Assembly: GCA_965645245.1 (NCBI GenBank)
Contig: OZ287080.1
Coordinates: forward strand, 186,001 to 250,000
Length of the DNA stretch: 64,000 nucleotides
Reading direction: 5' to 3'
DNA from: Massalongia carnosa
Taxonomy: Eukaryota
Part shown: in pieces, positions 1 to 64,000 of the stretch
Numbering within the stretch: position 1 is the first letter of the stretch
Layout of the letters: every line of letters begins with the position of its first letter
Position numbers and translations under genes: made by a program
The notes under the pieces: model-generated
Told to the model about the DNA's origin: nothing
The model's database searches: none
Seen by the model: the letters and a program-made list of their open reading frames with translations, nothing else

Positions 1-244
1 GCAGATGGAATTGGCGGGGATGCAGCGAATGCGGCTCCAATCAACTGATTTGCATTACTAAGCTTCAAATAAAGGGTGCGATTCATGAAGACAGTGCCAA
101 TCGACAAATCCAATGTCTAGTAATCGATGGTTGAAAGCTGAATTGAATTTTTTCTTGAGGTGTCAATGTTGGGATGTGGACTGCTAGACCTAAAAGGGGA
201 AGAAGGCGGACGGGGCCGAGGAATCTACCCTACCTGGGCTAGCG

Positions 245-311
245 GTGTTTACCTAACCGGAGGTGGTGTTTATCTAACCGGAGGTGGTGTTTATCTAACC
301 AAAGTGGTGTC
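245..311. repeat. 21-bp tandem repeat, about 3 copies (GGTGTTTATCTAACCGGAGGT)
   Basis: Unit read directly three times; possibly the subterminal region of an element extending left of the window. Confidence 0.8.
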
Positions 312-1579
312 CTGTTATCCGTTCCCTATAAATATAGAGATCTCGAGATCGAGAATTACGTGTGCTACTGTGTAGGCTGTCAAAGAAACGAGAAATTGAC
401 ATATGAGATAAATAATTAAAATCAAGATATTTTCTCCGCTCTTACTTCGCAGTAAGAGGTTGCATCGATTTGTGTAACAGTATAGCGTAGCATCTACGAG
501 AGGTCTCTCACTACTCCGCAGAACTTGATCTCGCCATTAACCATTCTCCTCTGAATGGAGATAACACGTCTCTAGTGATCTATTCATCCACAATAGTGCA
601 TCATACGATACCCCAACGATCAAAGGATCAAGAAGGCAGAAAATCCGAAAGCTCAAGCATTTAAGGATCATGTGTCCCTAGGGAATTTTGGGTCAGCTCT
701 GGGTAATGCCCACATCCCTTCCGCAAAGAATTTGGTGTTCGGAAACCCTGAGCCACTCACTCACGGCAACTTTATCGACGCCAAAAAAGATCGGCGCTCG
801 CAGATGGGATGATGTTGGATGGTGATTATGCGGCTACTCCCATAGCAGTTTAATACGGAGTCTCTGACGGAAGACAACAACCTTTCGGCCACCTCCTAGG
901 CCCAAGGTAGTGCAACGATCCTCATCCCTATCGCTAACCCTAAATGCCTGAATTGCTGCAAGGTCGATGAATCTTGTGGGAACTTTGATTCGAGTTAGCC
1001 TTCGTGGCACAGTATGGGGGATGACCACAGGACATGCCTCTTCACAGAAGGCATAGTTCGCTAAAAGAGAGGAAGTGGATGTGTTTACTGAATGTGCTTG
1101 TCCTTGAACACGGATTGCTCGTAAGCGTGTGTCTTGATAGCTTGAAGCCGCTTTCCTAATGATGGTCAACTCAAGCACACTGAACATGAACCACGGGTAT
1201 GCCCGCTTTCCTGACGTCTGACTTTGCTTGACCGCGAGTCATGTGGATTGGAAGAAGAGGATAAGAGATAGGTTTATGGAGCTGCTGGCTTGAAATAAGA
1301 AAGATGGTTGTCAACAGAAGATGGTGTGGCCGAGGCGAGAAAGTGTTGGCAAGATGTGTGATGCTAAATTAGGGATCAGTTACGCGTCCAACGGCAGCTT
1401 ATTGGCAGAGCACAGTTTGTGATCATCACTTGTTGTCGACGATAGGGATTAGTCGAGGATGCATGACTTGTACGCGCCAACAATCAAGTCCTACCCCTCC
1501 TTCCAATGCATGTATCCTGAATCCTTTCTATTTTATTCCGCTAATGGAATATCCAAACCTCATTTTCACGTTGAGGCTA

Positions 1580-1970
1580 ATTACTGAACACGCGATCGAG
1601 CGGGGTCTCCAAAATCAGGAATGACAGGATGTCCGGGGGAGAAATGATTCGAAAAAGTTCTATTCTTAAAGATATGCAGCCTCATTTCTAGCTCAACGCC
1701 ATCGACCTTTTCATCTGTAAGAGCCTTGATCATAGTTAGCTCTTCGTCAGTCGCTAACTTCATGATAATCTGTTGCCCAGTTTCTGTATGCTCCTTGCTG
1801 ATGAATTCCCAGGCCACCTTGAAGAACTTCTCCATCTCCACAACTTGAAACCGCGCATTCTGTCTTGATATAAGGAACATCCACTCTCAGAAGCCAGTTT
1901 CGAGTTTGGTCTGCGGTCGTGATCTAGTGGTAGACTGTGATGGTTTTGTATTAACGCTGTTCTTACTCAT
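1580..1970 (-). pseudogene. 5' fragment of a fungal NFX1-type zinc-finger/AAA helicase (ZNFX1-like) gene
   Basis: FFKVAWEFISKEHTETGQQIIMKLATDEELTMIKAL, then in a shifted frame SLILETPLDRVFS, resembling the N-terminal region of fungal NFX1-type helicases; in-frame stop near 1890, a frameshift, and no helicase domain downstream. Recognised from memory only. Confidence 0.45.
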
Positions 1971-2541
1971 CACAGCTTCGTGCGAGAACTTGCACTACTA
2001 TCATTTAAAGTAAGACAAAGCTATAACTAGAAAGCACGAAAGATTATCACTAGAGGCAATGCTATGGTAAAGCTCTCTTCTAGTAGTGCAAGGCTCTTAC
2101 GGGGTTAGTTAGTGTCTTTGCATTTCAGTGTGTGCTGTCAACAGAGAATTCTTATCTTTTTGTTAACTGTTGATAATTGTTCGTGTCAGCGGCGTGAAAC
2201 ATCTGTTTTCTATTACGGTTTAGCTCGAATCCAGCGGAGTATTCAAGGATTTGATTCATCTTTCTTCTTCATTTAGCACCAGCACTTGTTATTAATAGAC
2301 TTCATCATTTAACTAATCCTCGGGTGACCCAAAAGTTCTTTTCTAACCCCCTCTTTCATGAGATCCTTTCCCGAAACCCCTCCTTATTTAAAATCCTGAA
2401 CGTCGTAATTGAAACATTTCATAGACTCATCCGTGTTTTACGATAAATTTTACACCCAATATAACGGAGACAAGCGTTTCGCGAATGAAGCTTTTCATAA
2501 AAGTTAAAGTTAAATATTATCGCTAAAGGGGGTGAGGACTA

Positions 2542-2812
2542 GTAGGGCTTTAAAAAGCGTAGGGATTGAAAGAGGGTAGGGATTTAAAGAGAGTAGGGAC
2601 TGAAAGATTGTAGACGTTGAAAGAGCGTGAAGACTGAAAGAGAGTAGAGAATGGAAGGGAGTAGGAATTCAAAAAGCATAGGAACTAGAAGAGAGTAGTG
2701 ACTGAAAGGGAGTAGAAACTGGAAGGGAGTAGGGACTGGAAGTGGGTAAGAATTAGACGAGAGTAGGGACTGAAAGGGAGTAGTGATTGAAAAGGAATAT
2801 GGACTAAAAAGC
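2542..2812. repeat. 17-bp degenerate tandem array, about 16 copies (consensus GTAGGGACTGAAAGAGA)
   Basis: Units start at 2542, 2559, 2576 ... 2797 with constant 17-bp period and divergent copies. Confidence 0.9.
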
Positions 2813-3714
2813 CCCAGTCATTTCAAAGCCTTGGGCGTTTTTCTTGGCTAGGGACTTTATTTCCCCAGAGCTTTTATTCTCCCAGGGCTTTCGTTTCCCT
2901 ACTCTTTTCGTTTCCCGAGGGAATGAAAGCCCTAGGAGAATAAAAGTCGTAAGGAGACATAACTCGTGGGACCAAACTCGTAGAATAAAATTCTTAAAAT
3001 ACACACCAAAATTAAAGCAAAAATCTAGATTAATCTAATTGTACTCCACGCCTCTTTAATTACTGATTGCCTTTCCTTTTCACTCGCTTTTTCCAAGTCG
3101 GTTCTTTTCTTCGCCAACCAGCCTACGGATGTCTTGATCAGAAACGTCAACAGTGCTCTTGAAGCAGCTAAGGCGTCAAATCCCATCTATGAAGTATTCC
3201 GGGGGACTTGTGTCGCGATCCGTACGCCCACAAGACTGAATCCGCTTACATGGCCGAACATCAACAGCGCGTGCGAAAGGAGACGAAAGATGTATCTCGC
3301 TGAAGTCGTGGACGCACCTCATACTTCTTTCCATCATCGTCGATAAGGGATGCTCTTCCATTCCGAAAGTGATTTAGCACGATTAGGGTAATTATTAGTA
3401 GCAATAAACACGTCATACGATTTTAACCGAAAAGAGTTTAATGTGCTGTTGGTAGTTGCATTACTAGCTTGTACGCACCCTGGATGAGCAGTGTTTACTA
3501 GCAAAGATTTACACAAGGGGGGACGGTCGGGGGGACTGTCCCTAAGCATCTGGGCTTGACGTATTCAGCCTTATGTGGATATCATTCAGCCCATTCAGCC
3601 GCGCAACAATAACAGCTTGACTGATGCTTTCTGTACCACTCATTTCCAAAGCCAGCCTCTGCACATTCCTACCAGGCTAGTTGTAAAAGTAGAAGAAAGC
3701 TAGGACCTTCTATC

Positions 3715-6700
3715 ATGCCAGATAAAGATTTATGCCTATTATCTCTTGACGGCGGTGGAGTGCGAGGGCTATCGTCACTCGCAATCCTCAAGCGACTGAT
3801 GGAGATCATCAATCCGGATGCGCCGCCGAAGCCATGCGAGTATTTCGACATGATCGGAGGGACAAGTACCGGTGGATTGATTGCTATCATGCTAGGTCGT
3901 CTTGAGATGAATATCGATGAATGTATCGATGCCTATGTCGCATTGTTCGATCAAGTGTTTAAAAAAAAGCCGCATCGTGTCACAATAAACGGACACGTGC
4001 AGGGGAGATTCGACACGGAAGAGCTGGAACGGTCGATTCGAGAAATCGTAAAGCGGAAGGAGAAGGCAGGGGAAAATGCTCTCCTCAAAGGATCAGAGAA
4101 TCAGCAATGCAAGGTGTTAGTGCTTCGGAAGTTGCATTTATACGTATAATTCAAGTGATACTAATGAAAGCTAGATTTGTATGCGCTCTGAGCAAAGAGA
4201 CTGCCGACACAGTCCTTTTCACATCGTATCCTTCTCGAGGATCATCAGATATGTATCATAAAACACGAATTTGGGAGGCAGCTCGAGCCACATCTGCCGC
4301 ATCATCCTTCTTTGATCCAGTTAAAATTGGCCAGTTTGAAGAAGAATTTGTCGATGGGGCTGTGGGGGCTAACAATCCTGTCGCACATCTTTGGAACGAG
4401 GCCAAAAGTGTGTGGTCAGATGAAGCGCTTGAGGGGAACATTAAATGCCTGATATCTATCGGTACCGGTGTTCCATCCTTGGATTCTTATGGCTCAAGCC
4501 TCTTCGAGATTGCAAAAGCGTTGAAAGACATTGCAACAGAGACAGAAAAAACAGCGGAGTCTTTTCATCGAGCGCATTCAGATCTCGACGATGGGAATCG
4601 CTACTTTCGTTTCAATGTTTCTCATGGGCTTGAGAATATTGGACTCGAAGATGCAGCACAGAAGAACAAGATCATGGCCACCACAACCCGCTATGTAGCT
4701 TTGGAAAGCGTGATGAAACAAATGAAGCTGTGTGGAAATAATTTTTCAACACGAGAATGTACGTCAATGTTGGCTTGATAATTCTTGAGTTACTAAATCC
4801 TTGAATAGACACTGGTTCATATAAAGTGCCATTCAGTTTGAAAGGCTTACCCCGTGTACCCAAATTCATAGCTCGTGATCAGGAGATGAATGACCTTAAG
4901 GAAACCCTTTTTCCCAAGCCAACTCGTGAGACTCGCCGGAAGGTGTTCGTTTTGCACGGACTTGGCGGCTCCGGCAAGACTCAGCTAGCAATCGAGTTCG
5001 CTCAAAGATCACAGAAGATTTTTAGTTCTATTTTTTGGCTAAACGGCGATAGCAAGGAAAGTGTACGTCAAAGTCTTGCACAGATTGCTCAGCAATTGCC
5101 CAAAGATCAGATACCGGATTCATGTAGAAAATTCTCTAAAATATCCCCTGAAGAGCTAAATGAAATTATTCGCAATATTCTTATTTGGTTCAATCAACAT
5201 GAAAACAATCAATGGCTTCTCATTTTCGATAATGTCGATCGTGATGATTCTCCTGAGGTAAATGATCCTCAATCATATGATGTGAAAGATTTTTTCCCGG
5301 GAGCCGATCATGGCTCTATTTTAATCACAAGCCGATTACGACAGCTTCGACAACACGGGCAGGACCAGCAACTTGGAAGGATGAGCGATCTACAAGGAGT
5401 AGAAGTATTACGATGCAGGATAGGACGATCAGTTGAAGGTAATGAAATTTAAGCAACAGTCTTAATCCAATTTACTAAGCATTATATAGGCCTTGATAGG
5501 ATCGTCGAGAAAGTGGGTGGTCTCCCACTTGCACTTGCTCATGCAGGCTCCTATATCCACGGAACGACTACAAGTGTGAAAGACTATATTCGATACTATG
5601 AAGAGACTTGGGAGAAGCTTCACAACAACAAAACGACTCGATTAAAAGATTATCCTCGTAGCATTTTATCTACGTACACCATTTCCTACGAATATGTGCA
5701 ACGCAATGACGCGAGCGCTGCAAAATTGCTTAATCTGTTTGCATATCTCGATCATTCAGATTTATGGTATTCTTTATTCACACCTGTACTTGACAGCATT
5801 ATCTCAAAAGAGACATTACCTATCTGGTTTTCATGTATCATGAAGACGGAATTTGATTTTACACAGAAGATTCAAATACTGCTGGATTACTCCTTGATAG
5901 AAACACGATATGAGATCTCATCTTATGCGATTCATCCAATTATACATGACTGGTGTTTTCACTTGAATCTAACCTCTAACGACGAGATAGCTTCTTTAGC
6001 AGTTTCTGTAATCGGTTCCGCATGTCATTCCACTGACAGTTCAGCAAACTGGCTGCATCGAAAACGACTGGCTGGTCATTGTAGTTATGTTCACTTCTGG
6101 ATTGGAAAAAAACCTCAAAACCTCGAAAGGAACATGAGATGGGAACAGGTGTTATATTTTTCGTATTATGATATTGGCTATTTTTCAAACGAACAAGGCA
6201 AGCTGAAAGAGGCCAAAGAGATGTATCTGCGGGCATTGACAGGATACGAAAAGGCCAGAGGTCCTGATCACACATCAACGCTCGATATAGTCAACAATCT
6301 AGGAAATTTGTATAAAAATCAAGGCAAGATGAACGAGGCCGAAGAGATGTATCTGCGGGCATTGACAGGGTTCGAAAAGGCCTGGGGACCTGATCACACA
6401 TCAACGCTCGAAACAGTCAACAATCTAGGGCGTTTGTATGCAGATCATGGCAAGATGAACGAGGCCGAAGAGATGTATCTGCGGGCATTGACAGGGTTCG
6501 AAAAGGCCTGGGGTCCTGATCACACATCAACGCTCGAAACAGTCAACAATCTAGGGGGTTTGTATGCAGATCATGGCAAGATGAACGAGGCCGAAGAGAT
6601 GTATCTGCGGGCATTGACAGGGTTCGAAAAGGCCTGGGGTCCTGATCACACATCAACGCTCCACACAGTCAACAATCTAGGGCGTTTGTATGCAGATCAA

Positions 6701-9334
6701 GGCAAGATGAACGAGGCCGAAGAGATGTATCTGCGGGCATTGACAGGATACGAAAAGGCCTGGGGTCCTGATCACACATCAACGCTCGCCACAATCAACA
6801 ATCTAGGAATTCTGTATAAAAATCAAGGCAAGATGAACGAGGCCGAAGAGATGTATCTGCGGGCATTGACAGGATACGAAAAGGCCTGGGGTTTTGATCA
6901 CACATCAACGCTCCGAATAGTCAACAATCTAGGAAGTCTGTATGCAGATCAAGGCAAAATGAACGAGGCCGAAGAGATGTATCTGCGGGCATTGACAGGG
7001 TTCGAAAAGGCCTGGGGTCCTGATCACACGTCAACGCTCGCCACAGTCAACAATCTAGGAATTCTGTATAAAAATCAAGGCAAGATGAACGAGGCCGAAG
7101 AGATGTATCTGCGGGCATTGACAGGATACGAAAAGGCCTGGGGTCCTGATCACACATCAACGCTCCACACAGTCAACAATCTAGGGCTTTTGTATGCAGA
7201 TCAAGGCAAGATGAACGAGGCCGAAGAGATGTATCTGCGGGCATTGACAGGGTTCGAAAAGGCCTGGGGTCCTGATCACACATCAACGCTCGGAACAGTC
7301 AACAATCTAGGGCTTTTATATGCAGATCAAGGCAAGATGAACGAGGCCGAAGAGATGTATCTGCGGGCATTGACAGGGTTCGAAAAGGCCTGGGGTCCTG
7401 ATCACACGTCAACGCTCGAAACAGTCAACAATCTAGGAATTCTGTATAAAAATCAAGGCAAGATGAACGAGGCCGAAGAGATGTATCTGCGGGCATTGAC
7501 AGGATACGAAAAGGCCTGGGGTCCTGATCACACATCAACGCTCGGAACAGTCAACAATCTAGGGCTTTTGTATGCAGATCAAGGCAAGATGAACGAGGCC
7601 GAAGAGATGTATCTGCGGGCATTGACAGGGTTCGAAAAGGCCTGGGGTCCTGATCACACATCAACGCTCGGAACAGTCAACAATCTAGGGAGTTTGTATG
7701 CAGATCATGGCAAGATGAACGAGGCCGAAGAGATGTATCTGCGGGCATTGACAGGGTTCGAAAAGGCCTGGGGTCCTGATCACACGTCAACGCTCGAAAC
7801 AGTCAACAATCTAGGGCGTTTGTATGCAGATCATGGCAAGATGAACGAGGCCGAAGAGATGTATCTGCGGGCATTAACAGGGTTCGAAAAGGCCTGGGGT
7901 CCTGATCACACATCAACGCTCCACACAGTCAACAATCTAGGGCTTTTGTATGCAGATCAAGGCAAGATGAACGAGGCTGAAGAGATGTATCTGCGGGCAT
8001 TGACAGGATACGAAAAGGCCTGGGGTCCTGATCACACATCAACGCTCGCCACAGTCAACAATCTAGGAATTCTGTATAAAAATCAAGGCAAGATGAACGA
8101 GGCCGAAGAGATGTATCTGCGGGCATTGACAGGATACGAAAAGGCCTGGGGTCCTGATCACACATCAACGCTTGGAACAGTCAACAATCTAGGGCTTTTG
8201 TATGCAGATCAAGGCAAGATGAACGAGGCCGAAGAGATGTATCTGCGGGCATTGACAGGGTTCGAAAAGGCCTGGGGTCCTGATCACACGTCAACGCTCG
8301 AAACAGTCAACAATCTAGGGCGTTTGTATGCAGATCAAGGCAAGATGAACGAGGCCGAAGAGATGTATCTGCGGGCATTGACAGGGTTCGAAAAGGCCTG
8401 GGGTCCTGATCACACGTCAACGCTCGAAACAGTCAACAATCTAGGGCGTTTGTATGCAGATCATGGCAAGATGAACGAGGCCGAAGAGATGTATCTGCGG
8501 GCATTGACAGGGTTCGAAAAGGCCTGGGGTCCTGATCACACATCAACGCTCCACACAGTCAACAATCTAGGGCTTTTGTATGCAGATCAAGGCAAGATGA
8601 ACGAGGCCGAAGAGATGTATCTGCGGGCATTGACAGGATACGAAAAGGCCTGGGGTCCTGATCACACATCAACGCTCGCCACAGTCAACAATCTAGGAAT
8701 TCTGTATAAAAATCAAGGCAAGATGAACGAGGCCGAAGAGATGTATCTGCGGGCATTGACAGGGTTCGAAAAGGCCTGTGGTCCTGATCACACGTCAACG
8801 CTCGAAACAGTCAACAATCTAGGGCGTTTGTATGCAGATCATGGCAAGATGAACGAGGCCGAAGAGATGTATCTGCGGGCATTGACAGGGTTCGAAAAGG
8901 CCTGGGGTCCTGATCACAAATCAACGCTCAACACAGTCAACAATTTAGGAAGTCTGTATAGAAATCAAGGCAAGATGAATGAGGCCGAACAGATGTGTCT
9001 GCGGGCATTGACAGGATTCGAAAAGGCCTGGGGTCCTGATCACACATCAACGCTCGCCACAGTCAACAGTCTAGGAATTCTGTATAAAAATCAAGGCAAG
9101 ATGAACGAGGCCGAAGAGATGTATCTGCGGGCATTGACAGGGTTCAAAAAGGCCTGGGGTCCTGATCACACGTCAACGCTCGAAACAGTCAACAATCTAG
9201 GGCGTTTGTATGCAGATCAAGGCAAGATGAACGAGGCCGAAGAGATGTATCTGCGGGGCTCAAGCGGCTTACCTGTGCCAGGTATGACAATTCTAGGCAG
9301 GACAAGGCCTGATGACATATTCAACGTCGAATGA
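3715..9334 (+). CDS. Fungal NLR: patatin-like phospholipase - NB-ARC - TPR array; exons 3715-4115, 4175-4758, 4809-5438, 5490-9334
   Basis: Patatin motifs LSLDGGGVRG, GTSTG, DGA; NB-ARC Walker A GLGGSGKT, Walker B WLLIFDNVD, GSILITSR, GGLPLAL; three GT-AG introns (4116-4174, 4759-4808, 5439-5489) with branch-like CTAA sites join the ORFs in frame (CKV/FVCA, TRE/YTGSYKVPF, VEG/LDRIVEKVGG). Confidence 0.95.
6194..9256 (+). repeat. Coding TPR tandem array: 24 full 126-bp (42-aa) units plus a partial 25th
   Basis: Units from 6194 to 9218 (3024 bp = 24 x 126); consensus QGKMNEAEEMYLRALTG(F/Y)EKAWGPDHTSTLxTVNNLGxLY(AD/KN). Confidence 0.97.
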
Positions 9335-9507
9335 AATCAAATCAGTACCGTCTGAAAGCTAGTTGAATCTTGCTGGCAATGGTGCAATTGGAATTCTATA
9401 GTTCAGTTGAGAGGGAACTTTAATGTAAGGGGCGCAGGGGCGCAAGGCGTACGGGGGAAGTTTAAATTTCTTGGCATCTTGTCTCGCTGTGCCAAATCGG
9501 ATCTAAT

Positions 9508-9609
9508 AGGAATTGAAAGAGAGTAGGGATTAGAAGGGAGTAGTGATTGAAAAGGGATAGGGACTAAAAAGCCCCAGTCATTTTAAAGCCTTGGGCATTT
9601 TTTCTGGCT
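9508..9609 (+). repeat. About 100-bp direct-repeat copy of 2745-2849
   Basis: GGGAGTAGTGATTGAAA...GGACTAAAAAGCCCCAGTCATTT(C/T)AAAGCCTTGGGC present at both places in the same orientation. Confidence 0.9.
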
Positions 9610-10206
9610 GAAGATATCATGTTTCAAAGGAGTTTAATATCGATTTTTAATATTGCTACTATTGTACATAACGGTCTAGATAGTGGCCCCAAGGATAAAA
9701 CCATTATCTCTGACTTCATGTGTGTTGCGCCGAGATGCTCTCCATCTATAACGCGGTACATGTATGATTTAGGCAGCCATGTTAGATGAATGTTAGATGG
9801 AGGCAGTAAGGTCAGCATACCCACGATTGCCCCCGAAGTGAGTGACCCAAGTCTGACCTATCCATGGCTGATGATCTGGTCCGTGATGCTGAGTCTTTAG
9901 ATAGAAGGGACATTGTACGTATACTCCTAGGGTATCCCATTCGGTCGCTGTTGCAAATGGTACGGTAGCCATGATTTTGAAGACGGGATGTTGCGAGGGA
10001 GTAGAGGAGCCGAAATTGGGAGCTAGAGCGATACGAGAGTTGATGCTGATGATGACGCAGCAGTCATAGGCTACAAGGAGCGAAGAATCCATAAGAACCC
10101 GAGATGGTCATGAGACTTACCATTCGACGCATTGAAAACAGCAGAAGGGTATGATATTAGTCAAGCTCGATGCCGAACCGAAGGTTTTCTATGGGGAGGC
10201 AACTTA

Positions 10207-12480
10207 TTATGGCCGCTCGTAAGGTGGTGACCTCAAGAGGAATTTATGTAACCAATCTGCACGCAAAGGCCGAATGACAGTCAAGTGGGTGTCTTGTGAA
10301 CCAAATCCGCATGGTTCTGCAAGTGCATTGTGCTTGTCAAAACATCTTGACACCTTGGATGAAGGCATGCGATCGGATGACCGTCTTGGTGATGAGGAAG
10401 GTGTTTTACAATGGAAGTGCTTTTTCAGATCGTAGCGGCTGTGGAAAGACTTCAGACGTGTCTCGGTGGGTAGCGCTACACAGCCGAGGCAAAAGATACA
10501 TTGAGTGGGTTCGCATTCAATCGGGATGGAGTCTGAAAGAGAGGCCGGATCGAGGACAGATGGTGGTGTCAGATGCCGTTCCTTGATGACCGACGCGGAA
10601 AGTTTTGAACGACGTGGACGCTTGCCTTCCTGCAAGCGACAAAGGGCTGTCAAAGCATTGATCTCTTCCACCCGCCGCTTGCACTCTTCCTCTGAGGATG
10701 ACGTCGCGAAGGTGAGGAGGTATCGATGACCCGGACACGCTCCTCGAAGACGTAATCCTCTGCCTTCGCCGTCTCCAGTTCTTCCGACGGCAGTCCTTTC
10801 AGCTTTCGTTGAATGTCGATCACCGGCTGCTCCCTCTTATAGCTCGCTTTGACCTCTTGTAAAAGAGCCTCCTCTGCCACCGTTTTATGTTGCGATGAGC
10901 TTGATACGCCTTTTGGTACTTATCGTATACTGATGTCCCCTTCATGCTCGCGATGGGTCCATGATTGTCTTTGATGAACTGGAACATTTTCTTTTGCCTC
11001 CGGCGAAGGAGTCTCACCTCTGGGTGACGATCGACCTGGGCTTTTTGGGCGTCATTGAGCTTCCGAGGCCGTCGTCGATCAATCGTACGACTCATTCCAC
11101 TGGCGAGCCGCATCAACGCATTTTACGGCTTCAAACCACGATAGGCGGCCCCGGTATCACTTGTGATATACCTCGAGAGATAGATTTTTAAGAACACGGT
11201 GGAGTTATGATGTTGCAAAATCAGATTCCGTTGCGATTCGCTGATGAAGCCTGTGCAAGGGTCAGCGAAAAGCTCAAAAGAAGATTGACAGAGGTCGTGT
11301 TACACACTTGCTGTTGTCGAGAGCTTCGCTATTGCCGCGTCGAAAGATGTATGAACCGGTGGGAAGCTTCATGCCGGTGACGCTTCCAAGGGTTATCATC
11401 CGTGAGCGAAGAGTACTATCAGGCAGAGCTTTGTCATCCGAAATTCGAACTCCGTTCACGGTGAATTCGGATCGGCGGAAGAGGAGAACATGTAGCATCG
11501 TTTCCTTAAGGGGAAACGGCAGCTGTTTCTGTCCCGGGGGGATCCGGAGACGGAATAATTGTTCGGCAGAAATCAATTCGGGAGCGGCGAAGGCCTGAAC
11601 GTTAAAGATCAAAGTGAGTAGGTTCAGACGAGGACAAAGCAGCAGCCATGGTTCGTCAGGCTCGTCAGGAATCCTGAACTCATTTCTATGATACTTGTCA
11701 GTCGTTCAGCGAAACTGTCCGTCTCGACGAAGAAAGCACAAAAGGGCAACATGGACGTTTCTCTATCGCCTAATAACCCTTCGTATTCTTGAATGCGATT
11801 TCAATCAACCGTCGAGGAAGCTCCCCTCCTTCGAGATCCGGAAGCAAGGTGATCTGAACATCTTTGTAGCACACACCCAAGAGGGCAGCAGGACGGTTGT
11901 CTGTGATTCCGGCTAGCTGCATGATCAAGGCTAGTTGTACACGGTGCCGCTCGTGATCAAAGACGATCTCGACGAAGTCGTCCTCGGCCCGCATGATGAG
12001 CTTCTTCTTCTTCTTCTCAGTCCTTAACCCATGCTTTAGAGCGAGCCGTTGTCTCGCCTAGTACTGGTTAATCAATAGAGGCGTAGCGGGGCTCTCGTAC
12101 CCCGTGCATCTGGCTTTTGATAAGCGGGTCGATCTCTAGACAGCCAGTCTCTTTCTTTCGCACTAGACAAAAAATATTCCAGAATGTTTGCAGGGTACGA
12201 GTACTAGCCGCACTCAGCCGATCTTTTCGAATGGAGAGTAGCCAGTCGAAGAAGACGTAGAGGATGTTGATAGAGATCTCCTTGAGAGTCATGACGGGGT
12301 TCTTCCTAGTGAATTCGCAATATCTGTCAGCCTCGATCAGATTTCGCCAGTCCACGATAGTCGTAGTAGCATCTCCTTACCGATACCAAAGGTTCTTAAT
12401 CCAGCTCGATAGATCCTCGCTGCTATCCTTGTAAACTCGTTCAGGGAAAATTAGAGTCGACGAGCGTGGATGATAAGTGA
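10207..12480 (-). pseudogene. DUF3435 tyrosine recombinase (Starship captain-like), multi-exon, frameshifted
   Basis: WIKNLWYR/YCEF (intron 12324-12380), FFDWLL, FDHERHRVQLALIMQLAGITDNRPAALL, NTKGY, YIFRRGNSEALDNS, QRNLILQHHNSTVFLKIYLSRYIT, GMSRTIDRRRPRKL, C-terminal CEPTQCIFCLG zinc-finger-like region; frameshifts and small deletions; start codon not located. Confidence 0.85.
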
Positions 12481-13369
12481 TCGACGTGAAGGAGGGACGG
12501 CGAAAATAGAAGTGGGAGAATAAGAGGGTTGGAAAGGCGAAGATGAAGGGTAGAGGGACACGAAGAGAAATGTCGTCAGAGACGATGGGAACGGAGGGGA
12601 AGCTGAGCAGAACAGCCGATCCTGGAGGTCGGGGGGCACGATGAAATAAATACCAGGTGTCGGACAAGGACCATGAGGACCAGCTGAGTGATGATGCTTG
12701 AGGCATGACACGCTCGACGTGGTGAGGTGATGCGCAAGAGCGACCGGGGACGGGCAGGGCGGCGGGAAAAATCGAGCAATATAGAAGCTGAAACAAATAA
12801 TGTGAAGAGAGAAGCTGCAATTTATGATTTGAAAGTGGAGGACTGAGCGCCTTGAGGTCTACTTTCGCGTTAGCAAGTGCGTTCTCGACGTGCGAACTAG
12901 CTAACTTATACATATGCGTTTGAGAAGAGAGTTTTGATATGTGGCTTTTAGATGACAGACAATCTTTAATTATATTATCTTATAGTATTCCTCACAGTCA
13001 TGAAGATGAGAGATGAACCACTGCATTTCATTTCAGGCTTGTTTTCTCTGCCCACAAAAAGGTCAGTAATGTTTTGATCTCGAAAATATAGGCACACATT
13101 AACTCACTTCTCAATGACTCTTAGAGGCCATCTCTTCTATGTTTGCTAATAAATAACACACCAGACTGTAACTAAATAACAAGGGTATTTACATTGATAT
13201 ATGACCTCGGTATAATCACACATGTTAAGATGAAAGGCAGCAGAAACGAGATTAAAGAATCTAACAACCTGGCGAGAGATGGAAGTGCTTCTGAAGGAGA
13301 GAGAGTTTAAATAGACTTTGCATATACGGCGAAGAAAGCCTCTTTCTATATGCTTTCCGATCTCGTTCT

Positions 13370-13950
13370 CCAGACAAAGTCATCATCCTGCGCCCCTAAT
13401 CTCAACAGAGCAGAATACATAGTCATCGCAAATTCTTGTCCAGAACCCCTCCAGCAATAGTGAGCTGCATACTTTATACTAGTCAGTAGATGTTTCATGA
13501 CTAAAATCATTGGCAGACGTAAAGAAGACCGAACCCATAGGGATCATAATCCCATAAGCTGCCTTCACAGCGAATCAAAGTATCATGTACGCCACAGATG
13601 TCTCCGTTGAGGACGTACATGAAAACCAGGGAACCATACGGTCTTGGGCAGATTGGAGCTGAATTTCGGGTGAAACAGGCCTCCGGTGATAGAGCAGCAG
13701 TGACGCACATATCCGCTTGAGAATCTATAAAGTCCTCAGTTTGAAACAAGATCATCAATCTGGAAGACTTTGTAAACCCTAAACCTGCTAACAGCCGCGA
13801 AGGATGTCCTTTGATGTCAGAAATTGATCTATCTGATTGACGGATGAATTCTGCTTGCTCTGAGATTGAGTTGTCGAAGAGTGAGATAGCCGATGGAGGA
13901 TATTGTCTATTACAATGTATTTCAACTCTGCTTTCTCTGTAGGCCATGAT
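13370..13950 (-). pseudogene. Decayed fungal gene fragment, possibly ankyrin-associated
   Basis: GSLWDYDPYGFGLLY spliced to YAAHYCWRGSGQEFAMTMYSALLRLGAQDD resembles a degenerate ankyrin-like segment; frame breaks upstream. Confidence 0.35.
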
Positions 13951-14177
13951 CTCGCGGTGGAATCATCCTGCAACCTTCAACGAAGCGACTTTGAAACAAA
14001 GGACACTCTTTGGAACTTGACGTTTCTTCTTGATTTTAATCCTTATATTTGTTTTTATGATCCTTGACTGGCTACGAGTTATTGATGAGGGCTTAAAGTG
14101 TTTAGAATACTCGCTTAGCCCCATTAGTTCTAGCTCAGCCCTGCAGGCTGCCATGACTGCTTAGTAACCCGAAGTTG

Positions 14178-15176
14178 TAATCGTCGGCCTCGCTTAGCTG
14201 CCTCCATACGAGGTGTACCACCTCTAGTCGGGGAAAGCGGTCTGCGTAGGCAAGCGATCTGCATAGTTTCAATTTCAGTTTACCACCTATTTTGCAGCTT
14301 TTTGCGACACTTCTCGACCGCAACCTACGACCATTAGCTATTATTATTCATACCATAGATATCAACTGCACATCCTAACTGCTCATTTATCAACCGGGAA
14401 TGCATTATATTTTTTCCAATTTCACCAGTTTTATCACCTATTTACAACTCTTTGCGATGCCGTCTCATCATGATTTTCAACCTCCATTTGCTTTATTTTC
14501 AACCTCATTTGCAAATATTATTAATAAGTAGATATATATCAATTGCGCGTTCTAACGATATCCCCCTTGATAAAAGTTAAACTGCTCATCCTCATCACCC
14601 TCATCACCTTCATCATTCTCATCCTCATCACCCTCATCACCCTAATCATTCTCATTATTCTCATCAAAAGCTATGAAGTTTGTCTGCTCGCGAATAGAAT
14701 CATCTTCTATAAGTCGTAGACTATCATCACCTATAGTATCCGTGATGAATTCGATCTCATCCCTATCTTCATCTGTCTCATCTCCAGTCTGCCCTTTCTT
14801 CTTTCTTGCCGCCTCCTTCCTCGCCTCCTCCATCTTCCAAATAGAGTTTGTCTTCTTCCATTCTGCTTCGGGATCTTCAATGGGAGTCAGCTTATCAATA
14901 GGAATGATGACGCTTGCCTGTCGAGCTCCTTGACTTGCTTTTGCCGAACTCTTTCATCTTTTCGCGCAGCAACTCCCTTGATGTGTATAGCATTACGTTC
15001 CATTCGCCATATTCTCATGTAATTGTTGTGCTCCTTTCTTCTTTCCTCTCGTTCTTCTTTTTCTTGCTTTTCGGCAATGACTCGTTCTGCATCCTCCTTT
15101 GTGAGTCCTGACGCCTCCGAATAGGTAGATCTTATCTACACCACGTATGGAGGCAGCTAAGCGAGGCCGACGATTA
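14178..15176 (-). mobile_element. About 1-kb non-autonomous Fot1/pogo-type deletion derivative
   Basis: About 40-bp inverted ends TAATCGTCGGCCTCGCTTAGCTGCCTCCATACG(A/T)GGTGTA including flanking TA; interior encodes only the transposase C-terminus, homologous to 30000-30680. Confidence 0.88.
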
Positions 15177-15637
15177 TTCTCGCGCAGCGAGATGATTTTT
15201 TATTTTGAAGCAATTTAAACCGCCAAATAGAGCATCCTTCAACGAGTAAACCCGTGCCTGAATTGTCTGATTTGATGTGCTATGAAGTGTAGGATCGCCG
15301 TGCAAAACCGACGCCCTGCTTGGCCCTGGTCGTTGCGAAAGTCGACATTTGCGCTTCGCAATCGAATCACAAAGGGGTTTTGCTAGAGTTTGAAACTGGG
15401 TTTGCTGAAGAGAGCTTCTTCTGAATAGAAGAAGCATCTTACCCCGAGTAGAATTAACGTAGCGCTGATGGCGCGATACGTGATGCGGTTGCACGCCTCG
15501 TCACAAGATGTCCCACCCAGTCACAGGAACGAGAAGAAGGTACTACGGGCACATTACGAGCGATCGCTTCTTAATAGAAACGATGTTACAGGCCTCCATG
15601 ACTAGTACTCGTAGAGAGAAAGAAAGGTATCATTGAC

Positions 15638-18446
15638 CTATCTACGAAGCAGATCCTCTCCAGCGTCAATACGCTTAGAGATCTGATGTCCAGAGAACCC
15701 CAAACTGTTAACTTCCCGCGCAATATCCCACGAATCCCTCCCCTGCTCATTCGCCTTCCCCTGAAGATACCGACGGATCCGTCTTTTGACGTAGAACCGC
15801 TGCCTCATGGCAGGAGTGTACCTCCACTTAGCCCAGAAGAGGTGGTCCAACTCGTCGAGAGACGTACGCCGGACCACCTCCACCAACGTATCCACCGCGA
15901 ATTCCTCCAACACCGCCTCCGTCGAGGTCACGCCGCAGAGAATGGGCTCCGCCAGGCAGTCAGGAGGACGTTGAGGCGGCCCCTCTTGGGGGAGGGAGCC
16001 ACAGGGCGCAGAGACCGTAGACGCCTCTCGACGCTACCTCGATCCTTTCTGACGGTTCCTGTGGAGGCTGTTTGGAGGGACTGGCTGCTGGACGAGGCTT
16101 CTCGGCGAGGGCAGGCGACTGCTCTTGCGACGGCGGCACATTCCGTTGGTGAAGAGCCTGCTGCGTCGGCGTACTCGTACGTCGACGCAGCCGCTTCTCT
16201 CCTTCCTACACCTTCTGTCGTCCTCACTTCCGTCCCCGGAGACCGTGGCCTGCAACTGTGAGAGCTGCGAACCCAGGACTCGAGCTATCTCCTAGGCATT
16301 TGCCGCCGGCAGCGCACTCAAGATGGTCGTTAGCTGGCTCTGCCCGGAGAGCAACCTCTCCACAGCGTTGAGCGTGCGATCTTGCTTGATCGCAACACCG
16401 CTGACCTTATTACTGACGCCATCAACGGAGTCAGCAACAAGAGACAGCACGCCGTGGATGGCCACGTGCAAAGGTTCCTTTTTTACGGCCTCCAACTCCC
16501 GTATCTTCGCCACGAACGCAGGCCAAAGGGGATCTCTGAAGACTTGGTGTCTCCAGAGTGAAAGCTCAGGAAACTAAGGCTGTAGAAACGCCGCTTCTTG
16601 CAGGAAGACACAACGCAGCCGCAGCAACATCTCCAGAACCTCCTTCACTGCCTTATCCGCATCAGGAAAAAGACCGCCTTTGTACGCCGCCAGAGCATCA
16701 TCCACCCAAGGCCACACCTGCCGCTGCAGGGCCAGATCCGGTGAGTGTCCTCCTCTTCTCAAAAAGTAACTCCCGGGGGAGTTGCCAAAGCCGGCGGCGC
16801 GACGCATGTAGACACGCGGCAGGCGGGTGAGGTAGTTAGTGGCCCAGACGCCACGTTCCCATCCGCCTGCTCTCATGATCTTTAGTAGTTGGTATAAGGG
16901 TAATGCTAGTAAGTATAAGGGGCCATGAATCATAGAGTACTTGCCTGGTCCGCGGGGACCTCTCACATGTCGGCCAGCCGTGACGAGGACTGCCGCATGG
17001 TGTGGACCGTCTTGGAGCTGTCGACGCCGACAGCATCCAAAGCCGGCTTAATCCAACGGGCCTATGTTTTGTCGGAGATTTTCTCCTTAGATCGCGCCAG
17101 GCTCCCGGAGATGAACTTCGTGAAATATCACGAAGATCGATCTCGGAAGTCCGGCCGCTTCTCTAGAAGGAGGTCCTAGCGCAAGACGAGCCAATGGGCG
17201 AGGGCGCCGAGAGGACAGAGGACGACATCTCTGCTCCGCAAAGCACCATGATAATGCTGACGGCGCGAGTTGCCCCCGTCCGCCAGAGGAATGCTCTTCC
17301 CCTGGCCAATTCGAAGGATCAACGCAAGGCATTCGGACCCCTCGTTAGGAAGGTCGTAGGCGCAGAGGTCAGGTAGCTCAGCCCTTCGCGTTGACTTCCC
17401 CCGCAGCATCATCGAATGCATTAGAAGGAAGTCGAGGCGAGTCCGCAGAAGATGCCACTCGCCGCCCGCCACGCCCTCCTCCCCCAAAACCTTGCCCCCG
17501 GCGAGCAGCATTGCCGAAAATTGAGCGGCCTGCTCAGTCGTGCAGCCGTCGGTGAGGCCGTGGATCGCGCGATCCTCGAACGAGGCTCGCTTGAAAGCGC
17601 TTCAATCGATGCGTAAGCGCGTCATCAGGGCTTGATGACCTTCCCTCTGGGATGGGGCACCACCAAATTCTCTCCGAGATGCTGATCATCGAAGAGGACG
17701 CAGAGGGCAGAGACGTAGCCCGATTCCACGCTATCGGGCGCCAGGGGTCGGGATAAAGGATCGTCGGCTTGCTGCAAGACGAGTCAGTAAGCTACAAAAA
17801 GATGATTCTATTCCTGAATTCGAGTTCAGGGGGCGACTCACCGTCTCAACGAGCTCCTCGCCGTCGGAGAATTCCTCGAATTTTTCCACCTCCTCCACCT
17901 CCTCTCCCTCTACCGCTGGCGAGGCTTCCACCGCCTTCATCGCCTTCCCCTTCCCCCTCTTCAACGCGCGGCGCTTAGCTTGCCGTTGGCGATTCTGATC
18001 CCGTCGCCTGGCCTGCGCTGCTGCGCCTGTGAGCTTGGGACGTGGGACGAAGCGCAGGCGGAGGACGACCTCTTCGAGGAAGAGGAGCATCTTCCGCTCC
18101 CACACAAGGACGCCGTCAGGAAAATTGCGACGTCGGCACCACTTCTGTAGGATGTTAGCGTAGGCCCAAATTTGCAGGGCATACCTATCGTAGTCACCTC
18201 CCACATATGCCAGCACTTGCGGTACGTCTTAAGGGTGTTGGCCCTCCGATCCTCCTCCCGCATCCCGCGGACGCGCCTCATGGTGACGGCCATGGCGGCC
18301 TTGTTGTTGCCGTGGGTGGCATAGGCCTGAGACTCATGCTTGACGGCGTCGACATCAACGTAAGCCTCAGGAGGAGGCCAAGAAAGAGGCGCGGCCGTCT
18401 CCAGATCTGCGACAGCTGGGCCTGCAGCGGAGGGGCCCGGGTCCAT
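15638..18446 (-). mobile_element. Crypton-type tyrosine recombinase gene (Ndc10-II-like YR domain + GCR1_C-like C-terminus), intron-containing, degenerate
   Basis: LRTRLDFLLMHSMMLRGKSTRRAELPDL, IGQGK, GALRSRDVVLCPLGALAHWL, LLRLRCVFLQEAAFL, and SLDELDHLFWAKWRYTPAMRQRFYVKRRI; GC-rich block; element termini not identified. Confidence 0.8.
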
Positions 18447-18817
18447 CGTGCGGCCGCCAAAGAGGGTATCCGTGGTATGTAGAACGCTAGTTGATCAGCA
18501 AGTCGCTCGCGGCGCAAAACGGGGACAGGCAGGCTTTTTGCAGTTCGACTGAGTGGGTCGAGGAGAGAAAATCGTGGTATGGAGCTTCGTCACGGGCGTT
18601 ATTGTCCATATACAATACCTCCGTACAGCGTGACGATTTTGCAGGGTCACGCCTACATGTGGGTTTATACCCCAAAGTCACAGGCGATAAGGCCACTTTG
18701 CGAAGGACCGCCAAGCCAGCATTTTTTACGCTAAATCTCAACCTCGCGGCCCCAAAAAAAAATCGGCCTCGGATAAGCAGTTCACCTCCGTTGTAATTTC
18801 AACATTATGCCGTCAAC

Positions 18818-21800
18818 TGTTCATTTGTCGGACTAACGGCAGAGATTATGTAATAAGCGAGACAAGCTCATACAAAATTCTCTTCTTGTAAATTTAGGCT
18901 TAGAGGATTCATCATTCCACTATCAAGAGTTATTCTTCTGACGTAAATATAAATTCATCATAGAGCTCATTGTTATCATACATTCAGCTCAACATCATTT
19001 AACAGGTTACGAGCCCGGTTAGCCTATAGTGCTGCCGAGTGATTTTCTTGTGTCAGTTTCGAGGTTATACATAACGAGATGGCGGACCAACGCGACTCCA
19101 TAGACCCTAATACACCAGCAAGTATGACCAGCCCTTCCCCTCATCCCTCTTCATCTTCTGGCCCTGATGGGCAGTATTCAAAAGCGGTAAGGAAAGGGGA
19201 TATAAGGGTAGAGCCTAAGCTAGGTGTCGATACTTATTTAACCTGGGCGGAAGAGATGTGGATTCAGCTTAAATCTATGAGAGTCCTCAAGTTAGTAGAA
19301 GGAAAAACCCCTCAACCAGATACAGTAGCCCGACCAAAAGACTTTGATGAATGGGACCACGATGACACCAACGCATTGAAATGGATACGAGCCAACTGTG
19401 AGAAAAGCCAATTGACTCATCTTCGAAACAAAACAACATCCAAAGCCGCCTGGGACGCTCTAAAGAAGGTCCATGGAGTCCACGCCAGAGGAAGAATCAA
19501 CTATTTATTGAAGCGATTCTATACCTACAAGGCTGGATCCAGCGACTTTATCGATGATATAGCAGGGGCCCTTGCAACGTTACGAGTCCAGATTGCGGAC
19601 ATAAAATCGGAGTTAGAGCCTCACGATGCGTTGATGGCCATAGCCCTGATGAGTGCCGTGGAGGACCCTGCATTTGATACAACAAAGCTTTTATTGGAAC
19701 GGGAACCCGAGCTTACCTTGGAAGCGACTAAGGAGGCCTTGAAAGCGACGGAGCAGCGACTAAAATTCGAAAAGGATGACTCTGTCGAGGATGCCCATCG
19801 AGCGGATGCAAAAAAGGGTAAAGGGCCACCAAAGAAGTGCGACCATTGCGGGAAACTTGGACATATCCGAATCTATTGCTGGAGCTGGCTCGATGACACC
19901 GACGAAGGCCAGGAATGGGAACGCACCCATCCCGAGCAACGGAGGAAACCGAAGTCCAAATCCGAAACATCAAAACCTGAACCCAACTTGAAATCACGGA
20001 GTACCACTAGGCCTACCTCCACGAGCAATACCAGTTCTTCCAACTTCTGTGGCCGAAGCAAAGGCACTGCCCGGCCGGCCAATGAAGAGGACTTTGACGA
20101 TGGTGCCAGCGAGGATGAGGGGTGGATGGCCGTGGATATAAAAGAGGAGGTTATTGATGAGAAAGTTGAAAAATTAGAAGAAATTTTTGAAGTTCGTGAA
20201 GGTGCGGAGGATAAAACTAGTGGCTGGATGCTAGACTCTGGTGCTTCACGTCATATGACCTATATGCGAAATATCTTCACGAAATTCGAATACCACCGCA
20301 CCCCAATTCGAATTGCTAATGGCCAGAGGCTTTGGAGCAAGGGTAAGGGTGATATTTCTGTGGATATCGATGGTGTTGCCATTCGCATGACCGACGTTTT
20401 ATACGTACCCCAACTGGATGCAAACCTACTGTCTATTTCGGCATTAAACAAAAAGGGGTTAAATGTCTTGTTTCATGGAAAAGGTGTGGAGATCCTGCGG
20501 AAGGGTACCTCAGTGGCCAGCGGTTTTCTTAGAGGACGTCCGTATTTCTTGCGGACTTCTCAGGTTGCCTTACAGGCATTCGCGGAAATCAGCGAAAATA
20601 TCGAGGAAGCCAACCCCGAAGATCCTAAATCATCGAACAAGCCTACAATAACAGCAAGAGATTGCACGCGAGGAAAATCGGTATCACCTGTTAGTCAAGA
20701 AAGGCCAGAAGAGCGTGAATACAGGCTGTGGCACGCCCGAATGGGTCACCCCAGCCCAAAACGACTCCAGGATTTACACCGCTATGCGTCTGGAATAACT
20801 TCTTATTCACCAACTGTTACACAACTCTCATGTTCTATCTGCAACTTTACCAAGTTAACTCGAGTGGTCAGTTGTGAGCTGTTTTCGAAAACAGTCCGGC
20901 CATTGGCTAGGATTCACACGGATATCTGGGCCCCTATCGTACGGCTAGCCTCGGAGGCCATTCGTACTCTATTTCATTGATTGATGATTTTACACGGAAG
21001 TCCTGGCTAATTCTCCTTAAAAACCGACGGACCATTTATGGAGCTATCAAGAATGGATCGATGTCGTTGAAAGAGAAAAGAATCAGCAGGTAATCAAATT
21101 CCGATGCGACAATGCTAAGGAGTACAAATTCATGGAACTTATTCGACCCGATGGCATTCGCGCTGAACCCACTACACCGTATACTCCAGAACAGAATGGA
21201 GTTGCGGAACGATATAACCGAATAATCGTTCAAATGATTAGGTCCATGCTCGTATGGGCGAAATTGCCTCATTCCTTCTGGGGAGAAGCAGCAATGACTG
21301 CTAACTATCTCAGAAACCTCCTTCCTACCGCCAAAGTAGACCGGTCACCCGAAGAAAAATGGGCGGAGCAAAAACCGGACATCTGCCATCTACGCACCTT
21401 TGGCTGCTTGTTCACGTTCATATCCCGAAGGAAAATCGATCCAAGCTGGATAAAGTATCCTGGCAAGGAATTTTCGTCGGATATCACTCTTCAAACCAAT
21501 ATCGCATTTATAATCCAAAAACGAGCGAGGTAGAATGGCATACTTCAATTAAGTTCCTAGAAAATACACCCGGCCATCAAATGCATTGACTGGCGTAAAT
21601 GGCTAATAGCAATAGACGAGGAGCTTTGTGCCCTCATAGCTAATGGCACATGGGAGTATTGTAAGCGGCCGCATGGCAGAAATATCGTGACGTCCAAGTG
21701 GGTATTCAAGATAAATATACAACAATTTCATAGACCGCTACAAGGCCCGCCTAGTTGCAAGAGGACATACACAAATATTCGGCCTAGATTACGAGGAGAC

Positions 21801-22972
21801 CTTTCCACCCACACTCCGTCAGGAATCTTTGCGGATGCTCTTGTCGTTCGCAGCATATTTCGGGTTTGAAATCGAGCAAATGGATGTTCCGAATGCCTAT
21901 CTTAAAGCGGATTTAGAAGAAGAAATTTACATGCCCGAAGGCCTCACGCCACCACCAGGCTATGAAGACTGCGTATTATGACTACGGAAGGGCCTTTACG
22001 GATTGAAGCAATCCGGACGAGAGTGGAACAAACGAATATCTAAATTCCTGCGTTCTATTGGCTATAAGACCCTCACAGGCGATAATTGCGTCTTTGTCGA
22101 CCAAACCTCGCACATAATCATCGCGTTGTACGTAGATGATTTACTAATTTTCTCAAAAAGCAAGAAGCAACGATCAGTGGTTACGTCAACCATGGAGGTA
22201 GAATATTCATCCATGTGCCAAGCAGGCAAGGATATCGTATGGGTGACAAGGTGGATGAATGAATTGGGATTTGGCAAGCATATGAACTTCCCGATCAAGC
22301 TGAACGGTGATAATCAGGGAACCCTCGACTTGATCAGAAACCCCGAGCATCATAGCCGATCAAAACACATCGACATCCAATTCCACTACCTTCGCGAAGT
22401 CATCAACGATGGCTATGCTTCAACCGGTCACGTATCCACAAATGAGATGATAGCTGATGTATTCACCAAGCCCTTGGGAGCAACCATGTTCAAAGAACTA
22501 CGAGCCAAGCTTGGTGTGCAAGAAGTGGAATAAGAAAAGGGGAACACAGGCTCGGTGGGAGCTAATGGACCAAATCGGATTGCACACAACAGGTCCAAAC
22601 CAAATTCAAATTGCATACGGAAGAGGTGAATTGACATAGATTGATAAACGGTTTAGGAGTTAGGGATACAGGTATATTTTCTGTTAAGATTTCTCAGCTG
22701 ACTTTGCAGTGGGAGTGTTGCGAATGCCAAGCCAGCTGGATCATATCTGATGCAATATGCGAATGCCTTCGCGTATTTTACTGATATGGGAATAGTTACA
22801 TCTGAGAATTTCTGGAATCTTCGATGCTTAGAAATTCAGATCTATAGACGTTCGAGGAGAATCTCGAATGTTCTGTGATCAACATGTATATAACATCACT
22901 CCTACGCATAGCCTAGAGATCAGTCGCAATAATCTGAATTATTTCATCCATGCTCAGGCCATCAATAAAACA
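18818..22972 (+). mobile_element. Ty1/Copia LTR retrotransposon remnant, internally deleted
   Basis: TGTT...AACA LTR-like segment 18818-19004 followed by PBS-like GGTTACGAGCCC; gag-PR-IN-RT-RH order; PPT-like AGTGGGAG followed by a TGTT...AACA segment 22716-22972. Confidence 0.9.
19079..22533 (+). pseudogene. Copia gag-pol polyprotein, frameshifted and deleted
   Basis: CDHCGKLGHIRIYC knuckle, WMLDSGASRHM protease, LWHARMGHP, TPEQNGVAERYNR integrase, LYVDDLLI RT, SKHIDIQFHYLRE RNase H. Confidence 0.93.
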
Positions 22973-23047
22973 CGTTCATAGTACTCTTCCCATCCACCCA
23001 TACACTCACAAAAGCTACGTTTCGAGAGATGGTTATGGGTTTAATGC

Positions 23048-26000
23048 GAGAAGACTCGGGACAGTCCCCCACCGCTCCCCCAGCGAAAATCATTGCAAAT
23101 TAGGACTAGCTACAAGCCACCTCCCCATACTAAATAGTTATGTGCACGTCCACCGTCTCTCCGCAAGTTTTCTCTAGCTGATTTAGCTTAGCCCCGCATT
23201 CTGAAAAATCCTCATCTATTCATACTACAACTAATACTACTACTCCGACCACTCATTGCGATGATCTCAATTCCGAAAATGCATCACTCATTTGCGAAAC
23301 ATCATCCTTTCTAGGCTTCATAGTCTTAGCAACCTTTTTGGCAGCTGCGTTTTTCCTCTCCTCAGCCCTTGCTTGTTTGGCCGCTTGGTCGGCCCTCTGC
23401 TGAGACTCCAACACCAATTGAGCCTTCGATTTTTTGGCTACCACACCCTGTGACCCTCATGTTGTTGTTGCAGACGATGTGGATTGTAGCTGGCTAGCGC
23501 GGATGTTATTTTGACTGAGGCTATAAAGGGGAGGAGCTTTTGGATAGGGAACTGTTTGGGAAGAAGCCTTTTGACCATGTTTCGCCAGCACTTCATCAAT
23601 ACCTTCAAATGAATCGGAAGAAGATGCCGGGGATGGAGGGATAAAATCATCGTTCTCATTCAGAGGGAGTGGAGGATCGGGGGTAGGCTGAGTTGCTATA
23701 TATTGCAGGTCATCGTCGTCAGATACGATGATAGCATCTCCAGAATCTATACCGAATATTAGCCGCGCTACATCGATCGATTTGCTGATATCGTGGGTTT
23801 TTTTATCATCAATCATACCCTTGTCTTCACCGCCTGCCCGTAATTAATCCTCATGCCTTCCTCTCCTCCCTTCTTCTTCAATCGAGTCCTTACGTTTAGC
23901 ACGTCGCTGCTTAGCTAACATTCTCTATTGATTTATGAAAATCAATAGATTGATGTGCGGCCGCATGCAGCAAATCAACATTCCCGCGACGAAATCTATC
24001 CCCAGTATTATTGTCAACTGCATTCTCGATCTCCTCTTCCGGCTCAGATTCTTGTCTTTGTTGAGCATTCCCCCCCTCATCCGCCTCCTCATCCTGCTCT
24101 TCTGTGGTCTTCCTGTGAGCTGCTCTCCGAAACATCTCAGCGAAACTTATGGTGGGGTCGAAAACCATTCTCCACGAGACCACAAAAGGCGGGCCATCGA
24201 AAAACCAACGGGGATGAGTGAGGGAGATAGGTATGAGGATAAGATCAATGACGCAATGATCCAACCAGCATCTGCATGGGAGACCGTATCGTGAAGGCAA
24301 ATCACAATCATACATACAATCCTCACCGGTTGGTTCGATTAATGCAGTCCCTTCAACTCCAAAAGAAACCTGTTGATTGAAATCTTCGGCTAAAAGTTTA
24401 GCTGCATCTAGCTCTCTAGATATGAGGTTAATAGCATGATGAGTTATTAAAACTATAAGGTCTTTGAACACACTTCTATCCATTAGCCGGGGGTTGTTGA
24501 TTCGTTGATGATTGGTTGATATTTCGTAGTCAACCTGAACCCTTTGCACTGTTTCGCATATTTTCCGCACCGAGTCCTTAATAGGTGTATGCCTATTTGT
24601 CACATTCTTTACCAACGGATGCAAATCTTCCACCCTTTGTGTGCTATGTGCACCTAAATTAGGGAACTTTTTGGTGTATGCGGAAACAAACTGACACTCC
24701 TAACGTTGATAATAGGTGGTAAAATACTCCTGGAAATAGGAGTGAGTTAGCCCTTATTAACGTTTTTTGATAGCTTCATACCTTTTCTGAAGCATGAAGC
24801 TTCAACATCAACGCGTTTCTTTTCTCATCCAGCTGTTCAACGGTAGGAGTTTTGATCCACTCCCATATCAATTCATGCAGCTCTTTCCGTACTTCTAAAG
24901 GATATGAACCCGCCCTGATCAGGCGTTTCTTGATTGCCTCCGCTGCGTGCCACGTGCATAATTGCAACACACAATCAGGGTCGGTTTCGTGTATTGATTG
25001 GGCGACTTGCCATGCAACGGTCATTGCTGCATCCGGGTTTATTTCCTTAGCCCGTTTTTTATTCATCGCTGCACTCAATCCAGCGGCGAAGTCTCCGAGG
25101 ATGACCCTAGGACCAGGCACGCGCGTGACAGAAACAGGCGGACACCAAAATAAGCGAATAGCATCAAATTTGAACTTGCTACCATCTACAAAACAGTTAC
25201 CATCCAGTCATCTTGCCATTCATGTCTAAAACGTCATCTATTCTTTTAGGCATTGATTCGATCCATTCATTGATCGTTTCCTGAGAAAGACTGACCCAAC
25301 CTGCCTCAATTGCAGCTATTGTGGTGTCATCATCCCAATGAGGTTGACGACCTACCCGTTGTTTGGGCACCTGCCAGCAATTTTCGATAGGAGAAAGATC
25401 ATGAAAACGAGGGCAGTTGAAGTAGTATTTTAGCCCATGCTCGTCCTTCCATCTTCGTACAATATTGTCCTTCCCCGATCCATGTCCTGAATCGCCATCT
25501 TCTTCCAACACGAAATTCGGGTCTGTTTCGAGCCATGTTTTTACTACCAGTTCCAGAATGAAGTCAATATACACCTTCTGACTCATCTTTCCATTCGAAT
25601 TGCTGGGAACCTCATAAAAAATCAGCTCTGATTTGAAGTTCCACCCAACAGCAGCCCAACAATGATATCGTTTCTGTTTTTTGTCCTTCTCTTCAGGCTC
25701 ATGCTGTTCCTGAATGGAATCCTGACACGTACGCTCGCCAGGTATTCGAATGATGCGTAGTCTTCGTTGAGGTCCTCGTCCGAAATGAACTTCATCGGAA
25801 AAGCGAACTCTTATCCAATCATTCAACGAGTATGTGTTTCGTTTGTTCCAAGCCCAGTCCTTTTGTGCAATCATCAAATCTTTCGGGACGTAGGTTTTTG
25901 TGCATGCGAGACATTTACAATAATTTCGTTCATGCATCGCTCGTTGTATAGTACGCCAGGAGACGGAGGAAGTCTCAGCAGCTGCACCCAGTTGATTCCA

Positions 26001-27623
26001 GGTCAGTGATCTTCCCTCCAAGCCCCAGGTTTGCAATATTTCATCCATACGATCTATCTGCTTCTTTGACAATTTGCGAGGCTGACCACGAGTCTCCGAT
26101 TTGTTTGTATGACCATGCTGTCGATTAGTTTCTTGATCGTTGAGTATTTCATAACCTCGAGTATGTCCCACGCCGAAAAACTCGAAAACCTCTCGCTTTG
26201 AACGCAAAATTCCTTTCGCCTGCAAAAATTCAATAGTACCCTGAACTTTCGCCTTGGTAGGAGTGGTATGCTCGGTATTTATAGTGATTCATGACTCTAG
26301 AACAGGCTCCATTGCTTATTAAGAATTGATAAATGTGTGTATGTACGATGTAAAAATTAAAAAACTAAGGAGTGGGTGGTGCGGGGAAATTTTGGTGTCC
26401 GCCTGTTTCTGTCACGCGCGTGCCAGGACATGTATCATGAAAAAAGATATCTTTCATACAATCAAATAGAAACGTAAAGCACTCAGCCGATTCAGAAGTT
26501 ATATAACAATAGGCCGCGGGGAGAGTCTGATTTGTGTTGGTGATGCCAACCAACACCGATAGAGGTAAGTTCAACTGATTTGTATTGAACGTAGCATCCA
26601 TTTCTGTCAAAAATCCACTGACAAATCATCTAGTCAGTCGGATCTGTTCAGCGTTATAGAAAAAGAAATGTTCAACAACACGTCTTCGGGGAGCATTGTT
26701 TTCAACGAGATATTTCTCCAAAGTCCGTACATGAAACCCTTCTTCTTCTAGAAATCCAAGTGCATAGGTAAACTCTTCTTCAGGTGTATTTTTGCCCTGG
26801 GATCGAGCTAGGTTGTAATAGTCCTTCTTCGAAAGGCGCAGGCCAGTCATACCCAAAACGCGAGATGCTTAACCGTATCTAGTTAATGCATCACGGAGAC
26901 TTTTTGCTTGATCTAGGGCAGTTGCTCGATCGAGGTCTTGGCTACGATGCTCTTTGAAACCGAAGGGGTCTGTAGCCATCTCGTGATTGTGATCAGGGTT
27001 GGTGATGATTAATCTCCACGATTTGTCTTTATTTTGCTTCAGTCTTGGTCGATATTTGCACTCGTTGAACGAGACCTTCGTGTTTTTTCGTACGCGGTCC
27101 TTCTCCTCTAGCTTTCTAGTGTTTCTTTCTCTTTTGTGATGCGGGTGCAATCTTAGTATAACGAGATGATTCTTCTTATCATTAGTCTCTGTGACCAATG
27201 CAAAGCCTTGAGTAAAGGCATAATTCTGAAGGCGGGTTTTTCCCTCCTCCCAGGAGATAAAGACTTCACTCTCACTCGGAGGAAGACGATGAGACGACGG
27301 TAAACTCGCTATAGCCCTTTGCAAACGTGCATCCAGGGACGTTGATGTGAGGGCCATAGCAAAGAAAAAGATAAGGGAGAGAAGAAGGGAGGTCTACCTA
27401 TCATAGTGATAAATTTATACAGTGGTTGGCTGCCTATACCTATAGTATTATTAATAATAGGAGCGGGTATGATTAATTGCCTAGGTATACAACGTTCTCA
27501 GCTAGAGGAAGAGACGTGAACGAGGTATATGCACCCAATTATTTAGTATGGGGAGGTGGCTTGTAGCAAGTCCTAATTTGGAATGATTTTCGCTGGGGGA
27601 CGGTGGTGGGACTGTCCCTTCTC
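23048..27623 (-). mobile_element. Mutator-like element (MULE) with about 120-bp imperfect TIRs, fragmented transposase
   Basis: TIRs near 23058-23180 and 27498-27618 (GGGACAGTCCC...GCTACAAGCCACCTCCCCATACTAAATA); MDATFNTNQLNLPL, VILGDFAAGL, LQLCTWHAAEAI, YGLPCRCW; no TSD found. Confidence 0.88.
25117..26423 (-). mobile_element. Tc1/IS630-like DD37E transposon inserted into the MULE transposase
   Basis: TIRs GCACGCGCGTGACAGAAACAGGCGGACACCAAAA at both ends; RVRFSDE...FVLEEDGDSGHG...DLSPIENCW; ATG at 26312 followed by an early TGA; splits the host reading DTCPG/PRVILGD. Confidence 0.93.
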
Positions 27624-28125
27624 GTTGCGGCAAGAGATAGATGGAAGCTACAAGGGCGTTTATAAATTGGCCTCCTTTGTGGCTGCTTGAAATCATCAAT
27701 GTTATTGATTACAATGATGGTTTTGAAAGAGGAAGAAGACGCGGATTTTGACGATTTCATCATTCCTGTTGATTAATAGATAAAAGGATTCTGTATTTTG
27801 ATGAGCAAAAAACCATCGCAATTGAAGGATTAGTAGAAAATGGAAAAGAGATGAAAAGAGGTTGTTGATATAATCGTCGGCTAGTCTCTCGCTTACCTCG
27901 TGCCGACTCGAGGCGTTCGCCTCTAGTCGGGGAAAGCAAAGTTCGTCTTTTCAACTTTTACACGCAAAAAATCAATCAAATAACGGTGGAAAATTTTTTC
28001 TACAAAGATCAAGCATGAAAAGTGTTATAATAGTAGTTATACTAATAATAACCCAACTGCTCCTGAACATCATCCTCGTCGACATCGTCGCCTACTTCCC
28101 CTTCCATTTCAAAGGCAACTAAGTC

Positions 28126-30054
28126 TTCTATGACCCTTATCGGTGCCGTTACCTTCGCTTGCGCTTGGGGGGGCTTTTAATTGGATGAATTGATTTGAAT
28201 GCTTGAATTTGATTGGGCATGGGAACGACACAGGTCAGCCCGGGCAGGCCTAGGCACGTGACTCGGGGTCGGTGCTGAGGTGAGAACCTCATCTTCTAGG
28301 CCCGAGGCGTCTGCTGACGCTCAACGATCCGACAGATGATGCCCGACGGCAGTGCCCGACGGCGATGATCTAGATGGAGGTGCCCGGCGGCGCTCCGGAT
28401 CGATGCCCTGGTTGACCTGTACGCCCAATGGAATGCCCAATTGAGTAGGGGTAGGAGTTTGTAGGATTCGTCTCGGCGACGACAGCACGTGGGACTGCCA
28501 GAGGGATGCCTTTTTGAAAACTGAGGTTCAAATTGAATAGTGAGGCCCGGGACGTCTGAAAGTATAGCTGAAACGCGTTTGATGACCATCTTCCAAGTCT
28601 CTGAATACTCTCATCCAGCATCCCGTAGTCGGCGGCGTGTTGTGCTGCTCCTTTTCTGAAGCTGTGTCCCGAGTATGCCGAGTCGTTGATGCCGGCGGCT
28701 ATCAGTCTCTTTTTCAGGGATGCTATGACGGAGGCTCTGGTGAATGCGGTGCCGAGACGAAAAAGCGGGGATGTAGATGGCTGAGGATCATTTCTGAAAA
28801 GATGCCGTAGTGCTGTCACGGGGCAAGTGCTCTCATTGGTCGCTGCCAGCACTATCTGAACTCCTGAGTGATTTGTGTCTGTTTTGCTTCTTTTGAGACG
28901 TAATGTCGCGTATTGATCGTTCTCGGCGAATGAGATGTCACCTCGTGTAGGTTTCAATCTCTGAAAAAGATGTCTTCTTACGATCGGCGACAGTGTAGGT
29001 GATTTCCCCGAGTCTGAGGAACCCTGCCCATGCAACTTTGAATGTCGCGTCGATGTTGAGGTCTTCGGCCGAATGAGCGGGAATACTGGTGATTTTTGTC
29101 AGTAATTCTTTTGAAATGGGTAGGCGTCTTCTTTTTGTCTGAGAAAAGATCCTTTTTCCCCCTTTCAGCATCAATTGAAGTCTCGGCCCCTCGAATGGGG
29201 TGAGGCCGTATCCTCGGTCTACATGGTATGATCTGAGGCCGGCGAGGTAGCTCGCTGCCGTCTCTGGTTTTATCTTTCCCTGCTTGGGTGTGCCGCCCCC
29301 GTATAGTCGACCGGCTAGCCATTCCTCGAGGGATTCGGTTGTTGCAGGCCACGACGTGCGTCCCGTCGTCGCGCAGAATGCCTCATATGAGTCGATCGCC
29401 GTCCCGTACCCTTTTCTCGTGTCCGCCGAGTGTCCGTGCCAGACGAGGCGTTTTACCAGGGCTGACCCTGGTGTGGAGGATAGGTAGGTGGAGGGAGGTT
29501 CATCGAATTGTATGGGTTCTAGGTCCTCGTCGTCATCGCCGACGACACGACTCGGCTTGCCAGCAGGAATGACGGCCGCTATTCGGGCGTCAGATTCTTG
29601 GCGCATGCAGTCGATTTCTAGCTGCATTTTTTCCACCTCCTTCTCGGCGACCAATGCCTTGGACTCGGCAATTCTAGCCTCAGCCTCGGCCGCCTTCGCT
29701 TCCGCCTCGGCTTTCTTCTTTTGTAGGGCGATGATTTGATTGGATTGGGCCTGCGTCAATCCGACAATCTACTGGGGGTCGGGGACTATGTCGTCCATCA
29801 AGGTGCTTTGGGAACGGGTGTTCGTCATTGGGAGGTAGGGGCACCGAGACAACGTGAGGTCGACGACGATTTCAGTGAGATTGGAAAAGCAGCAAGCACT
29901 GACAGCGAGGTAGGGGCACCGAGACAACGTGGGGTCGACGACGAGTCAGTGAGATGGATGAGGCCGAGTGAGAAGAAGTGGATGAGGAAAGAATTTTCAG
30001 AGGGTGATTCTCAATTTACTTTGACTCAGGGGCCTCACGTGACATAGAACCTTC
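28126..30054 (-). mobile_element. DIRS/Ngaro-like tyrosine-recombinase retroelement derivative lacking RT/RNase H
   Basis: AWAGFLRLGEIT, RLKRSKTD, CPVTAL, YSGHSFRKGAAQHA...IQRLGRWSSNAFQLY; coiled-coil gag-like N-terminus; interrupts the host transposase between IRQQN and EDLVAFEME. Confidence 0.82.
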
Positions 30055-30391
30055 TCATTTTGTTGACGAATAGAATCACCTTCACCTATAAATCGTAGAT
30101 TTTGATCACCTACAGTATCCATGATAAAGGTATTGTCTGTCTCTTCCTCTTCATCACTGAATATATGAGTATCTTTTACTCCTTTCTTCCTCTTTTTTTT
30201 GGTCTCTTCCGTCTGCCAAGTAATGTCGCTCGCCTTCCAAATGGCCTCAGGATCATCAATTGGAGTCAACATTTCATCAGATATGCTAACTCCCTGTTTT
30301 GCGAGGTCTTTAACATGTTTTATTCTGATATTTTCATTCTTTCGAGCGATAACACCTTCCGCGTGTACACTATCTCTTTTCATTCGCCATA

Positions 30392-30562
30392 TGTAACGGT
30401 TCGACCATGCGTGGTGCGGACGGCAGGACCTACAACGAACATAGCAGGAGTCCCAGTTATAGTAGAATAGAGCTTAGTCTGCGGACTAAGTATTGTGCCT
30501 TTTGGTCGGGAAGGACACGTGGCGCAATGGTAGAAATCTATTCACTATCTCGCTTCGTCATA
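30392..30562. mobile_element. Solo LTR (171 bp) with CCATA target-site duplication
   Basis: TGTAACG...CGTCATA flanked by CCATA at 30387-30391 and 30563-30567; the empty site is seen in the homologous element near 15001-15020. Confidence 0.85.
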
Positions 30563-32173
30563 CCATATTCTCATAAGTTGTTGTGCTCTCGTTTCTTTTC
30601 TATCTGCTCATCTTTTTGCTGTCTTTCAACAATTGCTCGTTGCGCATCCTCCTTCGTGAGTCCTAATCCTCCGTCTGTCGAGTAATTAGGTCTTAATCGC
30701 TTGCGAGAAGTTGCCCTCTGTAGTAATTCATTGCTTCTTCGCTCATGATGAAGTGACAGTTCGAATTTCGTAAGCGTCGATTTGGCAACAACTTCCTTCG
30801 TATTACTCACGAATTCCTCTAACTCCTGTTTCCGGACTGGATCACTCCATTCTGTATTATCGCGAATTTTGGGTAGCCATTCAAGTAATCCTCTTTTAAC
30901 ATCATCAAATGTTTTAGGTTGAACTCGTGGCAATTTTGGGAGAGATAATGTTGGAAAAGAAGAAGAATTATTCTCACTTTGCGAAGGTACAAACTTCTTT
31001 AGCTGTTCAGAGCATTTCTTCTCATTAATAGGCCACATTCCAGATTTTTCAAAGGCAGATTGAATAGTGGATTTCTTGAATGTGTTATCTCGTATTTTGG
31101 TGAGATCTTGACAAAATCGAGTTATTGTATACTCTATATTGAACTCCGCAATCGCATCTTGAATGGCCACATCATGCCAATATTTATAAGGTTGAAACAC
31201 TCCTACATTAAGCGGTTGCATACAATGCGTCAAGTGTGGTATTAAAGGATAAGGACGAATCCGGTTTTCATTGGCAAGCTTGATGAATTCAGGAGTAACA
31301 TGACTACCGTGATTATCCATGAGCATCAACTTCCAATCACTCTCAGATCCTGCATCAGAATTTTCAATGTAATGTTGCAGATATGCAATCGCTATTTTAT
31401 CCGATGTGAATCCATTTTCTGACGAAACAATTCGAGTTCCTTTAGGCAGTTCGTCTGCAAACCAATTGCTCATCATATCATAACCTTGTATGACAAGTAA
31501 AGGAGGTGGCGGATAATCACCGGCGGCGTTTATATTCTCGAAAATGGTGATAGATTTTCTATTCTCAGGACTAATGGAATAATACTCCTTTATATCTGTT
31601 GGGACCAAAATTTCATGTCCCTTTATGCAGCCAACTCGAAAACCAGCCTCATCAAAATTGATGATATTTCGTTTATTCTTGATATTCAGCTCTCGAAGAA
31701 CCACCCGATAATCAGCGAACCATGCTTTAACGTCCTTTACTTGTCCCGCCGTATAGCGAACGACTGCTAGCGGTTTAGTCTTAATCTTATGTAAATGGTT
31801 GGATTTCCACCATGTTCTAAACAATCGCTTAGTAGGACCTTTATAATCAGCATTCTGACTTCGCTTTAAACTCTTGATCGCGTTAAATATCAGTTCATGC
31901 GTCGGTTAAATACTATATGTAAGTAACAAGCGAATGAACTCATATATTGCTTTGATCTGATGCTTCTCCAATATCTTATTATGTCCTCCTCTCTTCTCGA
32001 CTTCATTCGACGCGCTGTTTTGAGCAAGTGAACTTTGTAAAGCGTGTGGTACGAGGAATGTCAAATATGCGAGCAGCGCATATCTTGCTTTCAAGTGGAT
32101 TTTCTATTAGAAACTGCTTAGTATCATTCAGACGCGTGACAGTATCATTATAATTCATGATGATGATCAATAA

Positions 32174-32662
32174 TATCACGGAGAAGGTCCAGATAGGGAG
32201 ATATGCAAGAGTTACTATTAGAAAGCTAGGTCTAGGGATAACATACAAGACGTCCGACGAATAGCTCCAAACACCTAAGAAACCATATAGGTTTTATAGC
32301 CATAGCTTCCAACTCCCCTATTCTTAAATTGCCCTCATCTCTGTTCCTGTTCTAATTTCCTAACCATGATCGCTTTGACCTGTTCCGCCTTTCTCCATGC
32401 CGAAGCAATCTCTCTCTGCTGGGCAATCCCAGTCGTAGGCTTGGATAGTGGAGACGTTGAGATTGGATTCGGGATATAGGAGTTTGGGAGTGCACTGAAG
32501 GCAGCGGAAGAACGTCTGATCACATGGGGTGAGGTTTCAGGATAGTTCGGAATAACGGGCCACGGTTCTATTCAACATGCCGGGCAGGTTTCACGGCAAG
32601 AGAGCCTGTTAAATACTAACCCGATCAGGAAACGTGGGAGGGTGCGAGGTAATTCCATGACA
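32174..32662. mobile_element. Solo LTR (489 bp) with AATAA target-site duplication
   Basis: TATCACGG...CCATGACA flanked by AATAA on both sides; second copy at 35198-37140. Confidence 0.88.
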
Positions 32663-34057
32663 AATAATATAGTTGTTGTAGTAAAAGGCGTCGTGTTGAT
32701 GAAATGGAAATAAAATTGCGAAAAGACGAACTTTGCTTTCCGCCGAACGTTGCTTTCCTCGACTTGAGGCGAACGGTAAGCGAGAGACTAGCCGACGATT
32801 AGTGGAAAGCGCCGATGACTTAGAAGACTATGATCGGTTGAGCGAAGCCAGTAATTTTTCTCATGTTTATTCTGGAAAAGACATCTAAAATAGAATAAAG
32901 AAGACTCGAGAATTGATCCTTTTTCACGAGTTATTTATATCTCAAACTCCATAATCCGTTCAGGTTAAGCGGTAAAACTAAGGAGTTCCGATGGCGGTTC
33001 CAATATTTTACTTGAAACACAGCATTTTCTCGAGGTAGTTTATCCTGGTGTCATGAGTTTTGATCACCGCGATTTTCAGTCTTTTTGTCATGGAAAGCCG
33101 TAAAATTGATGGTTTCAGAATAGACTCCAAGCCGTGGACGCTGTGGTCCTAAATCTCATAGTGGAAGGTTTGAGAACAGGTACATTGTCACCTTCCTGGA
33201 CTGCTGAAAGGCGTTGGCGATATGTCCTTGCTGCTGCTACTGCTGGAGAAACTTGAATGCCAAGAAAGCGCCCGCGTAAGGTTAAATAGCAATGTCGTAC
33301 TTTTTTTTGACACTTGTCCTGAAGTGGACCTTTTTCGAGGCAATGCTCTAATCAGCAATTGTGAGCTTCATAGCTGTATTTTTGGTTATGCATAACTTAC
33401 TAGGGTTGATACTTCGTATAGAAATCTTGAAACATACAAAGACTCGTTTTCTACTGAGCTGTCACTCCCCTGCCTCGCCATAAGGATCATAGTAATAACT
33501 TTTATCCAATAAATCTGATTGCAATTTGGCTTTCCAACTACAGCCTTCAATTATTATTTTATCGACATAAATCGAATCGCTTTAGCAGATCTTCTCGAGT
33601 TTCGAATCTAAGAGAATACTCACTAATGCCTCGAAGGAGGCGAGGTCAACGTTACAATGAAGAAGGTTTTATTTTAGCATACGAGTTTAGCCTTGGGTTT
33701 CATTTGGTCTTTCAATGCGTTATATGTTTTATCGTCTCGAAACGAAACAACGCTTGAATGAAAATTTTATTCTCAACGGTTTTTATCGCGTTTTTTGATT
33801 GTTTAAAATGCGGCGTTTTGCACCTATTCACCCTCCTGTCTTTCATTATCTATAGTTCGTTTTCTTCCTCTTTTACATTGTCTTCGAATTTTCCGATTCT
33901 GTATGAAACCCGTCTAGCGGCGTGGGATAACCTGTTGCTCTCCGAAGTCAAGACCTTCCTGTTTCGTAGGATTCCAAGGTACATGAATTTGTCCTCCATT
34001 AGAGTAGTCTTCACTAACCTAAAAATATCATCAACAAGACAGTGATTCTTTCAAACG

Positions 34058-34858
34058 ATGTTCTTCAATCACAACTATCATATCTTGGCTTTAATTCCGC
34101 TTATCTTAGCTGAGGTTGTCTTTAGCAGTATTTGGCATTACCCACCTCCTCTCTCGAATCTCACCTTCAACTACCTCGATGCTGTTTTGACTTTATGGTC
34201 TTCTAACTTGCTTACACCAAGCGTCCGCCTAAGATGCTCAGTGATATCGAGTGAGTTGTCTTCCGACCAGCAGGAAGGTTTGTCCCTCGAACGATGCCCT
34301 TTCATTATGATGGACCTAAAGTCTTTCAGTTTATCACAGAAACGTTTCCTCAACTGGAACCCTTAAGGTTCTCTTAGATCTTACTTACCGCGGCATGGAG
34401 CCACCTTACCTATGTATTTTCAAGCTCACAATTCCTACCAACTCTGATTCTGGAATGCCTTACATTGATGGCGCAAGCTTCAACGTTGAGAAGATTGATG
34501 ATAAGACTCGATAACATGGAAAGAAAACTTTACTGTAACTGCTTCGGCTCCACGCAACACTTCTTCTGGTCTCAGTACAAGTGCAAAAGCAGTCATAGGC
34601 GTAATTGGTGCCGTGGGAGTATTGGGATTTGCAACTGGCATATTTCTATTCGTAAAAGCTAGAAGCCGCCCAGGAGGAATACAAATAACTGGTTCTCAGA
34701 CGTCCATGAATTCGGTCATGCCAATGAACGTGGATATAGTACAAGAGATGATGGGAAACTTGGTATCGGCATTGTATGAAACAAGTGGAAGACGCTTGGA
34801 TCCTGAGCTGGGCGGAACTCCGATCGCGATTACTGCTTCAGTGGCAGAGATGTTGTAA
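34058..34858 (+). pseudogene. Decayed single-pass membrane protein gene
   Basis: Signal-like N-terminus (HILALIPLILAEVVFS) and later SSGLSTSAKAVIGVIGAVGVLGFATGIFLFVKARSR transmembrane segment; stops and frame breaks in between. Confidence 0.5.
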
Positions 34859-35197
34859 GAGAAAAGGCTTTCACGACAGAAGCCTGTCCTCGAGTTACAA
34901 TACACCCAAACAAATTTACTTTTATTAGTTCGGTTTTCTTTCGCGAATTATCTGTTTCTTTTCTTCTGTACAAATAAAATTGAATAAATATCATAAAGCA
35001 TAATCGTATCAAAATCGAATTGATATTATTGTTTGATTTTAAAATTGTAATCTAGTTTGATTTAGATTTTTGCTAATTATACAATATTAATTTGTTGTAT
35101 AATCAGATAAAAGTCGAGCATCAATAATAATTCAGACTAAGTACTTAATATCAAGAGATCTTTTTCTCATCTATTAAATTCATATGTCGACTGTTGT

Positions 35198-37140
35198 TGT
35201 CACGGACAAGGTCCAGATAGGGAGATATGCAAGAGTTACTACAGTCAGATCGGGTTATAAGAAACTCCAAAATCGTAGCATCTAGGTTTCTTATTAGGCG
35301 AGGTTTCTAATATCAAAATTCTTGGCATACTTTCAAGACTATACCTATCGACTACCTAATGACAAAGAAACCCGTCATTACAGCTTGCCTAGAGCTAATC
35401 GCCATTGAGGTCTTGATATCTCACTCTTTACGATTCAGACGACGTATCAAATCATCGTCACCGACCTCTCGTTGCTCCTCATATAACCGTAACGTTTCAA
35501 GAGCTCGTAGAGCGTCCTTGTTTTGAACAAGTGATACAATGACCTCCTTCTCCTCCGTCTCGTATTCCCTTTCATGGTCACCATATATAGCAACGATGTG
35601 ATCCTTCAAATCCTCTTCGTTATCCTCTTCGTTATCCTCTACCACCTCTTCAACAGGGTTCAGAAATTCGCCAATACGCATAGCGCTTTGTATATGACCA
35701 CGGTCTTCCAAACGCCGTATTGTAGCTTGTATCTGTAGTCGTTGCTCCGTTTCTTGCTCTTGTGCCCGAGTCTCATTGAGATAGCCATATTTCTCTGCCT
35801 CTTCTCGAGTCATTGGCCCATATTTTGCCCCGATTACACGAGATTTCAGTCAACCTTACGACTTACGTTGTCATTAAACCAGCGTAAATACTCCCGAAAT
35901 ATATCGTCCGACATCCAAGCTCTGCTGTTACTGCGTCATACCATATGCAGGTTACAAGCGTGAACACCCTGTGAACCAAAAGCACGCGGATTTTTGGCCG
36001 TCCCAATGAACCACATGAGAAGCTTGTGAGTTCCAGTAGCATTGCAACAGAAATTTGCAATAATTCTCGCTTTTTCCACCTTGCCACCTGAGAACTGTTC
36101 CGTAGCCAATGTAGTACTGAGTGTAGCCTTCCAAAATAACGCAGTTTCATCCATGTTGTAGATATCTTCCTGATCGTATGATAATAGCTGTACCCGTATT
36201 ACTTCTAGCTCTTCTTCAACCTCCACACGCTTGACGGAATAGAGCTCGCCGTGTTGTTTATGTTTTGTAATCTTGTATCTTCTTTTGAAAGAATCCAGCC
36301 ATCCAATAGAGAACCTGGGAGATGATTGATTACGATATAGAGGTAATCGTTTCCAAAATTTCAAGGCTATTTCTCTTAACAAATTGCCTGACAAAGGCGC
36401 TCTTTTGCGTTGCATGCGCTGTTGTCACTCAAATTAGGCCGTTTCTAATTCAGGCCAATGTGCAGTTCGAGTTTTCTTCAGATTCGGGCGTAGCAATGCG
36501 TGAGATGTATCCAGATGAGCCCATTTATGTGAGAGGATTTTGGAAACTTGTCCTTTGTCAATTTTATGACGGTAAAGATTGTCAAACCAAACGGTTAGTT
36601 TTTCGTATTTCTTGTCATCTCTAGATACAGCAGGATCTTGGTAACGCTGCCGTAATGCTCGTCGTTGGTCGTCGGTAAAGGCGCCACGCTTTTTTCTGCT
36701 TCTCTCTCTGGGAGAAAGCGGGGATGTAGGACGTTTTCAAGGATTTCGAGATGGAATCTCCGGATTTTGACTATTATATCTCAAAGAAGTCGAAGGAGAA
36801 GTCATATTTACTATAAGAATCCACCGCAAAATTTTTAGAGAAAGTTAAGAAACTTTCTAATAGAGCGAAGTTTCTTATCCCTCAACAGAAAAAAACCGGT
36901 CTTTTCGTCCGAGTTTCTTACTAGCCGAGCTTTCTTAATCAGCAGTTTCTTATAACCCAATCTGACTGTATTAGAAAGCTAGGTCTAGGGATAGTATACA
37001 AGACGTCCGACGAAGAGCTCCAAACACCTGAGAAACCACATAGGTTTTATAGCCATGCAGGGCAGGTTTCACGGCAAGAGAGCCTGTTAAATACTAACCC
37101 GATCAGGAAACATGGGAGAGTGCGAGGTAATTCCATGACA
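35198..37140. mobile_element. Solo LTR of the 32174 family, internally shortened and split by a pogo insertion
   Basis: TGTCACGG...GAGTTACTA [insertion] TATTAGAAAGCTAGG...CCATGACA matches 32174-32662. Confidence 0.88.
35242..36968 (-). mobile_element. pogo/Tigger-like DNA transposon, degenerate
   Basis: TIRs CAGTCAGAT(C/T)GGGTTATAAGAAACT, TA on both sides; FSIGWLDSFKRRY, IYNMDETALFWK, CCNATGTHKL. Confidence 0.92.
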
Positions 37141-37442
37141 TCTCCGTTCAACACTATGGGTCGACAATTGTCGATGAGAGTAACTTTTTCACATTGCTCT
37201 TCTTTCAGTGCAATCAAAGGCATGATTATCAACACTGACTTGCAAGGCGAAAACATCAAAGGAGCAGCTTGAAATAGTATGCTTTTTCCGAAGCCTGTTT
37301 TTGCTATCAAAATCAAATCCATCTTATCGCACAACAGATGATGAAGTGCATCTACCTGCGCCCTCTTTAGACGAAACCCGAAATAACGATCAATAACGCT
37401 CTCGATCTTCTCAAGAGTCAACGCCTGTATCGCGTTGTTCAT
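37141..37442 (-). pseudogene. 5' fragment of a RecQ-like DEAD/DEAH helicase
   Basis: DLILIAKTGFGKSILFQ (motif I) and IIMPLIALKEEQ (motif Ia); homology stops at the LTR edge. Confidence 0.8.
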
Positions 37443-37966
37443 ATTGATGTAATAGCGCTACAATCTTGATCGAGTTTCGAACTGTCAAAAAGCACGCTAG
37501 CAAGGACGACTAGATTTTCGAGTTCGGAGCCCTGAAGGACTACAATAACTTGATCCGTCAAGGCAATATGATTGATATAAGCGCCGACCGTTAATTTGAA
37601 GAGCAAGACTCAGTTTGATATTGTCGTGCTGTTGTCGGGATTTGAGAAACAATTTGAGTCGATGTTGCTCGACGAGGAAGATATTCGCGCGACGCATGCA
37701 GGGCGTTTAAATTTTAGGACATTCAATAAAGCATATCTGAAAGTAGCGGCGACAATGAAGTATTATATAACAATTACCATGTGTTGTCGTTGATCCTGTC
37801 CTGAACGTGAAAAACGATTTTTTATCTTAAGCACGAAATTTACATGTTGTTGAATAGGTCTATCACTATGGCTCTATGACTATGTAAAGATAGGGGCCTG
37901 TATGACCATGATGTTAAGGATGCAGAGTTGCTACGGAGTGCAGAGCAATCTGTTCCTTTTATGTTG

Positions 37967-39295
37967 GCACGCGGGTGACAAAATAAATTGCAACGTGTAA
38001 GCGAATTTACCCCCCCTTTTTTATTCAAATTTTCATCTCATCATCAACCATCATCTGCATAGCTGATAAAATTCATCTAAATTACATGAGATCAATAACT
38101 AGTCATCGCCCCCTTTGCATCTTTCACCTCTTTCAATCTTTTGGGCATGGATAACACCCTTTCATTGATAAATTCCTGACTGACTCGAGCCCATCCCTCC
38201 CTAATCAGCTGCTCCAAACTTGCATCGTCCCAATGAGGAAATTTACGAACATGCTGCTTTGCGGGCTGCCAGCAATTTTCAATGGGAGCTAGATCAGGAG
38301 ATGAAGAACAATTGAAATAGTGCTCTAAATCGTGATCTAACTTCCACTTTTTGACCGCGTTTCGTCTCTTGCCCGTGCCATGACCAGAGTCTCCATCTTC
38401 TTCAAGTACGAAGTCATCTCCACGCTCCAACCAGGGCTTGACGACGGGATCAAGAATAGCGTCAATATACACCTGATGAGTCATTTTTCCATTGCTATTG
38501 CTGGGCACATCGTAGAAGTAGATATCCGACTTGAAATTGTAACCAACTGCTGCCCAGCAGTGCTTTCTTTTACGATCTTTCTCAGGTGGTGCATCACGAT
38601 GCTGAATACAATCCCAACGATATCTTGTTCCGGGCTTACGAATGATTCGTAACTGTCCTTCAGGCCCGTAGCCAAAATGAATCTCATCGCTGAATCGTAC
38701 GCGATGCCAGTCTTCGGACCGAGGATATTTATTTAACATAACTGTAGCAAATGCTTCTCTTCTTTCTTCTGATGCCATTGCCAGCCACCTTTTGACACAG
38801 GCTAGACATTTGTGATAATTCAAGGCAGCTGTAAGAGTTCTCTTCATTGTACGTCCCATCACGTCGGCCCCAATCTCCTGTGCTAAAGCATCCCATGTGT
38901 AGCGTTTTCCTTCCAATTGTAGATCTTGATCCTGCAGAATGTGATCTGCCTCCTTCAGCTGATCATCACTAATCTTCCGCTTTCGACCCCGAGTCTCAAC
39001 GAGAGAAGAATTGTGACGTGTGCGAGAAGAAGCTCCGCTTTTGATGATGTTATAGCCCGCGCGCTCGGCCACGCCAAATTCCTGAAAAATGGCCCGTGGA
39101 TCGAATGGAATTGCATGTGAGATGAGAAATTGATAACCTCCTTGAACTTTGGCCTTTGTGGGAGTATTATAATGAGGCTTTTTGGGTCGAGACATTGATG
39201 ATGAGATAAAAAGTTGAAAAAAAGGAGGGTGTTTTGATGGGGCATTCAGGGGTAAATTCGCTTACACGTTGCAATTTATTTTGTCACCCGCGTGC
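37967..39295 (-). mobile_element. Tc1/IS630-like DD38E transposon, apparently intact
   Basis: Perfect TIRs of about 47 bp (GCACGCGGGTGACAAAATAAATTGCAACGTGTAAGCGAATTTACCCC). Confidence 0.95.
38092..39195 (-). CDS. DDE transposase (367 aa), uninterrupted
   Basis: RVRFSDE, FVLEEDGDSGHG, SPDLAPIENCW; full ORF between the TIRs. Confidence 0.93.
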   Translation of the reverse strand: MSRPKKPHYNTPTKAKVQGGYQFLISHAIPFDPRAIFQEFGVAERAGYNIIKSGASSRTRHNSSLVETRGRKRKISDDQLKEADHILQDQDLQLEGKRYTWDALAQEIGADVMGRTMKRTLTAALNYHKCLACVKRWLAMASEERREAFATVMLNKYPRSEDWHRVRFSDEIHFGYGPEGQLRIIRKPGTRYRWDCIQHRDAPPEKDRKRKHCWAAVGYNFKSDIYFYDVPSNSNGKMTHQVYIDAILDPVVKPWLERGDDFVLEEDGDSGHGTGKRRNAVKKWKLDHDLEHYFNCSSSPDLAPIENCWQPAKQHVRKFPHWDDASLEQLIREGWARVSQEFINERVLSMPKRLKEVKDAKGAMTSY

Positions 39296-39503
39296 CCGCT
39301 TACACGCCTAGTGCCGTCCGTCACGGTGACAACTTCACTAGCCCCCAGCAAGCTGGTGCGTTTTTGCTATTAGCATTACGGGAAAAAGAAAAAGGAAAGC
39401 TCCCTTGTCATCGTTGACGAGTAACCCAGAGCTAAAGAAACGCGTCCTTACTCTTCCGCTTCAAACAAATATCCCAACCTCTCAGTTCTAAGCTATTTCC
39501 CGG

Positions 39504-41163
39504 ATGGATACTTGTCCTCTGCAAGTCAACAGAAAGCTTTGGAATCGATTCTATGAGCCTTTGATACTCTTGCTAGCTTATGGTAAATCACAAAGGGAGC
39601 ATGTCAAGCTCAACGACGCATTATCAGAAGGGGACCTGAGTGGCAGCAATAACTCGCTGTGCAAAAAATTCCTGGACGAGCTCGCATACATATGTGATTA
39701 CTCGCCCAGCGGAGATACTGTGGCAGCAATTGCGATACAGGACGGACCTCAGCCGACCTACTGGGTGGCCGCAAACGCTAGCCAAGGGTCCAAAGTCAAG
39801 CCATTTCTCTTGAACATCTTGCAGTTACTTGCCCAAGTGTATAAGGCAAGCGAAGAGCATGTTGTGAAACTAGAACATCAGATTTCCGATTGTGCAATAT
39901 TATTTTCTGCTCAGAGATTGCGACGATACAAATATAAGCTAAAACGTGCAGTCGAAGCTTGTCTACTTAGGTTAGGGGGGGATAAAGAAGGTAGTATTCC
40001 TTTCTTACACCCAAATGCTCCCTTATAAGTCTCTGGCTCTTGGCTCACGATCAATCAGATGCAGATATATTTAAGGAATGGCTCATTTTATTACAAGGTT
40101 CAGAATTAGACCTATCCAACTTTTGCCGATTATGCTATAAAGCTAGAGAGACTCAACATTCTTGAAAGCAGTCAAAACAAAAGCGAAAGGAAGCAGCATA
40201 GAAAAAAGCACCTCACTTGGAGCTCAGTATGCCCGCGTTCAACATTTCATTGGTCGTTTAGGGTCACACATAAACGCCTCGTCGGTTTTGGTGAAAGCCG
40301 GGAGGCATTGTCCTAAGCTCTTCCTGGACTATTCGATTATAACTGCAATGCATCGTTTAAACTTCACACCGCCCTCTTACAGAACGAAGTCCTCAATTAA
40401 TAGTATCATCAATAGAATGGTGACAAATCCCCAAGCCTGCGATTACTATCAAAAAGAACTCCACTCTCAGGATAAAAAGTTCCACCTTGAGCTAGAAAAA
40501 CGCATTCGAGACGAATACAAAAACCCTAAGTTCAAGCTAAGAACCCATGCTGAGATTATCCTCTTAGATCTATTTCACCATAAGAATCTCCGGTTCCTAG
40601 ATGGAATTCGATATATTGGCGTCAGTAAACCGGCTTGTTTCTTGTGTTATCGCTACTTTCAAGCTCACCCTCTACAAGTTCAAATTTCGGGATGTAGTAA
40701 CAACTTGTATATTCAATGGCAGCCTCCCTACATTCTGGAAGACTCGCCAGCGTTAATCAAAGAATAAGAAGATATCCTAAATACGATGATTAAAGGAATC
40801 CGGCTTTTTGTGCTGGACAAGATCGTACCAGACTATCGAGGGGTAAGATCTCACCCTAATTCGACGACAGGATTGTGAACGTTGGTATATGCGGATGACA
40901 TAGGAGCACCAACGGACGCACACAGTGGTAAATTTGGTATAACCAGCTATCTTCAAAGCTTAACTTATAATTCCACAGATTTGCCTCCCGCTACGTCAGC
41001 TTTGCCTTATCACAATGAAAGATCATACAGTTTAGAACTAAGATCTACCTCAAACGAAGCTATGAAGGATTGGGGACACGACTCCGTGGACTGGGAGGCC
41101 GAAGGAGTTGCCGATGAATCCGACCAAGACTCTAATGATGATGGGGGAGTGCCTTTGTTCTAA
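39504..41163 (+). pseudogene. OTT_1508-like nucleic-acid deaminase
   Basis: FLDELAYICD...GDTVAAIA N-terminal motif; HAEIILL...YIGVSKPACFLCYRY zinc motif; intron 39991-40058; frameshift in AGAGAGAC near 40145-40152; stops at 40765 and near 40876. Confidence 0.85.
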
Positions 41164-41346
41164 GAATGCTAAAGGCGAAAGTGGATATTATCGTTGTTGG
41201 CGATTAACAAGGTCGACCTCACTGTCTGACACGCGAGGAAGTGTGTCTGGCTTGCTTTGGAACAATATAGTTAGCTATAATTAATTTAGATACTTCTAGA
41301 GAAATGCTTATCAACATTGCTGACCCAGCGCCTGGAAACGAGTGAT

Positions 41347-41785
41347 TGTCAAGGACTGGGCAGGGGATTGAACTAATGTTCCTAGGAATTGGATTGGGTG
41401 ATCAAGATGTCTTTATTAATAAGGCTATAGCTAGGTGATGGATTGCTATACAAGACGTCGGACAAGGAGTCAACTATCTAAGTAACTTGTCCTTCCATTT
41501 ATATTTGTCTCGAACCCCTTTGCATGAAGATTCGATCAGTGTTCATCTCCCCCTATTATGAGACGTACGGCACGAAGGTTTGACGAGGTGTTTGACGATA
41601 AAAGGTGGAGATGAGGTTCTCCTGTCGTTGGTACGCTTTGATACAGCTTTGACCTGAAGCCGTTGAGAGGGGTCTAAACTCGATTTAGTAAATGAGATTC
41701 TGACTAAGCTGAATAGAGGAACGGGAGCTTAGTCAGATTCATCTGCGGGATTGATTCTGGATCGGGTTGGTTCGATTTCATGACA
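41347..41785 (-). repeat. Gypsy 3' LTR
   Basis: TGTCAAGG...CATGACA, near-identical to 47469-47916. Confidence 0.95.
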
Positions 41786-41825
41786 GTAGCTCCCCTTTCA
41801 AGAGCTGAGCTCCTGCGAAGCAGTT

Positions 41826-44800
41826 TTATTCATGACAGCGACATCGAGGAATGGAACAGGGGGTGAGATGTGGGCCGGATGCACCAGGATAGGCTTCGTG
41901 GAATTCGTCCAGAGCTTGTTGACAGTTGGTTAGTAGGTGAAATGGCTCCCAGGTGGGGGTATGTCCTTCCCAGTTGACGAAATACCTGAGAAGCGGAGGT
42001 TGATAACGTCTGTCCAGTTTCGAGTTCAGAATGCTGTTGACATACCATTCTCGCTGTCCATCTTCGGCTATTATTGGGTCGCGAAGCTCGGGAATTTGTC
42101 CTGGGAGGGGGTCGTCTGCGTCGTGTTGTAGCAGATTTACATGAAAGACCGGATGAATTTTAACCGTGTCGGGGAGTTCCAGTTAAACAACAAGAGGGTT
42201 GGCGAACACCTTACAGACTCGGTAAGGACCGACATTTCGATCGTCCAGTTTGGCTGCCGGACGGGCTGTCTGGATATTTCGGGTGTTCAGCCATACCATG
42301 TCTCCTACAAGATAACGAGGACAGGGACGGCGGTTCTCATTGGCGGAAGATTCGTATGAGGCCTGCGCGATCAACATCTCTTCTCGTAGGTGAGTGTCTA
42401 CGTCTCGCATCTTGTCTATGAATCGATTGGCGGCGATCAGGTTAGCGATTCCCTGGGCGGTCAGGTCTTGCGGAAGGGGCTCTTCGGGTTCGAATCCTAC
42501 CCTGGGGTGTTGTCCATAATTAGCCAGGAAGGGAGAGGCGAGAATGCTGGAGGAGTCGGTGTTATTGCTGGAGAATTCGGCACCGGGTAAGTACTGGGCC
42601 CAGTCATCTTGCATGTAATTGACGTATGCCCGAAGATAGTGCTCCATGGTTGTATTAGCCCTCTCGGTTTGGCCATCTGTCTCGGGATGAAAACTGGTTG
42701 ATAGCCTAGCATCAATTCTAAGCCGTTTACACATGATGTCCCAGAAATCGGAGGTGAATTGGGTGCCTCGATCCGAAATCAAGGCGTCTGGGAGACCGTG
42801 TAATTTCCATACATTTTGGTAGAAGGAGTTAGCAGCCTCTTCTACCTCCATGGAGGTGTTGGGGACGAAATGTCGCATCTTGGAAAGGCGATCGATGAAG
42901 ACGACGATATAACGATAGGTTATACCCATGAAGGTGCTCGGAGGCAGCGGACCTACGTAGTCCATGGAAACGTCACGCCATCGACGTTCGGGTGGGGACA
43001 GAGGGCGTAGCCATCCTTGGTATCGTTGGCGGGATGGTTTGGATCGTCTACAGGTGTGACAGTTACGAATGAATCGTTTGACGGTTTGATGCATACTGGG
43101 CCACCAGTATGATCGATTCATTAGTTCGTAGCATTTGGAACGACCGGGATGGCCACCTGCTACGCTGTCGTGTGCCTGTTGAATGAGACGGAGACGAAGC
43201 CGATCCGAATTGGGTACGTATCGACGGTTTCGAAAATAAAGAATCCCTTCTTTATCTTCACATTCGGCTAGCTGAATGCCGTTATGATATCTGACATTAT
43301 TGCGAAGCATGTCTAGAACTTTCAGAGAGAATTGATCCTGTTCCAGAGCTTGTTCCCATAACAGCTGAGTTGGGACGTCGGTCGGGTCTTGGCCAGGATT
43401 GGTTTGGTCGGCAGGCTGATCCAGCTGTGGTTCAGGTTCAATGAACTCGTGATCATGTTCAACGGACTCGGGATCCTGTTGGATGAACGCGGGGGCTAGG
43501 ATAATCGTGGATAAGAAACTTTTCGCCACTTCGTCGTCCAGGTTATGAGTTTTCAGGATGGTTTGATGCTGATGTTTATGTCTTTCATCAGTTTCATCCC
43601 CCTCTTTAGGGAGCTCTCCTGAGCGACGAGTCAGTGCATCTGGTTTTCCACCAGCTTTTCCGGGTCGATAGACTATTTTAAAGTCAAATCGGGATAAGAA
43701 TTCGGACCAGCGAGCTTGACGACGACTGAGTTGTTTGGTTGAAGCGAAGTATTCCAAATTCTTATGATCTGAGATAACGCTGATGGGGTGAGCAGAACCT
43801 TCCAATTCCGGTCTCCATTCTTCGAAGCATCGGACGATGGCCATGAGTTCCTTGTCATAGATCTCATAATTGCATTCGGCCGGGTTGTGTTTCTTGGAGA
43901 AGTATGCGATGGGGCGAAGCACGTTCTCGTTGTCATACTGAGAAAGGATACCACCAGAGACGTAGTCCGAAGCATCGGTTTCCACGATAATAGGACGATC
44001 GGGATCGAAATGCATCAGTATTAGTTCCGAGGTGAAAGCTTTTTTTAGAGTTTCGAATGCCTGTTGACATTTGTCAGTCCATTGAAAGCTGACCTCCTTT
44101 TTGGTTAGATTCGTCAGTGGGCCGGCTATCTTACTAAAGCCGTATACGAATCGTCTATAGAAGTTAGCAAATCCCAGAAAGCTTTGTACATCTTTCATAT
44201 TGATCAGTATTGGCCAATGAGTTACTGTTTCGATTTTAGCGGGGTCCATTTTGATTCCCTCGGTGGTTACGATTAGTCCGAGATAGGCAACTTCTGTGAC
44301 ATGAAATTTGCATTTGGTGATGTCTACTTGCAGCCCGGCTTCTCTCAGCTTGATGAGGATACGTTTGACGTGGATTTCATGCTCGCCTTCAATTTCGCTG
44401 TAGATGAGAATGTCATCTAGATAGGCCGTGCAAAAGTCGTCGAGATACTCTCGAAGAGTATCATTGATGAAGTGTTGAAAGGAGGCGGGGCCGTTACAGA
44501 GGCCGAATGGTAGGACCAGGGATTCGAAGAGGCCAAAACGGGTTCTGAATGCGGTGAGTTCTTCATCTCCTTCCTTGATGCGGAGCCGATTGAACGCTGA
44601 AATAATGTCCAGCTTGGTGAATATCTTAGCCCGACTCAGGCGATTCAGGGTTTCGGTGATCAGGGGAAGCGGATACCAATTCTTAATCGTGATGGCATTG
44701 AGGCCTCGATAGTCGACACAGAAGCGAAGTCCTCCTCCTGGCTTCTTTACGAACATGACTGGGGAGGCAGCGGGGGATTTACTAGCTCGGATGAAGCCTT

Positions 44801-46217
44801 TCGACAGGTTCTCATCAAGGTAGCGTCGGAGTTCTTCGATTTCGGTTCGACTCATGCCATAAAGAGCTTGATTCGGGATTGGAAAGCCTTCTTTTAGCTT
44901 TATGGCATGGTCGTAGGGTCGGTGTTCGGGCAGGACGTCCGATTCTTTTTTGGAGAAGACATCCAGAAAGTCGTGATACTGTTTGGGTAGAAGGGGGGCT
45001 GGGTCGACGTTCTTTCGCTCACGATAAGCGTTCAGTTCTTCGGCGGTCACTGATGATTGCAGTGTCAAGGGTTGAGGTTCGGGTTCGGTCACTGAACATA
45101 ACTGTGTCAGAGCCTGGTTCATACGGAACAGGGCTAAGTGATATTTCTTTTCACTAGGGCTGGACCGGGGGTTGGGTTGGTAGGTTGGTTTCGAGTGTGC
45201 CCAGTCAGTCTCTTGACGAAGGCGAGATTCGGGTTTGGGTTCAGGCTTAGGTTCAGGTTGAGTCAGGCCGAGAAAGTGATCGATTTCCTTCAAGGAGAGA
45301 GCAAACATCTCGTGACTCTTTTTTCGTCCGAGATAGTTGAAGTTGAGGGCGCCGATTTCACAGACGTCCAAAACAGGAGGATTGCGATTCTGCTGGGCAG
45401 CATGTCGCTGAGTGGAGGTGCGATACGAAGAGGGACTTCGATATCGGATTTTCGGTGAGTCGCCCTGTTCAATCGCTTTTTCGATACGACTGATGTCCTG
45501 ATTTTCGAGAGAAGTTATCTTACTATCGCGCGGCGTGGTTTTATCGGACAGGACAGGTTTTTCGGACAGGATTTGACTATTGGACGAGTAGTTTTCCGAT
45601 TCCCATACTTCCTGACTTTCCGCAGGAGATAGGATTTTCTCGCCCGTGTAGGCCTTCACCTTGACTGGATGAGGGCTACAATGAGCCAGGCAGAAAGAGG
45701 AAGACAGGGAGAGAGAGTTGGACTCGAAATCAGCGAGAGCTTGATTTCGTCGCAACCACGGGTGTCCCAGGACGATGGGGTAGGTTTTCAGTCCTGTTAT
45801 GAAAAGGAATAATCTTTCTACATGTCCGTTTAAGTCCATGATTACCTCGGCCACATGAGTGATATTTCCAGTCAGAGCCGGCTGACCGTCGAAGCCTTCA
45901 AGGCGTCGGGCGTATTTGAGGGGATGAAGGGGGATTTGGTGAGTTTGCGCAAACTTCTTGTCAATGAATGCATAGCCAGATGCACCACAATCAATCAGAT
46001 TGAGAGCTTGAATTCGAGATCTACCTAAACGTAAGATACATGATACCACTAGGTGGCTATCTCGAAACGCTTCTTCGGTTTCAAACAGCTCCAGAGCGGA
46101 GGCTGCGGAAAAACGAGTGTTTGATTGAAGGGGGGGAGAAAACGAGTTGGCTAACAGACAAGAAGAAATTAAAATAGGGCTCTGCGCGCGACGATGCGCA
46201 GAGTCTAGACGTTTCCC
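41826..46217 (-). pseudogene. Gypsy pol (PR-RT-RH-IN-chromodomain), one premature stop at 42183-42185
   Basis: LIDCGASG, AYLDDILIYS, ETDASDY, HPG...C..C zinc region, FHPETDGQTER; after the stop the same frame reads IHPVFHVNLL...WYVNSILNSK...YFVNWEGHTPTWEP. Confidence 0.93.
46180..46217 (-). promoter_or_regulatory. -1 programmed ribosomal frameshift signal at the gag/pol junction
   Basis: Slippery G GGA AAC just before the gag stop, 7-nt spacer, 8-bp stem CTCTGCGC/GCGCAGAG; the -1 frame is open into pol. Confidence 0.8.
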
Positions 46218-47398
46218 GAGTCGTCAGTCTCGGGAGTGAGGGTCGAGACGACTTCCATGTTGCGAAGGCGTTTGGTAGGCTTATTTGGACAGTCGGAGGC
46301 CGACCCGAGGTGTTGCAATTTGCAATAGAAGCACAGGTTCCAATTCTCGCAGATCTTCCTTACTCCCTCGGTTTTCAACGACTGACCTTTGACAGCCGCC
46401 ATGGCCTGACTTAGGTCCATGGGGTCTCCAGCTGGGGGGAAGGCGGGGGTTGGGATCAATGGGGTGACCGTGCCCGTGACGACAGTGCGGGGGAAAGGGG
46501 CAGCAGGAAGGTTGGTGCCGTTTCTTCGATTGGCGGGAGCTGATGTGGCCGGAGTCGTGGCCTTGGGTGCCAGATGACGGATCTGACGGATTTTCCGGTC
46601 CGTGCTTAACCACATTGCGACGTGCTCGTCGAAGGTGATTGGCTCCAGATTGGTGCCGGGGACTCGCTAGTGGACGGCCGCGGTTTGAACGGAGTAGTTG
46701 ATGTTTGCCTTCATGGCATCACTCAACGAAGCGTCTTCCATTCTGGATCGGTCTTTTTTCTGAGAGAAGAGAGTGTTGTACTCTTCGAAACTCAGAGAGC
46801 CCTGCTTGAGGGTTTCTCGAAGGTACTTACGGGCATCCTCTTGTTCGAAGGGGTTGCCGCAGGCTAGGCGAAGAGCAGAACGCCATTCGGAGAAGGTGGT
46901 GAGTCTACAAATGCCATCCACTCGATACGCATTCATAAGGTTGTGAGCTCGTTTCCCGATGGTGAGCCGATTCTCCGCGTATGCAATCTTGGAGGCATCG
47001 GTGGAGTATCGATCATGATTAACGTGCATCCGTTGAATGAGGCTCTGTTCCCAGGAGTCCAACTTGGCTTCATCTCCATCGTACTCGGAGATGTCGGGAA
47101 GTTTTTCGGAACGAAGATCGGTTTTGGACTCGGAATTCCGGGTCAAAAGGAGCTGCAGGAGGGCAGCTATCTGAGGGTCCATTGCCGGAACGGACGAGGG
47201 AGACGAGGTTGATGCTGGAGTGGGTATAGGGGGGTCGGGAGCTGGGGCGGCCTGCAACCGGGCCACCTTGTCTTGAAGTCGTCGTATTTCCGCGACGAAT
47301 GCTTCAGGATTGGTTTGGAACTGGTTTGGAAACAACTTCACGTTCTCGTCGATGAGAGGATTTTGGGGGACGGTCATCTCTTCTGAAGACGAAGACAT
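46205..47398 (-). pseudogene. Gypsy gag with one in-frame TAG at 46667
   Basis: Two ORFs in the same frame; GDPMDLS and NLCFYCKLQHLGSASDCP knuckle. Confidence 0.88.
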
Positions 47399-47468
47399 GA
47401 TGGTGGAATATGAGGGGGGACAGGGGCTAGTGCTATGAAAGGCACCTTTCGATGTAGGTCCGACGTAA

Positions 47469-47916
47469 TGTCAAGGACTGGGCAGGGGATTGAACTAATG
47501 TTCCTAGGAATTGGATTGAGTGGTCAAGCTGTCTTTATTAATAAGGCTATAGCTAGGTGATGGATTGCTATACAAGACGTCGGACAAGGAGTCAACTATC
47601 TAAGTAAATTGTCCTTCCATTTATATTTGTCTCGAACCCCTTTGCATGAAGATTCGATCAGTGTTCATCTCCCCCTATTAGGAGACGTACGGCACGAAGG
47701 TTTGACGAGGTGTTTGACGATAAAAGGTGGAGATGAGGTTCTCCTGTCGTTGGTACGCTTTGATGGTGATGGTACAGCTTTGACCTGAAGCCGTTGAGAG
47801 GGGTCTAAACTCGATTTAGTAAATGAGATTCTGACTAAGCTGAATAGAGGAACGGGAGCTTAGTCAGATTCATCTGCGGGATTGATTCTGGATCGGGTTG
47901 GTTCGATTTCATAACA
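47469..47916 (-). repeat. Gypsy 5' LTR
   Basis: Differs from the other LTR by about 6 substitutions and a 9-bp indel (manual count). Confidence 0.95.
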
Positions 47917-48490
47917 GTGATTGATTGAACAGCCAAGTGACAAAATTGAGGGAGAATTGGTTTTAGAGATACTGTTAGAACTCGATGTCAGTGGCTATGT
48001 TCAAAGTCACGAGGTATGTTTGAAGCGGGGTAGAACGCGGAATATATAAACTTACAACGCGAATTATTACAGTAAGCATCAAAACCGATTGACGTTGAGC
48101 CGACATGACCACCGAAGACGTCACCTATCGCATTCGCGTGAGAATTGCTCACAGTGACGATGAGGATCACTTTGTTAACATGAATGAGTTCTCCGACGGC
48201 TCCGAGGAATTACAGAAGCAATGGGTCAAAAGAATTACTGACCACATCTGGGGCTCTCAGGGCAACAGCTCCTTGGGGTTCTGTCGGACCGTTCTTATTG
48301 ATCTGGAAAATGATGTTCTCCTTGTCTATCTAAACTGGAAATTCTAGCTAGCTATATAGACCATTTCGCCACATTCTTTCATAATCTAGATATCTTCCAG
48401 CCACTTCTATTTACTAATAAATCATTAGTGATCCGGAACCCATGCGAGGTACAATGCTTTGAAATCATTGAGTATTAGAAATCAGATATA

Positions 48491-50104
48491 CCGTATAATT
48501 TCCCATATAAGCCTCGGGGCGTATACCTAAGATGACTGAATCGAGGTGATTTTGAACGGGGGTTTATAGCCAAAAGGGGTTAATAGCCAAATCATTTTTA
48601 TAGTCAAATAGGGGCTTATAACAACGGGTGAAAAAAAAAAAATTTCCCGGCACCCCCCAATACATTTTCTCTTTTTTTGATCATTGCCCTTCCTATACAT
48701 CTCAATATGGCCCCCCCACATATATCTCCTAAAAAGACTCCTACCGGTCCTCGTACAAAATCAGTTGTTTCCAGAAGCTTATGGGCATCAAGTATCAAAA
48801 AATCAGGCTATTCACAGTCATCTCAGACATCTTTCGGAGACAATACTCAGATAACTGAACAGTTTCGTTTGATACGTGAATCGGCTGATGACGTGTCTAA
48901 TAGAAATTCGGATGATGAAATCACTCGTCGAAGAAAATCCTACACACGAGAGAATAAGTTAGCTGCTATCAACTATGCTACAACAACTTGGAAGACTCAA
49001 AAAGACGGAACTCTTAAGCTTATTAGTAAATACGAAGCTGCAAAAAATCTAGGAATTGATCTAGCTATGCTTCGTAGATGGTTAAAAACAAGCTCCGTAA
49101 TCGAAAACATGAGTACTGGAATCAGAAAAAACAGACCTCTCAATACTGGCTGTCAGGAACCGGAGTTGGAAAGACAGCTGATTGAGCTGTTTAAAGAGAA
49201 AGGAGAAGCTGGAATGAAGGTTGATAAACGATGGATTATACGTCAGGTAAAACATATATATGCCGTATTGTATCCACATCGAATTATTCGAAAAGCGGGG
49301 AAAAGAGATGAGTATCTAGGCTTCAAATTCTCTGTTGGGTGGTTTGATAACTTCAGGAATCGAGTCGGTATTTCTCCACGAGCAGTTACCAAAAAATCAC
49401 AGATAGTTTCCGAGAATTTGCGGTCTACTATTGAAAGTTGGCTGCAATTCAATCAACGTAATTCTCAGCCCTTAATAGGTCAATTTCCACAGCACGGAGG
49501 GGGAAGATATCGTCTTTGTGATATTGGTAACATGGATCAAACCCCAATTGCGTACGAATTTCTGGACGGACATACCTACGATTTCAAGGGGGCTAAAACG
49601 ATATGGGCCAAGACGCATAGATCGGGATGGGATAAGAGACAAGCTACACTAATGGTATACGTCTCTGCTGATGGGATAAATCGTTGCAAACCGCTTCTTA
49701 TCTTCAGGGGAAAGGACGGAATTAAAAACAGTCGTATAAAGAAGGAGATAAGTCAGTATCATACAGGGGTGTCGATCCAATGGAATGATACTGCATGGAG
49801 CAATACCACGGTCATGATTCGATGGCTAAAGTATGTTTTAAGAGATGAAATAGGGTCGAATATTGAGGAAAACGATGGCGGGGAAGATAATAGCGGCGAC
49901 AGCGAGATGGATGAAGAATAATAGGAAGGTACTTCAAATTCAGTGAGAATTACTAGGAAAATTAAGTACCTCTATATCTTCTTAAGAATTAGGAGCTTAT
50001 AGCCCAATACCCCCCCTCGGTCTGAAAATTCAATTTTAGAACACAAGCTTATAGCTGAAAAGGGGTTAATAGTTAAGTCCAGGCTTATATGGGAAATTAT
50101 ACGG
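48491..50104 (+). mobile_element. pogo-like DNA transposon with internally deleted transposase (ORF 48677-49921)
   Basis: 24-bp TIRs CCGTATAATTTCCCATATAAGCCT, TA on both sides; FKFSVGWFDNFRNR, IGNMDQTP, KPLLIFRG; the DDE domain breaks off after WLKYV. Confidence 0.93.
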
Positions 50105-50134
50105 TATGGCATAGAAAGAAATAGCATCTGAAAG

Positions 50135-51070
50135 ATCGAGGCCTCGGTTATTAGTCCGAAATCACATACTTTTCCTTCAACAGGATCTTACTTCGGGAAT
50201 TGGCTTGAACCACGGTCTATTAATATTGACAGGTTCATTAGGCCATGGGACTTTATTCTTGCCTCCGATGGCTCGGTTGAGTCTCTTCCCGTTTCACAGA
50301 TTGAAGGAGAGAGTAGTGGAATGTATTCAGCTCATTATCGCATCCCGCCCACCAGTATTGACTCCCTGGAGGGGCAGGAACAAATTAACCGCCAGGAACG
50401 CTTCGCTTTCGCGACTCTACTCTACGAAATCGGTTCTGGCAAGCCGTTTGAATGGCTTAACGATGAGGAAGTGCAGCAGCGTTACAGCAATGGCGAGTTC
50501 CCAAACGATGTCAGAATCCTCCCACCTCATCTCTTCATTGCCATCTTGTCATTTTGGAGCCCCGAGTTTGCCGATATAAGTGCGTTACATCCTTTTATCA
50601 ATCTTCAGCAATTTCTAACAGCAGCAGTCAACCGTCCTCACTCTATTTTCCACCGAATCACTACAGGAGCCAGTTCTTATATCAAAGCACACCCATATCT
50701 CTTCGCTTTCCAACTCACCGGCGTTCTATTCTCGACCGCCGCTGCAGTTACTCTGCTAATTCTTGGCGCCGTGGGCTTTAGTGCGCTGGGTCTAGTCGCT
50801 GGCAGCGCAGCAGTAGGATGGCAGGCTTCTCTCGGTCTCGTTGAAGCGGGAAGCCTTTTTGCGTAGTGCCAGAGCGCGGCTATGGGTGGAGCTGCCGTCA
50901 ACGCAATTATTGCTACAGGTGCAGCGGGTGGAGGAGTTACCGCGCTCGCGACAGCGGCGGCAGCAGGACAGAGTAGGACCTTAGATGTAGACGGGCTTAT
51001 GAAATTGTTTAGGAAGGTCTATAGGACGGGAAATCTTAGAGACGTCCGAGGGCACAGCTCGACAGAATAG
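50135..51070 (+). pseudogene. Kinase-like (probable pseudokinase) domain fused to an IFI6/IFI27-like Gly/Ala-rich membrane domain
   Basis: One frame: FIRPWDFILASDGSV...ERFAFATLLYEIGSGKPFEWLNDEEVQQRYSNGEFPNDV then LGAVGFSALGLVAGSAAVGWQASLGLVEAGSLFA*CQSAAMGGAA; TAG at 50864 where Trp is expected; likely in-frame intron from 50580. Confidence 0.7.
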
Positions 51071-52668
51071 ATAAAGAAATGATAACTGCGAGCTTTGTGA
51101 AGAGGCTCTTTGAGTTTGATGGTGAAGTATGAGGGGAAATACGTGGGAGCAGGTGGCAGTCTTGAGGCGTAGTTTCATTCGCTCGCCCTCCGTTGTCTGC
51201 TTAAGATTTGGATTGAATGTCTACGAAGGATGTTGAATCACTCCGGGCGAGTGAAGCGGTGAACTACAGTCATGGAACACAAATCCATTAGTCGTGGAGA
51301 TAATGTTGTTTCTTGGGTCGAGATAATCGCTCGTACTTTGCGCCTTGTGCTACAGCGAGGTCGCCCCTCATGTACACAAGCCTGGCTGTCAACGAGGCGG
51401 CGAATCACGCTTCAAACAGCAACTTTTGGATGCATCGTGTTCTTGTGAGCGCATTGTTGAAGTGAATTGTTGATCACTATAGTGCATGTACGAATATTTG
51501 AAAGGAATAGTTTTGATTGATTCTATCGTGGGTGCTTTTTGAGCACCCACCACACTTGTCCGTTAGGCTAATGTTTAGCGTAACATCAACATTAAACGCC
51601 CCTGAACGACGCCTCACTTACCGAACGCGGAATATTATCGTCGCCTCGTTGTGATCAAACTTGTGGGCTTAATGCACTGCAGATGCTTCTATCACAGTGG
51701 TCGGACTCTTCCTCGACAGCACCTAAGTCGTTGTGGAATCGCTCCCTGTATATGGCTTATGCACGTTTGTGGCTCAATCTGGCGTTAAGTTCAACTTTCG
51801 CTTGCTCTTCGTGTAATAATATTTGTTATCAAGCCAGTGCTCGGAAATCCTGCTTTGCCGTGCCCATATGAAGACATTATCGGTGGCCCAGTTGGTCTTT
51901 GCAGTTCGCAGACAAATGGCGCAACCATGGTTTCGGCCTTCCCCTTGTCCACCCCTCTTTGATTGAGCCAGAAACCGCCTTGGTGTGGCAAACAATGATG
52001 TGTCCACATATGATTGATCCAACTATCGTCTCATCCAATCTACCTCATCTCAGCTGTTCCAACCTTCCAAAATCGGATATCGGATTTGAAGACCTGAGAA
52101 CGACCAGGCAGCGAGAGACTTGGAGGACTGTACGAATCATTAGACGTTGAGGCGACTACTAGGTTGGTGCACATTTCCTTTCTCGCAGACTAAGGTCCTA
52201 TGACTTTTCCGGTATGTGTACCCAGCTGTATAGTCTATGTCATACCTCACAACACATCAAGCGTGTAGGCTCGTCTGCGACTGACTCTTAAGAACGGCTA
52301 TGCGATATTCAAGATAATAAGCAATTGCCTTTCGGTTCAAGCCGCGGGCGCTTTGTGAACATGATTGGGCTCTCGATCCCTTCCGAAGCAAGCTTTGGCT
52401 TGCCTTGGTGTCACCTTCTAAATAGTAAGATCATAATGTCGCTGCCTGACGGAATTTCGCCTTTGTTGCACAGACTTCCCTAACACAGCCATTAAACATC
52501 CCTCAGAGACTTTTCGAGTGGCTCTCTAAGTCTTGTCGTTCTAATAGGTCTTTTATTCAGCTAAGAAAACATGCACTATCTTAAGAACCCAGTCCGCATT
52601 CCACTGACTACTTCATCATCTTTCGACTATCTAGACAAGATTCGCTCCGAGTACAAATAATTAAAGCT

Positions 52669-53922
52669 ATGCAAATAGCACTGATTGTGTTGACACTACT
52701 ATCTCCAGCTGCACAGCTTAATATTTGGTAGTCAGTTGCATTCTCAATTTGTGTGGCATCATGCTCGCGTATTCCTCAATCTTCAGGTTTCAGGAAGCTG
52801 GCCAGTTTGGGCATACTCTGGCAACATTATGCTTCTAAACCCCATTTTGCAAGCAAAGAACTGCGGGATAGGCTATTTCGTAACGCTTAGCATTATCAAA
52901 CAGCATACTCTTTATACGACTGTCATCCAGCTAGCATCGCCAACGAGTTGCGCAGCAGCCACAACAACCAAACAACAGGTTAATGTAATTACGACTCAAA
53001 CTCCAACGTCTGTCACCAGCCAGACTTCATTCTCTAGTAATAGCGGTAACACCTCGGCTACAACGATTGGAATTATTGTAGGATGTATCATTTTTGGAGT
53101 ACTATTGCTGCTTGCCCTTTGCTGGTCCAGAAGGCTGGAGGAAAAGCGATCCTACCGTCTACCACGACTGATAGCGGGACCGGAAGGACCACAAGGACAA
53201 CAGGGAGAACCAGGTATCCGGGGACAACCAGGTCCGCAAGGGGCCCGAGGCCATCCTGGACCACCAGGGGCAGCTGGACCCGCTGGACCAGCGGGGATGC
53301 CAGGAGCTCGTGGTAATCCTGGAACACCCGGCCCGCCAGGAGATCAAGGATATCGAGGACCGCTCGGGCCGCCTGGGCATCCAGGATCGGCTGGAGCAAC
53401 AGGACCCCCAGGACCACCAGGACCATCAGGATCACACGGACAACACGGATCACCAGGAAGACCTGGACCACCAGGATCACACGGATCACACGGACTACCA
53501 GGACCATCAGGACCACCAGGATCACCGGGACCACCAGGACCACACGGACCATACGCACCACCAGGACCACCAGGACCACCAGGTCCACCAGGGCCACCAG
53601 GACCACACGGACCATACGGACCACCAGGACCACCAGGACCACCAGGATCACACGGACTACAAGGACCGCGTGGGACTCCTAGAGCAGATGAGTCGCGAGG
53701 AACGCGTGGTCCACATGGTTTACAAGGCGTGCAAGGCGTGCAAGGAATACAAGGAGTGCAAGGAGTGCAAGGCGTGCAAGGCGTGCAAGGCGTGCAAGGC
53801 GTGCAAGGCGTGCAAGGCGTGCAAAGCATGCAAGGCGTGCAAGGCGTGTAGGGGCTATAGGAAGCCCAGGGCTTGCGAGGATGTCGAGAATTTCCCTTTA
53901 CCGCTTTTCTTAGTGAATAGAG
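52669..53922 (+). pseudogene. Single-pass membrane protein with C-terminal collagen-like Gly-X-Y tail
   Basis: Signal-like [17 protein letters not shown] at 52669, one base out of frame with ORF 52736-53851; Ser/Thr-rich stretch; [22 protein letters not shown]; roughly 70 Gly-X-Y triplets; the pattern continues past two TAG codons. Confidence 0.7.
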
Positions 53923-54640
53923 CTATACCTTATATTTCGATTTAATGATATCAGGCTCGTCTTACTGCTCGATGCATCAGCTTAGATTAGCCGTACCTAT
54001 CATCGAGAGTGTAACTAATGAAAATGGTTTGTCATATAGAGCAGCGAATTTAAACGTCTCGACTTTTTCTGCATACCTATTGAGCCTTGCGATCGCTATC
54101 GAAAAATATTCCCCATCCATCATCATCGGACACAACTGATGAAGGACGAGCGAGGACGACAGGTCAGTCTAATCCTTGAGCAAAAATTGCCATGTCAAGG
54201 AGCTTCAATGGAGCAAGGGTTAGTAGGCTCGGGATCGACTCAGGATAAGGAATTCATCGTGAAGTTGATTTCTAATCGAGAGAAATATTTTTCGCTCTTA
54301 GGAAGGGATTCTCAGAGCTATCTTAATCTCACATAATCGTTTCATTAGTCTACATTTCTTTCGTAGGTCTTTCTGATCTTCATCAATGAGTCACGCAACA
54401 GATATGCATAGACAATTTGTCAAAGTCTTCTCGATCGCGTCAATCTCTTCTTGAAATAGTGAGGACGCTATCTTGTTTAAATAAAGAAGACTAGTTAGTA
54501 CACATGAAGTCTTCTAGTTATGTTGATGATACTCAATTGAGACTAATGTGATGCCGGCAAACGACAATGGGTTTTCAGCGCGGCAACTTAGTACATACTA
54601 TTCAGCAAGCGCTTCTTATCCTTACTGAACTGATGGTTTC

Positions 54641-54852
54641 TGATGAATAATTGATTCACGTGTAGTGTAACAGCGTGATTGTCATTGAAGGTAATTTTTT
54701 ATATGAACTATTTGTCTGTTTATATAGCAGTCATTAAAGCAGTCATACTGTAGGCCTCCCATAACTGTTTTAAGTCCTATATAGGTGCCTGGCAGGCACC
54801 TCCCGCGACTAATGATGAATGCCTATATTGATAATAGCCTCATCATCTAATA
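54641..54852. mobile_element. Degenerate solo LTR related to 62949-63272
   Basis: Shared TGATTGTCATTGAAGGTAATT, TTTATATAGCAGTCA, TGCCTGGCAGGCACC, ATGCCTATATT; ends approximate. Confidence 0.7.
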
Positions 54853-55267
54853 TCCTCTGTCCTTGAAACCTGAACGACATTTCTTTCCCTTAGTACCAGT
54901 ATCCCAAATGACGTCTATGACGAATCTTCAAGAGGTGAACTTCGTTGCTTGTAAGTCTTTATACTGATCCTGCAGAGAGCATATAGCTGTAAGGCTTAAG
55001 GGAAAAGCTTGAAACTCTCTGGATAAGCCTAAACTCCTGGTATTGAAGGGGAACATGGCAACCATTGCTATTCGTGATTTTAATCGCGTTTGAGAAATTG
55101 CTCGCCTAATAATGGCCGATTGCAAAAGGGCTAGTAGGTCCAGCGCAAGCACGCCGGTACAGAAAATAGACGGGGGCTGGCGAGAGACCCTGTAGGCTGT
55201 CAGATATCAAATCCCTTATTAGACGTGAATACTTTACTTACCTTATCAGTCAAGCTGTCTCGGTCAA

Positions 55268-55729
55268 CTATTGACTGCAATGACCATGCTTGCATCCCTC
55301 ACATAAATTACTCTGATGAGGGCTTTTACTGTGACCTGAATTAATCGGCCTATCCATCTCTATTCCACACCACTTCTTGAGTCGGTATGCCACTCTTTGC
55401 GCATATGAATCATCTAAACGCGGTTTACTGAGGCTATTACACCCCTGACAGCGTTGATTGTATACCCTTGCATTGTATTCTGCTCTAGGATACATCCGGA
55501 TGGTGATAGCGATTCTCTTGCTCGACCATCCGCTAGAACCACATGCGCGGTTGCGGCATACGAATCGCCCCATAATATTAGTATCGTACTCTTTGATGCA
55601 ACTTTCGGTGTCATCAGTTTCATGAAAGCTGAAGTATAAATTATCTTCCTCTAGTAAGCGTGAAACATCGTCGTGCAAAGCCGAGTACAATGACCAACTT
55701 TGATCCGATTTTGATTTTCTAGACGGCAT
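55268..55729 (-). CDS. zf-3CxxC (RTP-like) zinc-binding domain protein, 153 aa, intact
   Basis: GRFVCRNRAC...WSS, ARVYNQRCQGC, PHQSNLCEGCKHGHC. Confidence 0.9.
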   Translation of the reverse strand: MPSRKSKSDQSWSLYSALHDDVSRLLEEDNLYFSFHETDDTESCIKEYDTNIMGRFVCRNRACGSSGWSSKRIAITIRMYPRAEYNARVYNQRCQGCNSLSKPRLDDSYAQRVAYRLKKWCGIEMDRPINSGHSKSPHQSNLCEGCKHGHCSQ

Positions 55730-56477
55730 GACGGATGTGGTAAAATGATGGTTTGAAAATTGCTCAAGATGCTATGAGAGAGATCGAGGTGGTATCAAGC
55801 AGAGGCGAGCTCTCGAGGGGTTATTAAAATAAAGAGCCAGGCGGTGCGTAGACTGGATCTTATTTCCGTTAGTTCAATGGTTATTCTAAAACAAGAAGAG
55901 AAAATCGAAATGCAAAGATAGCTTCGTTATGAACATTCTGATGTCAGAACCACCCCAGGACACCAAACCACGAGGGGAACGTAAGTATCACAAAGATCGA
56001 AGATCTGCTCGATATACTATTCGTCTCATTCTTCCGAGGTATCAGCCCAACGATAAGATAGTGTAATTATCTTACGGAGTTCTTCTACCAATTAACTACT
56101 AACACGTATCATAAATGCAGAGGCCTAGCTCCGGTGAACTCCTGGCTAAACCACCCATCTAAGATCAACGCAAGGAACAGGAGTCTTGATTCTTCAAAGG
56201 ATTGGGGCTACCGCGGTGCGTCAGTTGATTTCTGATGCGCTAAACTGCAGCTTTCATTATTGTCTGGTGGTTTCTGTACGAATAAATAGCTCTAATCATT
56301 GGCGGATAAGCAAATACTTATTGAGATGGGGAAGAGGTCTTCATTATTCCAAAGACCTGGGTCCTCATCAATCAACATTACCCTAAAGCCATCAACTTCC
56401 TCTGGATCTATTATTATGCTGATATTGTTATTGTTCTCTGAAACATTTCTATGCAATATTCTCCCCGCTTTTTACAG

Positions 56478-59400
56478 CGGCAAATTACTGAGATGACCCC
56501 CAAATAACCCCCCCATCTTGCCTGGGGGTTATTTGGGGTCAATTACCGTAATATACACGTAATTTTGCTTCTGGCGCAGTCACGATGACCCCCAAACTGT
56601 AATTAATTGAAGGGGGTCATTTGGGGGTCATTTGGAATATTGCGACCGCACGATTAAATGACAAGCACGAGGAAAAGCGACTAGATACCTATACAAAAAT
56701 ATACAGAAAACATCACAATACAATATCATGATCTAATTTTCCATCCCCAGACTATCATGTTTCGATATGTCATTCCTTCACCAAAAAAATCGCCTCCGAA
56801 GAGTGGCACATGAAACACCGGCAGATGCTCTGTCACTTCATGACAGAAAACACGATTGCTTATCCTTTCTCTCTATAAGGATAATCTCTAGACCCATCTA
56901 TTGACTTGGCTTTGTCCCTCGCCTTTGTCGTTTTCCAGGAGGTGACTTGTTTATTAAGTCAGTCAATGACACTTCTCTAGAGCTTTCTAAAGCTGCCTTC
57001 GCTAAGTTGGCATGCTTTGTGTGTAAAGCTTCTTGCGCTCTCACAGTAGGTTTCAATATCCGTCCAGATCTAGATTTACCAGGTGAGATCAGTGCCCGGT
57101 CACGTTCTTTACCTTTCTCTAGCATGCTCCAAATTTGCTCCTCCGCTAGTATAGTATCAGCTTCCTGTCGCTCATTATCCGCTGATGTATTCCCGACTTC
57201 TTGTCGCTCTTCTGCTAATGTATTCTCGACTTCCTCTCTCTCTTCCGATAATGCATCTTCTTTCTCGTACAGAAAGTCATCAGAATCATAGCCCACTGGT
57301 GTTCTCTCCCCTTCCGAAAGTGGTGTCGGCTCTCCTAATGGAATGCGTAGAGGAAGAGGACATCGTCTTTGAGGATACGTCCATAATGGGCGGGTGAACA
57401 ACTTTCTAAGAACTGAAGTATGCGACGATGGAGCTGGAGCTATATGCTCGAAATGAGGAACGATAATTTGATACTGTCGCTCTGTCAGATATCTTCGACC
57501 CTGCTCTCAGTGATTAGCCATGAATTAATCTTAAGGTGAGTACGTACCTGTTTAGCATAAAGTATTCGTTTTTTGCGAGCTTCTTCTTCGGCCGCCTCTG
57601 GAAAGCGACGTTTGTAAGTTCTATGTCCCTGTAGTGTTCCAGCAAACGTCTGATTCATATCAAACCTTTGAAATTGTTGTAACTGTGCCTCGTCCATGTC
57701 TAACCATCCAATAGCCCAACGAGCATAGTTCTTCTGCTCTTCCTTAGTCTCTTCCGATGAGTCTGTTACAATTGACGACGATTGAGATCGAGATGAGGAA
57801 ATCATTTCACTCTCAAGGGTAATATTTTTGTCGCGATGAGATGTAAAACTCTTGTCGCTCTCGGTCGCAATATCTTCATCGTTTTGAGCCGAGAATCTGC
57901 GAGACCTAAAAACAAAAGAACGATCACTGAATCCATTCCAGTCACTTATGTCAGTATGAACACTCATATTGTCGCTCTCGCCGTCATGATTGCTGTCGCT
58001 ATTATTGTCATTCTCTTTGTCAACTTCATCTTCGTTGTGACTAGATTGAGAGACAGAAGCAGTTTTGGATCTACTACTTGCAGTACTAGCAGAAACGTCA
58101 CTCGCGGAAGGTCCCGAGTGATCACATGTACGCCTGTTATGCTTGAAACTCTTGCAGATTGAGCATCTCATCCTCTGCTTTGATAAATCAAATCGTTTTC
58201 TTCTCTCACGTCTGATTTTTGGGCGACCAGCCTGGACTACAAATTCTGGTGGTTTCACATCGGCCGCTGCGAGAACATTGAGATCAATAGGATGTAAAAA
58301 TGACTGGTATGTTGCCTTGTACTCAGCGATTGTAAAGATGGGACTGACAAAATCCTCTGGTTCTCTTTCTTGCTTCATACATAACGCAACGGCATGATCA
58401 CATGGCATCTCATAATCCTGAAAATCATGACAAGTACATGTCTTGGCTTCCAGATCCACGATGTGATGACTTCCAGTACCAGTAGTGACGATACCGCAGA
58501 AAGGACGAGAATTTTGAACAGTATACTCGGCCGATTGTTTCCGTCCATCTTGAATCCATCTCCAGGCATAATCAGTGACTCTATCTGTCTTGTGTTCAAG
58601 CTTGTGCCATTCATAAAGTTTGTCCATGCATTGGTTCCAAATCTGATGGAGACAAAGCAATGCGGGCATGTGACGTGCCTCCAGCCAAATATTATTTTGC
58701 GACTCTTAAGCATTAGAACATAATTGACCATATCGAGGACGAGGAAAAGCATATACAGCCCACTGCTCTGGAGGTATGTCTTCAATATAGCCTGAGCAAT
58801 TAGGTCTCGTCGCTCTAATTCTGTTGAGTATAGTGTTGAATTTTGCCTGTGTTTTAGCTTTGGCCGCATCCCAGAAAAGATTCCGATATGTCTTCTTCCA
58901 TTTTTTATCGACATTGTCTCCGAGATGTTTGCAACAATGAGCACTTAAAACGACAGGAAAATGATCAGATACTGCATGTTTGATACCTTTGTTGCGATCA
59001 CTAATAATCACCGCTTGTCGTCCCGAGCGAAATCGAATATATAATGCCATTGCCCGTAAAAAATAGATCCAGTTATCTTTGTTCTCGATTGGGACCAATG
59101 CCCACGCCAGTTCCAATACCTGGTTATTACCGTCTTGAGTAACAAGAGACAAGATCACAAGCCCGTCCGATGTCTTGCAAGCGGTACCATCACACTGAAG
59201 CACCGAACGACAATGACGAAAAGCACGCTCAGTCGCCTTTGGCAGTACCCAAAATCGTTTGAAACAACCGTTCTCATCTAGCTCCAGATTTGTCCATGCT
59301 GTTCGTGTATTGTTTTGTTCTTCGCATGCTGACAAGAATGCAGGTATATATTGAAAGCTTTGCTTAATATTGCCAAACCGCTTAATCTTGGGAAACTCTT

Positions 59401-60401
59401 TTGTGCGCCACATCGCCATATAGTTAGTGTTGTTTCCTCGACTGGAAGTCTCGACGGTCATTAAATGCCTCGATTTAACCCGATGATCAGATTGCACAAG
59501 CGCTTGATTTGTCTTGTTGGTGGCTAAATACTGAACAGCATTGCTACCTGAATGGCCGGAGTGGTTCGATATGGCACAGGTATGAGGGATCATTTTAGTG
59601 AGTTTCCCTGATCTAATGTCAGTCTTTCTTTGTCTTAGCTCTTATAAATTTAAGTATTACATCTCCCAGTTTTGTTGGACAAGCTGGCTCTGATTCGAAA
59701 GTCACAATGATCGCACTTAACTAGATATCTATTCTTCTCGGCCTTCTCAAAACGCCATGACTCGCCCTTGCTTGCAAACCAATTAGTGATCGCCTGTCTT
59801 GTCTCATATTTATCGTCCCACTCTTGACCGACATAAAGCGACATTATTGATGATTCGGCCATAGTGAGATTGAACGAGACATAAGTATGCAGAAATGATG
59901 GACGAAGGTATGCACAAATAAGTCCCGAGTTAATGCTAGATAGCCCGAGTGCCATGTAGTCCAAATGCCTTGTTTAAGCATTCTATGGAGTTTCATTGGC
60001 CTATAGCACTTAAAGCAGAAAGTTGCAGAAAGTTACATTGAGCTGTAATTGGTAGGTTCAGTCACTTCACGTATGATTGACCCCCCGATATCGCACGATC
60101 ATCGGGCTACAGATATCTAGTCGCTCGTTTTTATCGCCGTAATCATGTCTTCTTTCTTAGAGTAGCAAAGCTTTCATCGGGTAGCCGATGCTCAATGACT
60201 TTTCCTCGTGCGTGCCATTTAACTGTGCGGTCGCAATATTCCAAATGACCCCCAAATGACCCCCTTCAATTAATTACAGTTCTTGGGGGTCATCGTGACT
60301 GCGCCAGAAGCAAAATTACGTGTATATTACGGTAATTGACCCCCAAATAACCCCCAGGCAAGATGGGGGGGTTATTTGGGGGTCATCTCAGTAATTTGCC
60401 G
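56478..60401 (-). mobile_element. MULE with about 200-bp TIRs
   Basis: CGGCAAATTACTGAGATGACCCCC... mirrored at 60200-60401; no TSD found. Confidence 0.92.
57485..59862 (-). pseudogene. MuDR/MULE transposase with SWIM and CCHC fingers, frameshifted
   Basis: LYVGQEW...CDFRIRAS, LQCDGT, VIISDRNKGI, HCCKHL, CTCHDFQDYEMPCDHA, CSICKSFKHNRRTC. Confidence 0.88.
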
Positions 60402-60668
60402 AACTTCTTGCCCCCCCTTGGAGGCATGTACACAACATCCAGACCCACCTTGGCCCAGCAAAGACTTATCCAGGTGGGAGGCTGTAAAACTCAGAGGTTT
60501 TCTATTTTCCATACCATTTAGCTGCCGCAGCCAATTAGTAAGCTGGCACATGACCAAATCTCGTAAATATTAATGTCGCGTCTTCCAACCGTAATTCTCA
60601 TCCCCTGGTTACCCCTTATTATCACTTTTCTCATACCTCGCTGCTCTCATTTATTGAGGCTATTCAAG

Positions 60669-62380
60669 ATGTCTTCGTACTTGGATACCACCAAGCCCGA
60701 AAGCGACGTCGACAGTCAGCTAGATAGTCAGCTGGATAGTCAGCTCACCGTCGCCAGAGGATCTTCTCGCTCCGCTTCGACCCCTATTTCCACTGTCTTG
60801 GCTCTACCTTCTCATCTGGTCTCGATGCGTCAGCTTGTCTTTGCATTAGATGCACCAATAACTTGGACTGCGGATAATTATGCTTCATACTGGCCGTTTA
60901 TGGACAACATCTGGGTGCATAATCACACGGAGCCTATTACCAAGAAGAGAACTCAAAAATCATATTGGTTTTGCAGACTTTGGAAGCAAGATGCTGACAT
61001 TAAAAGTCAAGGTTCAGGACGACGTGCTAAACGAATGCGGTTAACTGATGCTTGCTCTATAAAGCTGGCTATGATCAAACAATTTGATGAGATCAATGAA
61101 TTGTTGACGGTGACTTTGAGTCGCCACGTCAACAAGAAGCTTGACGACTCAGTTAATCAGCTGCAACATAATCACATTTTGGAGGTTGTGGACAATATCA
61201 AAATCAACTCCGCCATCAGACTGACGGCTGGTAAAGAGGTGGCAAAAGGATATACCCCGGGAGACGTCAATCGAAACATGCAGGACGTTAGATGGGAAGG
61301 GAATCTTGAAGCTTTGAAACAGGCCGGGGGGTCGAATTTCAACTTTCAAACCGTATACAATGCTGGAAGAAGCTTTAAAAAGCAGAATCCTGATGCACGA
61401 ATTCAGGGAGCTAGGGAGTCATGGATTAATCAATTGAATAGCTGTTTTGATGCATTGCAGGCATTGGGTGAAGATGTTCTAGCTGCAAAGCTTGAAATAA
61501 CTCGTCTCATTGATAGAGAAAGATCACATGCAATAGCATTTGCAAAAAGATCTCGGTTATCAGTATTGATGAAACGTGGACATCTGACATTGATGGACAG
61601 TACTCATAACACCAATCAGCTAAAATGGAAGTTATTTACATTGATGATTCGTGACGAATGTGGAAGCTGGATTCCCGGAGCCCACATGCTGAGTAGTAAC
61701 GAGGACGGTGACATTATAGGAGAGTTTCTTCGTCAGATTAAGCGATGGTCTAGAGCTTGGAGACTTCGATACATTATCACCGACGATTCTGCAGCTGAAC
61801 AGCGAGGGGTCAGTCTTGCATTTCGAGGGTTGATCGACGGGGAGATGGAGGTTACTCATCTACTTTGTCGGACTCACTCCGAGCGTACCCTGAATCGAAA
61901 ATTGGTCGGTCCCAATTGCAAAAATGCAAAAAAGCATTTGTATGATGCTCTATATTTCAGAAAAACGGAGCTCGGATGCGATGATAGTTTCAAAAAGGCA
62001 TTGGCAGCTGCCCCTGAAGAAAAACGTCAATATATAGATCGAGAATGGGTGCAGACTAAATCCAAATGGGCTAATTACGCACGTCAGCATTCATGAATTT
62101 TACTGCAGTGCATGACGACTAATGCGGTAGAATCCTGGCACGCATCTATTAAAAAGCATGCTGACGGTGAGACTATTTCTTGAGCTTCATTCGTCATACT
62201 AATTAGTACTGTAGGTAAAGCGCATTTCATGACTTTTTCTCTGATCGGGGCTGCAAGCCATGTGATTCGAATCGGAGATCAATGGGAAAATCGAGCCCGC
62301 AGCGAAGAGGCTAATTTTCGTACTACTATGACTCCCGAATGTCAGGAATGCCCATATCTTCGAAAATTTCCTATCCAGGT
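60669..62380 (+). pseudogene. MULE-type transposase, truncated
   Basis: LMDSTHNTNQLKWKLFTLMIRD, IITDDSAAEQ, LLCRTHSERT; after the TGA at 62094 reads TTNAVESWHASIK. Confidence 0.82.
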
Positions 62381-62948
62381 AGGGCGTAGAGCCTCTTCTC
62401 GCCGTGTAGGGTCTCGCATTTGGCATTGCTCGCAACTCCGCACGTAGGCCTTGACATGGGCATGAAGATCTTTCCACCAGTAGCGGTCAGCAATCCTACG
62501 ATAAGCCCCCTTCTTCCCTTGTGACCACTCTCATCATGTAATTCTTCATAATTTCCTGCCTCTTCTTATCATCGTCTACCACTCTTCTTATGGGGACATT
62601 CTTATTGTTCTGACGGAACAGCTTTCTTTCTTGCACACAATATCTCATCGCTTCTTTCTTGAACTTATAAAACTCTTTCCTTCTCATATCGGTTGGTCTC
62701 TGTAAGCTTGTAAAATAGATGGCGATTCGTTGAGATTTTCTGAATAGCTCTCCTGTAAGGGTAGTTCGTCGTAACGGAGATAGGGGCAACTCTTAGAGAT
62801 CCTAGTTCTGCATCGATAAAATCTTCTATGTCTTCTTTCATCTTTCTCTCGTATATAGTCTTCGGTACGAGGTTTACAAGACATTCCATCAGCTGCTGTA
62901 TGCTTTTTGCCCGCAATGTGCTTCATGTCGAAATCGAAGAGTTGAATC
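62380..62948 (-). pseudogene. Gypsy pol fragment (RNase H end / integrase zinc-binding region)
   Basis: IQLFDFDMKHIAGKKHTAADGMS and following integrase-linker sequence; frameshifted. Confidence 0.7.
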
Positions 62949-64000
62949 TATGAAATATAAATTCACTTTGTAGGTATAGTAGCATGATTGTCATTGAAGG
63001 TAATTATCTATGTGGGCTATTTGTCTGCTTTATATAGCAGTCACAAAACAGTCACATCTAGGAGCCCTGACGATCAGACCTTGTCCCCCTGACGGTCAGA
63101 CCTTGTCTCCCATATCTGCTTTTTTCTTTTTTAGGCACATTGCAAGGCACCTCCCGAACTGCCTGTTAGGCACCTCCTATAGATGCCTGGCAGGCACCCG
63201 TGGGACTCACGATGGATGCCTATATTAGTGGTCGTCTGACCATCTAACCGATGGTAGCCTTACCATTTAACACTCCCATTCAGCCTTCTTTGAGACTATT
63301 CGGGAATTAATTTCCTCTTTGAGCTTAGCTCATGCCAAGCATTGCAAAGGGTTTAGCGGCCAGTAGCTTCGTAAGCCCATCTGCCACATCTTTGGTTCTT
63401 TAACACCCAGCGACCGGTGATCACCTTTCGATCAGTCGGTGCCCTTTCTAGTGTCCAAGTTTCATTCTCCACTAGCGATTGATACTCGGTCTCCATGGCC
63501 TTTCTCCATTGATCCCAGTGGGGTGAGGACATAGCCTCTTTCAGTGTCAAAGGATCAGCGAGGCCCTCATTGTCCTCGCCTCCTGCCAGGGTTGTTAGCA
63601 CCCGCACCATGTGCTCATGGGATTTCGGGACCTGGTTTGAACTGAATACGGTGTTGATGCTGGGACGAATGTTCTCCAGTGCTCTTTGACTGGGGACCCT
63701 TATTCGTCCAGATCTTCGAGGTTCGATGGGCTGGCGAGGAATGTCCTCCACTTCATCGGAGTCACTCCCCCCCCCATTCTCCTCGTCGGTGTTGATGCTG
63801 GGACGGATGTTCTCCAGTGTTCTTTGACTCGGGACCCTTATTCGTCCAGATCTTCGAGGTTCGATGGGCTGGCGAGGAATGTCCTCCACTTTATCGGAGT
63901 CACTCTCCCCCCCATTCTCCTCTTCGGTGTTGATGCTGGGACGGATGTTCTCCAGTGTTCTTTGACTGGGGACCCTTATTCGTCCAGATCTTCGAGGTTC
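62949..64000 (-). mobile_element. Copia remnant: 3' LTR (about 62949-63272), PPT and deleted pol running off the window
   Basis: Minus-strand GAATGGGAG followed by TGTT; DPLTLKEAMSSPHWDQWRKAMETEYQSLVENETWTL...VITGRWVLK. Confidence 0.85.
63650..64000 (-). repeat. 138-bp (46-aa) coding tandem repeat in the Copia IN-RT linker
   Basis: GGTGTTGATGCTGGGACG at 63650, 63788 and 63926. Confidence 0.92.

Follow-up and report, generated by a model that had tools for sequence, protein, structure and literature searches.

Immune-type gene families in a transposon-rich chromosome stretch of Massalongia carnosa

In bacterial defence islands, immune-type genes are located near mobile elements, and in mammals IFI6/IFI27, RTP4 and ZNFX1 belong to the interferon-stimulated genes (ISGs). 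The fungal NLR repertoire, the subject of Dyrka et al. in 2014, reportedly shows an effector-NOD-repeat architecture with highly similar repeats. The Starships, giant transposons with a DUF3435 captain and PLP/NLR auxiliary genes, were described by Gluck-Thaler et al. in 2022 (PMC9156397); PLP and NLR are given as typical auxiliary genes both there and in the report on Tangerine, a Starship in lichen fungi (PMC13486527). For Neurospora crassa, the antiviral RNA-editing module OLD-ZAO was presented by Honda, Yokoyama and Suzuki in 2025 and, according to the commentary on that work (PMC12754623), the OTT_1508/OLD deaminases correct UAG stops of neighbouring genes by editing and have a demonstrated antiviral role.

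An initial annotation of the 64,000-nucleotide stretch of Massalongia carnosa DNA analysed here (the window) had proposed a mobile fungal defence island containing homologues of mammalian ISGs. All the families it named were recovered at or near the expected positions by Pfam, alignment or profile searches, and at least two of them have immune roles in fungi, namely the NLRs and the OTT_1508/OLD deaminases (for the latter, PMC12754623). Their setting is indeed transposon-dense and partly Starship-like, but the part of the proposal that concerned a working or conserved island was not supported. The window is probably an accessory region, poor in genes and invaded by transposons, in which several lineage-variable families of immune type are present and mostly decaying. 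The named relatives of its proteins point to a lichen-forming ascomycete as the probable host.

Transposon load and gene content

Transposon sequence accounted for at least 36.6 kb (at least 57%) of the window, as estimated from Pfam matches and repeat boundaries with two elements read by eye, and was made up of the Gypsy, Copia, pogo, Tc1, MULE and Crypton/DUF3435 families (Table 1). The contig depth in run X2 was about 1e5 over transposons versus about 800 over unique genes. Some of the insertions are recent and polymorphic, with empty-site joints detected in contigs for the full-length Gypsy element (41343->47919), for a 1955-bp insertion (48275->50231) and for the pogo element inside the latter (48488->50105). 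The Gypsy element, which sits between the OTT_1508 deaminase gene and the Ifi-6-16 gene, has LTRs of 97-99% identity and a pol frame of 1346 aa, and its empty site, with a 5-bp overlap, was present in contigs from two runs. RIP indices revealed no RIP signal in the window, and point mutations are therefore not assignable to RIP. An ORF upstream of the second Crypton-type recombinase was homologous to positions 14642-14953.

Pfam detected no housekeeping or metabolic family in the 167 stop-to-stop ORFs of the window with a length of 80 aa or more, in agreement with the initial annotation. The candidate single-pass membrane ORF contains a 9-nt (GVQ)n tandem repeat in addition to its collagen-like repeats and was single-copy by contig depth.

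Table 1. Features located in the window, with positions counted from its first nucleotide
Position	Strand	Feature	Details
1589..1973	-	ZNFX1-like SF1 helicase, N-terminal remnant	codons 1-131 of ~1900
2525..2850	.	17-nt minisatellite and ~100-nt stretch (2748-2850)	repeat analysis
3715..9334	+	patatin-NB-ARC-TPR NLR gene, intact	4 exons, 1819 aa
10210..12979	-	DUF3435 tyrosine-recombinase gene (Starship-captain or Crypton type)	Pfam
14642..18800	-	Crypton-like element remnant	NDC10_II and GCR1_C domains (Pfam)
19043..22533	+	Copia-type LTR retrotransposon coding region	gag, integrase, RVT_2; several broken frames
23058..27618	.	element between 89-nt inverted repeats	holds MULE/FAR1 and Tc1-type transposases
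25200-26288	-	Tc1-type DDE_3 transposase of the 23058..27618 element	Pfam
26368-27393	-	MULE/FAR1 transposase of the 23058..27618 element	Pfam
28296..30473	-	second Crypton-type tyrosine recombinase	HSFRKGAA...LGRWSS motif, by eye; no Pfam match
30574..31905	-	pogo/Fot-type DDE_1 transposase	Pfam
35424..36736	-	pogo-type transposase remnant	HTH_ABP1_N, HTH_Tnp_Tc5, DDE_1
37050..37457	-	RecQ-family helicase, N-terminal fragment	about 70-90 aa; DEAD E 2.6e-7 (Pfam)
38095..39261	-	Tc1/mariner DDE_3 transposase	open 389-aa frame; Pfam
39504..41163	+	OTT_1508 (OLD-like) deaminase pseudogene	PF14441
41344..47918	-	Gypsy LTR retrotransposon, full length	LTRs 41347-41787 and 47469-47918
48106..51070	+	kinase-like/Ifi-6-16 family gene	coding parts 48106-48275 and 50231-51070
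52585..53851	+	single-pass membrane ORF (candidate coding status)	~210 aa of collagen-like G-X-Y repeats
55271..55729	-	zf-3CxxC (PF13695) gene, intact, single exon	153 aa, ATG to stop
56478..60401	.	MULE transposon with ~200-nt terminal inverted repeats	transposase 57488-59973 (-)
60567..62096	+	second MULE-type transposase ORF	509 aa; Pfam
62496..64000	-	Gypsy-like fragment and Copia-type reverse-transcriptase start	by eye; 138-nt tandem repeats; no Pfam match at E<=0.01

Condition of the immune-type genes

The NLR gene, judged from its sequence, is the one clearly functional-looking gene of the window. Its exons (3715-4115, 4175-4758, 4809-5438 and 5490-9334) are separated by three GT..AG introns of 50-59 nt and join into a frame of 1819 codons with a single terminal stop, so that an effector domain, an NB-ARC domain and a repeat array stand within one intact frame. 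Pfam matches were obtained for Patatin (E 1e-15), NB-ARC (E 7.5e-7) and TPR_12 (E 2e-258), the motifs GGGxRG, GxSxG, DGA and Walker A were found, and the TPR array comprises 25 units of 126 nt with a nucleotide identity of 89-96%. The stretch at 2748-2850 recurs at 9507-9609 with 87% identity, and a direct repeat thus brackets the gene. By analogy with known fungal NLRs, the TPR array would sense a ligand, the near-identity of its units permitting fast reshuffling of the repeats; NB-ARC would then oligomerise, and the patatin phospholipase domain would harm membranes and lead to cell death.

The only other intact member, the zf-3CxxC gene, matched its family with an E value of 6e-23 (81.7 bits, cutoff 23). 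The search for relatives gave 512 matches, and the full-length identity among the 120 listed was 63-84%, a range that spans ascomycete classes (Aspergillus, Botrytis, Cordyceps, Xylaria and others). Such identity is typical of conserved core genes rather than of accessory cargo, and by sequence comparison the gene is an orthologue that is highly conserved throughout Pezizomycotina and may simply happen to be located in the window.

The ZNFX1-like call, which the initial annotation had rated as its weakest, was borne out by an alignment of positions 1973->1589 to residues 1-131 of a 1927-aa relative (P0273) at about 70% identity. In this relative, AAA_11 and AAA_12 helicase domains and an RZ-type zinc finger were detected, and no Pfam match to an NF-X1-type finger. 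In the remnant, codon 29 is an in-frame stop and the frame changes near 1620-1657, and the helicase and zinc-finger parts of the gene are absent from the window; used alone, its ORF yielded no match in Pfam, Atlas or PDB sequence searches. The RecQ-like fragment, whose closest solved relatives are WRN helicases (E 3e-6), lies in high-copy repeat DNA, with a depth of 123,234 in the bin 37000-37650 versus about 800 for single-copy genes (X2).

The deaminase gene matched OTT_1508_deam with an E value of 1e-18 (67.4 bits, cutoff 27), and the catalytic motif HAE...PACFLC, of the form HxE...CxxC, was seen in the alignment. Its frame is broken, however, by a 2-nt shift near 40148 and, within the stretch that aligns to relatives, by two in-frame stop codons, one at 40765-40767 (where relatives have Gln) and one at 40876-40878. 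By tblastn with three relatives, frames +3, +2 and +1 were all required, and since the +2/+1 switch overlaps, there is no room for an intron at that point. Two runs that belong to separate studies yielded contigs with identical sequence across the frameshift (X2 record 1 and X4 record 9). In contigs of X2 and X5, C instead of T was found at 40765 (CAA for Gln, not TAA), and these contigs also lack the Gypsy element and the 1955-bp insertion, indicating that a less decayed haplotype or paralogue exists. The decay of this copy does not prove that the locus is dead across the population.

The kinase-like/Ifi-6-16 gene is interrupted within an exon by the 1955-bp nested insertion (48276-50230), a pogo element with 27-nt TIRs (48488-48514 and 50081-50107) within a repeat of about 340 bp, whereas both parts of the gene are contiguous in a relative (L001). 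This insertion shares with the Gypsy element the presence of empty-site joints in contigs. In the open frame, Ifi-6-16 (PF06140) scored 18.9 bits, below the Pfam cutoff of 29.1; when the in-frame TAG at 50864-50866, which stands at a conserved Trp codon, was read as X, the score rose to 30.5 bits, above the gathering threshold, compared with 30-41 bits for the relatives in the surveyed loci. The fusion that had been placed at 50.1-51.1 kb is thus upheld as to its Ifi-6-16 domain, but its extent was too short, the first exon (48106-48275) lying outside that interval. No Pfam kinase domain was detected in the kinase-like part. Its family profile matched almost only protein-kinase C-lobes in PDB, and weakly, the best match being the MLKL pseudokinase at an E value of 0.017; by Atlas features, short ascomycete kinase clusters were the nearest (0.93).

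Explanations for the clustering

The neighbourhoods of Ifi-6-16 relatives were surveyed in 44 loci (402 kb) with tblastn, family HMMs and Pfam; this family was the only anchor, and the linkage counts are raw. None of the loci contained an OTT_1508, zf-3CxxC or NB-ARC/NACHT gene. Searches with 15 window proteins gave no match at 1e-4, and the zf-3CxxC and OTT_1508 HMMs gave none either, whereas the Ifi HMM, as the positive control, matched 44 sources. Only transposon proteins and the Ifi gene were common to the loci and the window ORFs of at least 60 aa, and the 251 ORFs from 21 long loci contained mostly housekeeping domains (NAA35, RPC82, deoxyhypusine synthase, USP7, NOP2, ATG11, CENP-H and Csf1, for example). 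An edge-cut ankyrin-repeat ORF (L044) and small WD40 ORFs (L018/L021), which were left uncounted, could be C-terminal parts of NLRs. The single exception came from one lineage (L024/L025/L028), in which a full-length ZNFX1-like helicase stands tail-to-tail with the Ifi-6-16 gene, beside a DUF3723 fragment and a pogo element; this pair is a weaker lead, and some recurrent association may exist.

These data bear on whether the ISG homologues (ZNFX1, IFI6/IFI27 and RTP-like zf-3CxxC), the NLR and the deaminase form a functional island in a mobile region, maintained by co-selection like bacterial defence systems. The presence of every named family, the richness in mobile elements, the antiviral role of OTT_1508 deaminases in Neurospora (commentary PMC12754623) and the ZNFX1-like/Ifi-6-16 pair of the exceptional lineage are consistent with such an island, but it appears improbable. 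Only two of the six named genes, the NLR and zf-3CxxC, are intact, the other four being pseudogenes or remnants in this haplotype; zf-3CxxC evolves slowly, the RecQ piece belongs to repeat DNA, and OTT_1508, zf-3CxxC and NB-ARC/NACHT genes were absent around all 44 Ifi-6-16 relatives. It is somewhat less doubtful, although still unlikely, that a degraded Starship has its inner end in the left part of the window, reaching leftward from the DUF3435 gene at 10.2-13 kb past the window start, in which case the NLR and the ZNFX1-like remnant would be cargo and the deaminase, Ifi-6-16 and zf-3CxxC genes to the right ordinary chromosomal neighbours. The minus-strand DUF3435 gene lies immediately to the right of the patatin-NLR fusion (3715-9334), which is of the type of Starship auxiliary genes, and DUF3435 captains are found together with PLP and NLR auxiliary genes in the elements described in PMC9156397 and PMC13486527; the DUF3723 fragment next to the pair in L024 points the same way. 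The recombinase gene, however, is split over at least four frames, with profile positions 16-391 covered by four ORFs, and is probably degraded, since an intron would not fit into the junction near 10856/10889. In addition, the presumed element, which would run off the window start, has no defined boundaries, target-site repeats or empty site, and Pfam detected neither DUF3723 nor ferric reductase there; DUF3435 occurs in Cryptons too, and two other Crypton-like recombinases are present.

A pairing of the deaminase with the Ifi-6-16 gene, its original downstream neighbour, for RNA editing in the manner of OLD-ZAO is very improbable. The TAG would then be a stop corrected by editing (UAG to UIG), keeping a harmful membrane protein off until infection, and the kinase-like/Ifi-6-16 protein would be a candidate cell-death effector; if true, the OLD-ZAO principle would reach beyond a transcription factor to a direct effector, and antiviral defence would be linked to the fungal homologue of an interferon-stimulated gene. 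Without the Gypsy element the two genes point in the same direction with about 0.37 kb between them, the TAG site is Trp in 81 of the 98 motif-bearing relatives (among 120 relatives listed) and TGG in 17 of 22 motif-bearing metagenome loci, and OLD enzymes are described as fixing UAG stops of adjacent genes (PMC12754623). The TAG itself, however, is unique, as none of the 22 loci carries it and none of 119 other relatives has a protein model ending there. The target A would be base-paired instead of standing in a hairpin loop, and folding of the surrounding sequence did no better than shuffles (z +0.89). Furthermore, the deaminase copy is frameshifted with two stops, the putative target also holds the exon insertion, and no OTT_1508 gene was found near the Ifi-6-16 relatives; Trp-to-TAG makes up, by a rough estimate, about one quarter of transition nonsense routes and is therefore not unusual.

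In the preferred explanation, the OTT_1508, Ifi-6-16, ZNFX1-like and RecQ-like sequences are inactivated copies or fragments in this haplotype, having been disabled by frameshift, nonsense codons, transposon insertion or truncation, and the clustering reflects a general tendency of variable, dispensable gene families to pile up and erode in transposon-rich compartments. The clustering in the left 13 kb may also reflect a degraded Starship-type element with its usual patatin/NLR passengers. Co-selection as a defence island is a less likely cause of the clustering than accumulation in a transposon compartment.

The list of families is striking in itself: six with known or proposed immune links lie in 55 kb, which counts against the accessory-region view.

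Comparison with known systems

As in bacterial defence islands, the immune-type genes of the window stand near mobile elements; in contrast to them, most members are inactive, an operon-like organisation is absent, and conserved co-localisation was not seen for Ifi-6-16, the single family surveyed. With the mammalian ISGs, the window genes share the Pfam domains Ifi-6-16 and Zn_ribbon_3CxxC, and the full-length relative of the ZNFX1-like remnant shares the SF1 helicase and the RZ finger. The fungal zf-3CxxC is, however, slowly evolving, Ifi-6-16 is fused to a putative kinase-like C-lobe domain, and only 131 codons are left of the ZNFX1-like gene.

The Starships described in PMC9156397 and PMC13486527 resemble the window in that a DUF3435 gene adjoins a patatin-bearing NLR in a transposon-rich setting, and the relatives are lichen-forming fungi, as for Tangerine (PMC13486527). 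The window differs in its broken recombinase frame, in undefined element ends and empty site, in the fusion of patatin and NLR into one gene, and in that most of its immune-type genes are found beyond the recombinase. As in OLD-ZAO, a deaminase of the OTT_1508 type with HxE...CxxC has an adjacent gene with TAG for Trp; this neighbour is an Ifi-6-16 membrane protein and not a zinc-finger transcription factor (ZAO), and no adjacent zinc-finger factor with a conserved Trp-codon UAG was found in the window. In addition, the deaminase copy is a pseudogene, and both conservation of the TAG and a hairpin-loop context are absent; editing here would be hypothetical.

The NLR gene combines a patatin N-terminus, NB-ARC and a highly similar TPR array as in the fungal NLR repertoire; it shows nothing unusual and is a typical member of that repertoire.

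Transposon content of the window

All stop-to-stop frames of at least 80 aa (n = 167) were translated and scanned against Pfam, and transposon proteins accounted for more than half of the matches. No housekeeping or metabolic family was matched by the 167 frames, in agreement with the initial annotation. The summed transposon intervals, taken from Pfam matches, repeat boundaries and elements recognised by eye, came to at least 36.6 kb (57% of the window). RIP indices calculated in 1-kb bins across the window revealed no RIP signature except in the minisatellite bin, and these negative indices ruled out RIP as the source of the stop codons described below. The first part of a Copia-like reverse-transcriptase frame at the right end is overlapped by 138-nt tandem repeats (63649-64000; identity 96-97%).

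Transposons and associated repeats in the window
Feature	Position	Identity	Basis
DUF3435	10653-12057		Pfam
Crypton-like NDC10_II/GCR1_C element	15641-17601		Pfam
Copia	19043-22533		Pfam
Inverted-repeat pair	23058-23146 and 27530-27618		Repeat search
Tc1/DDE_3, two elements	25200-26288, 38095-39261		Pfam
MULE, three elements	26368-27393, 57488-59973, 60567-62093		Pfam
MULE terminal inverted repeats	56478-56677 and 60199-60401		Repeat search
Second Crypton-type tyrosine recombinase	28370-29768 (-)		Recognised by eye
pogo/DDE_1, three elements	30574-31905, 35939-36736, 48632-49918		Pfam
pogo perfect 27-nt repeats	48488-48514 and 50081-50107		Repeat search
Gypsy LTRs	41347-41787 and 47469-47918	97-99%	Repeat search
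Gypsy coding	41829-47470		Pfam
Gypsy and Copia pieces	62496-64000 (-)		Recognised by eye

State of the immune-type genes

The domain check confirmed every family named in the initial annotation, with weak support for the kinase-like one. The patatin NLR gene matched Patatin (E 1e-15), NB-ARC (E 7.5e-7) and TPR_12 (E 2e-258) in Pfam. Its frame was intact over 1819 codons with a single, terminal stop, its three introns (4116-4174, 4759-4808 and 5439-5489) were all of the GT..AG type, and the GGGxRG, GxSxG, DGA and Walker A motifs were retained. The TPR array comprised 25 units of 126 nt with a mutual identity of 89-96%. The stop at 5450-5452 was rejected as a sign of a pseudogene, since it falls inside a canonical intron. 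On both sides of the gene (2525-2850 and 9489-9609), the same 17-nt minisatellite and a direct repeat of about 100 nt (87% identical) were found, and this bracketing suggests that the gene was brought in, or copied, as a cassette. The DUF3435 gene was split across four frames. In Starships, DUF3435 captains are accompanied by patatin-like and NLR auxiliary genes (PMC9156397), and Starship elements have been described from lichen fungi (PMC13486527). A degraded Starship may account for the left 13 kb, but for no more of the window.

The zf-3CxxC gene (Zn_ribbon_3CxxC, E 6e-23 in Pfam) was also intact, with one exon of 153 codons. Its 153-aa product had 512 relatives, the best 120 of which were 62-99% identical, mostly along the whole protein; among the matches listed, named relatives at 63-73% identity came from Aspergillus, Talaromyces, Botrytis, Monilinia, Cordyceps, Xylaria and Phaeosphaeriaceae. 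Sequence identity this high between classes points to a core function kept by purifying selection, which sets the gene apart from arms-race genes; it is not accessory-like.

The OTT_1508 deaminase gene was identified by its Pfam match (OTT_1508_deam, E 1e-18). Three protein relatives, P0122, P0123 and P0124, aligned to the locus in frames +3, +2 and +1. The first frame change is compatible with an intron, and at the second (40147-40156) the alignments overlap, which leaves no space for an intron and implies two extra bases. Across the frameshift region, contigs of two different studies did not differ from the window, so that the frameshift is not an assembly slip. Two in-frame stops were located, one at 40765-40767, a Gln codon in relatives, and the other at 40876-40878. 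Judged from its reading frames, the deaminase gene of the window is not intact.

The ZNFX1-like call, the least trusted of the set, held up through five relatives at 62-73% identity among longer proteins, while the ORF alone had no match in Pfam, Atlas or PDB sequences (phmmer). The relative P0273 is a protein of 1927 aa with AAA_11, AAA_12 and an RZ-type zinc finger; the window piece corresponds to codons 1-131 only and carries a stop at codon 29 and a frame change. The RecQ-like call was supported by a DEAD fragment (E 2.6e-7), with WRN RecQ helicases as the best solved relatives (E 3e-6). The summed contig depth of this piece and the adjoining Tc1 element (37000-39600) was about 150 times that of single-copy genes in sequencing run X2, which makes it part of a high-copy repeat, by which the helicase piece appears to be carried.

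Two ORFs with one transmembrane segment were observed. The candidate ORF at 52585-53851, which is single-copy, has a signal-like start, a Ser/Thr-rich stretch, about 210 aa of collagen-like G-X-Y repeats and a terminal 9-nt (GVQ)n tandem array; its coding status is uncertain because the repeat is free of stops in every frame. The short ORF at 34505-34858, preceded by a stop-interrupted frame of about 1 kb (33458-34366), had no family match and may be the second of the two single-pass membrane genes in the initial annotation.

The Ifi-6-16 fusion gene and its deaminase neighbour

The Ifi-6-16 domain scored 18.9 bits in the open frame and 30.5 bits (cutoff 29.1) when an in-frame TAG was read as X. 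The kinase-like assignment of the N-terminal half was weakly supported by a PDB profile search and by language-model features: nearly all matches of a 41-sequence family profile to the PDB were protein-kinase C-lobes, the best being the MLKL pseudokinase (E 0.017), and the features were closest to short ascomycete kinase clusters (0.93). The N-terminal domain was confident in the AlphaFold model (pLDDT of about 90). Altogether, 146 relatives from at least four ascomycete classes were found, defining a widespread kinase-like/Ifi-6-16 fusion family. The family proteins P0002-P0121 (about 300-340 aa, widespread in ascomycetes) combine a kinase C-lobe-like domain lacking an N-lobe with the Ifi-6-16 membrane domain.

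In the window, the first 57 codons of the gene (48106-48275) are separated from the remainder, which starts at 50231, by 1955 bp (48276-50230). Contigs of runs X2 and X5 linked 48275 to 50231 (or 50236) in frame, and both coding parts were contiguous in the metagenome locus L001; an ordinary intron was thereby ruled out. The insertion is nested, with a pogo element within a repeat of about 340 bp that occurs at several times single-copy depth. A putative splice pair, GT at 48278 and AG at 50232, would excise exactly 1955 nt in frame, and the insertion could in principle be spliced out in this way, which would be introner-like if used.

Contigs were then compared with the window over 37.0-56.5 kb. 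The Gypsy element (41343 joined to 47919, overlap of 5 bp) and the Ifi-6-16 insertion both had empty sites, and at 40765 the X2 and X5 contigs had a C where the window has T, a change that restores Gln. Because contigs were accepted down to a likeness of 85%, those without insertions may represent either a second haplotype or a paralogue. The empty sites together with the C at 40765 indicate that the window carries the more heavily decayed copy and that its insertions are recent.

OTT_1508 deaminases have been put forward as defence enzymes (PMC3239186), and a commentary states that those of Neurospora edit UAG stops of adjacent genes in an antiviral response (PMC12754623). With the Gypsy element removed, the deaminase and Ifi-6-16 genes of the window are co-oriented and about 0.37 kb apart, and the latter carries TAG (50864-50866) at a position that is Trp in 81 of 98 motif-bearing relatives (Leu in 9, Phe in 6, Val in 1 and Ile in 1). 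Formally, this arrangement is what a stop corrected by editing would look like. However, correction of this stop by the deaminase through RNA editing is very improbable: TAG occurred in none of 22 motif-bearing loci (17 TGG, 4 Leu, 1 Phe) and was likewise missing from the alignment of three more, no other protein model ended at this position, the A was paired in a predicted fold no better than those of shuffled sequences, the deaminase copy is broken and its supposed target carries an exon insertion.

Gene neighbourhoods and the defence island proposal

Neighbourhoods were compared in 44 metagenome loci with Ifi-6-16 fusion relatives (402 kb; 21 loci of at least 9 kb), with the Ifi-6-16 family alone as anchor and without a background control. 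The loci fell into about 11 distinct neighbourhoods by our grouping of shared neighbour sets. Fifteen window proteins, including zf-3CxxC, deaminase, patatin, NB-ARC, the ZNFX1 N-terminus, the RecQ piece and DUF3435, gave no tblastn match to the 44 loci at 1e-4. HMMs built from 120 zf-3CxxC and 150 OTT_1508 relatives matched the window and none of the loci, and the Ifi HMM, as a positive control, matched 44 sources. When all window ORFs down to 60 aa were compared with the loci, the Ifi gene and proteins of transposons were the sole shared matches. Pfam was also run on the ORFs of the 21 long loci with a minimum length of 130 aa (n = 251); the neighbours were mostly housekeeping genes (NAA35, RPC82, deoxyhypusine synthase, USP7, NOP2, ATG11, CENP-H and Csf1, for example), and NB-ARC, NACHT, OTT_1508 and 3CxxC domains were absent. 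An edge-cut ankyrin ORF of locus L044 and small WD40 ORFs might be NLR parts. One neighbourhood, that of loci L024 (10001-17232), L025 and L028, differs from the rest: a full-length ZNFX1-like helicase, 34% identical to P0273 over residues 67-1919, and the Ifi-6-16 gene are arranged tail-to-tail. The helicase has zf-CCCH, AAA_11, AAA_12 and an RZ-like end, and a DUF3723 fragment and a pogo element beside the pair give it a Starship-like flavour.

In summary, the initial annotation had proposed a fungal defence island with homologues of interferon-stimulated and immune genes. The families and their mobile context are real, but broken genes and the lack of linkage in the 44 loci speak against a functional or conserved island, and the proposal is only partly supported. 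The reading that fits best is an ordinary accessory compartment rich in transposons, in which one NLR is live, one zinc-ribbon gene is conserved and several immune-type genes are eroding. Literature searches on fungal NLRs with transposable elements and on ZNFX1 brought up no published claim of a fungal defence island among the papers listed, and those on Ifi-6-16 and 3CxxC in fungi brought up nothing relevant.

The window shows that the named families exist in lichen-type ascomycetes, and also that a suggestive domain list in a transposon-rich region can consist mostly of dead genes. Two leads emerge, namely a deaminase whose neighbour has TAG at a Trp codon and the Ifi-6-16/ZNFX1-like pairing in another lineage. 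Fungal defence islands, if real, would tie homologues of interferon-stimulated genes to immunity, for which the window gives no evidence; if fungi had islands of the bacterial type, gene neighbourhood could be used to find new eukaryotic immune genes.

Follow-up and report, generated by a model that had tools for sequence, protein, structure and literature searches.

The window, a stretch of 64,000 nucleotides, harbours a NOD-like receptor (NLR) gene at positions 3715–9334 of the forward strand, which could be read as a single spliced frame of 1819 amino acids that stays open over 5460 nt and is interrupted by three GT..AG introns. Exon 1 (3715–4115) provides the start codon and the N-terminal half of a patatin-like phospholipase (Pfam Patatin, E = 1.1e-15) with the glycine-rich oxyanion motif and the GxSxG serine motif, and is followed by an intron of 59 nt. 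The C-terminal half of the patatin domain, containing the DGA aspartate motif, is encoded in exon 2 (4175–4758; Patatin, E = 2.4e-8), after which an intron of 50 nt leads to exon 3 (4809–5438) and thus to the nucleotide-binding part of an NB-ARC domain with Walker A (GxxGSGKT) and Walker B motifs (NB-ARC, E = 7.5e-7; AAA_16, E = 3.9e-8). The third intron (51 nt) contains an in-frame stop codon (5450–5452). Exon 4 (5490–9334) comprises the remainder of the NB-ARC domain with its GLPLAL motif, a DUF7779-like linker, the entire tetratricopeptide repeat (TPR) array, a non-TPR tail of 26 residues and the stop codon. Six units of the array were matched by TPR_12 (E = 2.9e-76) and TPR_10 (E = 1.1e-57), so that the Pfam searches recovered a tripartite effector/NOD/repeat architecture. 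All of the patatin and NB-ARC motifs named above were found in the translation, and with respect to frame, introns and motifs the gene is intact. Together, the Pfam domains and the gene model bear out the original prediction, made from the letters of the sequence, of a patatin/NB-ARC/TPR receptor with highly internally conserved repeats.

The surroundings of the gene are dense in open reading frames (ORFs) of retrotransposons and DNA transposons. About 1.3 kb downstream of the NLR stop codon lies a convergently oriented DUF3435 gene of the tyrosine-recombinase type (10650–12057, reverse strand) in at least four frame pieces; four ORF pieces matched the Pfam profile (E = 7.7e-35 to 1.2e-7) over its positions 16–391 of 418. 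Read in several frames, this gene may be broken. The NLR gene is in addition bracketed by a 103-nt direct repeat, whose copies on the forward strand are 87% identical and are located at 2747–2849, at the end of a 17-bp minisatellite detected by Tandem Repeats Finder, and at 9507–9609, 173 nt past the NLR stop codon.

The repeat array and its variable codons

Tandem Repeats Finder reported a repeat from 6194 to 9257 with a period of 126, 24.3 copies, 92% matches, 0% indels and a score of 5113. The TPR array (6194–9256, forward strand) consists of 24 units of 126 bp (42 amino acids), all in frame when cut in the phase of the original prediction, after which a 25th unit begins but extends only over its first 13 codons. 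Helix B occupies positions 4–22 and helix A positions 27–42 of each unit. The mean pairwise difference between units was 8.8/126 nt, corresponding to 93% DNA identity at a protein identity of 89%, and the array thus shows the high internal conservation (HIC) that characterizes fungal HIC NLRs, for which cut-offs of over 85% (Dyrka 2014, PMC4986451) and of T-REKS Psim ≥ 0.7 (GBE 2026, PMC13449251) have been applied. The best database relatives were proteins from metagenome-assembled genomes labelled Vezdaea and Pycnora (linker identity 45–57%); a scan of metagenome contigs yielded no relative. Unlike its Vezdaea relatives, the array breaks off mid-repeat and has neither a divergent capping repeat nor a basic tail, so its 3' end may be rearranged.

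Variation was concentrated in two codons. Codon 31 (STL-x; unit 1: 6284–6286, then 6284 + 126k with k = 0..23, forward strand), equivalent to canonical TPR position 2, occurred as seven codons for seven residues (D1, E8, H4, A5, R1, G4, N1), and codon 38 (NNLG-x; unit 1: 6305–6307, then 6305 + 126k with k = 0..23, forward strand), equivalent to TPR position 9, as six codons for six residues (N1, R7, G1, I6, S3, L6). Each of the remaining codons was limited to at most three residues, and the two variable codons, out of 42, accounted for 11 of the 29 extra residue states (binomial p = 4e-8). The residue pairs at the two sites agreed with the predicted list in 24/24 units, and the linked binary switches were recovered as well (AD in 16, KN in 7 and RN in 1 unit; Q in 18 and H in 6; F in 16 and Y in 8). 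The notion of a two-position code had to be abandoned, as positions 41/42, 18 and 1 also switch within the array; the AD/KN switch represents unit positions 41/42, i.e. TPR positions 12 and 13. Multi-base changes, likewise part of the prediction, separate many pairs of alleles but not those of codon 38, in which the third base is T in all six alleles and single-base steps connect them; at codon 31, each allele is one or two single steps away from an Asp codon. The claim of sparse synonymous variation held in part, with the qualification that 11 codons showed synonymous variants and four of these (17, 27, 37 and 39) did so at intermediate frequency.

Rates of change were determined by Nei–Gojobori counting on the units, which are paralogous repeats that exchange sequence. 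For codons 31 and 38 combined, pN was 0.53 and pS 0.18, giving a dN/dS of about 4.6, whereas the 36 scaffold codons had a pN of 0.015, a pS of 0.105 and a dN/dS of 0.13, which fell to 0.07 when the edge units were left out, so that by this method the anticipated elevation of site-wise dN/dS was observed. With a dN/dS of 0.07–0.13, the scaffold is under strong purifying selection, and the excess of amino-acid change at the variable codons would in turn reflect selection.

Profile matches (TPR_10/TPR_12) and a superhelical fold show that the array fits the 42-residue TPR type of kinesin light chain (KLC). An AlphaFold2 model of ten units (pLDDT 89.3, pTM 0.80) matched KLC1/KLC2, O-GlcNAc transferase and consensus TPR superhelices with a probability of 1.00 in a Foldseek comparison with solved structures. 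At the sequence level, the solved structures retrieved included KLC TPRs (E = 2e-41) and also the Podospora 42-residue repeat protein 4Y6C. The four main variable positions (31, 38, 41 and 42) are all situated within helix A of the model and correspond to TPR positions 2, 9, 12 and 13, which Magliery and Regan count among seven concave-face, ligand-contacting TPR positions. On a helical wheel, the variable sites pointed to 342 degrees and the packing residues to 205 degrees, and the hypervariable positions 2 and 9 lie one helical turn on either side of an Asn-Asn pair. Judged by canonical TPR numbering and helix geometry rather than by coordinates, these four variable residues would therefore face the concave, ligand-binding side.

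Pairing, exchange and duplication of units

The two variable sites were strongly associated, with 11 pair types (site 1/site 2) observed where 16.6 would be expected (p = 5e-5). Four of these types, ER, AI, HL and GL, together accounted for 17 of the 24 units. A combinatorial code, as originally proposed, is hence only partly apparent: mosaic units are present, but pairing is restricted. Similarly, the crossovers postulated between the two sites are required in a few units (6 and 10) and not in most. Exchange within the array was nevertheless detectable, since of the 36 pairs formed by biallelic informative columns, 22 showed all four gametes (Rm = 3, i.e. at least three exchanges). There were 17 block haplotypes among the 24 units, and a PHI-like permutation test of whether incompatibilities cluster within the array was not significant (p = 0.061).

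A duplicated block of five units was identified, whose first copy (7454–8083, forward strand) comprises units 11–15 (GL, GS, ER, HL, AI) and whose second copy (8084–8713, forward strand) comprises units 16–20 (GL, ER, ER, HL, AI). The copies differ at 7 of 630 nt (98.9% identity), and the duplicated units 12 and 17 differ by G/E and S/R. Units spaced five apart were similar to each other at p = 0.008, a value uncorrected across the 12 offsets tested. Private variants were found in the edge units 1, 22 and 23 (7, 4 and 4, respectively), with 0–2 in the other units. That specificity is rewritten by repeat shuffling, as the original prediction had it, accords with the model usually held for receptors of this class and fits the block duplication, but was overstated.

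Because of the strong association of the two sites, part of the diversity could go back to a few old, amplified unit types. In its full form, this alternative holds that the array is young, that a few pre-existing types (ER, AI, HL and GL) were recently amplified in blocks, and that the codon differences are inherited rather than a product of ongoing diversifying selection. It would account for the predominance of these four types, the deficit of pair types and the near-identical block copies, and it agrees with the observation that the I cassette and the R/L cassette also differ by linked synonymous changes. Old differences, however, should be spread over the whole unit, yet 13 alleles, all of them non-synonymous, are confined to two codons next to the 36 conserved scaffold codons. 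The singleton alleles (D, R and N at site 1; N and G at site 2) and the differences between units 12 and 17 show that change at codons 31 and 38 is continuing. Independent arrays in other fungi moreover vary at the same sites: in five related proteins, positions 38, 31, 41/42 and 18 were among the six most variable. We therefore regard inheritance from founder types as an unlikely explanation of the variable codons.

Somewhat less probable still is that the number and order of the units, and hence the apparently recombinant pairs, were created by the assembler in a 3-kb array with 93% identity. The longest exact repeat inside the array measures 167 nt, which puts the order of units beyond the reach of ordinary short reads; among the short contigs of other sequencing runs, none spans the array, and those falling inside it match several places. 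An assembly mosaic is at odds with the perfect 126-bp phase, the frame open across 3 kb without indels, the orderly gradient of private variants from the edges to the centre and the clean duplication of the five-unit block, and the contiguity of the transposon-filled 64 kb suggests the use of long reads, although these points together fall short of proof. That the gene is a decaying remnant in a Starship-like or other transposon-rich region, with an array drifting without function, appears very improbable: the nearby DUF3435 gene, the transposon density, the flanking direct repeat and the uncapped end of the array would suit such a fate, which is contradicted by the open 5460-nt frame, the canonical introns, the intact catalytic and nucleotide-binding motifs and the low dN/dS of the scaffold. 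Signs of repeat-induced point mutation are likewise lacking, with no stop codon and no transition bias of that type (24 transitions vs 19 transversions), and cargo status would be compatible with function in any case.

Proposed receptor function and known systems

In our view the array likely serves an intact ascomycete NLR as its ligand sensor, varied at a few exposed helix-A residues and rewritten by repeat shuffling. The N-terminal patatin-like phospholipase would probably serve as a death or membrane effector and the NB-ARC domain as a switch, with the 24 KLC-type TPRs forming a C-terminal superhelix. Unequal crossing-over and gene conversion, acting as concerted evolution, may hold the repeats nearly identical, while diversity would be retained or favoured along the exposed stripe of helix A, at TPR positions 2 and 9 and, to a lesser extent, at 12 and 13, with the variable residues flanking the invariant Asn-Asn pair at TPR positions 5 and 6. 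Block duplication, gain or loss of units and exchange within units could then rearrange the few unit types and thereby alter the binding surface. On binding of a cognate ligand, either non-self or modified self, the NB-ARC domain would be expected to oligomerise and activate the patatin domain; both the ligand binding and the cell-death output of the receptor are putative.

A more specific and speculative version, to which we assign a low probability, is a modular reading of a polymer in extended, unfolded form, a peptide being the likeliest candidate, in which the Asn-Asn pair might clamp the backbone while positions 2 and 9 read side chains. The order of units would then constitute a sequence-specific string, rewritten by block duplication and unit exchange and comparable in its logic to TALE or PPR codes. 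The TPR superhelix of O-GlcNAc transferase carries an asparagine ladder in its lumen, which such a backbone clamp would resemble. With regard to sequence and fold, the best matches were the TPR domain of KLC (PDB 3NF1, 6FUZ and 7AI4) and 4Y6C; superposition of 6FUZ on the array model yielded a TM-score of 0.79, normalised to the target, and an rmsd of 3.7 Å (KLC1, E = 2e-41). Repeat length (42 residues) and the Asn-Asn-Leu-Gly/Ala motif of helix A are shared with KLC and 4Y6C, whereas KLC differs in having six diverged repeats that bind cargo peptides, in lacking internal conservation and in not being an NLR.

Both elements of prior knowledge invoked by the original prediction, HIC repeats in fungal NLRs and allorecognition by patatin NLRs, were found in the literature. 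PLP-1 of Neurospora crassa and PaPLP1, the product of het-z in Podospora, are described as allorecognition NLRs with patatin, NB-ARC and TPR domains that monitor the SNARE SEC-9 (Heller et al. 2018, via PMC12881547), and death induced by PLP-1 is reported to require the P-loop as well as the catalytic motifs of the patatin domain (PMC12881547). The protein described here shares the three-domain architecture of PLP-1/HET-Z, with the patatin serine and aspartate motifs and the P-loop intact. The plp-1 and sec-9 partner genes are reportedly genetically linked. Unlike in these systems, no sec-9-like (t-SNARE) neighbour was detected by Pfam among the 52 non-NLR stop-to-stop ORFs scanned in the 64-kb window, a search that short or intron-split genes could escape.

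The locus also resembles Starship-like regions in that a DUF3435 gene adjoins an NLR gene which also qualifies as a patatin-like phospholipase gene. Co-location of a DUF3435 'captain' with PLP and NLR auxiliary genes has been described by Gluck-Thaler et al. (2022, PMC9156397) and, for lichen-forming fungi, in the Tangerine preprint (10.1101/2025.11.25.690456). In contrast to such regions, neither DUF3723 nor a ferric reductase was present among the scanned ORFs of the window. Under the speculative modular reading outlined above, the rewritable sensor would be mobile if the gene were also Starship-like cargo.

The closest parallel is provided by the HIC NLRs of Podospora anserina (e.g. Pa_2_10340 and PaPnt1), with which the gene shares the order of effector, NB-ARC and 42-residue TPRs, the near-identity of repeats, the restriction of amino-acid excess to few hypervariable, helical and presumably ligand-facing positions and the signs of repeat shuffling. 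For Podospora NB-ARC/TPR NLRs, Dyrka 2014 (PMC4986451) described positively selected positions on the concave side and polymorphism in repeat number, the latter between isolates being a defining observation in this fungus, and GBE 2026 (PMC13449251) reported that HIC TPR NLRs, including PaPnt1, exchange repeats. The host differs, being a distantly related fungus; its DNA occurs in metagenome runs of lichens, and the NLR biology of this group has been little explored. The 24 units also exceed the counts that Dyrka 2014 resolved exactly by PCR, for which the table gives 2 to 13 besides lower bounds of '>13' to '>16'. As the pattern, including mechanism, selection and domain architecture, has already been described for such fungal receptors, the array adds no new principle; it is a further, unusually long and very clean example of an architecture thought to generate new NLR specificities in fungi. 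Its few variable positions, invariant Asn pair and visible five-unit duplication make it a convenient model for how the order of units maps to ligand specificity and for the pace at which such arrays change between individuals.

The NLR gene and its repeat array

The array forms the 3' portion of a single gene (3715-9334, forward strand) whose four exons are joined via three short introns (4116-4174, 4759-4808 and 5439-5489, forward strand), each with GT..AG ends and a branch-like motif and the third holding the sole in-frame stop. Splicing yields an open frame of 5460 nt (1819 aa). In Pfam searches the first two exons matched Patatin and the third NB-ARC/AAA_16; the unique linker that follows matched DUF7779 weakly, and the array matched TPR_10/TPR_12. 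The translation shows the glycine-rich, GxSxG and DGA motifs of patatin, and likewise Walker A, Walker B and GLPLAL. Because the frame is open and all expected motifs are present, the gene looks functional at the sequence level. The array breaks off 13 codons into unit 25 and is followed by an unrelated tail of 26 residues (9218-9334), whereas the nearest relatives close with a capping repeat that has diverged, followed by a basic tail, so the 3' end may have been rearranged. A 103-nt direct repeat brackets the gene in two copies (one upstream, the other at 9507-9609; 87% identity, 6760 nt apart), at distances of 866 nt from the start codon and 173 nt from the stop codon, respectively. It is included in a 17-bp minisatellite (15 copies at 2541-2849, about four at 9507-9609), and the bracketing copies may reflect an insertion, a duplication, or a deletion in which the array lost its original 3' end.

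Tandem Repeats Finder returned a single array (6194-9257) of 24.3 copies with a period of 126, at 92% matches, free of indels and scoring 5113. Cut in the phase of the original prediction, all 24 units were translated in frame, with a mean pairwise DNA identity of 93%. The predicted residues at site 1 (codon 31, after STL) and site 2 (codon 38, after NNLG) were recovered identically in every unit, together with the linked two-state switches at codons 41/42 (AD 16, KN 7, RN 1), 1 (Q 18, H 6) and 18 (F 16, Y 8). Seven codons encode seven residues at codon 31 and six codons six residues at codon 38, while every other codon of the 42-codon unit specifies at most three; 11 of the 29 extra residue states fall in two of 42 codons (binomial p = 4e-8).

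Selection was assessed by Nei-Gojobori counts over all unit pairs, to be read as counts from repeats that exchange sequence rather than as a site model. Codons 31 and 38 gave pN 0.53, pS 0.18 and the predicted elevated dN/dS (4.6), as opposed to pN 0.015, pS 0.105 and dN/dS 0.13 for the remaining 36 codons (0.07 without units 1, 22 and 23); the switch codons 1, 18, 41 and 42 gave pN 0.22 and pS 0, leaving dN/dS undefined. The contrast between hypervariable and scaffold codons is large. Synonymous variation, originally described as sparse, is not negligible, affecting 11 codons, four of them at intermediate frequency, in keeping with the scaffold pS. Nor are the multi-base jumps the sole separation between alleles: at codon 38, all six alleles have T as third base and are connected by single steps, and at codon 31 every allele can be reached from an Asp codon in one or two single steps. 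Asp is the residue of unit 1 and, of the five related proteins examined, four have it as the consensus there. Since single-base steps join the alleles, a special mutational mechanism is unnecessary. Repeat-induced point mutation was rejected as the source of variation (24 transitions vs 19 transversions, no stop codons).

Variable positions on the predicted fold and in relatives

In an AlphaFold model, a ten-unit segment formed regular helix pairs (pLDDT 89.3, pTM 0.80), with helix B at unit positions 4-22 and helix A at 27-42. Foldseek matched this fold to KLC1/KLC2, OGT, APPBP2 and consensus TPR superhelices. Among solved structures, the closest in sequence were TPR domains of KLC; 4Y6C, a Podospora protein of 42-residue repeats, matched too. 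The structure of the Podospora repeat is reportedly the subject of Marold et al. 2015. A TPR register of our own, with the invariant Leu-Gly of helix A at canonical positions 7 and 8, puts sites 1 and 2 at TPR positions 2 and 9, the invariant Asn-Asn at 5 and 6, and the AD/KN switch at 12 and 13. According to Magliery and Regan, the most variable TPR positions are 2, 5, 9, 12, 13, 33 and 34, all seven on the concave face, and the peptide is contacted by positions 2, 5, 6, 9, 12 and 13 in HOP TPR complexes. In a helical-wheel projection, the variable helix-A positions of the array face 342 degrees and the packing residues 205 degrees; from this wheel and the canonical register we infer that these variable positions are probably co-located in three dimensions. 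Unit position 18 (F/Y) lies late in helix B.

A protein search with the linker, run on 1024 candidates of 704-2240 aa, yielded 20 proteins at E <= 0.001, the best matches being metagenome-assembled-genome proteins, at 51-57% identity for those labelled Vezdaea aestivalis and 45% for Pycnora praestabilis. The N-terminus of these relatives is patatin in some and another in others. Unit variability was compared in five relatives (the script took six proteins, including the one studied here), and positions 38, 31, 41/42 and 18 were among the six most variable in these five. Given these shared positions, the variable surface is a conserved property, and in the relatives it takes in position 18. A scan of metagenome contigs with the unique linker gave 196 pattern matches and no relatives.

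Unit exchange, other samples and genomic surroundings

Private variants number 7, 4 and 4 in the edge units 1, 22 and 23 and 0-2 in the inner units, and the array shows marks of concerted evolution by unequal exchange. Its unit order is non-random: units five apart are more alike than in shuffled orders (mean 6.84 differences, p = 0.008, one of 12 offsets, uncorrected), and so are units ten apart (p = 0.027), the lowest p of the other ten offsets being 0.149 (12 offsets, uncorrected). Units 11-15 and 16-20 differ at 7 of 630 nt, two of these differences affecting hypervariable codons (G/E and S/R, unit 12 vs 17).

Crossovers between the two sites had also been predicted. Within the unit, biallelic informative columns form 36 pairs, and 22 of these contain all four gametes, with a minimum of three exchanges or recurrent changes and 17 block haplotypes in the 24 units. 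Unit 10 joins an ER-type front to a complete I cassette, and unit 7 an ER-type front to an AI back; the I and R cassettes, two versions of the unit back around site 2, differ at eight bases, synonymous ones included, and recurrent mutation is hard to invoke as an explanation of these mosaics. The mosaic units speak for some exchange of this kind. A PHI-like permutation test for clustering of incompatible sites was non-significant (p = 0.061, 24 units). A free two-letter combinatorial code was not borne out, with 11 pair types observed vs 16.6 expected (p = 5e-5) and ER, AI, HL and GL making up 17 of the 24 units. The picture is one of few unit types: entire units or blocks account for most of the reordering, exchange inside a unit is occasional, and the two-letter code is not free. 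A young array of amplified founder unit types is in our estimate an unlikely account.

Sequence words of the window were found in 20 listed runs from 12 studies (37-61% of the words in five runs), with no RNA run among those listed. Contigs were compared for four runs from three studies, one labelled lichen metagenome; they covered the non-repeat part at ~95-99% identity, their depths not being interpretable and uncovered bins carrying no information. The contigs pass unspliced through all three introns and therefore behave as DNA. No array-spanning piece occurred among the contigs of these four runs. We consider it very unlikely that the array is an assembly mosaic. In three runs, some contigs track the window upstream of the start codon and others split at 3702 into a common different sequence, and several also diverge near the stop codon, with indels that would alter the NLR tail. 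Divergence at both places, the first lying just upstream of 3702, suggests a second gene copy or a divergent allele with a different 5' flank. Near codons 40-42, some contigs are joined with extra letters; translated by hand, these joints hint at further variants of TPR position 12 in other samples (Lys-Asp, Phe-Asn, Leu-Asp, Asn-Asp), possibly from paralogues or other organisms.

Downstream, a DUF3435 tyrosine-recombinase gene of the Starship-captain type (10650-12057, further ORFs to 12979, reverse strand) is convergent with the NLR gene, ~1.3 kb from its stop codon, and consists of at least four frame pieces, separated by introns or frameshifts. Two ORF pieces at 16574-17601 (reverse strand) match NDC10_II, a domain found in Crypton-type recombinase elements, and may represent a second recombinase-type element adjoining the DUF3435 gene. 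Otherwise, ORFs of Ty3, copia, Tc1/pogo, MULE and NDC10_II type predominate in the window, placing the NLR gene in a transposon-rich compartment. Transposable-element ORFs are dense at 19043-22533, 25197-26288, 30571-31905, 35936-39261, 42183-47470, 48632-49921 and 58706-62096 and include copia-type gag/RT, DDE_3, DDE_1 with HTH_Tnp_Tc5, two MULE transposases and a long Ty3-type pol, open over 1346 aa, with its capsid. That the NLR is itself decaying transposon cargo is very unlikely. Among the 52 non-NLR ORFs scanned in the window, none matched the SNARE, DUF3723 or ferric reductase families. An OTT_1508-like deaminase domain (E = 1e-18) was found amid the transposon ORFs (40147-40767, forward strand), and a 385-aa ORF at 52694-53851 (forward strand) strongly matches the collagen triple-helix repeat (Pfam Collagen, E = 4.9e-35), an unusual feature for a fungal genome region.

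Proposed recognition mechanism and known systems

We consider it probable that the gene encodes an NLR in which a putative ligand would be bound on the helix-A face of the TPR superhelix, with positions 2 and 9 (and also 12 and 13), around the invariant Asn pair, determining specificity. Rearrangement of units and blocks would change this specificity, and the NB-ARC switch would activate the patatin effector. The boldest hypothesis, which we rate as unlikely, is that the array reads an extended peptide module by module, like a string, by analogy with the asparagine ladder reported for the OGT TPR lumen and with a TALE-like logic.

The het-z product is described as a patatin/NB-ARC/TPR NLR (GBE 2026, PMC13449251), and incompatible SEC-9 reportedly leads to PLP-1-triggered death that requires the patatin domain and the P-loop (2025 review, PMC12881547). 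The DUF3435 gene together with the patatin-NLR fits the published description of a 'Starship-like' region, defined as DUF3435 adjoining PLP and NLR genes (Gluck-Thaler 2022, PMC9156397), as judged by gene content; Starship-type elements have been reported from lichen-forming fungi (10.1101/2025.11.25.690456). For repeat evolution, long reads are reported to tie internal conservation to length polymorphism, and TPR NLRs with high internal conservation (HIC) such as PaPnt1 to exchange repeats (PMC13449251). Dyrka 2014 (PMC4986451) reported that highly conserved TPR, ANK and WD repeats are enriched in fungal NLRs, that repeat number is polymorphic across Podospora isolates, and that three TPR positions are positively selected, all variable positions being on the concave side in a KLC2-based model. 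The NLR studied here belongs to the class described there, and its array is a further example of it.

Follow-up and report, generated by a model that had tools for sequence, protein, structure and literature searches.

A decaying Starship-type captain beside an intact patatin-type NLR gene in a putative Starship-like region of a lichen-forming fungus

Introduction

Starships are giant transposons through which, it has been proposed, fungi acquire and swap accessory genes; in active elements, the captain cuts and rejoins the element ends. They were first shown in lichen fungi in 2026. NLR and PLP genes are recurrent auxiliary genes of Starships, and the cargo can outlive a decayed captain (PMC9156397; PMC13486527).

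In Xanthoria lichen fungi, Tangerine was described together with 16 other "orphan" tyrR genes; no boundaries are given for the orphans, which are noted as lying "several within 100 kb of PLP or NLR" (PMC13486527). The Tangerine family of captains is characterized by its place in a Lecanoromycete-specific clade of the captain tree and by a core-binding domain that is short or missing (PMC13486527). The locus analyzed here, in a 64-kb window (the whole stretch of DNA under analysis), resembles Tangerine in its lichen-forming Lecanoromycete host and in holding the NLR and patatin-like type of gene that counts as auxiliary there (PMC13486527). For Tangerine, the ends are mapped, an empty site is known, and the body spans 85-102 kb (PMC13486527), whereas no boundary was found in the window. 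Both in Tangerine and in the relatives compared here, the captain lies near the 5' end, at distances of 1,390 bp (PMC13486527) and 400-489 nt, respectively. The Tangerine captain is a 283-aa protein that has no core-binding domain (PMC13486527), whereas the pseudogene in the window matches relatives of 658-679 aa from residue 29.

The Starship-like regions of Macrophomina phaseolina are defined by colocalization of DUF3435 with DUF3723, FRE, PLP, and/or NLR genes and by the lack of target-site duplications (PMC9156397). This definition fits the window locus, which from its predicted genes can be classed as a Starship-like region whose captain is dying, rather than as a demonstrated Starship. 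The same source describes Derelicts, which are similar in that cargo persists past captain decay; they have no DUF3435 and retain several conserved cargo genes, whereas the window holds a near full-length captain remnant and one candidate cargo gene (PMC9156397). In the Starship Wallaby, the captain is likewise probably a pseudogene with premature stops in an otherwise recognizable element, but the boundaries of Wallaby are curated, unlike those of the window locus, where none were found (PMC11162782).

Results

A DUF3435 pseudogene tail to tail with an NLR gene

Three minus-strand pieces of the window matched DUF3435 (PF11917; 7.7e-35, 4.4e-17, and 4.2e-16), and tblastn with full-length relatives aligned residues 29-679 of these proteins, in several frames, to 12460-10284 at 54-67% identity per segment (Table 1). 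All four intron positions are common to the relatives. The DUF3435 matches, the coverage of residues 29-679, and the common introns thus support a tyrosine recombinase of the Starship captain type. The pseudogene retains the N-terminal region that matches residues 29-130 of the relatives and ends at an ancestral TGA stop at 10283-10281; its start codon and first ~28 residues were not recognizable. A profile of 12 related captains gave 0 matches to PDB sequences at E values up to 1.

A single nonsense codon interrupts the captain, together with four 1-nt frameshifts, in agreement with a sequence-only reading of this DNA, which had described a frameshifted, dead DUF3435 captain on the minus strand. 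Among the breaks in the reading frame, the four frameshifts and the TAA codon are real, whereas three frame changes and an in-frame stop at 12377-12379 are intronic. The tail-to-tail arrangement with the NLR gene also holds, but the gap is 946 bp from the ancestral stop rather than ~870 bp, since the latter figure had been taken from where a shifted frame ends, at 10207. RIP was rejected as the cause of captain death because the RIP indices, judged by the usual thresholds, were negative everywhere (composite -0.51 to -1.14).

The NLR gene runs from an ATG at 3715 to a stop at 9332-9334. Its coding sequence of 5457 nt contains zero frameshifts and forms a single open frame, as expected of the intact gene proposed earlier. 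Pfam searches identified Patatin (1.1e-15 and 2.4e-08), NB-ARC (7.5e-07), and TPR_12/TPR_10 (1.9e-258 and 1.8e-234) domains, corresponding to a patatin-like phospholipase, an NB-ARC, and a TPR array. A Pseudocyphellaria aurata protein (P0023) aligned over its residues 1-542 without gaps at 82% identity, which supports the start and splice sites of the model; residues 1-799 of a Vezdaea protein (P0026) aligned at 66.5% identity, and a further homologue (P0021) has 94% identity. An NLR of the patatin-NB-ARC-TPR type is expected to show GGGxRG, GxSxG, and DGA/G motifs, followed by the P-loop, Walker B, and GLPL motifs and C-terminal TPR repeats. In the translated model, the patatin motifs read DGGGVRG, GGTSTGG, and FVDGAVG, and the NB-ARC motifs read GLGGSGKT, LLIFDNVD, and GGLPLAL. 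The predicted product is accordingly of the fungal patatin-NB-ARC-TPR (PLP-1-like) type.

PLP-1 has the full order patatin, NB-ARC, TPR, and sec-9 is linked to plp-1. PLP-1 recognizes SEC-9, whereas a Pfam screen of the NLR flanks and spacer (20 small ORFs, curated cut-off applied) revealed neither a SNARE nor any further Pfam domain, and so no sign of a linked target gene, among ORFs of at least 60 aa in the 3.7 kb upstream (1-3700) or in the spacer (9335-10280). The sole match listed for these ORFs was a sub-threshold ZP-C (E=0.0047; 17.5 bits vs a cut-off of 24.6). The likeness to Neurospora crassa PLP-1 lies in an NLR with a patatin-like phospholipase domain; PLP-1 oligomerizes, its patatin domain is required for cell death, and C-terminal sensor domains carry out recognition (PMC10197012). 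The inner units of the TPR array in the window share 89-96% identity with the reference unit, and highly conserved repeats shuffled by recombination are described for fungal NLRs (PMC10197012).

Table 1. Positions of the features discussed, numbered from the first nucleotide of the 64-kb window.
Feature	Position	Strand	Details and evidence
Minisatellite upstream of the NLR gene	2525-2809	+	17-nt unit
Direct repeat of ~105 nt	2747-2849 and 9507-9609	+	87% identity; repeat search, self-blastn, alignment
Intact NLR gene	3715-9334	+	1819 aa, three introns; single open frame by splice search
NLR exons	3715-4115, 4175-4758, 4809-5438, 5490-9334	+	
NLR introns	4116-4174, 4759-4808, 5439-5489	+	GT..AG
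TPR repeat array in the NLR	6065-9391	+	25 units of 126 nt (42 aa); repeat search, Pfam TPR_12/TPR_10
Spacer between the two stop codons	9335-10280	.	946 bp
Spacer segment with homology to the nearest related captains' 3' flank	10122-10280		nhmmer, 10341-10122, E=1.6e-25
DUF3435 tyrosine-recombinase (Starship captain type) pseudogene	10281-12460	-	Pfam, tblastn, reading against homologues
Captain introns (four)	12380-12324, 12100-12058, 11756-11686, 11305-11251	-	
Captain nonsense codon	11125-11123	-	TAA
Captain 1-nt frameshifts	near 11772; near 10875; 10718/10719; A-run 10407-10404	-	
Remnant of the captain upstream region	12440-12647	-	nhmmer E=4.1e-09
Stretch of the expected 5' terminus (about 12.9 kb)	12648-12990	-	G+C profile
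OTT_1508 deaminase	40147-40764		outside side of captain

Related captain loci and the origin of the NLR

For comparison, 60 related captain loci were collected from lichen metagenomes. A sharply conserved 5' terminal motif was present 400-489 nt upstream of the captain in 19 of the 27 eligible non-redundant loci, and the DNA outside this motif was unrelated and AT-rich. Loci L043 and L044 are 98.7% identical; their collinearity runs from the 5' boundary through 10 kb or more of downstream DNA and does not extend to the upstream flanks. A crude tblastn screen found many of the related captains to be stop-rich (0-46 in-HSP stops; one or fewer in 9/40 loci), and this screen is noisy because the HSPs read through introns.

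We counted NLR-like ORFs, defined as those bearing TPR_10/12 or DUF7779, at those non-redundant loci whose flank spans 3 kb or more. A convergent NLR-like ORF lies downstream of the captain in 7/34 loci (L006, L009, L020, L025, L029, L037, and L045), and in five of these it starts 1.3-2.6 kb from where the captain match ends. None of the TPR type was found upstream (0/24), although the contrast is weakened because the flanks that serve as the upstream control are rich in AT and contain few ORFs (50 ORFs in 221 kb vs 142 in 298 kb); L040 has one NACHT-Ank NLR upstream of the captain. Both captain and NLR sequence are held in common by L029, L045, L006, and L020. These counts agree, for the TPR type and for related captains, with the statement in the sequence-only reading that NLRs are recurrent cargo, and the captain's orientation on the minus strand, reading leftwards, places the window NLR on the cargo side, as had also been proposed. 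Because the relatives behave like cargo carriers and an NLR recurs downstream of them, the interpretation of the window NLR as former cargo gains support. It is not the same cargo as theirs, since the relatives' NLRs match it from residue 332 onward only, at 26-48% identity, and have no patatin domain.

Alternatively, a cargo-less or stripped captain copy of ~2.5-3 kb might by chance adjoin a resident NLR that was vertically inherited and never mobile, which we consider possible, if rather unlikely. At the DNA level, the window resembles the 60 relatives only within the captain module (10255/10271 to 12441/12444 by blastn; 10122-12647 by nhmmer), most related pairs lose similarity 3-500 bp past the captain stop codon, and L001, on a 1.44-Mb contig, is followed downstream by TatD and DUF3433 ORFs. 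All of this would be expected of a captain traveling alone, as would the difference in NLR type between the window and the relatives, and the well-conserved full-length homologues in other lichen fungi (82% and 66.5% identity) would also fit a vertically inherited host gene. The window is moreover transposon-dense throughout (copia, gypsy, Tc1/pogo, and MULE), it shows one candidate cargo gene, any others having to lie beyond it, and the short direct repeat brackets the NLR alone, its copies lying 6760 bp apart with the second inside the spacer. Chance adjacency has to contend, however, with a convergent NLR at so short a distance on the cargo side, an arrangement shared with the seven relatives and seen for the TPR type in none of the 24 upstream flanks, and with the joint copying of captain and NLR in L029, L045, and L006. 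Nor is the 3' terminus of such a compact element definable in the relatives: no inverted copy of the 5' terminal motif occurs within 10 kb downstream at the 60 loci, and the downstream-flank alignment shows mosaic haplotypes and no common 3' end.

The element and its surroundings

Among the features by which a Starship is recognized, the window holds a DUF3435 captain gene, as a pseudogene, and a cargo-type patatin-NB-ARC-TPR gene; defined ends (direct repeats or a target-site duplication, with or without TIRs) were not found in it. The start of the element had been placed to the right of ~12.5 kb, and this fits the upstream homology, which extends to 12647 and matches positions 303-472 of a 580-position model of the relatives' 5' ends, as well as the drop in G+C at 12900 from 0.48-0.56 to 0.30-0.38, but no boundary was found. 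The relatives' terminal motif was undetected in the window by nhmmer (best match elsewhere, E=8) and absent from 12.4-13.6 kb in a fuzzy search. A hint of a degenerate motif near 12.87-12.89 kb in a MAFFT alignment was weak and non-significant and was not counted. The window likewise contains no empty site and no 3' end that we could find. The left end of the element, which the sequence-only reading put beyond the window, would lie outside it.

The captain could also be a secondary insertion in a larger, older Starship or accessory island that owns the NLR, although this appears quite improbable. Such an island would be consistent with the transposons that fill both sides and with the 64 kb in which no clearly housekeeping gene was seen, and genes of classes that are cargo in the relatives, such as the OTT_1508 deaminase, occur on the outer side of the captain as well. 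Transposon nesting within Starships is reported (PMC13486527). Nothing positive marks an outer boundary, however; tblastn with five relatives, which matches 10284-12460 only, gives no second DUF3435 copy in the window, and neither DUF3723 nor ferric reductase was found there. Because the deaminase is merely about 30% identical to a relative's cargo deaminase, it was rejected as cargo common to the relatives. An ORF at 13510-13962 matched only unnamed Ascomycota clusters and some with ankyrin in the ESM Atlas, and was uninformative.

Captain alleles in other sequencing runs

We compared 20 kb of the window with Logan contigs of four of nine sequencing runs, X1, X3, X6, and X7. The whole 20 kb is carried by X1, X3, and X6 at about 97-98% identity (29/30, 30/30, and 30/30 bins covered, respectively). 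Bins without coverage were given no weight; these comprise 7338-8004 in X1 and nearly all of 1-11156 in X7, where the depth was 0 except for 0.18 (bin 2002-2668) and 0.62 (bin 10673-11339). One base is missing at 10404 in X1 (226.2/226.2 of the depth), X6 (37.2/37.2), and X3 (7535.7/28120.1), and an extra G occurs at 10718 in X1 (174.3/174.3), X6 (52/101.4), and X3 (29952/41907.7). Read against the homologues, each of these alternative states leaves the frame open. Two of the four captain frameshifts are thus absent or mixed in three data sets, so that the decay is recent and still segregating, and it is real.

Homopolymer assembly errors in a captain that is in fact intact are scarcely credible: the two frameshifts visible in the runs do sit in short homopolymers (A4 vs A3, C2 vs C3), but window-like alleles also make up ~73% of the X3 depth at 10404 and about half of the X6 depth at 10718, the X7 contigs show 0 differences and 0 gaps across 11157-19040, the NLR coding sequence is free of frameshifts, and the TAA codon and two further frameshifts remain.

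An empty site, for which the earlier interpretation called, did not emerge from these runs, as none of the 15 joints listed (of 74) for the four bypasses the captain or the NLR. In X1, X3, and X6, the captain, the NLR, and both flanks are all present together, with no presence/absence difference. This common locus fits the proposal that the NLR has been fixed in place.

Discussion

The captain relic beside the NLR suggests that the receptor once travelled as cargo, and we consider it plausible, on balance, that the NLR belonged to the captain's element. The locus would then be what is left of a Starship-type giant transposon in a lichen-forming Lecanoromycete, with the captain at the 5' terminus of this element, near 12.9 kb, reading leftwards, and the PLP-1-like NLR as the first gene on its cargo side. 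In NLRs of this kind, the TPR repeats sense a ligand, the NB-ARC oligomerizes, and the patatin lipase executes cell death. The captain has acquired the nonsense codon and the four 1-nt frameshifts and has lost the 5' terminus, while the NLR was retained intact. As the captain is dead, the segment would no longer be self-mobile. Both the arrival of the NLR as cargo and its present status as a fixed host gene are what we infer from this arrangement.

A dead captain beside an intact NLR is an already known kind of relic and overturns no current view. The locus does provide a concrete, datable case of cargo outliving its vehicle, in which the frameshift alleles are polymorphic, and it adds to the evidence for fungal immune-type receptors traveling with Starships.

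More speculatively, and in our view improbably as a whole, the observations could be combined into a Starship-borne NLR in the course of domestication, left by a captain lineage with a conserved 5' end and a recurrent convergent NB-ARC-TPR NLR as its first cargo gene. If so, captain and NLR would form a module in which the receptor may serve the element, for example via allorecognition or addiction, and is later kept by the host; the recombinase would be vanishing via segregating frameshift alleles while the PLP-1-like NLR stays intact. The conserved 5' terminus can be used as an annotation marker for this captain lineage in fragmentary lichen metagenomes, and it makes the captain-NLR association testable in long-read genomes. 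In this lineage, the 5' end would be marked by a GGGGACGGC-type motif lying ~450 nt upstream of the captain, with an AT-rich TTATAAATTTTA-like site before it.

The NLR gene and the captain pseudogene

We identified a single open NLR frame of 1819 aa by a search across nearby GT/AG pairs; another third intron gave 1820 aa. In Pfam searches the protein showed Patatin and NB-ARC domains together with a very extensive TPR_10/TPR_12 stretch; the TPR part comprises 25 tandem 126-nt units (inner units 89-96% identical). The model matched the homologous proteins P0023 (Pseudocyphellaria aurata, residues 1-542, 82%, gapless) and P0026 (Vezdaea aestivalis, residues 1-799, 66.5%, 3 gaps), so its start and splice sites can be trusted. 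The essential motifs were all found, namely GGGxRG, GxSxG and DGA in patatin, and P-loop, Walker B and GLPL in NB-ARC. Judged from its sequence, the gene is intact. Like Neurospora PLP-1, whose full domain order is presumably the same, it is an NLR with patatin at the N terminus. PLP-1 is reported to oligomerise, to recognise ligand through its C-terminal sensor domains and to need the patatin domain for cell death (PMC10197012).

A 17-nt minisatellite (~17 units left, ~3 right) followed by a ~105-nt segment flanks the NLR on both sides (2525-2849 and 9489-9609). The short direct repeats (2747-2849 and 9507-9609) are 87% identical and 6760 bp apart; no further copy of the minisatellite and ~105-nt repeat was found elsewhere in the window.

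The sequence-only reading had described a dead DUF3435 recombinase beside an intact NLR, which we confirmed. Three minus-strand pieces matched DUF3435 (Pfam). A 143-aa piece led to full-length relatives of 658-679 aa in Heterodermia and Teloschistes (64% identity to the piece), whose residues 29-679 were covered between 12460 and 10284 in tblastn. Reading the DNA against these homologues gave five true lesions, with neither a start codon nor the first ~28 residues recognisable; the in-frame stop at 12377 of the earlier reading is intronic. The former stop is the TGA at 10283-10281, which leaves 946 bp to the stop of the NLR. RIP indices were negative in 12 of 12 regions tested across the window, pseudogene included, unlike published Xanthoria genomes, where RIP is strong in repeat-rich regions. 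The recombinase is judged to have decayed through small mutations, not RIP.

Related captains and the element ends

An alignment of 12 related captains, used to scan metagenome contigs, yielded 60 loci, or 40 after removal of 20 near-identical duplicates. Window DNA matched the 60 over the captain only (10255/10271 to 12441/12444; best identity 74%), and profile searches widened the homology to 10122-12647. Related copies in unrelated AT-rich flanks have a common sharp 5' boundary. Of 27 eligible non-redundant loci, 19 (24/36 including duplicates) carry a conserved terminal motif, 400-489 nt upstream of the captain, which provides a usable marker for this captain lineage. The terminal sequence (e.g. 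L043:9549-9640, L029:9526-9620) combines a core of the GGGGACGGC type with a small hairpin. It follows an AT-rich stretch resembling TTATAAATTTTA, and the two perhaps reflect a target-site preference.

Two loci with 98.7% identity, L043 and L044, are collinear from the 5' boundary for at least 10 kb downstream, bar one 2.65-kb indel, and their upstream flanks are not collinear. At least some relatives thus form large units that have the captain at their 5' end. No 3' end was identified, even among the related loci. A second, partial captain copy lies beside the first in some loci, inverted in L042/L047 and L050 and tandem in L038/L039.

Model position 303 falls at 12627, and extrapolating from this upstream homology places the expected 5' end in the window at ~12.9 kb, near which G+C falls from about 0.5 to 0.30-0.38. 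Profile, fuzzy-motif and alignment searches did not detect the terminal motif in the window; it is likewise missing in 8 of 27 relatives. The DNA left of the NLR's surroundings lies beyond the window edge.

Opposite-strand downstream NLR-like ORFs (TPR_10/12 or DUF7779; Pfam, 142 ORFs) occurred in 7 of the 34 non-redundant loci that had 3 kb or more of flank (L006, L009, L020, L025, L029, L037, L045), starting 1.3-2.6 kb past the captain match end in five of the seven. The seven represent no fewer than four distinct groups, since sequence is shared among L006, L020, L029 and L045. Other downstream ORFs carried HET, HeLo, SIR2, ankyrin, PNP_UDP, DUF676, OTT_1508 deaminase and DUF3723 domains. 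Among 50 upstream ORFs (24 loci), one NACHT-ankyrin pair in L040 and one DUF3723 in L006 were found, and TPR-type NLRs were absent; this contrast is suggestive only, because the upstream flanks are very AT-rich and ORF-poor. The relatives' NLRs matched the window NLR only from residue 332 onward (26-48% identity) and lack patatin, so they are not the same gene.

In Gluck-Thaler et al. 2022 (PMC9156397), a Starship is defined by target-site duplications and a 5' DUF3435 captain; where PLP or NLR genes accompany DUF3435 and such duplications are lacking, the region is termed 'Starship-like'. The authors also describe cargo outliving a decayed captain. According to the starfish paper (PMC11162782), the upstream boundary is usually <2 kb from the captain, and many captains may be pseudogenes. 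The Tangerine paper (PMC13486527) presents Tangerine as the first lichen Starship described, with NLR and PLP auxiliary genes, and reports 16 further orphan tyrR genes of Xanthoria without boundaries, several near PLP or NLR genes; the window locus is of this latter kind.

The earlier proposal that the NLR is Starship cargo is partly supported, by the dead captain, the intact NLR on the cargo side and the recurrence of this arrangement in relatives; neither a boundary nor an empty site nor co-mobility was demonstrated at the locus. We cautiously favour the reading that the NLR is former cargo at the relic 5' end of a Starship. A captain relic beside a resident NLR, disfavoured by the recurrence in relatives, is possible but less likely, and a nested situation is improbable.

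Neighbouring elements

Pfam searches of 32 long ORFs indicated a fungal, transposon-dense window with polyproteins of copia and gypsy type, NDC10_II-domain ORFs and several transposases (Tc1/pogo/MULE); none of the 32 was clearly a housekeeping gene. Lichen-forming Lecanoromycetes were the source of the best protein matches for both NLR and recombinase. The NDC10_II-bearing insertion is possibly a Crypton-type tyrosine-recombinase element.

Features of the locus and its surroundings (window coordinates)
Feature	Position	Strand	Remarks
NLR gene	ATG 3715, stop 9332-9334	+	
NLR introns	4116-4174, 4759-4808, 5439-5489	+	GT..AG ends, branch-like motifs; explain breaks between ORFs
Recombinase introns	12380-12324, 12100-12058, 11756-11686, 11305-11251	−	DNA read against homologues
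Lesion	near 11772	−	1-nt frameshift
Lesion	11125-11123	−	TAA replacing Gln
Lesion	near 10875	−	1-nt frameshift
Lesion	10718/10719	−	1-nt frameshift
Lesion	10407-10404	−	1-nt frameshift in A-run
Insertion into repeated sequence	14162-18781		4620 bp; G+C 0.54-0.59
MITE-like element	14178-15176		~1 kb; 40-nt terminal inverted repeats, 98%
NDC10_II-domain ORFs	16577-17601	−	inside 14162-18781 insertion
Copia-type gag-pol	19043-22530		
OTT_1508-like deaminase domain ORF	40147-40764		transposon-rich part right of captain
Gypsy-type element	41347-47918		LTRs 41347-41787 and 47469-47918, 96.7% identical; open pol frame 1346 aa
Collagen triple-helix repeat ORF	52694-53848		transposon-rich part right of captain
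3CxxC zinc ribbon ORF	55271-55771		transposon-rich part right of captain

The locus in other sequencing runs

Seven public runs held part of 3600-13500, and four (X1, X3, X6, X7) were compared over 1-20000. X7 showed zero differences from the window over 11157-19040 (depth ~2; almost no depth left of 11157) and is probably the same individual. Its contig beginning at 11157 has a 24-nt loose end resembling a SMART-type cDNA primer, which does not amount to transcription evidence.

X3, X1 and X6 stem from three studies and differ in organism label (organism B, 'lichen metagenome' and organism C). They covered 30, 29 and 30 of 30 bins over 1-20000, respectively, with long pieces ~97-98% identical to the window (15 differences and 1 gap in X1 record 3, 10929-11830). 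X1 record 4 (12766-13760) spans the expected 5' end, and X6 record 18 (9870-10466) connects the spacer with the captain. Given this coverage and these linking pieces, NLR, captain and both flanks co-occur in all three. No joint skipping captain or NLR was present among the 15 listed of 74 joints (four runs, 1-20000).

The substitutions and indels listed (40 of 566 and 12 of 67, respectively) showed variation between runs at two of the four frameshifts. Relative to the window, a base was absent at 10404 (all depth in X1 and X6; 7535.7/28120.1 in X3) and a G was additional at 10718 (all depth in X1; 52/101.4 in X6; 29952/41907.7 in X3). Both alternative states, in our reading of the frames, keep the recombinase open. 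The decay of the captain is therefore a recent event and still segregates. The window alleles are not assembly errors, because X3 and X6 also have them, and misassembly is a most improbable account of the frameshifts.

One X3 contig links 14179 to 15178, a form without the MITE-like element, and contigs of X3 (5), X1 (2) and X6 (1) join 14161 to 18782, leaving a few letters in between.
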